Positions 1 through 64,000 of a DNA stretch of 64,000 bases are shown here, piece by piece. The stretch is from positions 25,544,001 through 25,608,000 of the forward strand of contig NC_086106.1 of assembly GCF_963921235.1 (NCBI RefSeq), written 5' to 3'. The position numbers were made by a program, and so were the translations under genes. The stretch is from Mobula hypostoma (taxonomy: Eukaryota). Below the pieces are notes generated by a model. That model was not told where the DNA came from, made no database searches, and saw only the letters and a program-made list of their open reading frames with translations. Each line of letters begins with the position of its first letter. The stretch's first letter is position 1.

Positions 1-1113
1 GAAGCCACACTCAAGTTGGAGGAACAACACCTTATATTCCGTCTGGGTAGCTTCCAACCTGATGGCATGAACATCGACTTCTCTAACATCCGCTAATTCC
101 CCACCGCCCCCTCGTACCCCATCTTTATTTATTTTTATACACACATTCTTTCTCTCACTTTCCTTTTACTCCCTCTGTCCCTCTGAATATACCACTTGCC
201 CATCCTCTGGGTTCTCCCCGCCCTGTCTTTCTTCCCGGACCTCCTGTCCAATGATCCTCTCGTATCCCTTTTGCCAATCACCTGTCCAGCTGTTGGCTCC
301 ATCCCTCCCCCTCCTGTCTTCTGCTATCATTTTGGATCTCCCCCTCCCCATCCAACTTTCAAATATCTTACACACTCTTCCTTCAGTTAGTCCTGACGAA
401 GGGTCTCAGCCTGAAACGTCGACTGTACCTCTTCCTAGAGTTGCTGCATGGCCTGCTGCGTTCACCAGCAACTTTGATGTGTGTTGCTTGAATTTCCAGC
501 ATCTGCAGAATTCCTGTTGTTTGCGTTTTTAACTTCACCTTTGAGTCGGCTTGGGTGATATTTTGCGTCCGGTGCTCCCATTGTGGCCTTCTATATATTG
601 GCGAGACCCGACGCAGAATGGGAGACCGCTTTGCTGAACACCTACGTTCTGTCCGCCAGAGAAAGCAGGATCTCCCAGTGGCCACACATTTTAATTCCAC
701 ATCCCATTCCCATTCTGACATATCTATCTAGGGCCTCCTCTACTGTAAAGATGAAGCCACACTCAGGTTGGAGGAACAACACTCTATATTCCGTCTGGGT
801 AGCATCCAACCTGATGGCATGAGCATCGACTTCTCTAACTTCCGCTAATGCCCCACCTCCCCCTCGTACCCCATCCGTTATTTATTTTTATACACACATT
901 CCTTCTCTCACTCTCCTTTTTCTCCCTCTGTCCCTCTGACTATACCCCTTGCCTATCCTCTGGTTCCCCCCCCCCCCTTGTCTTTCTCCCCGGACCTGCT
1001 GTCCCATGATCCTGTCAAATCCCCTCTGCCAGTCACCTGTCCAGCTCATGGCTCCATTCCTCCCCTTCCTGTCTTCTCCTATCATTTTAGATCTCCACCT
1101 CCCCCTCCAACTT
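1..1113 (+). mobile_element. Penelope-like element 3' end as a partial tandem (pseudo-LTR arrangement)
   Basis: 531-846 translates to a GIY-YIG endonuclease end (VIFCVRCSHCGLLYIGETRRRMGDRFAEHLRSV...LEEQHSIFRLGSIQPDGMSIDFSNFR*) with one internal stop. 1-97 is the same C-terminus. Both copies are followed by the same pyrimidine-rich 3' UTR. Confidence 0.85.
389..424 (+). ncRNA. Minimal type I hammerhead ribozyme motif (Penelope-associated)
   Basis: AGTC-CTGACGA-AGG(GTCTCAG)CCT-GAAA-CGTC|GACT. Helix I is AGTC/GACT, core CUGANGA, helix II, GAAA, palindromic ACGT helix III, GUC cleavage triplet ending at 420. Confidence 0.8.
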
Positions 1114-1516
1114 ATACAGAGGTATACGCCAGAGTCCGGGACAGGAATCCCAGAGATATTTAAACGAGCTTATTCTGCGTTTGTGCACATCAGCTGGAAA
1201 ACTCGTCGAATATTCTGGAAGCCGCTCCAGTGTTCCTGAGCGATATAGCTTCAGCAATATCTTTTTGCGAAATTTTACGCAATGCTCAGTGTATCAAAAA
1301 TATTTGCATTAGTTCTTGTATAATTTCAGTGTTATGATCTGACATTCGTCAGCAATTAAATTAGGAGGATCCTAGATCAGTAAATTGTTCCCTCTCGTTC
1401 CTGCAATGAAGGACAGAATGCTGTAATATCGCTGACTTGCTCTGAACTAACGTGGCACTCTCTGGTCATGTGTGCAGGATGACAAATGTAATCCGTAATA
1501 AACGGAGGGAACACAT
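1112..1516 (-). pseudogene. TCR V pseudogene, group B; 3' end and RSS replaced by Penelope sequence
   Basis: Leader ATG at 1516, acceptor at 1401-1402. The exon ends ...LNISGIPVPDSGVYLCI directly against the PLE UTR. Several stops, a frameshift, and a deleted donor. Confidence 0.85.
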
Positions 1517-1702
1517 ACTCCCTGGCTTTAGCCTCAACAGAACGGCAACTTACTTCCGAGAATTTATCACGATGGCAAGCATTGAACTGTAAAACTCTAT
1601 CAAAATAGACTTCACGGTGCCCTGCTCAACGATGGCAGATAAAACAAACAGCGGTTCTATGAGGAAGAATCAGAATCCGCTTTGTTTGAATTCCCACTTT
1701 TG

Positions 1703-1869
1703 NNNNNNNNNNNNNNNNNNNNNNNNNNNNNNNNNNNNNNNNNNNNNNNNNNNNNNNNNNNNNNNNNNNNNNNNNNNNNNNNNNNNNNNNNNNNNNNNNN
1801 NNNNNNNNNNNNNNNNNNNNNNNNNNNNNNNNNNNNNNNNNNNNNNNNNNNNNNNNNNNNNNNNNNNNN
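1703..1869. other. N run (others at 13502-13655, 23098-23227, 40624-40761)
   Basis: Undetermined bases. The paralogous positions are CT-rich low-complexity tracts. Confidence 0.95.
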
Positions 1870-2286
1870 TCTCTACCTGCCTTCTTCTCTCTCTCGGTCT
1901 CAATCCGAATATTAGTTTCTATTTGTTTCGACTTACCCACCTCTTTTGTTCGCTCTACCAGCTCACTCTCGCTTACATTGCGATTCTGCCCTGCTCTCCC
2001 GCTTCTTACACCATGTGAAACTATGCGAAGAAACGCATTATTGATTCATTCGCAATATTTTGACTTGCCTCTGCTTCTAAAATCATCAGTCTTTTAAGAT
2101 ATTGACGAATTCCTTTCAATCTTTCAGCATTCCGCTGGATATTTCTAGTCAATAGCACACCATGTATTTATTCCATGGACCAGCTGGGCTTGGATGCTGA
2201 GGGGATACCGAAGGCATCCGTTAGAGCAAGCAAACACTGCAAACACTGTGGTGTCCGGATACTGTATCGCTGTGGAAATTTGAGTT

Positions 2287-2691
2287 CTGATCTGCGAACG
2301 CTATTCAGTGATTTCTGGCACAACGCCCCCGAACATATTTAAGCCTTTTTTGCCCAGAGACCAGAAAAACTGAACCGACTGTCCTCGAGTAGACCAAAAT
2401 CTCCAATCTTGAATATTTTCATCGGTTTTCCAGAATATTCAACGCACAACATATAGGCTCCGCCAGATTCCAAGCAACTGCAACTCAGTGACATGGTCTG
2501 CCCTTCCACGTTCATTAAACTCTCTTATTGGTACACAAAATCTGCCCACTTGTCCCTGTAAGAAGCCTCGAATATGTGAGGGACATCGGAACGCAGTGAC
2601 CCTGCAGGACACATTCTGACTGATTAGAAAGATTCAACAGATAACGCAGTCGAAACAGAGAAATTCCAAGGGGTGCTTGTAGCGGGAACAT
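2287..2691 (-). pseudogene. Highly degenerate V relic, group D
   Basis: Acceptor TTACAG|GGACAAGTGGG at 2555, FR1-like EGQTMSLSCS, decayed FR3. Paralogous to 59483-59888. Confidence 0.55.
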
Positions 2692-3025
2692 AGCACATTG
2701 CATAATGTAAGCAGAGGTTGATTTGAAGATATTACTCCAATAAAAGAGAAGTAATTCAAGTAAAGATTAGCAGAAAGTTTCCGAGAGAATTAGCGCTTCT
2801 GTTTCGAAGCATATGAAGATTTTATTTCTAAATTAGGGCACAAAAGGAATCCTAAAACTGTAGTGGAGTAAATCGACTCCTCTTTCAAACGCCCTCTATG
2901 CATTTTGCCTCCGCCTCTCTCTGTCATGCTCCTGTTCGTCTGCTTCTGTTCCTCTCTGTTACTATCACTTTAAAGAGGGAACTAAACTGCTATTACACGT
3001 TATTACACATCAGGTGATTACGTAT

Positions 3026-3209
3026 GAGTTTGAGTACAGAGTACAGAGAGGAAATGAAGAACCTGGTGACATGGTGCGAAGACAATAACCTGTCCCTCAA
3101 CGTCAGCAAGACGAAGGAATTGGTTGTTGACTTCAGAAGGAGTATTGTACCGCACGACCCAATTTACATCGGGGGTGCGCAAGTGGAACAGGTAAAAAGC
3201 TATAAGTTT
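3026..3209 (+). mobile_element. Rex1/Babar-like LINE fragment, interrupted by CR1; resumes at 5442-5600
   Basis: Translates WCEDNNLSLNVSKTKELVVDFRR. The uninterrupted paralogues at 7060-7930 and 60262-60608 read straight through the junction. Confidence 0.75.
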
Positions 3210-5441
3210 ATAATTATCATGGAAAAGGATAGAATCAAAGAGGACCGGAAAATTTTTAGTTGGGGAAAGGCAAATTATGAGGCTATAAGGCTAGAACTTG
3301 CAGCTGTGAATTGGGATGATGTTTTTTGCAGGGAAATGTACTATGGATATGTGGTCGATGTTTAGAGATCTCTTGCGGGATGTAAGGGATAAATTTGTCC
3401 CGTTGAGGAAGATAAAGAATGGTAGGGTGAAGGAACCATGGCTGACAAGTGAGGTGGAAAATCTAGTCAGGAGGAAGAAGGCAGCATACATGATGTTTAG
3501 GAAGCAAGGATCACATGGGTCTATTGAGGAATATAGGGAAGCAAGAAAGGAGCTTAAGAAGGGGCTGAGTAGAGCAAGAAGGGGGCATGAGAAGGCTTTG
3601 GCGAGTAAGGTAAAGGAAAGCCCCAAGGCATTCTTCAATTATGTGAAGAAAAAAAGGATGACAGGAGTGAAGGTAGGAACGATTAGAGATAAAGGTGGGA
3701 AGATGTGCCTGGAGGCTGTGGAAGTGAGCGAGGTCCTCAATGAATAGTTCTCTTTGGTATTCACCAATGAGAGGGAACTTGATGATGGTGAGGACAATAT
3801 GAGTGAGGTTGATGTTCTGGAGCATGCTGATATTAAGGGAGAGGAGGTGTTGGAGTTGTTAAAATACATTAAGACAGGTAAGTCCCCGGGGCCTGACGGA
3901 ATATTCCCCAGGCTGCTCCACGAGGCGAGATAAGAGACTGCTGAGCCTCTGGCTAGGATCTTTATGTCCTCGTTGTCCACGGGAATAATACCGGAGGATT
4001 GGAGGGAGGCGAATGTTGTTCCCTTGTTCAAAAAAGGTAGTAGGGATGGTCCGGGTAATTATAGACCAGCGAGGCTTACATCTGTGGTGGGAAAGCTGTT
4101 GGAAAAGATTCTTAGAGATAGAATCTATGGGCATTTAGAGAATCATGGTCTGATCAGGGACAGTCAGCATGGGTTTGTGAAGGGCAGATCGTGTCTAACA
4201 AGCCTGATAGAGTTCTTTGAGGAGGTGACCAGGCATATAGATAAGGGTAGTGCAGTGAATGTGATTTTTATGGATTTTAGTAAGGCATTTGACAAGGTTC
4301 CACACGGTAGGCTTATTCAGAAAGTTAGAAGCCATAGGATCCAGGGGAGTTTGGCCAGATGGATTCAGAATTGGCTTACCTGCAGAAGGCAGAGGGTGGT
4401 GGTGGAGGGAGTACATTCAGATTGGAGGATTGTGACTAGTGGTGTCCCACAAGGATCTGTTCTGGGAACTCTACTTTTCGTGATTTTTATTAACGACCTG
4501 TATGTGGGGGTAGAAGGGTGAGTTGACAAGTTTGCAGACGACACAAAAGTTGGTGGTGTTGTAGATAGTGTAGAGGATTGTCAAAGATTGCAGAGAGACA
4601 TTGATAGGATGCAGAAGTGGGCTGAGGAGTGGCAGAAGGAGTTCAACCCAGAGAAGTGTCAGGTGGTACACTTTGGAAGGACAAACTCCAAGGCAGAGTA
4701 CAAAGTAAATGGCAGGATACTTGGTAGTGTGAAGGATCAGAGGGATCTCGGGGTACATGTCCATAGATCCCTGAAAGTTGCCTCACAGGTGGACAGGGTA
4801 GTTGAGACATCTTATGGGGTGTTAGCTTTCATAAGTCGAGGGATAGAGTTTCAGAGTCGCGATGTAATGATGCCGCTCTATATAACTGTGGTTAGGCCAC
4901 ACTTAGAGTATTGTGTCCAGTTCTGGTCACCTCACTATAGGAAGGATGTGGAAGCATTGGAAAGGGTACAGAGGAGATTTAACAAGATGCTGTCTGGTTT
5001 AGAGAGTATGGATTATGATCAGAGATTAAGAGAGCTGGGGCTTTACTCTTTGGAGAGAAGGAAGATGAGAGGAGACATGATAGAGGTGTACAAGATGATA
5101 AGAGGAATAGACAGAGTGGAAAACCAGCGCCTCTTTCCCAGGGCACAACTGCTCAATACAAGAGGACATGGCTTTAAGGTAAGGAGTGGGAAGTTCAAGG
5201 GAGATATTACAGGAAAGTTTTTTTACTCAGAGAGTGGTTGGTGCATGGAATGCGCTGCCTGAGTCAGTGGTGGAGGCAGATACACTCGTGAAGTTTAAGA
5301 GACTACTGGACAGGTATGTGGAGGAATCTAAGGTGGGGGCTTATATGGGTGGCAGGGTTTGAGGGTCGGCACAACATTGTGGGCCGAATGGCCTGTAATG
5401 CGCTGTACTATTGTATGTTCTATGTTCTATGTTCTATGTTC
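3210..5441 (+). mobile_element. 5'-truncated CR1 LINE (ORF2 reverse transcriptase), young
   Basis: RT motifs [33 protein letters not shown] and YCVQFWSPHY. Premature stops at 3745 and 4519. (TATGTTC)n tail at 5413-5441. Confidence 0.95.
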
Positions 5442-5609
5442 CACGGGGTCAATATCACAAATGACCTGAATTAGTCCAACCAAGCAGAGTCCACTGCCAA
5501 GAAGGCCCAACAGCGCCTTTACTTCCTGAGAAAGCTAAGGAAATCTGGCCTGTCCCCTAAAACCCTCACTAATTTTTAGAGGTGCACCATACAAAGCATT
5601 TCCAGGACC

Positions 5610-5886
5610 AGTTTTACACAGATGCCAGAATTCGACATAAGAGCTTGAGCGCTAAGAAATTAAGCCGTCCATCTGCCTTTATGCAAACTAGTGATAAATC
5701 TCACTGGGCAATATGGATGCCGCTCCATTACTACTGTGCTATAATTTGCTTCAGCAAATAATTTCGAGTTTCTCCACAATTTATCTGCATCATCGTAAGT
5801 GTAATCACAATTGAGTGTTATGGTCTATCCTCTCTCAGCTGTTCAGTCGGGAGGATCCGGCGTCACTGAATCTTTCCCACTCGTTT
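5610..5886 (-). pseudogene. TCR V pseudogene, group A1; RSS-deleted, leader deleted
   Basis: DSVT..PPD..LNCDYT framework. GAATTCTGGCATC is fused to a GTAAAACT nonamer remnant, so the YLC codons, heptamer and spacer are lost. The upstream intron jumps directly to the promoter. Confidence 0.85.
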
Positions 5887-6551
5887 CTGCAATGAAGGAC
5901 ACAATACATCAACATAGCTGGCCTGTATTGAACGCCCGGGAGATTCCCTGACCAGCTTCGCAGGCTACCCTTCCGAGCACCAAACAGAATCAGCTCCTTT
6001 TTCGTTCAAGGGCGCAAGCACACCACCCCACCCATCTCTCTCTCTCTCTCTCTCTCTCTCCATCTATTTATGTATCTGGCTCTCTTTTGCGCTCCTTTTC
6101 TCTGTCTCTCCTTCTCACTCTCTTGTTCTCTACCTGCTGTCTCCTCTCTCTCGTCTCAATCCGAATATTACTCTCTATTTTTTTTCGATTTATCCACCTC
6201 TTTTGTTCGCTCTACCAGCTCAGTCTCGCTTGCATTGCCATTCCGCCCTGCTCTCTCCCTTCTTACACCATGTGACACCATGCGAAGCAGCGTGTTATTG
6301 ATTTATTCGCAAAATTTTGACTTTCAGCTGTTTCTGTTTTCTGAAATCATCAGCGTTTTAAGCTATTGAATAATTCCTTTTAATCGGTCAGCATTCCGCT
6401 GGATATTCCTTGTCAATAGCACACCAAATATTTATTGCCGTGGACCAGCTGCGCTTGGATGCTGAAGAGATACCGAAGGCACCCGTTAGAGCAAGCAAAC
6501 ACTGCAAACAGTCAAGTGTCCAGATCCTGCATCGCTGTGGAAATTTGAGTG

Positions 6552-6823
6552 CTCAGCTGCGAACGCTATTCAGTGGTGTCCGGCACAACGCTCCCGAAAA
6601 TACTTAAGCCTTCTTTGCCCAGAGACCAGAAAATCTGAATGGACTGTCCTCGCGTGGACCAAAATCTCCAATCATGACTATTTTCATCGGTATTCCACAA
6701 TATACCACGCTCAACATACAGGCTTTACCAGATTCCAAGCAATTGCTACTCAGTTACAAGGTCTGCCTTTCCACGTTCATTACGTCCCTCCTATTGGCGT
6801 CACAAAATCTGCCCCACTCGTCC
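6552..6823 (-). pseudogene. Degenerate V relic, group D (no leader)
   Basis: Paralogous to 2287-2555 and 59483-59752, with the acceptor at 6824-6825. Confidence 0.5.
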
Positions 6824-7059
6824 CTGTAAGATACCCCGAATGCATATGAGGATTTTATTACTGAATGAGGGCACTATAACAATCCTAAGACTGCAGTGGA
6901 TTAAATCAACTCCCCCTTCACCCCCCCCCCCCATGCAGTTTGGCTCCGTCTCTCTCCGTCATGCTCCTGTTCGTCTCCTTCAGATCCTCTCTGTTACTGT
7001 AACTTTAAAGAGTGAGTTAAAGTGTTATTACACATTATTACACATCGGGTGATGACACA

Positions 7060-7930
7060 TGAGTTTGAGTACAGAGTACAGAGAGGAAATTAAGAACCTG
7101 GTGGCATAGTCCGAAGACAATAACCTATCGCTCAACGTCTGCAAGACGAAGGAATTGGTTGTTGTCTTCAGAAGGAGTAGTGGACTGCACCACCCAATTT
7201 ACATCGGTGGTGCGCAAGTGGAACAGGTTAAAAGTTTTAAGTTCTTCGGGGTCAATATCACAAATTACCTGACTTGGTCCAACCAAGCAGAGTCTACTGC
7301 CAAGAAGGCCCACCAGCGCCTTTACTTCCTGAGAAAGCTGAGGAAACTCGCCTGTCCCCTAAAACCCTCACTAATTTTTATAGATGCACCGGAGAATGCA
7401 TTCTTCTAGGGTGCATCACAACCTGGTATGAATGTTGTCCTGTCCAAGAAGGAAGAACCTGCAGAAGATCGAAACACAGCCCAGCACCTCACACAAACCA
7501 ATCTTCAGTCTTGCACTCACTTCAAACCGCACGCTGTCGGAGCAGTGCTGCCAGGATAATCAAAGACACGATCACCCAGGCAACACACTTTTCATCCCTT
7601 TTCCCTCAGGGAGAAGGTTCAGGAGATTGAAGACTCATACGACCAGATTTGGGAACAGGTTCTTTCCAACTGTGATATAACTGCTGAACGGATCCTGACC
7701 CGGATCTGGGCCGTAGCCTCCAAATACCCGGACCTACCTCTCGTTTTTATTTATTTATTTTTTGCATTATCTTACTATCCATTTTTCAATTTTCTATTTA
7801 TGATTTATAATTTAATTTTTTAATATTCACTACCGATTTGTATTCCAGGGAGCGCGAAGCGCAGAAGCAAATATGGCGGTGATGATTGTACGCTTTAGTA
7901 TCAATTGTTTGGCGACAATAAAGTAACGTA
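7060..7930 (+). mobile_element. Rex1/Babar-like LINE 3' fragment
   Basis: SKTKELVVVFRR and KKAHQRLYFLRKLRK motifs, followed by a 3' UTR ending GACAATAAAG. Confidence 0.75.
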
Positions 7931-8811
7931 TTTTTGCATTCTTCTGCTGCTTCACTTCGTACTACCTCGATAAAGTGTGCAGCGATTCCATATGTATAAT
8001 CCGAATTAATGCAATCATGCTGCAATAATAAACAAACTCCGTTTCCAATTTACATATGTAGCAAAATGCTCCAAGTGGTGATAACACCCGATCCGTTTAA
8101 TCTACTCGTGAAACCAGATTATAGAAGCTGTCACTCTGTTATGATCCGATTCCATTTCTCCCTCTCTCCCTCTCTGCTCTGCTGCAAGAATAGTATGCGG
8201 TCACGTATGTGTACTTTAATCATAAAGTTACTTTGAGCACTGAAACTCTTTCTCACCTCTCACCAATGCACGGACGAACATTGTATCTGCATTCTCTATT
8301 ACGCTAAACAGTCGCCGGGTTGGTCGTATTATCTAAATATTCAGTATAAATCATAAGTAGCTGTTGCACCAAGCTCAACATAAGTAGCAAGCCGCTTGCA
8401 ATTCTTTCTCACTCCGAAGACCGCCCATTTTCCCGCGCTGTGTTTTCCTTTTGTTAGACATTGTCCAATTTAAATATGCCACGCTTGTCGGCAATGCTCA
8501 TTATTGCTCGTTGCAGACACTCGGAGAAATTGGGCAAGGACAATGTCAGGCAAGGTTAGCAATCGTAGTATGCTGTTGCAGCAAAAGAGGGTAGGTGAGA
8601 GCACATTGTGGTATCCCGGAAATGTATTGTAAAGTTCCAGTTTAGCTGCGCATTGTAATCAGGAAATGCTCCTTTAGGTTCGGCAGCTTGAACTGCTGAT
8701 TGACGCACTTTTAAGGAGGACACGTCACCACGACGACTTTCTCGGTGCGCCCCTTCCTGTTTCACGGAAAAAAAGACGCCCTCCAGTGAGAGCTTTTTGC
8801 ATTTTACAGGA

Positions 8812-9317
8812 CCAGTTTTACACAGATGCCAGAATTCAACATAAGAGCTTGAGGGCTATACAATTGACCCGTCCAGCTGTCTTTATGCAAACTAGTGATA
8901 AATCTCACTGGGCAATCTGGATGCTGCTCCATTACTGCTGTACTATAATTTGCTTCAGCAAATAATTTGGAGTTTCTCTACAATGTTGAGTGTACCAAAA
9001 CCTATCTGCATTAGCGTAAGTGTAATCACATTTGAGTGCTATGGTCTATCCTCTCTCAGCCGTTCAGTCGGGAGAATCCAGCCTCACTGAATCTTTCCCA
9101 CTCGTTCCTGCAATAAATGACAAAATGCATCAACATAGCTGGCTTGTATTGAACGCCTGGGAAATTCGATGGCCACCTTCGCCGGCTCCCCAGGCAACAC
9201 AGCCAATGCAATCAGTCTAAAACAGAGATTAGATTAGATTAGATTCAACTTTATTGTCATTGTGCCGAGTACAGATACAAAGCCAGTGAAATGCATTTAT
9301 TATGAGAAGCAAAGCAT
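8812..9317 (-). pseudogene. TCR V pseudogene, group A1; RSS-deleted, LINE-tail insertion in leader
   Basis: Same FR3-to-nonamer deletion as 5610. Donor is mutated to GGGAGC. The leader (ATG 9317) is split by an approximately 75-bp (GATTA)n-tailed insert at about 9228-9300. Confidence 0.85.
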
Positions 9318-10794
9318 GGTATCAAATTTATGGCTAGATAGAACGGCAGATTTATTCCAGGACGTAATTAACACTCACCAGAAATTGTGGTGTGGGATCG
9401 TTTCAGCACTACCTTCACTGCCTGGAAGAACCAAAACCTTTCCGAGCACCGAACAGAATCAGCTTCGTTGCTGTGTTTTCCACTGCCCGAAAAATGCTCT
9501 GGGTAGCACGTGCTCGTGATCGGAGGATCAGTGAATGTACACGTGAAGAGGAATTTGCGAAATTGGACAGATAAATCAGTTGACAATAAGACCATAAGAT
9601 ATAGGAACCAAAGGAGTCTGTTTGGCTTATCGAGTCAGCTCCGCCATTTCAGATGAAAAGGCGTCGTGATGGAATTATTCGATACACTAAACATATAATG
9701 AAAACGAGATTTTCAAAAAGTCAAATATACCTTTGGAAACAGATGCTATCTGTTTGTGTTCCTTCGACAGTAACCGGACGTTTTCACTGTTTGTCTCTTC
9801 CGTCGGTGGGAAAACACAAATTTTCAAAGCAAGTTCCCATGAAACAACAATAGACTATTCCCACTTGCAAGAGTATTAAACTGTAGGATGAAATTGAATC
9901 ATAATCTTGGTTTGACCATGCTCTTTATTTCCTGTCTGCGCTGCATTTTTATACGACTGTTGCGCTTTATTTTTGTATCTTTTTATTCTTTCACATTGTA
10001 CTACCTCGATAAGCTGTGTAGTGAATAAACAGAATCAATGCAATAATGCGACAATAATTAAGAAATTCAGTTTTCAATTTATATGAGTAGCAAAATGCTA
10101 CACGCGGTGATAACATCGGATCCATTAAATCTGATTGGGAAAGCAGATTAAACAAGCAATCACTCTGTTGTGATCCCATTCCCTTTCTCTACCCTCGCTC
10201 TCTTTTATACTGAAAATGCCTTCAAATATATGAATCTCGGAGCAGTATGCGGTCACTTATATGTACTTTAATCATAAACTTAATTCAAACGTTGATCCTT
10301 TTTCTCACAGCTTGGGAATGCAACGACCAAAATAGTATCTGCATTCTGCAACACGCTAAGCATCCGTAGGTTCGGCCGAATTATCAAAATACACAGTATA
10401 GATCATAAGTACCTGCTGCAACATCCTTAATTTCAGTAGAATGCCATTTGCAATTATTTGTCAATTCGAAAACGACCAATTTTCACACCCTCGGTTTTTC
10501 TTTAGTCAGCCATTGCCCCATTTAAATATATCCCGGTTCCACTCCGTCCTTATTATTTCACACTGCAGATACTTGAACAAAGTGGCCAAAGACGATGTCA
10601 AACAAGGCTGTCAATCACTATATGCTGTTGCAGCAAAAGAAGGTTTGTGATTGCACATTCCGGTATCCCAAAAAGTTATAAAGCTCAGTTTGTGTCCGCG
10701 TTGTTATCAGAAAATGCGCCTTTAGCTTCGGCGCCTTCTGCTGCTGAATGCAGTGGTCTGCAGTAGGGCACGTGACTGTGACTGATTTCCGGGC

Positions 10795-10836
10795 GCGCCC
10801 TCTGCAGATTCCTCGGAAAAAGGCGCCCTCCAATGA
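10795..10836 (-). promoter_or_regulatory. Two CTCF-like motifs 3' of the RSS
   Basis: Gene-sense TCATTGGAGGGCGCC (10822-10836) and TCTGCAGAGGGCGC (10795-10808), resembling CCACNAGRGGGCGC. Motif similarity only. Confidence 0.55.
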
Positions 10837-10865
10837 GAGTTTTTTGCAATACTGCATACGGAACC

Positions 10866-10904
10866 AGTTTTTGCACGGACCCGCCATCCCCATATAACAG
10901 TGTG
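10866..10904 (-). promoter_or_regulatory. 23-RSS
   Basis: CACACTG + TTATATGGGGATGGCGGGTCCGT (23 bp) + GCAAAAACT. Confidence 0.92.
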
Positions 10905-11327
10905 GTACTCGTTGCACAGAGATACATGGCAGAGTTCGACACGAGAGCTTCACGGATATTCAGTTGAGACGTCTTGCTGCCTTTCTCTAAAGTAGCGGTA
11001 ATCCTCTCTGAATACCGCTGCGTTCCTCCTGTGCTATATAACTTCAGCATATAATTTGGAGGTCCTCCAGTATGTTGAAAGTACCAAAAGATATTTGCAG
11101 TAACGTCGGTGTAACTACAGTTCAGTGTTATTTTCTGTCCTTCTTCAGTCACTGCATCGGGAGGATCCTGCGTCACTGAATCGTTCCCACTCGTTCCTGC
11201 AAGAAAGGACAAAATATATCAACAACGCTGGCTTGTATAGAATGCCGGACAAACTCGCTAGCCAGCTTCGCTGAGACTCACCAGGCAGCAGAGCCAATGC
11301 AATCAGCAATGAACAGAGGGAAATCAT
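10905..11327 (-). CDS. TRAV: Intact TCR V segment (TRAV/TRDV-like), group A2; leader 11282-11327, V exon 10905-11196
   Basis: MISLCSLLIALALLPG|TSGNDSVTQDPP...LNCSY...IFWYFQ...SNSAMYLCATS. GT-AG 85-nt phase-1 intron, open frame, C23/W41/C104, 23-RSS. Alpha versus delta cannot be settled from this window. Confidence 0.9.
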
Positions 11328-11463
11328 GCTGTCTAATTTCTGGCTAATTCGAACGGCAGATTCTTTCCAGGGCGTTATTATCACAACAGATTTTGTGGTA
11401 GAAGATATTTTCAGCGATATATTTCACCTTGTGTAAAACCGGAGGTGTTTCTCTGGTTAAAAG

Positions 11464-11503
11464 ATTGGCTGACAGAAAGTACCGAGCGTTCCAGAGCACC
11501 AAT
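11464..11503 (-). promoter_or_regulatory. Paired opposed CCAAT boxes, putative V promoter
   Basis: ATTGG at 11464-11468 and CCAAT at 11499-11503 (GCACCAATCAG). The same pair recurs upstream of the other intact V genes. Confidence 0.55.
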
Positions 11504-11551
11504 CAGAAGCTGTTTTGTAACCATGCGTCATTCTGCATGTTCATCCCCCAA

Positions 11552-11591
<40 letters not shown>

Positions 11592-12146
11592 TTAAACACA
11601 ACATAATCACATGCCTATAATTTTATTCCATTCTGTCCAGATATCGTCCTCTCGCATGAGTCATTTCCACCCTTCGGTCAAAGCGCTAGTCGTTCACTTT
11701 GTTTATGCCCCTCATCATATCATACACAGCTATTAGGTTACCCTTTACCTTCCGTCGTTCCAAAAACAAAGGTCCTTGCTCCCTGAAACTGAAATGTCCC
11801 GTGGAATATAAATGCACTTTCGGATGTGTAACTGAGTTTGAACATTGCGATTCGTTCTCCTTTAATTGTCAATGAAGAGCGATAAAACTTTCCCAGACAA
11901 TTCTGCAAAAGAAGGACAATATGACTGAACACTCAGTGCCCCCGTTGCACATGCGAGACACCAGCTGACTACTTGTGCAATGGTACGCCGGGCAATATAA
12001 CCCAAGTTATCGGTAAGGACCTGGAAGCACATAGAGTATACTTTCAGGCGAAATCTAAGCCAGATTACATTCAAGAAGCAAAGACGGCAAACTGGAGAAA
12101 ATTATGTCAGGTACGCTACACACTTCACATCGTGAAAAACCTCCCT

Positions 12147-13267
12147 TGTTACAAGAGGGCGTTTAAGGAGCCGACCTAAATGCAAGACACAGACACCGAT
12201 GTACGAGGAACTGGACTAACACTATTAAGAATGGAAGGGAATTCGGGAAGATGGGATTGATCAGAGGGTAATCTATGAAAGAGCAAAGCGTAAACGGGAA
12301 TACGCGTAGATGGACACGGACACAGGCCCTGGACTAGACTAGGATTCAGGGCCTGGGATAGGACTTGAACTAGGAGCACAGGACCCGGGCGTGGAGCTTG
12401 GAACAAGGAGCCTGGACTAGGAACTCAGAACTCCGGAACCAGAGTCTGAACAGGTCTCGGAACCTGGGTCTTGACTTGGTCCCGAACCCGGGCCTAGGCT
12501 AGGACTCGGGACTAGGACTTCCGCCAGGACTCGGGAGGAGGACTTGGATCGGACTTGAAATTCGGCTGGGACTTGGATCGGAATTGACACTCGACAAGGA
12601 CCTGGAACTCGAGGCCTTGACTTGAACTGGACTGTAACACGAAACACATAGCCGGGACCCCTCCTTGGATACAGGATATGGGGCTGGGACTCCTCTTAGA
12701 CACGGAACACAGAGCCAGAACCCCTCCTTGAGTAAAAGACATAGGGCCGGGACTCTTCTTATACACAGAACACTGAACAGAAAGAGATAGATCCCGACTC
12801 AAAGTATCGGCAAACAGCTGGACCTAGCTAGCGAAGGCGAGAACACGAAGATACAAGACCACACAACAATAGACTGTTCCTTATATTGACGAGAGAAGGC
12901 TTCAGTCTCACTCCGGCGGGTTAACTTGACGGGGATTCGGACTAAGTCACAGATGCAGTTGCAGACGAGGTCACAGACGAGGTCACTGACGAAGGTTGCT
13001 GACAAAGTTTCAGAGCAGGCTTCAGTCGAGGTTACAATACAAGTTTACAGACGAGGTATAGACGAGATAACTCACGGGGTTCTGAATGGAACAGTCCAGG
13101 TACTATCACTGGACCCCAGAGCTATTTCTGTTGCCAGCCCGAGACGAGAATCAGGTGCCTCAGTTAAGGCCGCGGATGGAACAAGGGAAAAACGAAAGAA
13201 CTGGAGTACCGAGTCCACGAACCGGACCGTGAACCAGAACGCGCATTTCACGGAATGGACCGTGACA
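12147..13267 (-). mobile_element. Solo LTR (probably Gypsy-type)
   Basis: Termini TGTTACA...CCGTGACA (TG...CA), a TATA-like AATATAAG on the minus strand near 12880-12887, and internal short repeats. Absent at the paralogous empty sites near 18478 and 57325. Confidence 0.75.
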
Positions 13268-13871
13268 CCTGTAAATTGCGCTGCTACATGTGTGCGGAAC
13301 CGGGGAAGTCAGTACTGAACCTATTTAGCCAGCGATCTGATTGGAAGTATGACATTGTCGGTTTCGTAATAATTTACTCTAATTCTAATGTATTTGTCGA
13401 TCTCATCCTCCGTTGTACTTTAAATGATACTTCATTTCTTGCTATGGATCTCCGTCCTTTGCGACTGCCTTAAAATTTCGTCACCGTGGCACGCTGTGCC
13501 TNNNNNNNNNNNNNNNNNNNNNNNNNNNNNNNNNNNNNNNNNNNNNNNNNNNNNNNNNNNNNNNNNNNNNNNNNNNNNNNNNNNNNNNNNNNNNNNNNNN
13601 NNNNNNNNNNNNNNNNNNNNNNNNNNNNNNNNNNNNNNNNNNNNNNNNNNNNNNNTCTGTGGGTACATCAGTTTACCAGCTGCCAGTTCACTGGATATTC
13701 CGGTATTCATTAACAATCTGAAAATCTTAGCCGACGCTGTCTAGTCACATGCACCCTCAGTATCTCCAGGTTGCACTCATCTTCACTGTAAATCGCACAA
13801 GCTCGTCAAAAATTATGTCCAGCCAAATGTTAACCACACAATATTGTTAAAGGCAACAGACATACAACATA

Positions 13872-14264
13872 AGAACTCCAGGTATATATATAAATGAGCT
13901 GACTCCGCCTCTGTGTATATCAGCTGAAAATCTCGCCAAGCATTCTGGAGTTTGCTCCAGTGTTCCTGAGTCATCTACCTTCAGCATTTATTTTTCCAGA
14001 TATTCCGCGATGTTGAGTGTATCAAAAATATTTGCATTATTTCTTGTGTAATTGCAGTTTAGTGTTATGAGCTGACTTTCGTGAGTCGTTAATTTGTTAG
14101 CATGCTAGATCACTGAACCATTCTATCTCGTTCCTGCATTAAAGGACAAAATGCACTAATATCCCACACTTGCACTGAACTCACGTTGCACTCTCTGGTC
14201 ATATGCGCAGCGTCCTGTCTGTCAGGATGACGAATGTAATGAATACGAAACAAAGGGAACACAT
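13872..14264 (-). pseudogene. TCR V pseudogene, group B, 3'-truncated
   Basis: 46-nt leader (MCSLCFVFITFVILT) followed by ACAGG instead of GT, 85-nt intron. The exon starts at 14133 and is deleted after FR3, with no RSS. Confidence 0.85.
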
Positions 14265-15422
14265 GCTTCTGACTTCCGCCTCGATAGGACGGTAGATATC
14301 TTCCAAGAAATTATCACTATGGCAGATGTTAGGGAGTAAAATCGTATCAAAAGTAGATTTCACAGTGCCCTGCTCAACGATTAGTAGATAAAATGCAGCC
14401 GAGGCTCTATGAACAGCAAAAACAAAATCGGATTATTTTGATTTACCCTCTCTGCCTTTTTCCCTCACACTCTCTGTCTTTCTCCCCATATCTCTCTTTA
14501 CCCTCCTATCTCTCCATCTATCTATTTATCTGTCTTTCTCTCTTTCTCGCTCTGTCTCCCTGTCTCACTTTCTCACTCTCTTGCTCTCTCCCCACCTTCT
14601 TCTCTCTTTCGCTATCCTTTTGAACATTAATTTCTATTTATCTACGTCCTTTGTTCGCTCCATGAATTCATTCTCGCTTCCTTTGCCTCTGCACTCTCCC
14701 TTCTCACAGCATGTGACCACGCTAAGCAGCGTATTACTGAGTCATCCACCATGTTATGACTTTCTACTGCTCCTGCTATCTATCCTATCAATAGCCTTTT
14801 AAGTTATTGACGAAGTACCTTTCAGCATCATATCTATCAGCATCCCGCTAGATATTTCTTGTCAATGGTACACCAAATATTTACGCCCTAATATTTTTCC
14901 GTAAGTGAGCCAATCTCCTATCCATGGCAATAGACTCAATTGAGAATTTATTTTCTGCAGTTGTCTTCGGCCTCACATCTTAATGGCTCCTTTCTCAGAA
15001 TGTATAGAAAGAGACCCTGTAAGTCCTGGTCACCGTGTACCATGAAGGAAATCTTGTGAAGAGTTCAAAGTCGTGACCGTGTGTTGTAGATAACAAGGGG
15101 AAATGGATATTGCGATGTCTCGAACATATTTTAACTTCTTATTTGTACCAACAAACTGAATTTAGGCCCAGACGCCTGCGATCCTGAGAGCTGACAGATT
15201 AAGGCGAACGAGTGACCCTCCTTGCCGATTATTCCCCTTTAACGGTGCGTGCTGCATGGCAGAAAGATACAATGAAGAGTCCGACGCAAGAGCCTCGGTG
15301 ATGCATCATTGAACCATCTTCGATCATTTCGCAAAGCAGTGTTAAACAGCAAAACATCAATTAACGACAGGTTGGGTTGCGGAAAAGAGACAGCGATGAT
15401 GCTATGAATACAGTCTTCTCAG

Positions 15423-17586
15423 CAGGGGCTGCGCTAATACGGTGCTAGCTGGGGCTATAGCCCCAGAATAAATTGCAATAGCACCAGTATAGCACCACCA
15501 AGACATTAGCTGAAATTTCACATACAAATTGCAGCTGCTTTGCTTTCTCTGTGTAGTTTTGAATACAGCATGTTTCTCCAGCTGAGCTAGTGAAACAGCG
15601 CCCTCAACTACCATAGCGCCCACGCAGTAATAAAGTTATAAACTCTGTCAGATCCACTCTAAACTTCTATTGATTCGTTCGTTGTCAATGTCTCGCCGTT
15701 GCTGTCCTCAGATCAGTTAAGCTGATCGAAGATCACGTAAGTCGGTGATGTCACTCACTCTGACTCACGGGAGAGATTGATAGTATGCATCCAGGCGCAG
15801 ATCCATGGTCTCGCGAGACTAACGGATGCCCCCCATATACACACTCATTGCGCTTTTACAAGCTAGCGTGAGTCTGGCACGTGCACTATTCTGGCGGCGT
15901 GAAAAATTAATCGATTTTTGTGAGAAAATGACCTCGTCCAGAAGAGTCAGTGGTGTCTCAGCCTGAGCTTGTCTTAACTGAAAGTGACGTGCAGAAAGAA
16001 GTAAGTGGGGATGACGACGACAGCAGTTCATCGAAGGAGTGTGAGGGTGAAGTAGAGGAACAAGAAATGGAGCGGGTTCGGAAGAGAACGTAGACGAAGC
16101 ATCTCTTAGTGTTAGTGGGAATACTGTTAGCGATAATAGCCAGCAGCCCGAGGAAGGACCCCGTCGGCCAGCGTTGAAAAAGTACCCTTCGCCGCTCGTA
16201 ACAGTTTGGCATTCAGCAAATCATTTTTATTCGTGGTTGGCTTGACTGACTGGAATATTCGATCACGAAAGATACCACGTTCTGCTTCGCATGCAGGCAA
16301 TTCCTGTGTGCAGGACATGGGTTCCATTCTGAGTCTACCATCACCGTCACCGGTTCCCACAACTGTCGGAAAACTATAACAGCTTTCAAAACCCACCATG
16401 TAAGTGCAGCCCATAAGTTTGCGATGGAGGCGCGGGCCGAATTCAGATTGAGAAAACAAGACGTTTCAAGATTGGGAAATATGCTTAATTAAGGACATGC
16501 AAAGATTGTCCAAGAAAAGCGTGAGTATATGGGAGCTGTGGTTGAGTCTCTGGCAATGGCAGACAGCGAATGAAACAATGGAATTTCTAGCGCCAATCAG
16601 ACCCTACCGCGATGCATTTATAAATTTATGCAGACTAATCTGCATATCACTGACTATACCGGCGACATCTGTTTCATGCAAATGGAATTTCTCTTGCTTG
16701 CGACGCTTCAAAATCTACCTAAGGAATAGCAGCGGCGATGTTCGGATCAGCAACTAGGCCCTGTTGGCCATAAACACCCGGAGGACCAAAGCACTTGACG
16801 ATCCGAAAATCATTGATGCTTTCACCACCAATCACAAAAACAGACGGATTGTGCTTCTCTGAAAACACCAATGGGGAGTGCAGTTGTTTTTTTTTTAATT
16901 TGGGCCAGCACTAATGCTGATTATTATTAGTACTTTGTGGTGGATAACCCATAGTCCTTATATTTCCTGCAAGTCCTACACTATTACGTTTACTGCTATA
17001 AGCCTACTGGTTTTGGTTAGGCTTCCAAGCGGTGATTCTGTTGATTTTTGTTTTAAATTCAGTAGCCGAATTAATTGTGATATTGCATGGTCACATTACG
17101 ATTTGTCCAACTCCTGGTAAATCCTTGCATCTGCTGTTTACCTTATTTGACTTTAATAACGGTGTGTCTTTTGGCATTGTCTGCCTATGTAATGAGATAA
17201 CAGTGGACATTGTGGGTTAGTGTTGTGTTTTTCAGTTGAAAAGCAAGCATTTGACGTTGATTGCGGGATTGGTGCGTGATTCACGTTGTGCGCTATGGGG
17301 CGGATGCATTTTTGGTTTGATTGTTTATGCTCTGTGCAGCCCGGGTTCTCTCCGATGGTGTTCACACTGTCACAGTTCACTTCTATATTATACTTATCAG
17401 CTGCTGTTGCTTGTGAATCAACAAAGGCATTTTTAGTCGGCACATAATGCCTGAAGCTGACTTTTTTACACCAGGCGTCTGGCCTTGCGAATACATATTA
17501 CCATAGGGTGCATCCCTCGGCCTCATCACTGAATAATTCAGCCCGACCGCAGCACCAGCAAGAAAAAATCTATGGCGCTGCCACTT
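15423..17586 (+). mobile_element. Internally deleted hAT DNA transposon (ZnF_TTF, ZMYM1-like transposase)
   Basis: Left end CAGGGGCTGCGCTA and an imperfect inverted right end TGGCGCTGCCACTT. TTF zinc-finger remnant WLEYSITKDTTFCFACRQF at about 16250-16310. hATC-like LTIPATSVSCKWNFSCLRRFKIYLRNS at about 16650-16730. Confidence 0.8.
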
Positions 17587-18589
17587 GTTCTCTGCATAAT
17601 CACAACATATTCAAAAACGTATCAATGTGTAATCATACCCAATAAATTTCTAATCATACATGTTTCACATGGTCGCTTCTTTGACATCGGCAGTATTCCG
17701 CTGGAAGTAGCTAATTTATTTATTTGTTTGCTTAGATAGTTGTTGCTGATATATCACGCAATAGTCCCTTCGGTCAACGTTTTTCAATCTTCCAGCACTC
17801 AACTAGTTATTCAATGTCAGCAAGTGTTTGTTTAGTCTTTGTTTGCTGTTTCAGTGCCAAATTGCTACCCACGCCAATAGACTCCTGAAAGCACACTCGG
17901 TGTAGCCAACCATCTCTTTGCTAAAAAAAAAAATGCTCACATCTGCATGCCCCTTGTAATTACTTCCCATCGCATTAAAATATCGTAATCTCGCATGAGC
18001 CATTCCAACCCTTAGGTCAAGGCGCTGATTGCCCTCTCTATCTATGCTTCTTGACATATTAAACACAGTTATTAAGTTACCCCTCATCTTCCTTCGTTCC
18101 AAAATGAAAGGTGCCTGTTTGCAGAAGCTGAAATGACCGGTGGAATATACAGGCACTTGCGGATGTGTAACTGAAGTTGAGCATTACGATTCTTCTTCCT
18201 TTAATTGTCGATGCAGAGAGCCAGATCTTTCCCAAACACTTCTTCGGAAGAAGGGGGAAAAAAATTGAACATCAATTGCTCCCATGGCACCCGCGAGACA
18301 TCCACTAACTATTTGCGAAAAGATTCGCCAGGCAGCGTTGACGATATAATCAGTAAGGATCAAGGACTCACATGGATCTGCTTTCACGCATTGTCTTAAG
18401 CCAGATAACAAGAAGCTAATATCACATATTTGCGAGAATGATGTCAGATATGCTACACCCTTCACTTCGTGGAAAACCTGCGTACTTTGCTCTGCTAACT
18501 GGGAATTGAACCGTGGAACACAGAGCTGAGATTATTGAACCACCGTCGTCAATGGAACTAATACACTCTCGGTTTATTTATTAGTCACT

Positions 18590-19254
18590 CTTGTTCATTC
18601 AGGTGCCTTGGTGTTCGGCGTGGGCGATCATGTTTGTCCATCCACCACGGTCCCTGACCCTCCGAATTGTAGTTGTTGGCTCTCCTGTTTCTAAACATGA
18701 CGTTATTCCATCTATCATTTTCATTCTCTGCCTGCCCTGCTTCTTTTTTTTATTTCCAGTTTTCCAGTTGTAACTAAATGTTCTAACGTCTTTCTTCGGA
18801 TGAAGTGTTCAAAGAATTTTGATTGCTGTTTTCTTATTTTTGTACGTAATGTACGTTTTGTTTTTTGTCAAAGAACTTTTTCTTTGCTTATTCTGTCCGT
18901 ATATGATATGCATAACATTCTCCTGATGAACCACAGCTCTGCTGCATTGATTCTTTTTTTTTTTTCCGTTGAATTTGTGATTTTCCATGACTATACCCAT
19001 TCATCAATATAGGAAGAATGTAGCAGTTGAGAGTTCTAAGGCGGACGTCAATTGCTATTTTCTTGTTCGTTGGGATGTTTCTCATTTCTGTAAATGTTGT
19101 TCTTGCCATTGTTATTCTTGCTTTTATGTCTGTACAGCATTTGCCATCAGATGCTACCGTGATCGATGGTACTTGAAGTGGTGAAGTTGTTTCAGGATTT
19201 CATTTCCCAATGCGATCCGACAGGTTGGGATATCAGGTTTCTTTGATATTATAG
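18590..19254 (-). mobile_element. RTE-clade LINE fragment (continues at about 20780-20840)
   Basis: MARTTFTEMRNIPTNKKIAIDVRLRTLNCYILPILM resembles the RTE post-RT region. Confidence 0.7.
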
Positions 19255-20780
19255 GCAATAGACATTAGACAATAGGAGCAGGAGTAGGCCATTCGGCCTT
19301 TCGAGCCACACCGCCATTCACTGTGATAATGGCTGATCACCCACAATCAGTATACAGTTCCGGCCTAATCCCCATACCCTTTGATTCCGCTATCTTTCAG
19401 AGTTCTATCCATCTCTTTCTTGAAAGCATGCAGAGCCTTGGCCTCCACTGACTTCTGGGTCAAAGTATTCCACATATCCACAATTCTCTGGGTGAAAAGA
19501 AAATTCCCTCAACTCCGTTCTAAATGGCCTCCCCCTTATTCCTAAACTGTGGCCTTTGGTTCTGGACTCACCCATCAGCGGGAACATGCTTCCTGCCTCC
19601 AGCGTGTCCGATCCCTTCATAATCTTATATGTTTCAATCGGATTCCCTCTCATCCTTCTAATCTCCAGTGTATACAAGCCCAGTCGCTCCAATCTTTCAA
19701 CATATGACAGTCCCGCCATCCCGGGAATTAACCTTATTAACCTACGCTGCACGCCCTGAATAGCAAGAATGTCCTTCCGCAAATTTGGAGACCAAAGCTG
19801 CACACAATATATCAGGTGTGGTCTCACCAGGGACCTGTACAGCTGCAGAAAGACCACGTTGCTCCTATGCTTCATTCTCCTTGTTATGAAGGCCAGCATG
19901 CCATTAGCCTTCTTCACTGCCTGCTGTACCTGTATGCTTACTCTCAGTGACAGATGAACAAGGACACCCAAATCTCACTGTACTTCCCTTTTTCCTAACT
20001 TGACTCCATTTAGATAATAACTTGCCTTCCTGTTTTTACAACTAAAGTGGATAACCTCACATTTATCCACATTAAACTACATCTGCCATGCATCCTCCCA
20101 CTCACCCTGCATTCTCCTAACATCCTTCTCACATTTCACACTGCCGCCCAGCTTTGTGTCATCTGCAAATTTGCTAATGTTACTTTTAATCGCTTCATGT
20201 AAATCATTAATGTATATTGTAAACAGCTGCGGTCCCAGCACTGAACCCTGCGGTACCCCGCAGGTCATAGCCTGCCATTTCTAAAGGGACCCGTTAATCG
20301 CTACTCTTCGTTTCCTGTCAGCCAGCCAATTTTCAATCCATGTCAGTACTCTGCCCCCAATACCATGTGCTCTAATTTTCCCCACTAATCTCCTATGTGG
20401 GACTTTATCAAAGATTTTCTGAAAGTTCAGCTGTACTACATTCACTGGCTCTCCCTTGTCCATTTTCATAGTTACATGCTCAAAAACTCCAGAAGATTAG
20501 TCAAGCACGATTTCCCCTTCGCAAATCCATGCTGACTCGGGCCTATTCTGTTACTGATATCCAAATGTGTCGTAATTTCATCCTCTATAATTGAGTCCAG
20601 CATCTTCCCCACCACCGATCGCAGGCTAACTGGTCTATAATTCCCTGTTTTCTCTCTCCCTCCTTTCTTGAAAAGTGGGACACTATTAGCCACCCTCCAA
20701 TCCACAGGAAGTTGTCCTGAATGTATAGATCATCGGAAAATGATTACCAATGCGTCCATGATTTCTAAAGCCACCGCCTT
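19255..20780 (-). mobile_element. 5'-truncated CR1 LINE nested in the RTE fragment
   Basis: [24 protein letters not shown] and LVRPHLIYCVQLWSP motifs, with a 3' tail near 19255-19300. Confidence 0.9.
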
Positions 20781-21555
20781 AATATGATCAGTCGTATCAG
20801 ATATTACCATTACTACAGTTTTCTTTCTGCTTAGGGTTAGTCCAAGTCTTTCGCTCTCTGTGTTGATGGTAGTTCATTCATGCTAACTATGTTCTGTTTG
20901 TCAATCTCACCCTTCCCTTCTTCGTTTTACTTTAATTCACAGTTCATTTCTTGCAATGAATTCCTTCATTGTTCCCTATTTTGTTACTGTCCTATATCTC
21001 CGACGCTATGTCACTCAATGCTTCTCTGTCTGCCTCTGTATTCCAATCTGCAATTTTAGAAAATCATCAATATAGCTTTAAACCAGTTGAGGGAACATCC
21101 TTTAATCCAACGCCAGTACACTCCGTATTAATTTTCAAACCGTAAACTAAACATCTACTTATCTGCACTTTTAGGAAGCTAATGTCAATAGACCCCACCT
21201 GAAATTTATCTTCATCAGAAGCATTTAGTGTGACAGAATGTCCAATGCTGTTCCGTCATATGCAACCTCCGTATCTTTAGGTTTCACTCATCTTCACTGT
21301 TAATCCCTCACGGCAATGAAAAATAAAGTCCAGCAAAAAATTAAACACAAGATATTTTTACAGGCAACAAAGAGACATGGACACCACCATATAGTAGAAA
21401 TGCTTCGGAAAGCCAATATTCCTAGGTAAATCTAAATTCAAGAAGTTTTCTGCAAGTTTGCTGCTTGGGCGCATTTTGCTGCTGAATGCGCATTTCAAAT
21501 CGACCACGTGATACCCATGCTTTCTGCGTGCAGCTGTTCCAGTTCTCCAGCAAAA

Positions 21556-21570
21556 GGCGCCCTCTAGTGA
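21556..21570 (-). promoter_or_regulatory. CTCF-like motif 3' of a dead RSS
   Basis: Gene-sense TCACTAGAGGGCGCC, 12 bp beyond the nonamer. Confidence 0.6.
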
Positions 21571-21582
21571 TCACGTAACGTT

Positions 21583-22047
21583 TTTTTTTGTCCAGACCCG
21601 CTGCTTCCCTGCAACACTGAGCGGTCCTTTGTACAGAAGGACTGTATACACGAGAGTCCGGCACAAGAATTCCGGAGATACTTAAATGAGCTGACTCTAC
21701 TTTTGTGCATAACAGCTGTAACCCTCGCCCGACATTCTGAGGCCGCTCCAGTTTTCCTCAGCCAGAGAGCTTCGGCAGGTGTCAGGAGACTCTCCGCGAT
21801 GCTGAGTGTATCAAACATGTTTGTCTTCGTTCGTGTGTAACTGCTTTTCAGTGTTATCGTCGGACTTCCGTCTGCCGAAAATTTAGGGCCATCCTGATCA
21901 CAGTTTTGTACTTTCTCTTTTCTGCATTAGTAGACAGATTGCATTGACTTCCCTAACTTGCACTGAACTGCGCTCTCTCTGGTCATGTGTGCTGCGTTTT
22001 AGCAGTCAGGAAGACAAATGAAACCTATAAGAAACTAAGAGACACAT
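21583..22047 (-). pseudogene. TCR V pseudogene, group B, with defective 23-RSS
   Basis: Frameshifted leader (ATG 22047), donor CTAAAA, exon 21622-21921 with C104 disrupted. RSS is CTCAGTG-23-ACAAAAAAA, so the essential CAC is lost. Confidence 0.85.
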
Positions 22048-22619
22048 GCTCACTCGCTTCACTTCCAAGAATTTATCACGATGACACACTATAAATCTTT
22101 TTTTCTCTTTCACTATATCTCTCTATCCCTCTCTTTATTTCACTTTCTTCCCTCCTCGCCCCACTCTACCTCTCTCCAGCTATCTATTTATTTATCTATC
22201 TTTCTCTCTTTATCTCCGTCTCTCTCTCTCACTCTCTTGCTCTACACGTACCCATTTCCCTCTCTCGTTCCCACTCCGCACATTCGTTTCTATCTTTTCT
22301 ATTTATTTATATTTTTCAACGCTGTAATAACTCACTCTCGCTTTCTTTGCCATTCTGCCCCTGCTCTATCCTTTTTCACAGCATGTCACTCCATGCTAAC
22401 CAGCGTATCCACGACGGTTGCGACGAGTCAACTGCAAAATTATGACTTCCCGCTGTTGCTGTTATCTAACTTATTATTAGTCTTTGAAGTTATTGAAAGG
22501 ATACCTTTCAATCTTCCAACACCCTGTTAGATATTTCTTGCCAATAGCACATCAAATATTTATTCCCATGGACGAGTTGGGATTAGATGCCAGAGTACAC
22601 GGACCGGACCATGACAAGT

Positions 22620-22895
22620 CATGAAGACTAACATCGGTTTTCCAGAATATTGAACGAACAACAAATAGGTTCTGCCAGATTCCAAGTGACTGAAGCTCAG
22701 TAACACGGTTTCCCTTTCCACGGTAATTAAATCTCTCCTCCTGTGTTTCACAAAATCTGCATCTCTCGTCCCTGTATCAAGCCCCGAAGGTGTGATGGGC
22801 GCCGGAACGCAGTGACCCTGGAGGGCACGATCTGACGGATTCGACAGATTCACCATGCAGAGCAGTAAATACAAAGAACTTCGCAGCGGGACCAT
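22620..22895 (-). pseudogene. 5' V relic, group D
   Basis: Hydrophobic leader MVPLRSSLYLLLCM, acceptor at 22772-22773, FR1-like ERETVLLSFS (C23 to F), then truncated. Confidence 0.5.
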
Positions 22896-23227
22896 GGTAA
22901 TTTGAATAAAATAAACAGATGATTTGAAGATGTTACTCTGATAAAACAGAAGTGATTCAAGTAAGTACAATAAGAGATTTTCCGGGAGACCCGGTGTTCT
23001 CGTTTCGAAGTATATTCGTCTTTCTATTCTAAATCAGGGGAACATAGCAATCATTGGGACATAGCAATCATTGGGACGTGACTGGCGTAAATTAACTNNN
23101 NNNNNNNNNNNNNNNNNNNNNNNNNNNNNNNNNNNNNNNNNNNNNNNNNNNNNNNNNNNNNNNNNNNNNNNNNNNNNNNNNNNNNNNNNNNNNNNNNNNN
23201 NNNNNNNNNNNNNNNNNNNNNNNNNNN

Positions 23228-23635
23228 ACGAACCCAAATGCAAGACACAGACACTGAATTACAAGGAGCAGGACTTGACTACAGTAGGGACATGACAGGA
23301 TTCAGACCAGGAGCAGGGACAGGAGCTTAGACTTGGGCTAGGGAAAGCGGGACCAGGATGAGTATCCATGGACTAGGAGACAAGGCTTGGGCTCCTGGCC
23401 CGAGACTGGACAAGGACACAGAACGTGGGTCTAGCCTTGGGCTCGGGCCCCAGAACCAGGTAAGGACATGACATCCTGGGGTGTTTGTTCTTGAGCTTGT
23501 TTTAAGGCTGCGCTCTTGGGTCTTTAGCTTCGCTTGAGGCTGGTGTCTTGGATCTTGAGCTTGGCTGCAGGCTGGGGTCCTGTGTCATGTGCTTGGCTTG
23601 GAATCCTCGAGACTTGGAATCCTCGAGACAGAATC
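23228..23635 (-). mobile_element. Truncated LTR, paralogue of 26239-27545
   Basis: AACCCAAATGCAAGACACAGACACTGA start is shared with 26260 and 12175. It is cut after about two repeat units. Confidence 0.7.
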
Positions 23636-23638
23636 CTG

Positions 23639-24115
23639 TATGACTGTGTTGCCAAGTTTGTAGATGATACAAAGATTGATGGAAGGATAAGTCGTTCTGA
23701 GGAAACATGCAGGCTACAGAAGGACAGAAAGATGAGGGAATGGGCAAGAGAGTGGCAGACGAAGTAGAATGCACCAAAACGCATGTCATACATATTGGTA
23801 TAAAAAATCAATTTGCAGACTATTTTGTAAGCGAGTAAAAAAAAATCCAAAAATCTACGCTGCCAAGAGACTTGGAGGATCCAAGTGCAGAAAATCCTGA
23901 CGGTTAAAATGCAGATAGAGTCGGTGGTGAGGAAGGAAAATACAATGTTAGCATTCATTTCAAGATGTCCAGAATACATGGGCAGAGACGTAATGCAGAG
24001 GATTTGTAATACACGCTAGATCTCACATTGAGCATTGCGAACGGTCTTGGGTTCCTATTCTAAGAAAGATGTACTGGCGTTGCAAATAGTTCAGAGGAAA
24101 TTCACATGGATGACA
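23639..24115 (+). mobile_element. Degenerate CR1 RT fragment
   Basis: CVAKFVDDTKIDG motif. Duplicated at about 29748-30205. Confidence 0.75.
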
Positions 24116-24263
24116 CGGTGAGTCCCGCAAGCAAAGCAGCTGTCCATCTAACTGAAAACTGTAGTCAGTAATTTCTCCCCTTTCCCCTGGAGTTTCATCT
24201 TCTTAAGCCAATCACGTAACAGTGGTGGATCTGTGTTTGCGCTCCGGCTATTTTCCGGCACAG

Positions 24264-24278
24264 GGCTCCCTCTAGCGA
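24264..24278 (-). promoter_or_regulatory. CTCF-like motif 3' of the RSS
   Basis: Gene-sense TCGCTAGAGGGAGCC, 23 bp beyond the nonamer. An identical copy lies at 30357-30371. Confidence 0.55.
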
Positions 24279-24301
24279 GCGCTCACTGCATCGCGGCGGT
24301 C

Positions 24302-24340
24302 GGATTTTGTCGAGAGCCGTCATCCCCTTGCAACACTGTG
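24302..24340 (-). promoter_or_regulatory. 23-RSS
   Basis: CACAGTG + TTGCAAGGGGATGACGGCTCTCG (23 bp) + ACAAAATCC, near consensus. Confidence 0.95.
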
Positions 24341-24763
24341 GGCATCATGGCACAAAGATAAACGGCGGAGTCCGACACAAGAACACCAGAGATGTTCAAA
24401 TGGGCTGCCTTGCTGTCACGCTGCCAACCAGCGGTAAACCTCGCTAGATTCCGGTCCATCGCGCCAGTACTATATACCGACTGCAAATATCTTGGAGATT
24501 CCACGCGATACTGAACGTACCAAACAATAGATTGAGGATCGCCAGTGTAACTACAGTTCAGTGTTACAATTTGTTCTTCCGCAATCGTTAATTTAAGAGG
24601 CCATTGAGTCACCGAATCTTTCCCATTTGTTCCTGAAATAAAAGGACAGAATGCATGAACAGATCGGGATTTCTTCCACATACGCAACAGATATAGGCCG
24701 TTACCGCGGAGACTCACCGGGCATCATAGTTAATATAATCAGCAGATAGCACAGAGAATTCAT
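24341..24763 (-). CDS. TRAV: Intact TCR V segment (TRAV/TRDV-like), group C; leader 24718-24763, V exon 24341-24632
   Basis: MNSLCYLLIILTMMPG|TNGKDSVTQWPL...LNCSY...IVWYVQ...SDSAVYLCAMM. 85-nt GT-AG intron, open frame, consensus RSS. Confidence 0.92.
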
Positions 24764-24903
24764 GGTGTCTGGCTCCAAACTCGATCGAAAGAGAACTTAC
24801 TTTCAACAAGTTAATATCCTTGACCGATATTGAAGAGTAAAATCAGACCTGAAGCTTATATCAGCTGGTGTAAATCTGGGGGCGTTGCCCTGCCTATGGA
24901 TTG

Positions 24904-24944
24904 ATTGGATGTGAGCATCGATCTGCGCTGGTCCGAGCACCAAT
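24904..24944 (-). promoter_or_regulatory. Paired opposed CCAAT boxes, putative V promoter
   Basis: ATTGG at 24904-24908 and CCAAT at 24940-24944 (GCACCAATCAG). Confidence 0.55.
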
Positions 24945-25861
24945 CAGAGATTGGTTTGTTTCAGTTCCTCTGCATGCTTTCAAAAATCCGCCGCCAGGAG
25001 ATGTAGGTAGCGTCGCGCTAAGCACTGTGCAAGAGTCGTTATACTTCACTCTCTCTCTCTCTTGCATTCTTCTTCCAGTCAGGCTCTCATCCGTATTTCT
25101 CTCTCCTCCCGATGTTGATCGCTCTACTCTCTGTTCTATCGATCACCATCCCTCGCTCTCTCACTTCTTTTCTCTTACATCTCCCCAAGCTATCCACTTT
25201 GTTATTCCATCATACCAAACCGCCCAGTTTCTCCCCCCATTTTACTCACCATATCAAACCCCCACCGTTTTCCCTGGATCTCACTTCCTCTGCCCTCTCG
25301 CAAACCGCAATTCACACTCAGACGCATTTATCTTCACAATCCTCCCCTGAGGAAAACGGGCGAAACACCACTGAGGCAGAAAATAAGAAAAACATCTTCG
25401 CTCGGGGGAACGGGGGATGTGCTTTGTGTGCTACTCTCTTGTTTTTCTGCCCATCAGCCTTCTCTCTCCAGGAAAGTTGCTGTTGGTTGAGTCTTGTGGA
25501 CGGATGAGGGTTGGGTGAAGAATTTAAGATGCTGAAAATCCAATAGAACTCACAATACTCTGGAGGAATTCCTCAGGTCAGGCAGAATCTGGGTAAAATG
25601 TAAATAGTCGACGTTCCGTCCGAGACTCTCCTTCAGGACTGAGAAGTAAGGAGGGAGATGCATAAACTAAAATGTGAAGGAACATGAAAGAGGCTGACTG
25701 AAAGGCGAAAGGTGAAACCAGGTAGCTGGACAGACCAAGGGCTGTAGAAGAGAGAAACTGATGACCTTATTAAGGCATGATCTTATTCAATTGCAAAGCA
25801 GGCTCGACGTGTCAAATGGCAACGCCTGGTCTTATTTCTTATGGTCTTATGTTCTGCCGTT

Positions 25862-26039
25862 GCACAGTCATTAAATCTCTCCTCCGGAGTTTCACAAAAT
25901 CTGCATCACTCGTCCCTGCATCAAGTCCCGAAGGTGTGATGGGCGCCGGAACGCAGTGACCCTGGAGGGCACGTTCTGCCGGATTCGCCAGATTTACCAA
26001 GCAGAGCAGTAAATACAAAGAACTTCGCAGCGGGACCAT
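25862..26039 (-). pseudogene. Leader plus short 5' V relic, group D
   Basis: Duplicate of 22720-22895 (MVPLRSSLYLLLCL), truncated about 50 bp into the exon. Confidence 0.45.
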
Positions 26040-26238
26040 TGTAATTTGAATAAAATAAACAGAAGAAAATTTGAAGATGTTACTCCGATAAAACAGAAGT
26101 GATTCAAGTAAGTACAATAAGAGACTATGTTTTCGTTTCGAAGTATATTCGTCTTTCTATTCTAAATCCGGGGAACATAGCATTGGGACGTGACTGGAGT
26201 AAAATAACTCCTCGTCTTTCCTCCCCCCCCCCTCTCTT

Positions 26239-27545
26239 TGTCACAATGGGGCGTTGGGAACGGACCCAAATGCAAGACACAGACACTGAAGTACAAGGAG
26301 CAGGACTTGACTAGAGTAGGGACGTGTCAGGATTCAAATCAGGAGCAGGGCAGGACCTCAGACTTGGGCTAGGGAAGCGGGACCAGGATTAGGAACCATA
26401 GACGAGGAGACAAGGCTTGGGCTCAGGGCCCGAGACTGGGCAAGAACAGAGACCGTGGGTCTAGTCTCGGGCTCGGACCCCAGAACCAGGCAAGGACATC
26501 ACATGGTTTCAGAACAGGACGTGCCTGGAGCCTACAGGCCTGAACTTGGAGACAGACTGGGGTGCTTGTTCTTGAGCTTGTTTTAAGGCTACGCCCTTGG
26601 GTCTTGAGCTTGGCTTGAGGCTGGTGTCTTGGGTCTTGAGCTTGGCTGCAGGCTGGGGTCTTGGGTCATGTGTTTGGCTTGGGATCCTCGATGCTTAGGT
26701 TCTTGGAGCTTGGCTTGGGATCTTCGAGGCTTGGGTTCTTGAAGCTTGGCTTGTGATCCTCGAGGCTTGGGTTCTTGGAGTTTGGCTTGCGATCCTCGAG
26801 GCTTGGATTCTTGGACTTTGGCTTGGGATCCTCGAGGGTTGGGTTCTTGGAGCTTGGCTTGGGATCCAAAAGGCTTAGGCTATTGGAGCTTGGCTTGTAT
26901 TCCCCGAAGCTAGTTTTTTTGGAGCTTGGCTTGGGATCCTCGTGGCTCGGGTTCATGGAGCTTGCCTGCGGGATCCTCGAAGCTTGTGTTCTTAGAACTT
27001 GGATTGGGATCTTCGAAGCTTGGGTTCTTGGAGCTTGGCTTGGGATCCTCGAGGCTTGGGTTCTTGGAGCTTGGCTTGCGATCCTCGAGGCTTGTGTTCT
27101 TGGAGATTGGCTTGGGATTCTCGAGGCCTCGGTTCTTGGACGTTGGCTTGCGATCCTCGAGGCTTGGGTTCTTGGAGCTTGGCTTGCGATCCTCGAGGCT
27201 TGGGTTCTTGGAGCTTGGCTTGGGATTCTCGAGGCTTCGGTTCTTGGACGTTGGCTTGCGATCCTCGAGGATTGGGTTTTTGGACCTTGGCTTGCGATCC
27301 TCGATGCTTGGGTTCTTGGAGCTTGGCTTGGGAACCTCGAGGCTTGGGATCTTGGAACTTGACTTGCGATCCTCGAAGCTCGGCTTTTTGGAGCTTGGCT
27401 TGGGATCCTCGAAGCCCGAGTTCTTGGAGCTTTCCTGCGGGATCCTCAGTGCTTGGGGTCTTGGAACTTGGCAGCGGGTTCGTCGAGGCTCGGGTTCTTG
27501 CAGCTTCCCTGCGGTTCGGTGTTTATAGGGCTGAAGATGCTGTCT
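26239..27545 (-). mobile_element. LTR with an expanded internal tandem array
   Basis: Terminal TGTCACA at 26239, same family as 12147, and TATAAA on the minus strand near 27521-27526. The far end is truncated. Confidence 0.7.
26660..27500. repeat. Approximately 36-bp minisatellite, about 23 units
   Basis: Unit CTTGGGTTCTTGGAGCTTGGCTTG(G/C)GATCCTCGAGG. A 12-aa periodicity appears in the overlapping ORFs. Confidence 0.9.
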
Positions 27546-28689
27546 GTCAAAATAACCATATCGATTGAATGGCCCACATCTGTGTTGCAGAGCGAACGAT
27601 AAGCATTATTGAACACATAAAATTTTGAGCTGGCTTTCCCAGTGATCCGAGGACACTTCTCCTTGCTAAACCAGCAGCAGTGTTGAGACTTCGATAGGAT
27701 TGACAGACATTGTCTTCAGCATGTGGGTTCAATATGGTGGAATCAGAATCGGAAAGGTATGCAACCTGCGACCAGATAGGAGATGGCGATCGGGACGCTG
27801 AGGGAAGTGGGTCGAAATAGACTATCAAGAGGAGATAGGAGTGGAAAGAAAACAATTCTCACGGGGATGGAGCGGGTTGGACAGGAGGGTTTTTCTGAGG
27901 GGATTTACGTTGATCAGAAGGAGAGACAGGGAACGGGATTGCCGGAACATTTGAAATAAAACATAATAACGTCGTTTTGCAGATACTCCATGGGAAAATA
28001 CAATGCAGTTCCTTCAGTTTGCATATTCACCTCAAACTACTGTTGGTCGAAGCCGGCAAGGTCCGACTCTCCCTTTATATCAAACCGCTATCCTCGTCTG
28101 CGCATCTTTCGGTCCTCCTCCCCTTCAAGTTCGAAATCGTAAGGAAATAAAGAAAAGCAATAAGCAAGGTCTTTTATGAGCATCGGAGTCGTGTGTTCAA
28201 TCTCTTATCCCCTAACGGTGTTGTCTTCATAGGGCTCTGTCCTGCGAAGGTGTGAAGGATATATTTTTTGTACGTATCCGCCTTCACCCACAAAATTTGA
28301 AGTCCGATTTACGCAATGATACAGCACAAAAACCCACTCATGAACTCCGGAGATATTTCCCTGCTCTGGAAATCCTACATCCTGACAGGGTATCTTCAGG
28401 CCGAGCCACGTATGCGAGGATGAACGTTGTAAATATTGTTATAAAGTTGCCACGAATGTTAATTGTTCCACAGATAAGCAATGACAATTCCTGAGTAAGT
28501 TCAGCTCAGCACCATGCGCTGTCCTTCCTAATTCAATGATTCATTCCGATCCTGGCTCAACTAATCTACCCCATTTGTACCTCTAACAACCCAAAATTTG
28601 TGAAGGGCGCTGTATAGTTATAGGTTTAAGGTAAGAAACAGCAAGGGTTAAGGAACCCAGCGGGCAGCGATAAACAAGCCTCCAGACAG

Positions 28690-29745
28690 TAGGTAAAATG
28701 TGGAGCACAGATTACAAGAGGAAATAGAATTGGAATCTGAAACGGTAATGTTATGATAGTCATGGGAGATGTCAACATGCAGGTTGATTGGGTAGGTCAG
28801 CTTACATATGGATCTCAGGGAGTGAGCTTGTTGAATGCCAATGAAACGGCATCTCAGATCAGATTGTCCGTCACCCTACAAGGGGATCAGTTGTACAGGA
28901 TTGGTTGTTGTGCAATGAACTGGAGATAATTGGTGACCTTAGGATAAAAGAACAAGTTGAAAGTAGTGATCCCAATGTGATTGAGTTCGACTTGAAATTA
29001 GTCAGTGAGAAATTAAAGTCTGCCGAAGCAGAATTTCAGCAAGTCAAGAAAATTTCAGTGTTAGGAGAAAGAAATTGGCCAACGACTTCAGAATGCAGAA
29101 TTTGGAAGGAGAGGCTGCAAGGGAGGACAACAGAGCAGTAAGGGCGTCAATTTCTGCGGTAAATGAGACAGGTACTCGATAGCTGTATCCGAAAAGGCGG
29201 AAATACTCAAATGGAAAAGTTGTGCAACTGTGGCTGACAAGGGGAGTCAAAGCTAATGTAAAAGCAAAAGAGCAGGTATACAACAAAGCAAAAATTAGTA
29301 GCAAGACAGAGGATTAGCAAGCTTTCAAAACCCTACAGAAAAACTCAAAGAATCATGAGGAGGAAAAAGATGATATATGAGCGCAAGCTAGCAAACAATA
29401 ATAAAGTGGATAAAAAAAAAGGTTTATTCATGCATGTAAAAACAGAACGCAGAGATGAGAGTGCATATAGAAAGCAAGAAAATGTAGCCGAACAGTAATG
29501 CTGGGGGACAAGTTGATGACAGATGAACGATATGAGTATTAGGGTTTAAGAGTTCAGGGGCAGACATGTGAGTGCAATTTCAGTTACAAGGGTGAGGGTC
29601 CTCAAAACGCTGAATGACAAAATGATATATAAGTCATCCGAACCAGATGAACTGCACCCTTGCGCCCTGAAAGTGGTAGCGGTAGAGATTGCGGAGGCAT
29701 TAGGAATGATTTTTCAAAATCATTATCAATGAAATAGATGGTAAA
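28690..29745 (+). mobile_element. Degenerate CR1 endonuclease/RT fragments
   Basis: IVMGDVNMQVDW (endonuclease-like) and DELHPCALKVVAVEI remnants. Confidence 0.65.
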
Positions 29746-30394
29746 ATATATGACTGTGTTGCCAAGTTTGTAGATGGAAGGATAAGTCGTTCTTAGGAAA
29801 CATGCAGGCGACAGAAGGACAGAAAGATGAGGGAATGGGCAAGAGAGTGGCAGACGAAGTAGAATGCACCAAAACGCATGTCATGCATATTGGTATAAAA
29901 AATCAATGTGCAGACTATTTTGTAAGTGGGTAAAAAAAATCCAAAAATCTGGAATGCAAAGAGACTTGGAGGATCCAAGTGCAGAACACCCTGACGGTTA
30001 ACTTGCAGATAGAGTCGGTGGTGAGGATGGAAAATACAATGTTAGCATTCATTTCAAGATGTCCAGAATACATGGGCAGAGACGTAATGCAGAGGATTTG
30101 TAATACACGTGAGACCTCACATTGAGCATTCCGAACGGTTTTGGGTCCCTATTCTAAGAAAGATGTACTGGCGTTGCAAATGGTTCAGAGGACATTCACA
30201 TGGATGACACAGTCAGACCCGCAAGCAAAGCAGCTGTCCAACTAACTGAAAACTGTAGTCAGTAAGTTTTCCCCTTTCCCCTGGAGTTTCGCTTTTTAAG
30301 TGAATCACGTGACAGTGGTGGATATGTGTTTACGCTCCGGCTATTTTCCGGCAAAAGGCTCCCTCTAGCGAGCGCTCACTGCATCGCGGAGGTC

Positions 30395-30433
30395 GGATTT
30401 TTTCCAGAGCCGTCATCACCTTGCAACATTGTG
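30395..30433 (-). promoter_or_regulatory. 23-RSS (plausibly usable)
   Basis: CACAATG + 23 bp + AAAAAATCC. Confidence 0.8.
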
Positions 30434-30853
30434 GGCATCATAGCGCAGAGATAAACGGCGGAGTACGACACTAGAGCACCAGAGATGTTCAAATGGGCTA
30501 CCTTGCTGTCACGCTGCCAACCAGCGGTAAACCTCGTTGGATTCCGGTCCATCGGCCCTGCTATATACCGTCAGCAAATATCTTGGACATTCCACGCATA
30601 CTGAACGTACCAAAAAATATATTGAGCATTGCCAGTGTAATTACAGTTCAGTGTTACAATTTGTTCTTCCGCAATCGTTAATTCAAGAGGCCATTGCGTC
30701 ACCGAAGCTTTCACATTTGTTCCTGCAATAAAAGGACAGAATGCATGAACAGATCGGGATGTCTTCCACATACGGAACAGATATAGGCCGTTACCGGGGA
30801 GACTCACCGGGCATCATAGTCAATATAATCAGCAGATAACACAGCGAATTCAT
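30434..30853 (-). pseudogene. TCR V pseudogene, group C, with compensating frameshifts
   Basis: Leader, 85-nt intron and RSS are intact. A -1 deletion (about 30598) and a -2 deletion (about 30557) relative to the 24341 gene expose a TGA at 30571. D98 is changed to Y. Confidence 0.88.
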
Positions 30854-33544
30854 GGTGTCTGGCTTCAAACTCGATCGAAAGAGAACTTACTTTCAACAAG
30901 TTAATATCCTTGACCGATATTGAAGAGTAAAATCAGACCTGAAGCATATTTCAGCTGGTGTAAATCTGGGGGCGTTTCGCTGCCAATGGATTGATTGGCT
31001 ATGAGCATCGATCTGCGCTGGACCGAGCACCAATCAGAGATTGGTTTGTTTCAGTTTCTCTGTATGCTTTTTAAAATCCGACGCCCGGAGCTGTAAGATT
31101 TGTCGCGCTAACCACTGTGCAAGAGTGGTTATACTTCTCTCTCTCTCTCTCTCTTGCATTCTTCTTCCAGTCAGGCTCTCATCCCTATTTCTCTCTCCTC
31201 CCGCTGTTTATCGCTCTACTCTCTGTTCATCGATCACCATCCCTCGCTCTCTCACTTCTTCTTTTCTCTTGCATCTCACCGAGCTATGCACTTTGTCATT
31301 CCATCATACCAAACCGCCCACATTCTTCCCCTATTTTACTCACCATATCAACATCCCACCGTTTTCCCTGGATATCACTTCCTCTGCCCACTCGCAAACC
31401 GCAATTCACACTCAGACGCGTTTATCTTCACATTTCTCCACTGCGGAAAACGGGCGAAACGCCACTGAGGCAGAAAATAAGTAAAACAACTTCACTCGGG
31501 GGAACGGGGGATGTGCTTTGTGTGCTAGACGCTTGTCTCTCTGCTCCTCAGCCTTCTCTCTCCAGGAAAGTTGCTGTCGGTTGAGACTTGTGGACGGACG
31601 AGAGTTGGATGAAGAATTTGAAGATGCTGAAAATCCAATGCAACTCACAAAACTCTGTAGGAAGTCCCCAGATTCTGCCTGATCTGGGGAAAATGTAAAT
31701 AGCCGACGTTCCGTCCGAGACCCTTGTTCAGGTCTGAGAAGTAAGGAGGGAGATGCATAAACTAAAATGTGAAGGAACATGAAAGAGGCTGACTGAAGGG
31801 CGAAAGCTGACACCAGGTAGCTGGAAAGGCCAAGGGCAGTACAAGAAAGAAACTGATTATCTTATTAAGGCATGATCTTATTCAATTGCGGAGTAGGTTC
31901 GCCAGGTCAAATGGCATAGTCCGAGTCTTATTTCTTTTTGCCTTATGTTCTGCCCTTCCACAGTCATTAACTTTCTCACATCCTGAGTTACCCAATTTAC
32001 CCCGCTCGTATCTGTAACAAATCTCGAAGAGGGTGAGTGGCGCCGAATCTACATGACGGTGTAGAACACGCGCAAACTGATGAAGAAGAAATTATCCAGA
32101 CAGAGCAGCCATTAAAATCAGCAACAAACACGAGGCTGATACGGAGTCGGCATTAACATCAACAATAGGAATTTATCAAATTCTGAACCAGGTGAAGGTA
32201 ATTGCGTCACGGCAGGAGCATCAGGGGCTCGGGGAAGACACGTGCCCTTCCTCTCGAACCGGATTGGTATATCGCCTGTGATGTACCTTCGACTCTGCAG
32301 GCGTGTTGTTTCTCCGTCAGCTTCTCTTCGGACTTCATTTTACACCCCCCCTCCCGCTTACTTTGCATAGTGTAGTAAATGGCTGTTGTGTTTTTTTAAG
32401 GGCAGATGTTGGAGACCTGGGTGATCCAGAGTCTCCCAGGGAGCTACATCTGCAAGGAATGCATCTGCTCCTTGAAGATCCTTGAAGACCATGGTAGGGA
32501 TCTGGAGTGACCAGCTCAATGACCTTCGGTTTGTACGGCAGAGCAAGAAGGTAATCGATCGGAGTCATAGGGAAGTAGCCACCGCGAAGCTTAGGAGGCA
32601 AGTGGCTATTTGTCTATCAGGAGAAATGGAAATATGAAAGACAGTTAGCGCAGCGCACCCCTGTGGTCATTCCTGTCAATAGTAAGAATATTTTTCTACA
32701 TACCGATGTGGGCGATGAACTCCCGGGGAATACTAGGGAGACAGGGCTACTGCAACGCAGCATAGGCCCGTGCTGCAGATAGGAAAAAGGAAGAAGAAGT
32801 GAGCGGTAGCGAGAGGAGACTCAGCAATCGTGGGAACAGACAGGAGATTCTGTGGACGTGAACACAGCACACTGAAAGTATTCTGCCTCCCACATGTCAG
32901 TTTCGAATCTCGCCAACGACATTTTAGGGAGGTAGGATCAGCATTCAGATTTCAGGGCGCACATCACGCACGAAGGAAGAGCAAATAGATCCTGAAAAGT
33001 GTATTTGTAAAGCAAAGAAGAAGGCACTGGCAGATTTTGACGGGTACGAGGGATGTGCAGTTACTATTACAAGACTCAAAGAGCTGAACGAGCTAAGTCG
33101 CCCGTACCAAATGAACTGCAATCTCAGGTTCTGAAAGAAGTAGTTTTAGAGATTATGGGGATATTTTTTAACGATCTTTCAAAATTATTGTACTGTGTCA
33201 TGGTGCCAGAGGAATGTAAAATTAGAAACGTCACTCTACTCTTTAAGAAAAGTAGAAATTAAAGGCCTATTAGCCTGATCTCAGTGGTTGTGAATATGTT
33301 CGATTCAATTGTTATGGATGAAGTTAGGGAGTATTTGGTGACACAGGACCAGATGGGAGAAAGTCAACATGGTTTCCTTCAGGAAAATATTACCTGACGA
33401 TCATGTTGCAATTATTTGAGGAGACTACACGTAGGTCAGATAAAGCGGGTACAATGGATGTTGTCTGTGAGGTGTTACATAAGGGCTTTGGCAAGGTGCC
33501 AAATATGAGGATGCTTGACAAGTTAAGACCTATGGTACTACAGG

Positions 33545-34081
33545 GGTATGTGGGGTGTCAGGAAGGGGTAGCACCTCTGGTGGGGGAACATGTCGTGTCC
33601 TTTTCAGGGCGGTTAGTCCACCTTTGGTTCCCACCTGGCACTCAGCTCTCACCTGTGGCTCCCCCTAGCTGTTTGCATGCGACAGCGGCTACACCCCGGG
33701 CAACGGCTTCGACAAGCCGGTTAAACCAGGTGAGGGTAGCCGACGGGTCTCAAACCCTCGGTGAGATAGGGAGTTGTCTATCCCAGCATGTGAAGACAGA
33801 CTCCGGCGGATTGAGCGGACGAGACCAATGGAAGGTCCAACGGTCAAGAAGGCGGTCTCTGGAACGTGTAGAGCAGGACAAGACACAGAAGATGTCCTGG
33901 TCAACCACTGCGCCTAGTCCCATCTCCAGCCGTCTAGACTCTGTCTTGCCACTGGATCCAGATGGGAATTGGGAAGAGAGAGTGAGGCTGACACTGCGCA
34001 ACTCTCCCTCACCTAAATCCAAATCACGCGCTAGTCTCGAGAGGTCCTCATCGTCGTCAACGATGGACGAACAACAACAAC
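33545..34081 (+). mobile_element. Non-autonomous non-LTR retroelement, apparently full length, with a 13-bp TSD
   Basis: ATGGTACTACAGG is duplicated at 33532-33544 and 34082-34094, there is a (CAA)n tail, and the insert interrupts CR1 RT codons. Confidence 0.85.
33552..33734 (+). ncRNA. Candidate HDV-like ribozyme fold
   Basis: P1 GGGGTGT/ACACCCC, P2 CTCACCTG/CAGGTGAG, P3 GGC/GCT with a TCC loop start, P1.1 GG, P4 CGGCTT/AAGCCG. It needs a 20-nt insertion, and the catalytic C position is T. Confidence 0.45.
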
Positions 34082-35477
34082 ATGGTACTACAGGAATGTT
34101 ACTGGTATGGTTAGAGTAGTAGCTGTTTGGCAGCAGATAACGAATAGCACTAAAATAATCGTTCTCCGGTTGTCTGCCCGTGACAGGTGGTGCTCCGCAG
34201 TGCTCCCTGCTGGAAGAAATGTTTTTTTTTATGCTGTACATCAATGATTTAAATGATAGAATCCTTCCCTTTGTTGCCAGGTTTGCAGATGATGCGAAGA
34301 CCGATGAAGGGTCAGGGTGCTTTGATAAAACAGGTAATCTGCAGAAGGCCTGAGACAAATGACCAGAATGGGAAAAAGAGTGTAAATGAAATATCATCTT
34401 GGAAAATCCATGGCCATGCACTTCGTTGGAAGAAATAATTGTGCAGACTATTTTCTGAACGTGGACAGAAGCCAAACCTAAGATGTGCAAAGATGCAGCG
34501 GGGCTTGGTAGTCCCTGTGCAGAACACCTTAAAGGTTATTTTGTTTTTTTTTCGTGGAATTGGCGGAGAGGAAGACAAATACAATGTTAGACCTCATTTC
34601 AGGAGGTGGAGAATACAAGAGTAGGGATGAGTTGCTGACGCTTAAAGGCACTGGTGAGGCACCACTTTGGGTATTGTGAACAGTTTTGGGCTCCTCATTA
34701 AAAAAAAAATACGCTCGCATTGGGGAGGGTTCAGAGGAGGTTCACAAGGATATTTGCTGTAATTATTTGCATACGAGAAAAGTTTGATATTTATGAGTCT
34801 GTGTTCCCTGGAATTAAAAAGGATTAGGGGGATCTCACTGAATCTTTTCGAATGTTGAAAGGCCTAGACAGAGAAGATGTGTAAAGGATGTTTCATATGG
34901 TGAGGGAGTCTACCACAAGATGGCTAAGCCTCAGGCGAGACGGGCGTCAATTCAATGCAGAGATGCGGAGAAACTCCATCAGCGCGAGTGTGGTGAATTT
35001 GTTGTATTTGTTAGCACCGGCAACTGTAGAGGTCAGGTGTTTGGGAATACTTACGGCAGAGCGTGATACGTTTTTGATTCGCCACGGTATCAAAGGGTCC
35101 AAAGGGAAGGCCAGGAGTGGGGCTGAGAAAGGGTCAATGATCAGCCATGATTTAATGGCGGAGCGGGTTCGATGGGTCAAATGCCCTAATTCTTTTGCTA
35201 AATTTTATGGTCTTACGGTCTTACCTTCTGTTTCAATATGGTCAAATTTTAGCGAACTTTCAATTTTTCGCTCTCGACCTTCTTCGCGTGTCTCCTTCTT
35301 GCTGCATCCACACCAGAATATGTCTCGTTCCCTACCTTGTCTCCCTTAATCACTCTTATTACCTGTTTCCTCTCCTTTCTGCCCATCCTCTGTACCCTGC
35401 TCTTTCCGTTTTTTTTCTTTTGTCCTCCACTTTTCGTCTCTAACTTTCGCTCACTTACTTTCCCTTCCCCTTTCTGC

Positions 35478-35479
<2 letters not shown>

Positions 35480-35536
<57 letters not shown>
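35480..35536. repeat. (CT)n microsatellite
   Basis: Direct reading. Similar tracts lie at about 37401-37470 (CT then CA) and 61403-61495. Confidence 0.95.
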
Positions 35537-35539
<3 letters not shown>

Positions 35540-36681
35540 ACTATCTCCTCCCTCTTTTGCACGGATTCCCTGTGGATGCTCCTAATTACAAACAATTCTC
35601 CACGGATAGGTATATTCCTCCTCGTACAAAACTGCTACTAGGGGTTTGGGTGTGTTGTAGCTCGTGTCCCCCTGCCCCTTCACCCTCTTGTAGCCTCTGA
35701 GCAGGGAGGTTGTGTTGTCTCAGGACGGACCGTTGTTCGATGTTGAGCAGAGTGCGGTGAGCCGCAGGCGCGCTCCGTTCCGTGCGCCCATTGTACGCAG
35801 GATCTGTTCTGTCCAGATCGGCAATGGCACTGTATTAGGGAGGGCTGATCACGCAAATATACATAACGGAAGCTGGCACAAAACAACTGGAGATATTTGA
35901 ATCCAAGCAGTGGCCATTTCATGTCCAAACAACCTGAAATCTTCACCGATGTAGTTTGCTATTGAGTTTCGCTGTCCTAATTAACCGCGTGATTCTCGCA
36001 AATATTTAGGTGCGCCACTTCGACTTTTCTGGCACGACCCGCCCTCTAGCGACGGTTCACTGCATCACACCTCGCACAGACAATATGTACTTTAAACATA
36101 AATTCACTTTGAACAATGACCATTTCTCACAGTACGAGAATGCAACGGCCAAAATACGATATACATTCTCTATCACACTAAACATCCGGAGGATCTGTCG
36201 CATTATCTGAATCCTCAGGATAAATCAGAAGTAGCTGCTGCAACGTCCTTAATTTCATCAGCATGACACTTGTTGTTCTTTGTGAAACTGAAAACAACGA
36301 GTTTGTCCACACTCTGTTTTCCCTTAATTACCCACTGCCCTTTTTAAATATATCGCAGTTCCACTCCGTCCTTATTACTTCTCCATGCAGATGCTCGAAC
36401 AAAGTGGTCGAAGACGACGTAATACTACGTTGTCAAACGTGATGCCGTTGCAACAAAGAGAATGGGTAAATGCACATTGCCGTATCCAGGAAATACATTA
36501 CAAAGAACAAGTTTCGATTTGTGTTGTAGTCATGAACTGTTCCATTATATTCGCCGCCTTGGGTTGGTGATTGCAGCGTTCTTACGCAGGGCAAGTGACC
36601 ACGGCTGATTTCAGTGTGCGTCCTACCACTTTCCCGGCAAAAGTCGCCCTCGAGTGAGAGCTTTTTGCATTATACAGAACC

Positions 36682-37152
36682 AGTTTTTGCCCGGACCCGT
36701 CGCCTTCAGGCTACAGCGTGGTACTTAGTGAACTGAGATTTATGCCGCAATCCGACACAAGTGCTTTTACGATATTCAAGTGAGCCGTCTTGCTGCCTTT
36801 CTCTCTAAACTAGCGGTAAATGTCACTGGGCAATCTGGATGCCGCTCTATTCTTCCTGTGCTATATACTTTCAGCAAATACTTTGGAGATCCTACACTAC
36901 GTTGAATGTACCAAATTATATATTCTTCAGCGTCAGTGTAATTACAATTCATTGTTATGGTCTGCCCTTCCTAAGCCGTTACGTCGGGCGGATCCTGCGT
37001 CACTGAATCTATCCCAGACGATCCTGCAAGAAAGGACCGAATACATTCACGTCGTTAGCTTCTATTGAACACCGGGACAATTCGCGGGCCACCTCAGCAG
37101 AGACTCCAGGCAGCACAGCCAATGAAATCAGTAATGAACAGAGGGAACACAT
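36682..37152 (-). pseudogene. TCR V pseudogene, group A1, retaining a 23-RSS
   Basis: RSS CACGCTG-23-GCAAAAACT (36682-36720). Exon 36721-37023 has an in-frame TAG, a +2 frameshift and YLC changed to NLS. The donor GT is lost. Confidence 0.9.
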
Positions 37153-37396
37153 CGTGTATAATTTATCTCTGAATCAAACGGCAGATTCCTTTCAGGACGT
37201 AATTATAACAGATTTTGTGGTGTGAGATTGTTTCATCGGTACCTTTCACATTGTGTAAGAGCCGGGGCGTTTCCCTGTTCGAAGGCTTCGCTGACAGAAA
37301 AAATAAAACAATAGCTTCTGAGCACCAATCAGAATCTGCCTTGTTTCCATAGCGTCATTCTGCCTATTTCTTTGCTCTGTCCTGGGGCCGCGTTCC

Positions 37397-37469
<73 letters not shown>

Positions 37470-37923
37470 CCCTCTTGACGCCACTGGGAGAGATTAATGC
37501 CGATTCCCAAACGGGGATGTCAGTATAAAAAGAATGCTTAGTAGTGACTGTAACTTGGAAATAGCGACCGCTGTCACCTCTCTCGTTTTTGAACGAGCCA
37601 TATCAGTCTGTCATTTATTAGTGTGTGAGGGAGAGAATGCATGTAAAACGGTGAAATGTTGCAGTAAAAAGCGAGCTTTTGTTGTACTGTAGACCAATCC
37701 CGCTATGTGTATCTGGTTGCTTCGATGGTGGTTGCTGGTGGAAATGCTGAAACTTTATGCTAGAGTAAGTGAGAGAGGTAGAAGTTGTTTATACTTAATC
37801 CTGTTTGCCGCAGATTCTACAAGAGATGTAGCAGGGGAGGTTTAGGGTCATATCTTTTTCTGATATTGATGCTCTCGGTTTCCGTTCTGTTTTTAGAATG
37901 TCTGTGGGGACTATAAATACTAG

Positions 37924-38165
37924 CAACATACATCAAAGTTGCTGGTGAACGCAGCAGGCCAAGCAGCATCTATAGGAAGAGGCGCAGTCCACGTTTCAGG
38001 CCGAGACCCTTCGTCAGGACTGTCAGGACCTAGTCCTGACGAAGGGTCTCGGCCTGAAACGTCGACTGCGCCTCTTCCTATAGTTGCTGCTTGGCCTGCT
38101 GCGTTCACCAGCAACTTTGATGTATGTTGCTTGAATTTCCAGCATCTGCAGAATTCCTGTTGTTT
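37924..38165. mobile_element. Fold-back Penelope-tail insertion with two hammerhead motifs
   Basis: 100-bp inverted arms (37922-38021 and 38032-38131) with 2 mismatches. TSD GACTAT(A/G)AATACTAG at 37909-37923 and 38166-38180. The insert is absent at the paralogous site near 61950. Confidence 0.88.
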
Positions 38166-39835
38166 GACTATGAATACTAGGTTGTGTATTTTGTAACTTC
38201 TCTGATTTTTAACGGAACCATTGAAACAAGCTGGGCATTCTTTTCGCTGTACCCTGAAACAACTGACAACAACAAATATATAACAAAACATAAATCATTT
38301 TGATTTAACTGTGGCGTCTGCAAAGTGAAGGAATATATCAGGCTGTCCTTCATCAGTTCATATAACATGGGTTGAGAAGGAAAGTGGCGGTGCTGCTGGA
38401 CTGCAGAGTGCCTATCATGACACCCTGGCGATATCTGGTATCATGTCCCAGAGATTAGGTTCGATTCCGACTTTCAATGCTGTCAGCAGATATTTATGCG
38501 CTCCGTTTCCAGAATTCCCGAGTTGCTATGTTTTCCACGCTCTGGGTAGCACGTGCTCGTGATCGGAGGATCACTGAATGCACATGTTAAGAGGAATTTG
38601 CCAAATTGGACAGATAAATCAGTCGACAATAACACCATAAGATACAGGAACTGAATTAGGCCATTTGACCTGTCGAGTCAGCTCACCCATTTCAGATGAG
38701 AAGGTGTGGTAATGGAATTATTCGATACACTAAACATATAATTAAAATGAGATATTCAAAACGTCGAAATATACCTTTGGAAAAAGATGTTATCTGTTTG
38801 TGCTCCTTCGACAGTAACCGGACGTTTTCACTGTTTGTCCCTTCCATCGGGGGGAAAACAGAAAATTCTAAAAGGAAGTTCCCATGAAACAACAATCGAC
38901 TATTCCCACTTGCAAGAGTATTGCACAGTGGCATGAAATTGAGTCTTAATCTTGGTATGACCTTGCCCTTTATTTCCTGCCTGTGCTGCATTTTTATATG
39001 TCTATCATAGTTTATTTTTGTATCCTTTTATTGTTTTACTTTGTACCTCCTCGCTAAGCTGTATAGTGAATACATCAGTATAAACAGAATCTATGCAATA
39101 GGCGACAAAAATAAACAAATTCCGTTTTCAATTTAGATATGTAGCAAAATGCTACACGTGCTGATATCATCGGATCCGTTAAATCCGATTTGGAAACCAG
39201 ATTACTCAAGCAATCACTCTGTTGTGATCCCATTCCCTCTCTCTTCCCTCTCTCTCTTTTATACTGATAATACCTTCAAAATATGAATCTCGGTCAAACA
39301 TATGTACTTAAATCATACATTTAATTCAAACATTGAACATTTTTTTCACAGCTTCGGAATGCAACGACCAAAATAGTATTTGGATTCTCCAACACGCTAA
39401 ATATCCGCAGGTTCTGCCTGATTATCTAAATACCCAGTATAAATCATAAGTAGCTGTTTCATCATCCTTAATTTCAGTAGCATGCCACTTGCAATTATTT
39501 GTCAATTCGAAAACGACCACTTTTCACACCACCTGTTTTCCTTTAGTCAGCCATTGTGACATTTAAATATATCCCAGTTCCACTCCGTCCTCATTATTTC
39601 ACACTGCAGGTACTTGAACAAAGTGGCCAAAGACGATGTCAAACAAGGCTGTCAATCGTGATCAGCCGTTGCAGCAAAAGATGGTGGGTGATTGCACATT
39701 GCGGTATCCCAGAAAGTTATAAAGCTCAGTTTCTTTCCGCGTTGTAGTCAGGAACTGCTCCTTCAGCTTCGGCGCCTTCTGCTGCTGAATGCAGTGGTCT
39801 GAAGTAGGGCACGTGACTGTGACTGATTTCCGGGC

Positions 39836-39877
39836 GCGCCCTCTGCAGATTCCTCGGAAAAAGGCGCCCTCCTGTGA
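39836..39877 (-). promoter_or_regulatory. Two CTCF-like motifs 3' of the RSS
   Basis: Gene-sense TCACAGGAGGGCGCC (39863-39877) and TCTGCAGAGGGCGC (39836-39849). Confidence 0.55.
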
Positions 39878-39901
39878 GACCTTTTTGCAATAAACAGAAG
39901 C

Positions 39902-39940
39902 AGTTTTTGCACAGACCCGCCGTCCCTATATAACAGTGTG
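39902..39940 (-). promoter_or_regulatory. 23-RSS
   Basis: CACACTG + TTATATAGGGACGGCGGGTCTGT (23 bp) + GCAAAAACT. Confidence 0.92.
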
Positions 39941-40372
39941 GTACCCATTGCACAGAGATACACAGCAGAGTCCGACACAAGAGCTTCACGGATATTAAAT
40001 TGAGACGTCTTGCTGCTTTTCTGTAAAGTAGCGGTAAACCTCTCTGGGCAATCAGAATGCCGCTGCATTTCTCCTGTGCTATATAGCTTCAGCAAATAAT
40101 TCGGAGATCCTCCATTATGTTGAATGTACCAAAAGATATTTGGATTAGCGTCAGTGTAATTACAGTTCAGTGGTACGTTCTCTCCTTCCTTGGCCGTCAA
40201 GTCGAATGTATCCTGCGTCACTGAATCTTTCCCACTCGTTCCTGTAAGAAAGGACAGAATACATCAACAACGCTGGCTTGCATTGAATGCCGAGCAAATT
40301 CGCTAGTCAGCTTCGATAAGACTCACCAGGCAGCACAGCCAATACAATCAGCAATTTATGAAGGGAAATCAT
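39941..40372 (-). CDS. TRAV: Intact TCR V segment (TRAV/TRDV-like), group A2; leader 40327-40372, V exon 39941-40241
   Basis: MISLHKLLIVLAVLPG|TSGKDSVTQDTF...LNCNY...IFWYIQ...SDSAVYLCAMG. 85-nt GT-AG intron, open frame, 23-RSS. Confidence 0.92.
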
Positions 40373-40520
40373 GGTGTCTAATTTCTGGCTGAATCGAACG
40401 GCAGATTCCTTCCTGGGCGTTATTATCACAATAGATATTGTGGTACGAGGTAGTTTCAGCGATACCTTTCAGATACTTTTCACCTTTTGTGAAACCTAAG
40501 GTGTTTCTTCTGGTTAAAAG

Positions 40521-40560
40521 ATTGGCTGACAGGAACAACCGAGCCTTCTTGAGCACCAAT
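40521..40560 (-). promoter_or_regulatory. Paired opposed CCAAT boxes, putative V promoter
   Basis: ATTGG at 40521-40525 and CCAAT at 40556-40560. Confidence 0.55.
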
Positions 40561-41634
40561 CAGAAGCTGTTTTGTATCCATTCGTCATTCTGCCTGTTTC
40601 TCCGCTCTTACAATGTCCGGTGTNNNNNNNNNNNNNNNNNNNNNNNNNNNNNNNNNNNNNNNNNNNNNNNNNNNNNNNNNNNNNNNNNNNNNNNNNNNNN
40701 NNNNNNNNNNNNNNNNNNNNNNNNNNNNNNNNNNNNNNNNNNNNNNNNNNNNNNNNNNNNNACTAACGTATCAATGTGTAATCTAACATAATTAAGACTT
40801 TTCGTGAGTTCGCTTCTTCAAAATCAACAATATCCCACTGAAAGTAGTTGATTCATTCATTGCATTTGTTTTGGTGGTTAATTATCTGAAGATACATCCT
40901 ACAGTAGGCCTAAAGTGAATATGTTTCCATATTCCAGCATTGAACTACTTATTCCAATGTCAGTAAGAGTTCATCTAAATATTTCCGAATCTTTGTTTGC
41001 TGCTGGGGTGCCAATTTCTTCTTTACGCCAATAGATTCCTGAAAACACTTTCTGTGTAGCCACCACTTTTTTTCGTAAATAAAAATTCACATCGGCCACT
41101 TCCCTTGTAATTTCTTCCATTTGCCTCAAGATATCTTCCACTCGCATGATCCATATCCACCCTTACATCAAAGTGCTAGTTGTCCACTTCATTATGCCCC
41201 TTATCATATCATACACGGCTATTAGTTTACCCTTTACCTTCCGTCGTTCCAACAAGAACGATCCTTCCTCCCAGAAACTGAAATGTCCCGTGGAATATAA
41301 GTGCACTTGCGGATGTGTAACTGATTTTCAACATTACTATTCATTCTCCCTTAATCGTCGATGAAGTGCGATAAATCGTTCCCAGACGATTCTACAAAAG
41401 ATGACAAAATGACTGAACACTCAATGCCCCCATTGTACATGGCAAACATCTGCTGACTATTTGTGCAACGGTACGCCGGGCAGCAAAACCCATATTATCA
41501 GTTAGGATCTGGAAGCACATAGAGTCTACATTCAGGCGAGATCTAAGCCAGATTACATTCAAGAAGCTAATGCCACAGACTGGCGACAATTATTTCAGAT
41601 ACGCTACATCCTTCACTTTGTGAGAAACCTCCCT

Positions 41635-42817
41635 TTTTGCAAGGGGGCATTTAAGGAGCCAACTCAAGTGCATGAAACAGACACCGAAGTATGAGGAACT
41701 GGACTAAGATTATCAAGAATGCTAGGGAAGCAGGGATTGATCGGGGTAATCCAGGAAAGAGCAAAGCGTTAGCAGGAATAAGCGTACCTGGAAAAGGACA
41801 CAGGCCCTGAACTAGACTAGGACTCATGTCCTGGAATAGGACTTGGACTAGTAGCACGGGATCCGGACGTGGAAATTGGAACAAGGAGCCAGGACTAGAA
41901 ACTCGGAACTCCGGAAAAAGAGTCTGGACAGGGACACGGAACCTGGATCTTGACTCAGACCCGGAACCCGGGCCTGGGCTAGGACTCGAGACTAGGAACT
42001 TGGCTAGGAATCGGAAGGAGGACTTGGATCGGACGAAATTCGACGGGGACTTGGATCGGAAATAACAGTCGACAGGGACCTGGAACACGAGGCCTTGACT
42101 TGGACTGGACTGCAATACGAAGCCTTGATTGAACTGGACTGTAACACGAAACACAAAGCCGGGACTCCTCCTTGGATACAGGATATTGGCCGGGACTCCT
42201 TCTTGGATACAGGATATGGTCCGGGACTCCTCTCAGACACGGAATACATAGCTAGGACCCCTCCTTGAGTAAAAGACATAGGGCAGGGACTCCTCTTATA
42301 CACAGAACACTGACCACGAAGAGACAGATCTTGACTCAAGGTAGCGACAGACAGCTAGACCTACATAGCGAAGGCGAGGTCATGAAAAGACAAGACCACA
42401 CAACAATAGACTGTTCCTAATATTGACGAGACAAGGCTCCGGTCTCAATCCGGCGGGTTAACTTGACGTGCATTCTGACGAAGTCACAGACTAGGTTTGT
42501 GGACGACTTCACAGACGAGGTGATTGACGAAGGTTGCTGACAACGTTTCAGGGCAGGTTTTACACTAGGTTACAGACGAGTTTATAGAGGAGCTACAGAC
42601 GAGGTACAGACAAAGTGACTCAAGGGGTTCTGAAGGGAACTGTGCAGACGCTATTACTGGACCCCTGAGCTTTTTTTATGTTGGCAGCCCGAGACGAGAC
42701 TCAGGTGCCTCAGTTAAGGTCCCCGACGGAGCAAGGGCAAAATGAAGTAACTGGAATACTAAATCCACGGGCCGGACCGTGAAGCGGAATGCGCACTTCA
42801 CGGACTGGACCGTGATA
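41635..42817 (-). mobile_element. Solo LTR, duplicated copy of 12147-13267
   Basis: Same flanks and internal sequence. Termini have decayed to TTTTGCA...CCGTGATA. Confidence 0.75.
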
Positions 42818-43033
42818 ACCGTAAATTGCCCTGCTAAATGTGAGCTGAACCGTTCTTGTCTATCTCACACCTCCGTCCTTCGATGTACTTTAAATGACAC
42901 TTCATTTCTAGCAATGGATCGCCGTCCGACTTTCGTGATTCTCTTAAATTTTCGCCGCCGTGGCACGCTGTGTCGGTCTCTGTAGTCCAATCTAGTCCTT
43001 TATTTGTTTCCCTATACCCACGCCGACCATCCA

Positions 43034-43072
<39 letters not shown>

Positions 43073-43609
43073 CTCTCTCTCTATCTATCTATCTATCTCC
43101 CCCTCTCTCTCTTCTTGCTCCCTAGCTTTGTGGCTACATCCGTTTACAAGCTGCCAGTTCACTCGGTATTCCGGTATTCATTGTCAATCTGAAAAAAAAA
43201 TCAATTCTTGTTCACTTTTAAGAAGCTAATGTTAATAGAGTCCATCTGAAATTTGTCTTCATCAGAAGGATTTACATGACAGCTTATCCGATACTGTCTA
43301 GTCACATGCACGCTCCGTATCTCCAGGTTGCAGTCATCTTCACTGTAAATCGCGCAAACTCGTCAAAGATTATGTCCTGCCAAATGGTAACCACACAATA
43401 TTGTTATAGGCAACAGAAGCACAATATTGTTATGGACACTGAGATATAGTGAAAAATATTTCGGAAAAATGCCACAGTAATTCGAGGTAAAGCTGAATTC
43501 AAGAAGGGTTCCGCAATGTTTGGCGCATTTTGCTGTTGAATCCGGCATTTTAAGTCGACCACATGATCCTTATGCTTTGTGCGTGCGGCTGTTCCAGTCT
43601 CCCAGCTAT

Positions 43610-43624
43610 GGCGCCCTCTAGTGA
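43610..43624 (-). promoter_or_regulatory. CTCF-like motif next to a destroyed RSS
   Basis: Gene-sense TCACTAGAGGGCGCC, identical to 21556-21570. Confidence 0.6.
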
Positions 43625-43662
43625 TCACGAATCCGGACCCGCTGTACCCCTGCAGTTCCGTA

Positions 43663-43707
43663 GGGTGCTTTGCACAGTGGTATACACCGGAGACTGGGAC
43701 AGGAACT

Positions 43708-43741
<34 letters not shown>

Positions 43742-44108
43742 GAGCAGACTCTGCCTCTGTGCATATCAGCTGAAAATCTCGCCGAACATTCTGGAGGTTG
43801 CTCCAGTGTTCCTGAGCCATGTACCTTCAGCATTTATTTCTAGAGATATTCTGCGATGCTGAATGTATCAAAAATATTTGCATTAGTTCTTCTGTAATTG
43901 CAGTGTAGTGTTAAGAGCTGACATTCCTCAGCCGTTAATTTGGTAGCATACTAAATCAATGAACCTTTCTCCCTTGTTCCTGCATTAAAGGACAAAATGC
44001 ACTAATATCTTGACTTTCACTGAGCTCACGTGGCACTCTCTGGTCACATGTGCAGCGTCCTGCCTGTCAGGATGACGAATGTAATGACACGAAACAAAGG
44101 GAGCAGAT
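43663..44108 (-). pseudogene. TCR V pseudogene, group B
   Basis: ATG changed to ATC, donor GCAGG, (TA)14 inside FR3, ends VYHCAK. Heptamer TACGGAA, nonamer deleted. Confidence 0.85.
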
Positions 44109-45559
44109 GCTTCTGGCTTCAGCCTCGATAGGACTGCAGATAACTTCCAAGAAATTATCTCTATGGCAGATGTTAGGGAGTAAAATTGTATCAAAAATAG
44201 ATTTCACAGTGCCCTGGTCAAAGATTGGTAGATGAAACGAAGCCGAGGCTCTATGAACACGAAAAAGATTTCGTTGATTTCCGTCCTCTTCATTTTTGCC
44301 TCACACTATAAATCTTTCTCCCCATCGCGCTCTCTTTTTCCCTCCTCGCTCTCCGCTCCCTGTCTCTCTCCCTCTATCTATTTATCTATCTTTCTCTCTT
44401 TCTCACTCTTTCTCTCTGTCTCTCTTTCTCACTCTCTTGATCTCTCCCCTCCTTCTTCTCTCTCTCGCTCTCCTTCCGAATATTAATTTTTGTTTATCTA
44501 CCTCTTTTGTTCACTCCATGAATTCATTCTCGCTTCCTTTGCCTCTGCTCTATCCCTTCTCACACCATGTCAATCCACGCTAACCAGCGTATTACTGAGT
44601 CATCCACCACGTTATGACTTTCTACTGGACCTGCTATCTATCTTACCGATAGATTTTTTAAGTTACTGACGAAATACTTTTCAATCTATCAGCATCCCGC
44701 TAGATATTCCTTGTGAATAGTACACCAATATTTACCCCCTAATATTTTTCCATAGGTGATCTAATCTCCTATCCATGGCAATAGACTCAATTCAGAATTT
44801 ATTTTCTGCAGGTGCCTTCGGCCTCACATCTTAATGGTTCCTTTCTCAGAATGTAAAGTCCCTGTAAGTCCTGTTCACCGTGCACCATGAAAGAAATCTT
44901 TCCAAGAGTTCAAAGTCGTGACCGTGTATTGTAGACAATAAGGGGAAATGAATATTGAGATGTCTCGAAAATCTTTTAACTTCTTATTTGTACCAACAAA
45001 CTGAATTTAGGCCTAGACGCCTGCGATCCTGAGAATTGCCGGATTCAGGCGAACGAGAACCCTCCTTTGTCTTTGCGTCCATTCTTGATTCGCTCTCTAG
45101 TCAGCGCTCTGTACACCAGCGAGCTACTGTAATTCCGTGTCGATTATTCCCCTTTAACGGTGCGTGCTGCAAGGCAGAAAGATACAAAGAAGAGTCCGAC
45201 GCAAGTGCCTCGGTGATGTTTCATTGAATCACCTTCGTCCATTTCGCAAAGTGGTGGTAAACGGCAAAACATCTCCTGACGACAAGTAGCAGTGCGGAAA
45301 AGAGACAGAGTTGATGCTAGAATACAGTCTTCTCAGTGTCAGCAAAGCAAACGAACGGGTCATTGACATCAGAAAGGGAGAGGGCGAGAACACAATAACT
45401 TTTTCCAATAACTTTTTTAGGTATAGCACATAGGCGCCATGTCCAAGGATGCTCAAAAATACCATCAAGACCTCAGTAGGCTAAATAAAATTTATAAATA
45501 AAATAAGATTGCAGAGGAGGTTCCGAACCATGAGTCCAGTAATGCAAGCGTTATCATTC

Positions 45560-46000
45560 GAGAAATGTTTGATATTTATGAGTCTGTGTTCGCTGGAATT
45601 TAGAAGATGAGGGGGATCTCACTGAATCATTTCGAATTTTGAAAGTCCTAGACAGAGTATATGTGAATAGGATGTTTCATATGGTGGGCGAGTCTAGGAG
45701 AATAGGGCAAAGCCTCTGGTGAGACGGCGTCAACTTAATACAGAGATGCGGAAAAATTCTATCAGCGGGAGTGTAGTGAATTTGTTGCATTTGTTAGCAT
45801 GGGCAGCTGCGGAGGACAGGTGGCTGGGTATACTTAAGGCAGACCGTGATATGTTTTTGATTGGCCACCGTATCAACGATTCCGGAGGGAAGTCCGGGTG
45901 TCGGGCTGAGGAACGGTCAATCGATGAGCCGTGATTTATTGGCGGAGCAGATTCAGTGGGCCAAAGGCCTTAATTCTTCTGCTACGTTTTATGGTCTTAT
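45560..46000 (+). mobile_element. CR1 3' fragment
   Basis: Paralogous to about 34770-35220, with a TTATGGTCTT tail. Confidence 0.7.
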
Positions 46001-46239
46001 GCTAATAGCCACTCTTTCAAAATGGATAAGTTTTAACAGACTTTCAATTCTGCGCTCTCGACCCTCTTCGCGTGTCTTCTTCTTGCTGAATCCGTACCAG
46101 AATATGTCTCATTCCCTTCTTTGTCTCCCTTAACCACTCCTATCACCTGTTTCCTCTCCTCTCTGCCCCGCTCTTTCTGTCTCTTTTTTAATCATCCACT
46201 TTTCGTCTTTAACTTTCGTTCACTCACTTTCCCTTCCCC

Positions 46240-46273
<34 letters not shown>

Positions 46274-47397
46274 TTCTATCTAGCCCCCCCCCCCGCCTTT
46301 TGTACGCCTTCCATGTGGATGCTCCTAATAGGCAAACATTCATCCTCGCATACATATATTCCTCCTTGTATGAAACTGTTACTAGGGGTTGTGGGTGTGT
46401 TGTAGCTCATGTGATCCTGACCCTTCACCCTCTTGTAGCCTCTGAGCAGGGAGGTTGTGTTGTCTCAGGACGGGGCGTTGTTCGACGTTGAGCAGGGTGG
46501 GGTGAGCCGCGGGCGCCCTCCGTTCGATGTGCCCATTGTACGTAGGATCGGCAATCGTACTGCATTAGGGAGGACTGATCATGCAAATATACATAGCGGA
46601 ACCCTGCACAAAACCACTGGGGATATTTGAAACCAAGCAGTGGTTTCATGTCCAAACAACCTGAAACCTTCACCGATGTAGTTTGCTATTGAGTTTCGCT
46701 GTCCTAATTAACCACGTGATTCTCGCAAATATTTGGGTACGCCACTTCGACTTTTCTATCACGACCCGCCCTCTAGCGACGGTTCACTGCATCACACCTC
46801 GCACATACAGTATGTACTTTAAACATAAATTCACTTTGAACAACGACCGTTTCTCACAGTCCGGAAATGCAACGACCAAAATACTGTTTGCATTCTCTAT
46901 CACGCTAAACATCCCCAGGATCTGTCGCATTATCTAAATACGCAGTCTAAATCATAATGAGCTACTGCAACATCCTTAATTTTAGCAGCATGGCACTTTC
47001 TATTCTTTGTCAAACTGAAAACAGCGAGTTTGCCCACGCTTTGTTTTCCTTCAGTGAACAACTGTCCTACTTAAATATAATGCAGTTCCACTCCTTCCTT
47101 ATTGCTTCTCCATGCAGAAGCTCGAACAATGTGGCCAAAGACGACGTCATACTACGTTGCCAATCGCAATATGTGGTTGCAGCAAAGAGGGTGGGTTAAT
47201 GCACATTGCCGTATCCCGGAAATACATTATAAAGATCAATTTTCGGTTTGCGTTGTAGTCATGAACTGTTCCGTTACCTTCGGCGCCTTGTGTTGGTGAT
47301 TGCAGGGCAAGTGACCACGGCTGATTTCAGTGTGACCGCTACCACTTTCCCGGCAAAAGACGCCCTCCAGTGAGAGCTTTGTACATTATACAGAACC

Positions 47398-47910
47398 AAT
47401 TTTTGTTCGAGACCCGCCGTCTTCATGCAACAGATGGCACTCATTGCACAGAGATAGATGCCAAAGTCCGACACAAGAGCTTTAATGATATTCCATTGAG
47501 CGGTCTTGCTGTCTTTGTACAGAGGTATATTCCAGAGTCCGGGACAAGAATTCCAGAGATACTGAAAATGGTTGACTCTCCGTTTGTGCATAACAGCTGT
47601 AAACCTCGCCGGGGCATTCTGAGTCCACGCCAGTTTTCCTCATCATATATCTTCAGCAGTTGTTAGGAGATTCACCGCGATGATTGTCTTAGTTCGTGTG
47701 TAACTGCATTTCAGTGCTATCATCTGACTTTCGTCAGCCGATAATTCAGGAGCATCCTGATCACAGAATTGTACTTTCTCGTTCCTGCAATAAACGATAG
47801 AATGCAGTGATTTCCCTGACTTGCACTGAACTGCGCTCTCGCTGGTCACGTGTGCAGCGTCTTAGCTGTCAGGATGACGAATGAAACCTATAAGAAACTG
47901 AGGGGCACAT
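47398..47910 (-). pseudogene. Chimeric V pseudogene: group B V fused to the FR3 and RSS of a group A1 V
   Basis: ...DSGIYLC (about 47517-47540) is followed by KDSKTAQWNIIKALVSDFGIYLCAMS in another frame and a degenerate RSS (CATCTG...ACAAAAATT). Confidence 0.85.
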
Positions 47911-48132
47911 GCTCACTCGCTTCAGCCACGAAGGAATCGCAAATCACTTACAACAATCTATCAACATGACAGATAAGGGAGCGTAAAACATATCAGATGT
48001 AGACTGAATTGGCAAAGCTCAACGATTGCTGGATAAAACCAGAACAAAGGATATATGAGCACTAATCAGAAGCCAGTGACGTTGAAAACCCCTTGTTGCC
48101 TTTTCCCACACTATAAATCTCTCCCCCCCCCC

Positions 48133-48169
<37 letters not shown>

Positions 48170-48700
48170 CCCCGCCCCCGACCCGTCTCACGGTCTGTAG
48201 AACATCTTATCAGCCCTACATGTTGCTCAAAAGTGCCACAATAAAAGTGACAGTGTACTCGAACTGAATGTCATTCGAATAAACCAGCCTTTTATTCCCG
48301 AGTTTCTGATAGCGGGAAAAACATCTTTCCTTGCTACATATCGACGTCAATAATATTTACTACTACAATCGCCATTAGAGTGATATCCTATCCAATATTT
48401 GCCCGGAATATGAAGACATTGTGCACGCAGAGATTCCTTCATCGTTGTGGAAATCTACCAAATATATTTGCGACGAAGATGTCAATGTGCACTCGAGCTT
48501 TACGAAAATCCGACGTGAGCGTGTGATCTCACATGGATTCAACGTAAGTTCTTTAGCTTGTACGATTTGTCTTGGCGACTAGCTCCCTGATGAAATGGAC
48601 CTCGAGATCTTCATTGATTCATGTGCATCTTTTATAACGTTTCAGAAAAGCGCGCCCTCTGCCCATGGCCTGTTCTTACGGGTCTTGCATCTCCCTGCGA

Positions 48701-49017
48701 CGATATGAGTTCCAGGATACAAATGTACACGCCGGATTCCGACAGCGGAACCGGGAGGACACGGAGAAATTTAAATGAACCATCTTCCTATCTGGCTGCG
48801 GAAAAGCTGTAAAGGTCAGGGCACATTCTAGAGATTGTTACTGCTTTGTGTTGTACTCCTTCAGCAAGTATCTTAGACGTTTTCCTCGATACTCAATATA
48901 AAATAAAAGAATACAACTATTTTATATCGAGTTATTTCAGTTGTATAATATTGGCTGCCATGCTCAGCAGTTAATTTAGGAGGATATTGTGCTACTGAAT
49001 TTTTCCCGAGTGAAAAC
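48701..49017 (-). pseudogene. Old degenerate TCR V pseudogene
   Basis: Acceptor at 49018-49019, KNSVAQYPPKLTAE FR1, SESGVYIC FR3, heptamer relic CATATCG. Confidence 0.7.
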
Positions 49018-50299
49018 CTGTAATAAAGGACAGAATGTCTCGCCAGCCTAGCTTCACATTCAACTGAATATATACACACTGGTCCTTTTTTTGCACAGAT
49101 TCATTGTACTGCATGCTAAATATGACAGTTGGTGAAAGCGGGAGCACTGCAGTCGACGTTGATAAAATTATTCTGGTATTTAACATAATTTAAGCGATAC
49201 TGAAGAATCAGGTCAAACCCACCTTGAATGTACCTTGATCATAAATAAGCACCGATCAGAATAGCCTTTGACTTTAATCCAGTGTCACTGTCTGCCTGTG
49301 TGTCTCATCCCTCATATTCCGTCTCCCTTCTCACCACACCGCTGTCACACACACTAACTCTCTTCCTTAGAATTTAATAACAGTTGCTTGCATTAAACGA
49401 ATATTGATTCCAGAAATACCAGAAATTAAGGAAAACAATGAAGGTCCAAGTATTTTGAAATTGGAAGTTTGTAATGCAATAAATAAGATGAAGGAAGGAA
49501 AGGATGTTTTTTATCTTCGTCCTGTCGAGGTGCTTCAGCTCAAAATTCCGACTCTACTTTTTTATAGATCTTGACTCTCCTGCTCAGTTCCTCCAGCATT
49601 AGGTGCGCCTTGATATAAAGGCAAATTCCATTCAATAAATAAGACTCTCTTACTGCTCTGATCAGCTGAACAAGCGAGGGAAGAGATTGGCGATTGTTAC
49701 GGGACATTCTGAGGCTTAAAGCGATCACGTCATATCGCCGCTTGTTTCTTCATTAATTGACTTACCACAGCCAGTTGAATATCCCGTCTGCGCCGCAAGC
49801 AAAGCAGCTAACTAACTGAAAACTAAGGCAGTAATTTCTCCCCTTCCCCTTGGGGTATGCTCCTAAACCCCGCCATCAGCTCCACTGGTCTTCTCGTCGT
49901 GAACACAAACATTTCCTTCTAACGCTTGAAGGTAACACGCGGAGTTTGGAAGAGGATTCTCTTACATAAAAGAGCGCACCATATCAGCAGCCGAACATTT
50001 GAGACTCTGTGCCCGTCGTTGTCTTTGTACATATTAGAGACAGCCACCCATCGGACATCTGAGAGGTCTGCTCCATCCAATTTTCCTCCTCCGCCTCTCG
50101 GGGATGTGCTTCACTCCCTTTACAATTATCAGGCTACGATGACATTGTTTCTCCGCCGGTGTATTTTGACTTTAATGTGGTAGGGATATAAGCGCTGATA
50201 CCCACTCAGAATATTTCCCCTTGCTAGAGGATTCATTAGACCTCCCACATCAGACAATTCCTTCCCTTCACTCCGAAGCAACGAGATCACCTTGTCTTT

Positions 50300-50625
50300 G
50301 AAGTCTCCAACCTCAGCTACGGGAAACTGGGATTCCAATTCGGTAGTCTCACTTCCACTGCACTCTTGTCTGTAGGCATGGGCCAGCTTCTCCGGGGACC
50401 ACAACAGCACGAGGCTAAGCAACTGCTGTCACATCTTCCCCAGCCTGGACGAAAACGAAATCGTTGCCCACTGCTTGGTAAAACTATCTCCGTCACTGCA
50501 CTTTGATCTATCGATTTTCGCAACGAAAGGCAGGAGGGTGCTTCATCCGGGAAATTTTGAGGTACTATGAAAAACTCACCCGACACAATTAGTATGATAA
50601 ACAGAAATGGGACCCTGATCAGGAT
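50300..50625 (-). pseudogene. Possible very divergent V relic
   Basis: A 46-nt hydrophobic leader (ATC start, ILIRVPFLFIILIVSG) followed by GTGAGT, and GCAGTGACGGAG resembling S-V-T-Q. Confidence 0.4.
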
Positions 50626-50709
50626 CAGCAGGATTCCAAGAAAATCGGGATTACTACCGTTTCTAGTCTGTCTGTTAGTAATTACCTCCGCCGAACACTT
50701 TCTTACTGG

Positions 50710-50843
50710 AAACAACAGGAATTCTGCAGATGCTGGAAATTCAAGCAACATACATCAAAGTTGCTGGTGAACGCAGCAGGCCAGGCAGCATCTATAGGAA
50801 GAAGCGCAGTCGACGTTTCAGGCCGAGACCCTTCGTCAGGACT
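50710..50843 (-). mobile_element. Approximately 134-bp Penelope tail insertion with an intact hammerhead motif (50808-50843)
   Basis: TSD ACTTTCTTACTGG at 50697-50709 and 50841-50853. The motif reads AGTC-CTGACGA-AGG..CCT-GAAA-CGTC|GACT. Confidence 0.85.
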
Positions 50844-53079
50844 TTCTTACTGGCTTCCTTTATATTTTTTTTTATTCGCCGCCCTTCCGTAACTTCATTT
50901 GACTTCCTGTTTCTTTCATATAGCGTCCTCGTCTTTGCAACAGCTTTCGTTATCGCCATGCTATTCCAATCTCTCTCTCTCTCCCCCCCCCCTCTCTCTC
51001 TCTCTCTCTCCCTCCCTCTATCACTCTCAAATTCTTAGGAACTAGATGGTTGCTCAGGTGGAAAGGTGACATTCGCCATGAGCGGAATAATTACCCTGTG
51101 TGAATTACTGATACTAATAAATTTCAATATTTCGTTGCACATCGTTGCACTGTAGCAGAGAATGGAACATAATATAGATCTCGATATATGCTATTATGTG
51201 GGTATTTCTTTTAGGTAATGCACTTCTAATCGACTGCATTTTGCACAAGCGAGTTTGAGTCCGACACTTGCTGACTGAGGTAATTTCAAATAGGATTAGA
51301 CGGTACGGTGTGATTTTATTACGACCCAAATGAATGAACGTTTGAATCAGAAAATCAATCAATTTCTGACAAGTTCAAATAACAACGTATTACTGAAACA
51401 ATTACTGGACATAACTAGAAATACTCAGTCTGCCTGGAAAGGCCTATGAAAATAAAGTTTCAGACCCTTCATGAGACTGTGAACTAAGTTGGGCAGTGTC
51501 ATCAATGGGATTGTTCCATGCATAACTCAAGATTAAAACGATAGTGGTAAAATATCAAGTTAGAAATTTGCAAACAGATCATTTCATTCTACTCCCCTTA
51601 CTTCGACAGTAAACGGAACATTCTGTCTGTTCTCTTTTCCAGTCGTGCAGGTAATACATTGTGTACAGGGATAGTTTCTGCTCTGCGTTTTTCAGAGTAA
51701 TGGGCCGCAGGATGAGATAGTCTGTTAACCCCCAATGCACTGGTTGTGGTCTTACTCTTTGCTGCAATGCATTATTTTGTTACTTTGGCTGTTACTTTCT
51801 TCTGCGTTCCAAAAGTGTTTATCTTATATTATCTCATCAAACAGTGCAATGAATTGTTCTATAAGATCGGAACCAATTCAACATTTCACAGTGTGTTGGC
51901 ACATTTCACTCTTTTATAAACGCAACTCTAACATCGGTATTTAACAAAATATTGGAAGGATGCCTTTGCCATTGACATATCTATTCTGGATACATTAAAC
52001 ATTCTTGTTTTGTCCTATCTTGTCACTCCTATTCCTTCTTCACAGAAAACTATCACAATTGTATCCTCTCTATGTATCATACTATAGATCCATAGGTGGT
52101 TTAACTTATGTAAATTATCAATAAAATGAAAAGTATTTGTCACAACATCTTATCTTTCAGTGGCATACCATTTGTTAAGCATCGTCAATCCGAGAACCAT
52201 CGATTTCCCACCACTCTCTGGTTTTCTTTATTGAATCAAAGTCAATAGATTCCACATGCGCATTCGCCTTGATCTGTATAATTTAATGTTGCACCGCATT
52301 CAATGTTTTCTATTTCCAAGTTCGAAGATAACGTCACTGTTTTTTCCTCATGAATCACTAACAATATGACAAAAAACAACGTTGAATATAGTTGGCAACC
52401 GTGATATGGTATCCCATGCAAAAGAAGGTATTTAGATATTGTAGATATCCAAGAAATACAATGTAATGCTTTCATTTGAGTTGAATGCAAGAATAGTACT
52501 CAAGCTTGACAGCTTTTGCGACCCAGCGACGCCCTTTTAGGTCGACCACGTTAATTTACTAATATCTGTGTCGGCTCCTTGCAGTTAAATGGCAAAACAG
52601 GCCCTCCACTGACATTTATTGAATCACCCATAGCTGTTTTATCTTTGTTTTTGTCCGTACCCGAGGTTTCCCTGCAAGACCGTGCTTCCTCATAACACAG
52701 AGGAACATGGTGCAGTTGCAACAAAGAGCTCCAACATATTCTTGGCATTAACTCTAACCGGACATTATGGAGAGCGCTCGAAATTTTCCTGAAAGTATTT
52801 TACAGATTCCCTGTAATGCTGACTGTACTAAAAGTAGTTACGCCAGCGCTAGTGTTGTGTTTTCTCTTTCTCAAACATTAATTGAAGGGAACCTTACATC
52901 CCTGATTTTTTTCACTCACTGAAAGGTAGAATATTGGAAGATGCCTGGCTTGCACTAATCTTACTAGAAATCAGTTGGACGCCACTCCCCGACATTTGCT
53001 AGGCAAAAGGCCAGTGCAAACTATAAGGAACAAAGGAATGGCGCATGGCGTCGGGCTTCTGACTCTGTCGAAAGGAAGT

Positions 53080-53338
53080 CTAGATCAAAATAGCTACTTT
53101 TAATTGAGAGAAATTGGGAATCACTAGTATAAGTAAAATTCAGTGTTATAGTCGGTCCCTCTTCGAGCTTTAATTCGGGAGGGTCCTGTTTTACTGAATC
53201 TTCCTTCTCGTTCTGCAAGAAAGCACACGTGTTTAAGTATCCCTGGTTTGCAATAAAACAACGGGACACTGATTGTTCATCACAGAGACTCACCGGACAG
53301 AACAGATAATTAAACAGTAAGGAACGGAAGGGGCGCAT
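53080..53338 (-). pseudogene. 5' V fragment with leader
   Basis: Leader ATG at 53338, GTGAGT donor, acceptor at 53213-53214. Reads EDSVKQDPPELKLEEGPTITLNFTYT (C23 to F), then truncated with no W41, C104 or RSS. Confidence 0.75.
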
Positions 53339-55681
53339 AGTGTTGGCACAGACGATAGATCAGAAGCAAAATTGTAGGGTGAGATTGGATCAGCGACATC
53401 GGTCTCCGTGGGTAAGACTTGGGGCGTTGTTCTGCTAAAGTATCAGATGATAATGCGGAATTGGATTTATTTAGGCAGAATTCGTCATTCACTTTCGTTC
53501 TTTTCCTCTCTGCTATTTTCTCCGTTCCATCAGTCATCGAAGTCATCAGAGAATCTGATAACTATCGCTGCCCTAGAGACTCCCTACACCCTATATGCCT
53601 GTCTTTCCACAAGTGTTTATTTTTGTCGTTCCCTCTCTACCGTTGGTGATCTTCCTCTCATTCCCTGCCCCGTCGCAGTCGCTGTAGCATTGAAATATTG
53701 AGGCTCCAAGACAAATGGGTGACGTGGTCGAGTGTTCAAGATGGACTAAATTTCCATTGTCTCTACATACGGGGGTTCCAATCCCACCCTGGTCTATCGA
53801 AGTCATTTCTGCTTCTGTTAATCAGTGTCGGTGCATTGACTTTTTTTTAACGGAAAGAATGGACGTTTAAATCCGAAATGACCCTAACGGCGACTCCTTT
53901 GCTTGCAACTTCAGAAACAGCTCTATTTCCATCTTGAATATCTCTATTTTTCCCTTCCAGGGTTGTTTTGAAGAGCCTGACCCGGCGTTACATGCTGACT
54001 TTAGATCTTTGCGGAAATGGGGCCCGCTCCCAGGGTTCCACGACTGGCCGTCATTCGATATCAAGGATGCGGCCTAAGAAATTAGTGGCTCAGGAGACTG
54101 GCGAACCGAAGGTCGGTGGCTCTGCAGGAATCCGGTATGTTCAGTGCACGGAAGAACGAAAGCAGCGAGCTGGCTGCCGGTTGTGTGCCCCTAGACCCTC
54201 TATATTTGGGCACAGAGCTCGGAAAACGGACTTTTGACATCGCAAATCGCTGATGTTTGTTATGTCTCCCCTCTGAATGTGAAACAGAGAGACCTCTTTC
54301 TCCCTTATACGGGAGACAGAGACCTGTAATATGTCGAATACCGGGTGAACAAATAGTCTTTCCGGTACTGCAAGTCTGGGTCTCTGCTGATGCTTTGCTG
54401 CACGCTTAAGTTACGGTGGTGGGTGCCGATGCTTTTTTTTTGCTGGTGGGGGAGAAGGGATTGTTGATTTGCTGCTGATACGCGTTGGACAGAGGAGCTG
54501 TGGGTGGTCTCTGGAGTTCTAACATTTAAATGTCGTTCATTCTTTGGCGGCACTCCTCTGTTTTTCCTGGATGGTTGCGAAGAAAACGTATTTCAGGATG
54601 TATAAGGTATATATTTCTCTGACATTAATTGTACCTCTGAAGCTTTTGAAATCTCAGCAGTGTTGACAAAGGGATAATTAGGGCCGCATGGCTTGAATTA
54701 CTCAGCTGGTCTGAAAAGGTCTGAGGGGAGTGAACGTTCAGGTTTTTCGTCAGCTCGTTCTCCTGTAAATGTTAAAGGGCACTAGCGCGCAAAAAAGAGA
54801 AGTCTCATATATCTTATATTCATCAGTATGGCCATTGCTGATCCAGCGTGAGAGGGTTAACGTGATTATGGACTCCTTAGATCAATTTATCGTAAAATGC
54901 AACTCGTTGAAGTCAACGTGGAAGAGCACAGCCTTTCCAAATTAGCTTGAAGTATTCTATATCTGTTTTGAACAGAAGAGAGCAGCTACGTTACGATCCA
55001 AACAGAGATGTTCCAATGCAAATAAAGCAACAGTCAGCGCCGTGGACGTAAGTTCCATCATCAGGAGACAACCTGTGGAAAGTACCTGGACTGGGTGGTG
55101 TCTAAGGCACTGCGGTTGGTTGCTGCACAACTCAGTTCGCGGGGCTACATGCTGAACATTTTCACCTCGTCCCACTTCCATATGAAGTTACCACCTGGCT
55201 TAGAATATCACTATTAAGTTTGCACTACAGAACAAATATAAAGTAACTTGCCTAATTGACCACCGGCCAGTGACTCTGAATCTCTGAATCCATCACCATT
55301 ACGTGATAATGGCACAGATTAACTCCAGCTATCCAGCCAAACTCGACCCACTGCTGGTCACTACTGCCAAAGCTCTACTTCCTAGTCTTACATGCATCTA
55401 CAGGTGTACTATAAGCGAACCCACATTCGCTAGACAGCTGTTATCGACTGCGCTATGTAAAGTCCCAGTTTGGGTGCGCGTTGTAATCAGGAACAGTTCC
55501 TTTAGCTGCCGCGCCCTGTGCTGCTGATTGCAGCGCTCTGAAGTAAGGCAGGAAACCATGGCTGATTTCCGGTTGCGCCCCTCCCACTTTCTGGGCAAAA
55601 AGGACGCCCTCCACTGAGAGCATTTTGGATTATTCAGGACCAGTTGTTCGATCGGCCCTGCCATCTGCATTCAACTTTATG

Positions 55682-56115
55682 ACACTCATTGCAGAAAGAT
55701 GCATACAGGAGTCCGAAACATGAGCTTAAACGATCTGCAATTGAGCTGTCTTGCTGCCTTCCTGCAGAGTAGTGGTGAATCTCTCTGGGCAATGTGGACG
55801 CCGCTCCATTCTTCCTGTGCTATATACCGTCAGCAAATAATTTGGAGGTTCTCCACAATGCTGAATCCACAAAAACATATCTGCATCATCGTTGGTATAA
55901 CTACAGTTCAGTGACATGGTCTGTCCTTTATCAGCCGTTACGTCGGGAGGATCCTGTGTCACTGAGTCATTGAACTACTCGTTCCTGCAATAAAGGACAG
56001 AATACATCAACGTCGCTGTCTTGTATTGAACACTGAGGAAATTCGCTGACCAGCTTCGCAGAAACTCACCAGGCAGCACAGCCAATTCAAACGCTAATGA
56101 ACAGAGGGACATCAT
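55682..56115 (-). pseudogene. TCR V pseudogene, group A2
   Basis: Intact leader and 85-nt intron, but a +2 frameshift at the exon start, TAA in FR3, C104 changed to S, and heptamer CATAAAG. Confidence 0.9.
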
Positions 56116-57959
56116 GCTGTATAATCTCTTGCTGGATTAACCGGCAGACTCTTTCCAGGTCGTAAATATCACTTAGCAGTTACTGTTGTGTGGGATCGTT
56201 GAAACGGTACCGTTTACTATGTGTAACACCGGGGACGTTTCCCTGGTTAAAGAATTCGCTAACACTAAGAACCGAGCCTTTCTGAGCGCCAGTCAGAATC
56301 CGTTTTGTTTCCATTCGTCATTCAGGGTTTTTCTCCGCTCAGTCAAGGTCCCGCGTCCACTCCCCGCCCTATCCCGTCTCTCTGTTTCGCTTTCTCTCTG
56401 TCTCACGCCCTCTCTCTCTCAGTGTGCCCAACTGCCTCTGTCCCCTGTTCTCTGCATAATCACAGCATATTCACAAACTTATCGATGTGTAATCCAGATC
56501 AAATATGAAGTTCACGTGGTCACTCCGTCGTCTTCGTCAATGTTATGCTGGAAGTATTTACTTATTCATTTGTTTATTTAGTTAGTTATTTGGAGATATA
56601 TCCCACAATTGTCCCTTAGATCAACATTTATTTGTCTTCCGTCAATATTCAATGTCAACAAGTGTTAATCTGGTTGTTCCCTAATCTTTGTTTGCTGTTA
56701 GGGAACCAATCTCCTATCCACGCCAATAGACTCCTGACAGCACCCTTTATGCAACCACCACACCTTTAGTTAAAAAAAACAACTCACATCTGGCAGTCCC
56801 CTTGTAATTTCTTCCCATCGCCTTAAAATACCGTCCTCTCTCATGACCCGTTTCCACCCTTAGGCAAAATCGCTGGCTGTGTACTGTATCTTGCCTCATG
56901 TCATATTATACATAGCTATTAACTAACCCCTCATCTTCCGTCTTTCCAAAAAAAGGTACTTGTTCGCAGAAACTAAGATGTCCCGGGAAATATACATGCG
57001 CTTGCGGATGTGCAACTGAACTTCAGCATTACGATTCATCCTCCTTTAATCATCAACGCAGAGAGCTTAATCCTCCCCAAACGATTGTACAAAAGAAGGA
57101 CAAAATGACTGAACATCCATTGCTCCTGCTGCACCTGCAACACACCCACTGCATATTCGCCCAAAGATTCACCGGGCAACATAGCCCATATATTCAGTAG
57201 CAATCAAGGAAGCACATGGCGTCTGCTTTCAAGCGCGATCTAAATCCAGATTACATACAAGAAGCTAAGACCACATTTTGAAAGAATGTTATCAGATACG
57301 CTGCACCTTTCATTTCGCGTAAAACCTGCGAATATTGCTCTGCTAAGTGGGAATTGAACCGGGGAAGGCACAGCTGAACCTGTTTAGCCACCGATCTGAC
57401 TGGAACTACTACACTCTGTTTAGTTCTATATTTCTGTTCTACTTGTCGATCTCAACCCACATCTCTTCGTTCCTTCTTTCTCCTATATTTCCGTCCCTGT
57501 TTCACTCAATCGCCCTCTGTCTGCTTATATATTCCAATCTTCATTTTTTTCTAAATCATCAATGCAGATATTAACTAGTTGTGGGAACATCGTTTAATCC
57601 AATTCCAGTCCACTTGGGATTCATTTTCAATCCGAAAGATAAACATCCATTTATCTCCACTTTGAGGAAGCTAATGTTAATAGACTCCATCTGAAATTTA
57701 TCTTCGTCTAAGCATTCAGTGTTACAGCTAATAGAATGCTGTCTGGTCATATACGCCCTCAGTATCCCCAGGTTGCAGTCATCTTCACTGCTAATCCCTC
57801 AAGGTGGAGAAAAATTATGCCTAGCAAAAAAAAAATAATAGCTGCAAATATTGTTATAGGCAAGAAGGATAGACATGGTCACCAAGATGTAGTGGAAATG
57901 TTCCAGAAAACTACCATGAAATCCCTAGGCAAAGCAAAATTTAAGAAGTGTTCCATAAA

Positions 57960-58178
57960 CGTGTTCCACGGGCAGCAGTGGAGGCCAAGTCATTGGGTGT
58001 ATTTAAGGCAGAGATTGATAGGTATCTGAGTAGCCAGGGCATCAAAGGTTATGGTGAGAAGGCGGGGCAGTGGGACTAAATAGGATAAAGTGGATCAGCT
58101 CATGATAAAATGGCGGAGCAGACTCGATGCGCCGTATGGCCTACTTCTGCTCCTTTGTCTTATGGTCTTATGGTCTTA
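57960..58178 (+). mobile_element. Short 5'-truncated CR1
   Basis: 3' UTR with a (TTATGGTC)n tail. Absent from the paralogous flanks at 21440 and 43510. Confidence 0.8.
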
Positions 58179-58275
58179 CAAAGTTGGGCGCATTTTGCTG
58201 CTGAAAGCCGCGTTTTAAGTTGACCACGTGATCCTCATGCTCTGCGCGTGCAGCTGTTCCAGTTTCCCAGCAAAT

Positions 58276-58290
58276 GTCGCCCTCTAGTGA
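58276..58290 (-). promoter_or_regulatory. CTCF-like motif 3' of a dead RSS
   Basis: Gene-sense TCACTAGAGGGCGAC. Confidence 0.55.
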
Positions 58291-58302
58291 TCACACAAGG
58301 CT

Positions 58303-58753
58303 GGATGTTGCCCGTAACCGCTGTCTCCCTGCAACACTGAGTGGTCCATTGAACAGAGGTATACGCCAAAGTCCGGGACAAGAATTCCAGAGATATTTAA
58401 CTGAGCTTATTCTGCGTTTGTGCACATCAGCTGGAAACCTCGTCGAATATTCTGGAGGCCGCTCCAGTGTTCCTGATCCATCTAGCTTCAGCAGTAATTT
58501 TTTCCGAAATTTGCCGCAATGCTGAGTGTATCCAAAATATTTGCATTAGTTCGTGTATAATTTCAGTGTTATGATCTGATTTTCGTCAGCCATTAATTTA
58601 GGAGCATCTTAGATCATTCAATTCTTTCCTCTCGTTCCTGCAATGAAGGGCAGGATGCAGTAATATCGCTGACTTGCACTGAGATAACGTGGCACTCTCT
58701 GGTCATGTCTGCAGGATGACGAATGTAATCAATGATAAACGTAGGGAATACAT
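58303..58753 (-). pseudogene. TCR V pseudogene, group B, with defective 23-RSS
   Basis: Leader ATG at 58753, donor deleted, exon 58342-58637 with early stops, ends GVYLCSM. RSS is CTCAGTG-23-GCAACATCC. Confidence 0.88.
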
Positions 58754-59482
58754 ACTCCCTGGCTTCAGCCTCGACAGAACGGCAACTTACTTCCGAGAAT
58801 GTATCACTACGACAAGTATTAAAGAGTAAAACTGTATCAAAATAGACTTCATGGTGTGCTGCTCAACGATGGCAGATAAAACAAACTGAGACTACATGAG
58901 AACGAATCAGAATCCCCTTTCTTTGAATTCCCATGTTTGCCTTTTTCCCGATGCTATAAATCTCTCTCTCTCTCTCTCTCTCCACCTTCTATCTATTTAT
59001 CTATCTTTCTCTCTTTTGCGCTCTTTCTCTCTGTCTCTCTTTCTCACTCTTTTGTTCTCTACCTACCTTCTTCTCTCTCTCTCAGTCTCAATCCGAGTAT
59101 TAACTTCTACTTTTTTTTCGATTTATCCACCTCTTTTGTTTGCTCTACCGGCTCACTCTCGCTTACATTGCCATTATATCCTGCTCTCTCCCTTCTTACA
59201 CTATGTGACACCATGCGAAGCAACATATCATTGGTTCATTCGCAAAATGTTGACTTTCAGCTGTTTCTGTTATCTAAAATCACCAGTCTTTTAAGTTGTT
59301 GACGAATTCCTTTCAATCTTTTAGCATTCCGCTGGATATCCCTTGTCAATAGCACACCGAATATTTATTGCCGTGGACCAGCTGGGCTTGGATGATGATG
59401 CGATACCGAAAGCACCCGTTAGAGCAAGCAAATACTGCGAACACAGGTGTCCGGATGCTGTATCGCTGTGGAAATTTGAGTG

Positions 59483-59888
59483 CTGATCTGCGAACGCTAT
59501 TCACTGGTGTCCGGCACAACGTTCCCGAAGATGTTTAAGCCTTTTTTGCCGAGAGACCGGAAAAACTAAACGGACTGTCCTCGCATAGACTAAATCTCCA
59601 ATCATGAATATTTTCATCGGTTTCCAGAATATTCAACGCACAACATATAGTCTCCGCCAGATTCCAAGCAACTGCAAATCAATGACATGGTCTGCCCTTA
59701 CACGTCCATTAAATCCCTCCTATTAGGGTCACAAAATATGCCCCACTCGTACCTATAAGAAGTCCCGAATGTGTGAGGGACGCCGGAACGCAGTGACCCT
59801 GCAGGGCACATTCTGACTGATTAGCCAGATTCAACAGCCAAGGTAGTCGATACAGAGAAATTCCAGGGTGTAGCTCTGGCGGGAACAT
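59483..59888 (-). pseudogene. Degenerate V relic, group D
   Basis: EGQTMSLIC FR1. FR3 LNIFGNVVPDTSE*RS aligns to LNISGIPVPDSGVYLC. Heptamer relic CACTCAA. Confidence 0.6.
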
Positions 59889-60261
59889 GGTACATTGCAT
59901 AATGTAAACTGAGGTTGATTCGAAGTGCCGAATGGCCTACTCCTGCACCTATTTTCTATGTTTCTATGTTTCTATATTACTTCGATAAAAGAGCAGTAAC
60001 GAATAGCAGAAAGCTTCCGGGAGAATCGGCGGTTCCGTTTCGAAGCATATGCGAATATTATTTCCAAATAAGGGCACTATAGCAATCCTAAGACTGCAGT
60101 GGAATAAATCGACTCCTCCTTCAAACCCCCTCCATGCATTTTGCCTCCGCCTCTCTCCGTCATGCTCCTATTCGTCTGCTTCCGTTCCTCTCTGTTACTG
60201 TCACTTTAAAGAGGGAGTTAATGTGCCTATTACACATTACTACACATCAGGTGACAACACT

Positions 60262-60608
60262 TGGGTTTGAGTACAGAGTACAGAGAGGAAATTAAGAACC
60301 TGGTGGCATGGTGCGAAGACAATGACCTATCCCTCAACGTCAGCAAGACGAAGGAATTGTTTGTTGACTTCTGAAGGAATATCGGACCGCACGACCAAAT
60401 TTACATCGGTGGTGCGCAAGTGGAACAGGTGAAAAGTTTTAAGTTCCTCGGGGTCAATATCACAAATGATCTGACTTGGTCCAAACAAGAAGAGTCCACT
60501 GCCAAGAAGGCTCACCAGCGCCTTTACTTCCTGAGAAAGCGAAGGAAATTTGGCCAGTCCCCTAAAACCCTCACTAATTTTTAAAGATCCACAGTAGAAA
60601 GCATTCTT
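60262..60608 (+). mobile_element. Rex1/Babar-like LINE fragment
   Basis: WCEDNDLSLNVSKTKELFVDF and KKAHQRLYFLRK. It is joined by a deletion to the V 3' end. Confidence 0.75.
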
Positions 60609-60616
60609 ACAGGACC

Positions 60617-61162
60617 AGTTTTACACAGATGACGGAATTCAACATAAGAGTTGGAAGGCTATGCAATTGAGCCGTTCAGCTGCCTTCATGCAGACTACTG
60701 ATGAATCTCACTGGGCAATTTGGATGCCGCTCCATTACTGCTGTGCTATAATTTGCTTCAGCAAATTATTTGGAGTTTCTCCATAGGGTTGCATGCACCC
60801 AAATCTATCTGCATCAGTGTAAATGTAATCACATTTGAGTGTAATGGTCTATACCCTCTCTCAGCCGTTCAGTCGGGAGGATCTGGAGTCACTGAACCTT
60901 TCCTACTATTTCCTGCAATAAAGGACACGATGCATCTACATAGCTCGCTTGTATTGAAAGCCGGGGAAAATCGCTGGCCACCTTCGCAGGCTCCCCAGGC
61001 AACACAGCCAATGCAATCAGTCTAACACAGAGATTAGATTAGATTAGATTAGATTAGATTAGATTAGATTAGATTGGATTGGATTAGATTCAACTGTATT
61101 GTCATTGTGCCGAGTACAGACACAAAGCGAATGGAATTCATTTATTAAGAGAGGGAAAGCAT
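60617..61162 (-). pseudogene. TCR V pseudogene, group A1; RSS-deleted, LINE-tail insertion in leader
   Basis: Same lesions as 8812-9317, with the (GATTA)n tract expanded at about 61031-61090. Confidence 0.85.
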
Positions 61163-61411
61163 GGTGTCTAATTTTAGTCTAGATCGAACGGCAGATTTAT
61201 TCCAGGACGTAATTAAAACTCAGCAGACATTGTGGTGTGAGATCGTTTCAGAACTACCTTCACTTTGTTCAAGGCCCGGAGCGTTTCCTTGGTTAAAGAT
61301 TCACTGACATGAGGAAACCGAAACCTTTCCGAGCACCGAACAGAATCAGCTTCGTTTCCATTCGGCATTCTGCTCGTTTCTCCGTTCATTCACCCCACCC
61401 ATCTCTCACAC

Positions 61412-61495
<84 letters not shown>

Positions 61496-63474
61496 GATAC
61501 GAATGGGAGACATGGAGAGATTACTGCTGATTCCCAGTTGGATATCGGGGATGTCGGTATAAAAAGAATGTTTAATACTGACGGTAGCATCGAAATACTG
61601 ACTGCTGATACCTCTCTTGCTTTTGAACGAACCATATCAGTCTTTTATTTATTAGTTAGTGAGAGACCAGAAAATGCCTGCGAAACGATGAAATATCGCA
61701 GTAAACACCGAGCTTTTGATGTACAGTAGACCAAGCCCCTCTTTTTGTTTGTGATTGTTTCGATGGTGGTTGGTTGTGGAAATGCTGATGCGATATGCTA
61801 GAATAAGTGAGAGAGGCAGAAGCTGGTTAGGTTAATGCTGCTCGCCGCTGATTGTGCGAGGGATGTGGCAAGGAACTTTTAGGTTCTTATCTTTTTTTTC
61901 TGACATTGATGCTTTGTGTTTTTGTTCTGTTTTAAGGATCTGTAAAAACTGTAAATTTCAGGTTGTGTATTTTGTACGTTCTCTGATTTTAAGCGGAACC
62001 ATTGAAACAAGGTGGGCATTCGTTTCGCTGTCCCCTGGTACATCTGACAACAAATATATAATATACATAATCCTGTTTGATGTAACTGTGAGCGTCTGCA
62101 AAGTGAAGGAATATATCAGGCTGTCCTTCATTAGTTCATTGAACATGGGTTGTGCAGGAAAGTGGCGGTGGTGCTGGACTGCAGAGCGCCTATCATGACA
62201 GCCTGGCGATATCTGGTGTCATGTCCCAGAGATTAGGTTTGATTCCGACCTTCCGGTGTGTCAGCGGATACTTAAGTGCTCAGCTTCCGCAATTCCCGAG
62301 TTGCTATGTTTTCCACTGCCCGAAAAAGACGCTGTGGGTTGCACGTGCTTGTGATCGGAGGATCAGTGAATACACATGTTAAGAGGGAGGAATTTACAAA
62401 ATTCGACAGATAAATCAGTCGACAATAAGACCATAAGATATTGGAACAGAAGTAGGCCATTTGGCTTGTCGAGTCAGCTCCGCCATTTCAGATGAGAAGG
62501 TATCCTGGTGGAATTATTCGATACACTAAACATATAATTAAAATGAGATTTTCAAAAAGTCGAAATATACCTTTGGAAACAGATGCTATCAGTTTGTGCT
62601 CCTTCGGCAGTAACCGGATGTTCTCACTGTTTGTCTCTTCCATCGGTGGGAAAACACAAAATTCTAAAAGCAAGTTCCCATGAAACAAAAATAGACTATT
62701 CCCACTTGCAAGAGTATCAGACTGTAGGATGAAATTGAATCTTAATCTTGGTATGACCTTGCTCTTTATTTCCTGCCTGCGCTGCATTTTTAGACGTCTG
62801 TTACAGTTTCTTTTTGTATCCTTATATTGTTTTACTTTGTACTGTCTCGATAAGCTGTGTAGTGAATTCATCGGTATAAACAGAATCAATGCAATAATGC
62901 GACAATAATAAACACATTCCGTTTTCAATTTAGACATGTAGCAAAATGCTACAGGTGGTGATAACATCGAAACTGTTTAATCTGATTGGGAAACCAGATT
63001 ATACAAGCAATCAATCTGTTGTGATCCCACCCCGCTCTCTTCCTTCGCTCTATTTTATACTGAAAATGCCTTCAAAACATGAATCTCTTGATAGTATGCG
63101 GTCACGTATATGCACTTTAATCATAAATTTAATTCAAACATTGAACCTTTTTCTTAGAGCTTGGGAATGCAACGACCAATAATAGTATCTGCATTCTCCA
63201 ACACGCTAAGCATCCGCAGGTTCCGCCGACTTATCTAAATACTCAGTATAAATCATAAGTAGCTGCTGCAACATCCTTAATTTCAGTAGCATGCCACTTG
63301 CAATTATTTGTCAATTCGAAAACGACCAATTTTCACATCCTCTGTTTTCCTTTAGTCAGCCATTGTGCCATTTAAATATATCCCGGTTCCACTCCGTCCT
63401 CATTATTTCACACTGCAGGTACTTGAACAAAGTGGCCAAAGACGATGTCAAACAAGGCTGTCAATCGTGATATG

Positions 63475-64000
63475 CTACTACTACTACTACGTAGACTCAG
63501 GCCTAGGGAGCCTGCGTCGGGCACGATGACGGACTCTCCACTTCTCCCTCTCCCTCATCAGTGTGTTCAGTTCACCTACATTAGCCGCGCCGCTGTCTTC
63601 TAGGAGCGTGTTGACCATAGTCTCCTGAGAGCACCCAGGGTTCAACCACCCGTGCTTGGGCTCCCATATGATGACTAGGCTGGCAGGTAGCACGGGGTGG
63701 CGGAGACAGTGCCCCGCTAGTTGCAGTCTTCTCGCCTCGATTTTAGGAGAGAGCATCGGTAGGTTGTTGTAGAGCTCAACGTTCGTCATGTGCTGTTGCC
63801 AACTCACATCAACAGCCATCCGCAGCATTCGTGTATAACAACCATCTGGAGACTTCCGCATCGTCTTGGTGAGTGTCCACGTGTCGCATCCGTACGTGAG
63901 AATGGACTCTATGACTACTATTAACATCCTTTTTTTAGCCCTCTGGTCACCTTCGGTTTCCAGATTTGCTTCATGTCGTTCGTAGCCCTCCGCGCCAGCG
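63475..64000 (-). mobile_element. RTE-clade LINE 3' end, runs off the window
   Basis: ESILTYGCDTWTLTK...RRLQLAGHCLRH C-terminus, stop at 63487-63489, (TAG)n tail. Confidence 0.85.

What the first reader, a model, noticed from the sequence alone, without database searches (positions are those of the whole stretch)
8775..58290. Same-orientation CTCF-like motif immediately 3' of nearly every V RSS
Seen: the gene-sense motif TCRSTRGAGGGMGYC (approximate consensus) lies 12-30 bp beyond the nonamer where one is recognisable. It occurs at 8775, 10822, 21556, 24264, 30357, 36643, 39863, 43610, 47359, 55603 and 58276, with a weaker copy at 48652 and second copies at 10795 and 39836. It is shared by V groups A, B and C although their other flanks diverge. 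Ten of the 12 primary sites carry the CpG, and none shows a TG/CA transition there. Established: the CTCF consensus is CCACNAGRKGGCRC, and RSS-adjacent CTCF elements at mouse proximal VH segments promote RAG access during cohesin loop extrusion. Mouse Tcra V CTCF sites are instead mainly promoter-associated. Inference: an Igh-like RSS-CTCF scanning architecture may exist in a fish TCR V array, pointing toward the presumed J/C side. Caveat: every copy has T rather than C at the first core position.
Basis: partly seen in the sequence, partly recalled or inferred. Interest (0 to 1): 0.85.

Follow-up and report, generated by a model that had tools for sequence, protein, structure and literature searches.

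The report
CTCF-like site beside ray TCR V genes
A short DNA motif resembling the binding site of the genome-folding protein CTCF sits just after the recombination signal of most T-cell-receptor V segments in this ray. Mice have a similar arrangement at antibody heavy-chain genes, but only some copies here are good CTCF matches and binding is untested.

Summary
All V segments in the window lie on the minus strand. The 15-mer occurs in V sense at every listed coordinate: 10 hits at ≤1 mismatch against 0.08 expected. I found three more copies, at 36038, 46765 and 52598.

The motif usually starts 23-25 bp after the 23-RSS nonamer. It is the best-conserved 15-column stretch of the whole V 3' flank between V groups (0.81 identity; next 100 bp 0.45). 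It recurs at the same spot in a skate contig and in one unidentified public read-assembly contig, where the flanks have otherwise diverged.

The CTCF reading is only partly supported. Group B copies score 17-20 bits and two RSS-less copies (36038, 46765) score 10.6; those five fit the published consensus at ≤2 mismatches. Group C scores 8.5-10.5. The six group A copies score 3-6 bits, though intact group A genes carry stronger co-oriented sites 30-95 bp further on.

CpG retention is not exceptional. The strongest sites flank pseudogenes. Five bamboo-shark V segments lack the site. The J/C side lies outside the window.

The scan noted this before on other DNA of the same genome (s1-141836, s1-141898, s1-142021). 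I found no paper describing it.

The parts
21556..21570 (-). Primary motif, group B, beside pseudogene V ending about 21644
   Evidence: 0 mismatches. 17.4 bits on the CTCF matrix. 1 mismatch to CCASYAGRKGGCRS. Gap of 12 bp from the nonamer.
43610..43624 (-). Primary motif, group B, beside pseudogene V ending about 43741
   Evidence: Best site in the window at 20.1 bits, p about 3e-7 against Markov nulls.
58276..58290 (-). Primary motif, group B, beside V ending 58347
   Evidence: 17.2 bits. The heptamer is CTCAGTG, which lacks CAC.
24264..24278 (-). Primary motif, group C, beside intact V 24343-24624 (heptamer 24334-24340, nonamer 24302-24310)
   Evidence: 10.5 bits, gap of 23 bp. The V is V-set by Pfam, E = 4e-11. 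RSS coordinates checked.
30357..30371 (-). Primary motif, group C, beside V ending 30436 (one stop codon)
   Evidence: 8.5 bits. It is a 91%-identical duplicate of the 24264 unit.
10822..10836 (-). Primary motif, group A, beside intact V 10907-11188 (heptamer 10898-10904, nonamer 10866-10874)
Evidence: Gap of 29 bp.
10794..10808 (-). Second co-oriented CTCF-like site of the V 10907 flank
   Evidence: 10.3 bits. 2 mismatches to the published consensus.
10729..10747 (-). Third co-oriented CTCF-like site of the V 10907 flank, about 95 bp after the primary motif
Evidence: 14.4 bits.
39863..39877 (-). Primary motif, group A, beside intact V 39943-40233 (heptamer 39934-39940, nonamer 39902-39910)
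   Evidence: 5.5 bits, gap of 24 bp. Pfam V-set, E = 2e-12.
39835..39849 (-). Second co-oriented site of the V 39943 flank
   Evidence: 10.3 bits.
39770..39788 (-). Third co-oriented site of the V 39943 flank
   Evidence: 14.4 bits.
8775..8789 (-). Primary motif, group A, beside a pseudogene whose Cys codon and heptamer are deleted
   Evidence: 0 mismatches. 5.0 bits. The deletion is visible in the alignment.
36643..36657 (-). Primary motif, group A, pseudogene V ending 36723
   Evidence: 2 mismatches. 4.7 bits.
47359..47373 (-). Primary motif, group A, pseudogene V ending 47439
   Evidence: 0 mismatches. 5.0 bits.
55603..55617 (-). Primary motif, group A, pseudogene V ending 55684. A secondary site lies at 55511-55524.
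   Evidence: 6.3 bits. The secondary site has 2 mismatches to the consensus.
36038..36052 (-). Copy beside a V remnant that has no RSS
   Evidence: 10.6 bits. The core differs from the chicken beta-globin FII core quoted in PMC6746451 at 3 of 14 positions.
46765..46779 (-). Duplicate of the RSS-less copy at 36038
   Evidence: 10.6 bits. It lies in the block 45555-47516, which is about 83% identical to 34770-36800.
52598..52612 (-). Unlisted copy beside a V ending about 52690 (heptamer CACGGTC, 23-bp spacer, good nonamer)
   Evidence: 2 mismatches. The CpG is replaced by CC. Gap of 33 bp.
48651..48665 (-). Weak copy that keeps only the 3' half of the motif
   Evidence: 3 mismatches. Context shown.
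21505..21510 (.). E-box CACGTG 46 bp after the motif. The same element lies at 10769, 30306, 39810, 46713 and 58225.
   Evidence: 6 of the window's 19 CACGTG sites sit 46-48 bp after a motif, spread over all four ray lineages. The remaining copies carry one-base variants there.

Best explanation
This is an RSS-adjacent CTCF-type binding element that belongs to one old family of TCR alpha/delta V segments in batoid fishes.

Proposed mechanism (inferred, not shown):
- CTCF binds the core in V sense, with its N-terminal, cohesin-blocking face pointing away from the RSS.
- Cohesin loops extruded from a RAG-loaded recombination centre would stall there.
- That stall would hold the neighbouring 23-RSS at the centre and raise that V segment's chance of joining, as shown for D-proximal mouse VH segments.

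In this window the element is in mixed condition:
- Near-consensus in group B.
- Chicken FII-like in the two RSS-less copies (36038, 46765) and, more loosely, in group C.
- Drifted in group A. There, two further co-oriented sites 30-95 bp downstream may take over the role.

What is shown is motif, position, orientation, deep conservation and a CTCF-like constraint profile. CTCF occupancy, loop anchoring and any effect on V usage are inferred.
For: - Chance. 10 hits at ≤1 mismatch against 0.08 expected, all on the V strand. Six minus-strand matrix hits reach 14 bits against about 0.4 expected per strand, with none on the plus strand. Five of those six lie within 130 bp of a V 3' end.
- Conservation within the ray. 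The motif is the top 15-column window of a 490-column alignment of 11 flanks: 0.81 identity between groups, against 0.49 for V end plus RSS and 0.45 for the next 100 bp.
- Conservation across lineages. It is again the top window (0.78) across six lineages that include the skate and the unidentified contig. In two of those lineages the downstream flank no longer aligns.
- Constraint profile. It correlates with CTCF matrix information content only in register (r = 0.72; frequency overlap 0.53 against at most 0.37).
- Skate contig L001. Its only three forward hits of at least 12 bits are the sites 24-31 bp after the three V nonamers, at 16.8-17.3 bits.
- Contig L007. An 18.1-bit site lies 25 bp after the nonamer.
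- Older paralogue pairs keep 14-15 of 15 motif bases while their flanks are 56-75% identical.
- Literature. VH RSS-associated sites lie 17-19 bp after the nonamer in one orientation, and are more conserved than the intervening spacer (PMC6746451). Such sites promote V usage during RAG scanning (bioRxiv 10.1101/2020.01.01.891473). The CTCF core motif is the same from lamprey to human (PMC5504073).
Against: - Only 5 of 14 primary copies fit the published consensus at ≤2 mismatches.
- Group A copies carry G where CTCF sites almost always have A, plus T at the first core C, and score 3-6 bits.
- The best copies flank pseudogenes with dead heptamers. In mouse VH families the pattern is the opposite.
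- In four recent duplicate pairs the motif is no better kept than the flank: 56 of 60 bases against 86% flank identity, P = 0.075.
- CpG retention is unremarkable.
- Five bamboo-shark V segments, one unidentified ENA contig and fourteen V segments from GCA_933207985.1 (probably an amphibian) lack the site.
- No binding data exist.
Confidence: 0.6

Rival explanations
1. The block binds a different factor or set of factors. One option is another zinc-finger protein that recognises the invariant GAGGGCG half, acting with a bHLH-Zip protein at the fixed E-box. The combination would form a small promoter or barrier element, for instance for germline or antisense transcription through the RSS, rather than a CTCF loop anchor.
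For: - The invariant bases are TCA and GAGGGCG. The position that CTCF constrains most strongly in the 5' half varies among A, G and C.
- Several other blocks are co-conserved in the ray: a T-rich GCCGGGAAA block, GCGCAC, and CACGTG at +46 to +48 in all four ray lineages.
- A TGCAGTGAGCG block abuts the core in ray, skate and L007. Its spacing does not fit the CTCF upstream motif, which lies 5-6 bp before the 19-bp core (PMC9004084).
Against: - Group B, the skate and L007 copies are near-perfect CTCF cores, and the constraint profile fits CTCF in register.
- The E-box and the other blocks are not kept in skate unit 3440 or in L007, whereas the core is.
- I could name no alternative factor with a matching motif.
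Confidence: 0.17
2. The motif is a passenger. It would be a piece of ancestral V flank copied along with V segments by tandem duplication and homogenised by gene conversion, now without function in this part of the locus.
For: - The array is built of duplicated blocks: 9496-15223 resembles 38539-45067, 23678-25891 resembles 29773-31989, and 34770-36800 resembles 45555-47516.
- Within those recent pairs the motif is not significantly better kept than the flank.
- Most V segments here are pseudogenes.
- Group A shows drift in the 5' half of the motif, even between copies whose flanks are 94% identical.
Against: - The motif is the best-conserved window between V groups whose proteins are only about 50% identical, and between ray, skate and L007, where flanks have diverged beyond alignment.
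- Position-specific constraint mirrors a known protein's specificity.
- Spacing from the nonamer is kept while the intervening sequence is not.
Confidence: 0.15
3. The element is an architectural boundary site rather than a per-V recombination enhancer. In this reading, arrays of co-oriented sites, including those beside dead V segments, shape sub-domains or slow extrusion across the V cluster, independently of the neighbouring RSS.
For: - The strongest sites flank pseudogenes with defective heptamers, and two copies have lost their RSS altogether.
- In mouse, proximal VH sites also act as barriers to further upstream scanning.
Against: The near-fixed distance to the nonamer in ray, skate and L007 argues that the tie to the RSS itself is selected, at least in functional members.
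Confidence: 0.08

Closest known systems
RSS-associated CTCF-binding elements of D-proximal mouse and human VH segments (Ciccone et al. 2019, PMC6746451; the VH81X site studied by the Alt laboratory)
   Same: - The core lies immediately 3' of the 23-RSS nonamer at a near-fixed distance.
- One orientation relative to V transcription.
- The motif is as well or better conserved than the RSS, and more conserved than the spacer between them.
- Restricted to particular V families.
- A CpG in the 3' half of the core in many copies.
   Different: - The locus is TCR alpha/delta-like, not IgH.
- The gap is 23-25 bp rather than 17-19.
- The first core base is T in every ray copy.
- Many copies fall below the usual CTCF thresholds.
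- Pseudogenes keep the site here, and keep the best versions.
- Binding and function are untested.
CTCF sites of the mouse Tcra/Tcrd V region (Loguercio et al. 2018, PMC5859386; Shih et al. 2012)
   Same: Same kind of locus. In mouse, sites in the V region are mostly co-oriented toward J-C (129 of 144).
   Different: Mouse sites lie mainly upstream of V promoters or between genes, not beside the RSS. I found no systematic promoter-side sites in this window.
Chicken beta-globin 5'HS4 insulator core (CTCF footprint II plus USF footprint IV)
   Same: The RSS-less copies and group C carry a core close to the FII sequence quoted in PMC6746451. The RSS-less copies differ at 3 of 14 positions, group C at more. 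A USF-type E-box lies about 47 bp away in many ray copies.
   Different: The pairing of CTCF with USF at HS4 is recalled from my own knowledge, not tested here. The E-box is missing from the skate and L007 copies. No barrier or enhancer-blocking assay exists for this element.

Membership tests
RSS-associated CTCF-binding element (VH type) | Core matches the CTCF consensus or matrix at usual thresholds | tested here: inconclusive
   Met by group B (17-20 bits, 1-2 mismatches), by the two RSS-less copies at 36038 and 46765 (2 mismatches), and by the skate and L007 copies (16.8-18.1 bits). Not met by the six group A copies (3-6 bits) or the two group C copies (3 mismatches)..
RSS-associated CTCF-binding element (VH type) | Short, near-fixed distance 3' of the V nonamer, with a non-conserved spacer | tested here: met
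   23-25 bp in groups A and C, skate unit 3440 and L007. 12-16 bp in group B. 29-33 bp in three copies. The intervening sequence differs between lineages.
RSS-associated CTCF-binding element (VH type) | Single orientation relative to V transcription | tested here: met
   14 of 14 window copies, 3 of 3 skate copies and the L007 copy are in V sense.
RSS-associated CTCF-binding element (VH type) | Motif more conserved than neighbouring flank | tested here: met
   It is the top window in both alignments. This does not hold for recent duplicates.
RSS-associated CTCF-binding element (VH type) | Functional V segments carry the site and pseudogenes typically do not | tested here: not met
   The three intact V genes have 3-10 bit primary sites, while pseudogenes of group B have the 17-20 bit sites.
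RSS-associated CTCF-binding element (VH type) | CTCF and cohesin occupancy in rearranging lymphocytes, and an effect on V usage | not testable with these tools
   No ChIP, gel-shift or repertoire data for this species are reachable.
RSS-associated CTCF-binding element (VH type) | Convergent partner sites on the D/J/C side | not testable with these tools
   The window holds only V segments. Scan notes gave no J/C position.
Two-part CTCF site (core plus upstream motif bound by zinc fingers 9-11) | Upstream motif 5-6 bp before the 19-bp core | tested here: not met
   A conserved TGCAGTGAGCG block exists in ray groups A and C, the RSS-less copies, skate and L007. It starts 12 bp before the first core base and so abuts the 19-mer. 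The published spacing is 5-6 bp (PMC9004084). The upstream-motif consensus itself is from my memory.
TCR alpha/delta V gene segment | V-set domain, 23-RSS, and relatives annotated or used as TCR alpha/delta V | tested here: met
   Pfam V-set, E = 1e-11 to 2e-12. Heptamer, 23-bp spacer and nonamer are present. Relatives are named TCR alpha or alpha/delta variable. Two relatives are cDNAs joined to a J-alpha-like GKLIFGGGT segment.

The most novel reading that the evidence does not exclude
Placing a CTCF site directly behind the V RSS would be an ancient device of rearranging antigen-receptor loci, not a mammalian IgH speciality. On this reading it was already in use in TCR loci of cartilaginous fishes. 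Cohesin-driven RAG scanning with V-side anchors would then date to early jawed vertebrates, and batoid V families would preserve it together with a fixed E-box partner.
Probability: 0.15. Interest if true: 0.85.

Novelty: new variant of a known kind. Interest (0 to 1): 0.6.

Why it matters
In mice, CTCF sites set immediately behind the RSS decide which proximal VH segments are used during cohesin-driven RAG scanning. Whether that device is a late mammalian IgH feature or an old part of V(D)J recombination is not known.

A conserved, co-oriented, RSS-tied CTCF-type core in a TCR V family of rays and skates makes that question testable in a lineage several hundred million years removed from mammals. 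Three full-text searches found no paper on RSS-adjacent CTCF sites in cartilaginous fishes.

The window also offers a natural series of strong, intermediate and drifted sites beside intact and dead V segments. That series suits binding and usage comparisons.

Tried and rejected
- **Word-index protein search.** A search with one ray V found nothing. A later search with the L007 V found only a cDNA without a contig.
- **Shark DNA.** Look-ups for the catshark Scyliorhinus torazame and for two other chromosome-scale assemblies whose V proteins are most like catshark V returned no DNA. My shark sampling is therefore five bamboo-shark V segments, all negative.
- **Unnamed NCBI, JGI and ENA hits** turned out to be cyprinid-like teleosts.
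- **Source species of L007.** The read run is not mentioned in the paper library. Its best DNA match is the skate contig, at 71%.
- **CpG retention as evidence of protection:** rejected.
- **Canonical CTCF upstream motif:** rejected on spacing.
- **Transposon or SINE origin of the flank.** The motif does not occur away from V flanks, so I did not pursue this.
- **Promoter-side CTCF sites:** none found systematically.
- **J/C position from scan notes:** nothing useful.

Full report
**What is in the window.** The 64-kb window is 44.5% G+C with four assembly gaps. tblastn with three intact V exons finds about 22 V-like segments plus one found later by eye (52690), all on the minus strand. Three have open V exons with Pfam V-set matches of E = 1e-11 to 2e-12: 10907-11188, 24343-24624 and 39943-40233. 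The rest carry stop codons, deletions or transposon insertions.

Relatives in public data are named TCR alpha or alpha/delta variable. Two are cDNAs joined to a J-alpha-like segment. Scan notes call the genome a devil ray. I did not verify the species.

**The observation.** There are ten hits at 0-1 mismatch against 0.08 expected. Site 36643 has two mismatches, and the weak and second copies have three.

I found further copies:
- 36038 and 46765, beside V remnants that have lost the RSS.
- 52598, beside an unlisted V with a good 23-RSS.
- Third CTCF-like sites at 10729 and 39770.

The gap from nonamer to motif is 23-25 bp in most copies, 12-16 bp in group B, and 29-33 bp in three copies.

V remnants without the motif have a transposon insertion or a deletion at that spot, are truncated V fragments, or belong to two other V groups. 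One of those groups keeps at most the 3' half of the motif.

No copy lies within about 750 bp of an assembly gap, so the gaps do not affect the count.

**Is it CTCF-like?** I used two yardsticks.

The first is the published consensus CCASYAGRKGGCRS (quoted in PMC6746451) at ≤2 mismatches. It gives 17 hits against 7.9 expected. Eleven are on the V strand, and ten of those lie in V 3' flanks. Only five primary copies pass: three of group B and the two RSS-less copies. Group A flanks pass only through secondary sites 30-95 bp further on.

The scores are:

| Copies | Score (bits) |
|---|---|
| Group B | 17.2-20.1 |
| RSS-less copies (36038, 46765) | 10.6 |
| Group C | 8.5-10.5 |
| Group A | 3.2-6.3 |

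Six minus-strand hits reach 14 bits against about 0.4 expected per strand. None on the plus strand does.

Group A fails because it has G where CTCF sites nearly always have A, in addition to the T at the first core C.

**Is it conserved beyond the flank?** In a MAFFT alignment of 11 flanks, identity between V groups is highest of all 15-column windows at the motif. The value is 0.81, against 0.75 for the best coding window, 0.49 for V end plus RSS, 0.45 for the next 100 bp and 0.34 beyond.

I then added two skate units and one unidentified contig. The motif remains the top window (0.78). In two of these lineages the downstream flank no longer aligns at all.

Per-position information across seven lineages correlates with the CTCF matrix profile only in the right register: r = 0.72, against at most 0.53 elsewhere.

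Older paralogues keep 14-15 of 15 motif bases against 56-75% flank identity. In four recent duplicate pairs, however, the motif (56 of 60) is not significantly better kept than the flank (86%, P = 0.075). Constraint is therefore clear on the deep scale and undetectable on the recent one.

The CpG argument fails. The window's CpG observed/expected ratio is 0.72. Four other flank CpG columns are kept in 8-9 of 11 copies. One new copy has lost the CpG.

**Other species.**

| Source | V segments with the site |
|---|---|
| GCA_028641065.1 contig (little skate by my recollection) | 3 of 3, at 16.8-17.3 bits, 24-31 bp after the nonamer; these are the only forward hits ≥12 bits in 13.5 kb |
| Logan contig L007, unknown species | 1 of 1, 18.1 bits, 25 bp after the nonamer |
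| Bamboo shark | 0 of 5 |
| Unidentified ENA contig | 0 of 1 |
| Callorhinchus, read-through translation of one V | no sign |
| GCA_933207985.1 (probably an amphibian) | 0 of 14 |
| Danionella | 1 of 14 |
| Paddlefish | 1 of 6 |

The site is thus V-family-specific, as it is in mouse VH. I can vouch for batoids only. I could not confirm the earlier scan note that sharks carry it.

**Companion blocks.** Within the ray, the flank also keeps a T-rich GCCGGGAAA block and GCGCAC. It also keeps an E-box CACGTG 46-48 bp after the motif in 6 of 13 copies, spread over all four lineages, with one-base variants in the others.

A TGCAGTGAGCG block abuts the core in ray groups A and C, the RSS-less copies, skate and L007. 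It starts 12 bp before the core. The CTCF upstream motif lies 5-6 bp before the 19-bp core (PMC9004084). I therefore do not accept it as a canonical two-part site.

**Mechanism.** The closest known system is the RSS-associated CTCF element of D-proximal mouse and human VH segments. Those sites lie 17-19 bp after the nonamer, have one orientation, and are better conserved than the spacer. They promote V use and impede further scanning during cohesin-driven RAG scanning.

Cohesin is held at the N-terminal side of CTCF, downstream of the core (PMC12885311). Here that side points away from the RSS. If J/C lies that way, an extruding loop would stall with the RSS at the recombination centre.

Mouse TCR alpha/delta uses promoter-side sites instead, so this would be an IgH-like solution in a TCR locus.

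All steps beyond motif, place, orientation and conservation are inference. Three facts keep rivals alive: the drift of group A, the strong sites beside dead V segments, and the co-conserved E-box. The rivals are a different or composite factor site, a passenger flank, and a purely architectural role.

**Verdict.** This is a new variant of a known kind. The scan already reported it from other windows of this genome (s1-141836, s1-141898, s1-142021). Three full-text searches found no paper on it.

Noticed in passing
window 10769-10774, 21505-21510, 30306-30311, 39810-39815, 46713-46718, 58225-58230: An E-box CACGTG, mostly T-flanked (USF/TFE type), sits 46-48 bp after the motif in all four ray V lineages. 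These six account for 6 of the window's 19 CACGTG sites.
   Followed up: partly
window 9496-15223 versus 38539-45067; 23678-25891 versus 29773-31989; 34770-36800 versus 45555-47516: The V array is built of tandem segmental duplications that are 83-91% identical. Several motif copies are therefore paralogous pairs rather than independent observations.
   Followed up: yes
window, V remnants ending about 1116, 13850, 21644, 43741, 58347: Group B is a family of V pseudogenes sharing the same defects: no Cys23, no Trp41, and a heptamer lacking CAC in two of three. They nevertheless carry the strongest CTCF-type sites. The family seems to have been duplicated after it died.
   Followed up: partly
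window 5560-5621 and 60570-60628: Two group A-like pseudogenes share a repeat insertion at the same point, between the nonamer region and where the motif should be. The insertion therefore predates their duplication.
   Followed up: no
window about 52620-52700: An unlisted V 3' end with heptamer CACGGTC, a 23-bp spacer and nonamer ACAAAAACA. tblastn did not detect it.
   Followed up: partly
window about 43700-43760: A TA dinucleotide microsatellite lies inside the 3' part of the group B V exon remnant.
   Followed up: no
L007 281-826; P0002; P0161: Public gene calls for V segments often read through the RSS into the flank. As a result, the CTCF-type core is translated into the tail of the predicted protein, for example in the L007 product.
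   Followed up: partly
L006 (paddlefish) 3058-28277: All six strong CTCF matrix hits on the V strand of this TCR V cluster are co-oriented with the V segments. One of them lies 45 bp after a nonamer.
   Followed up: no
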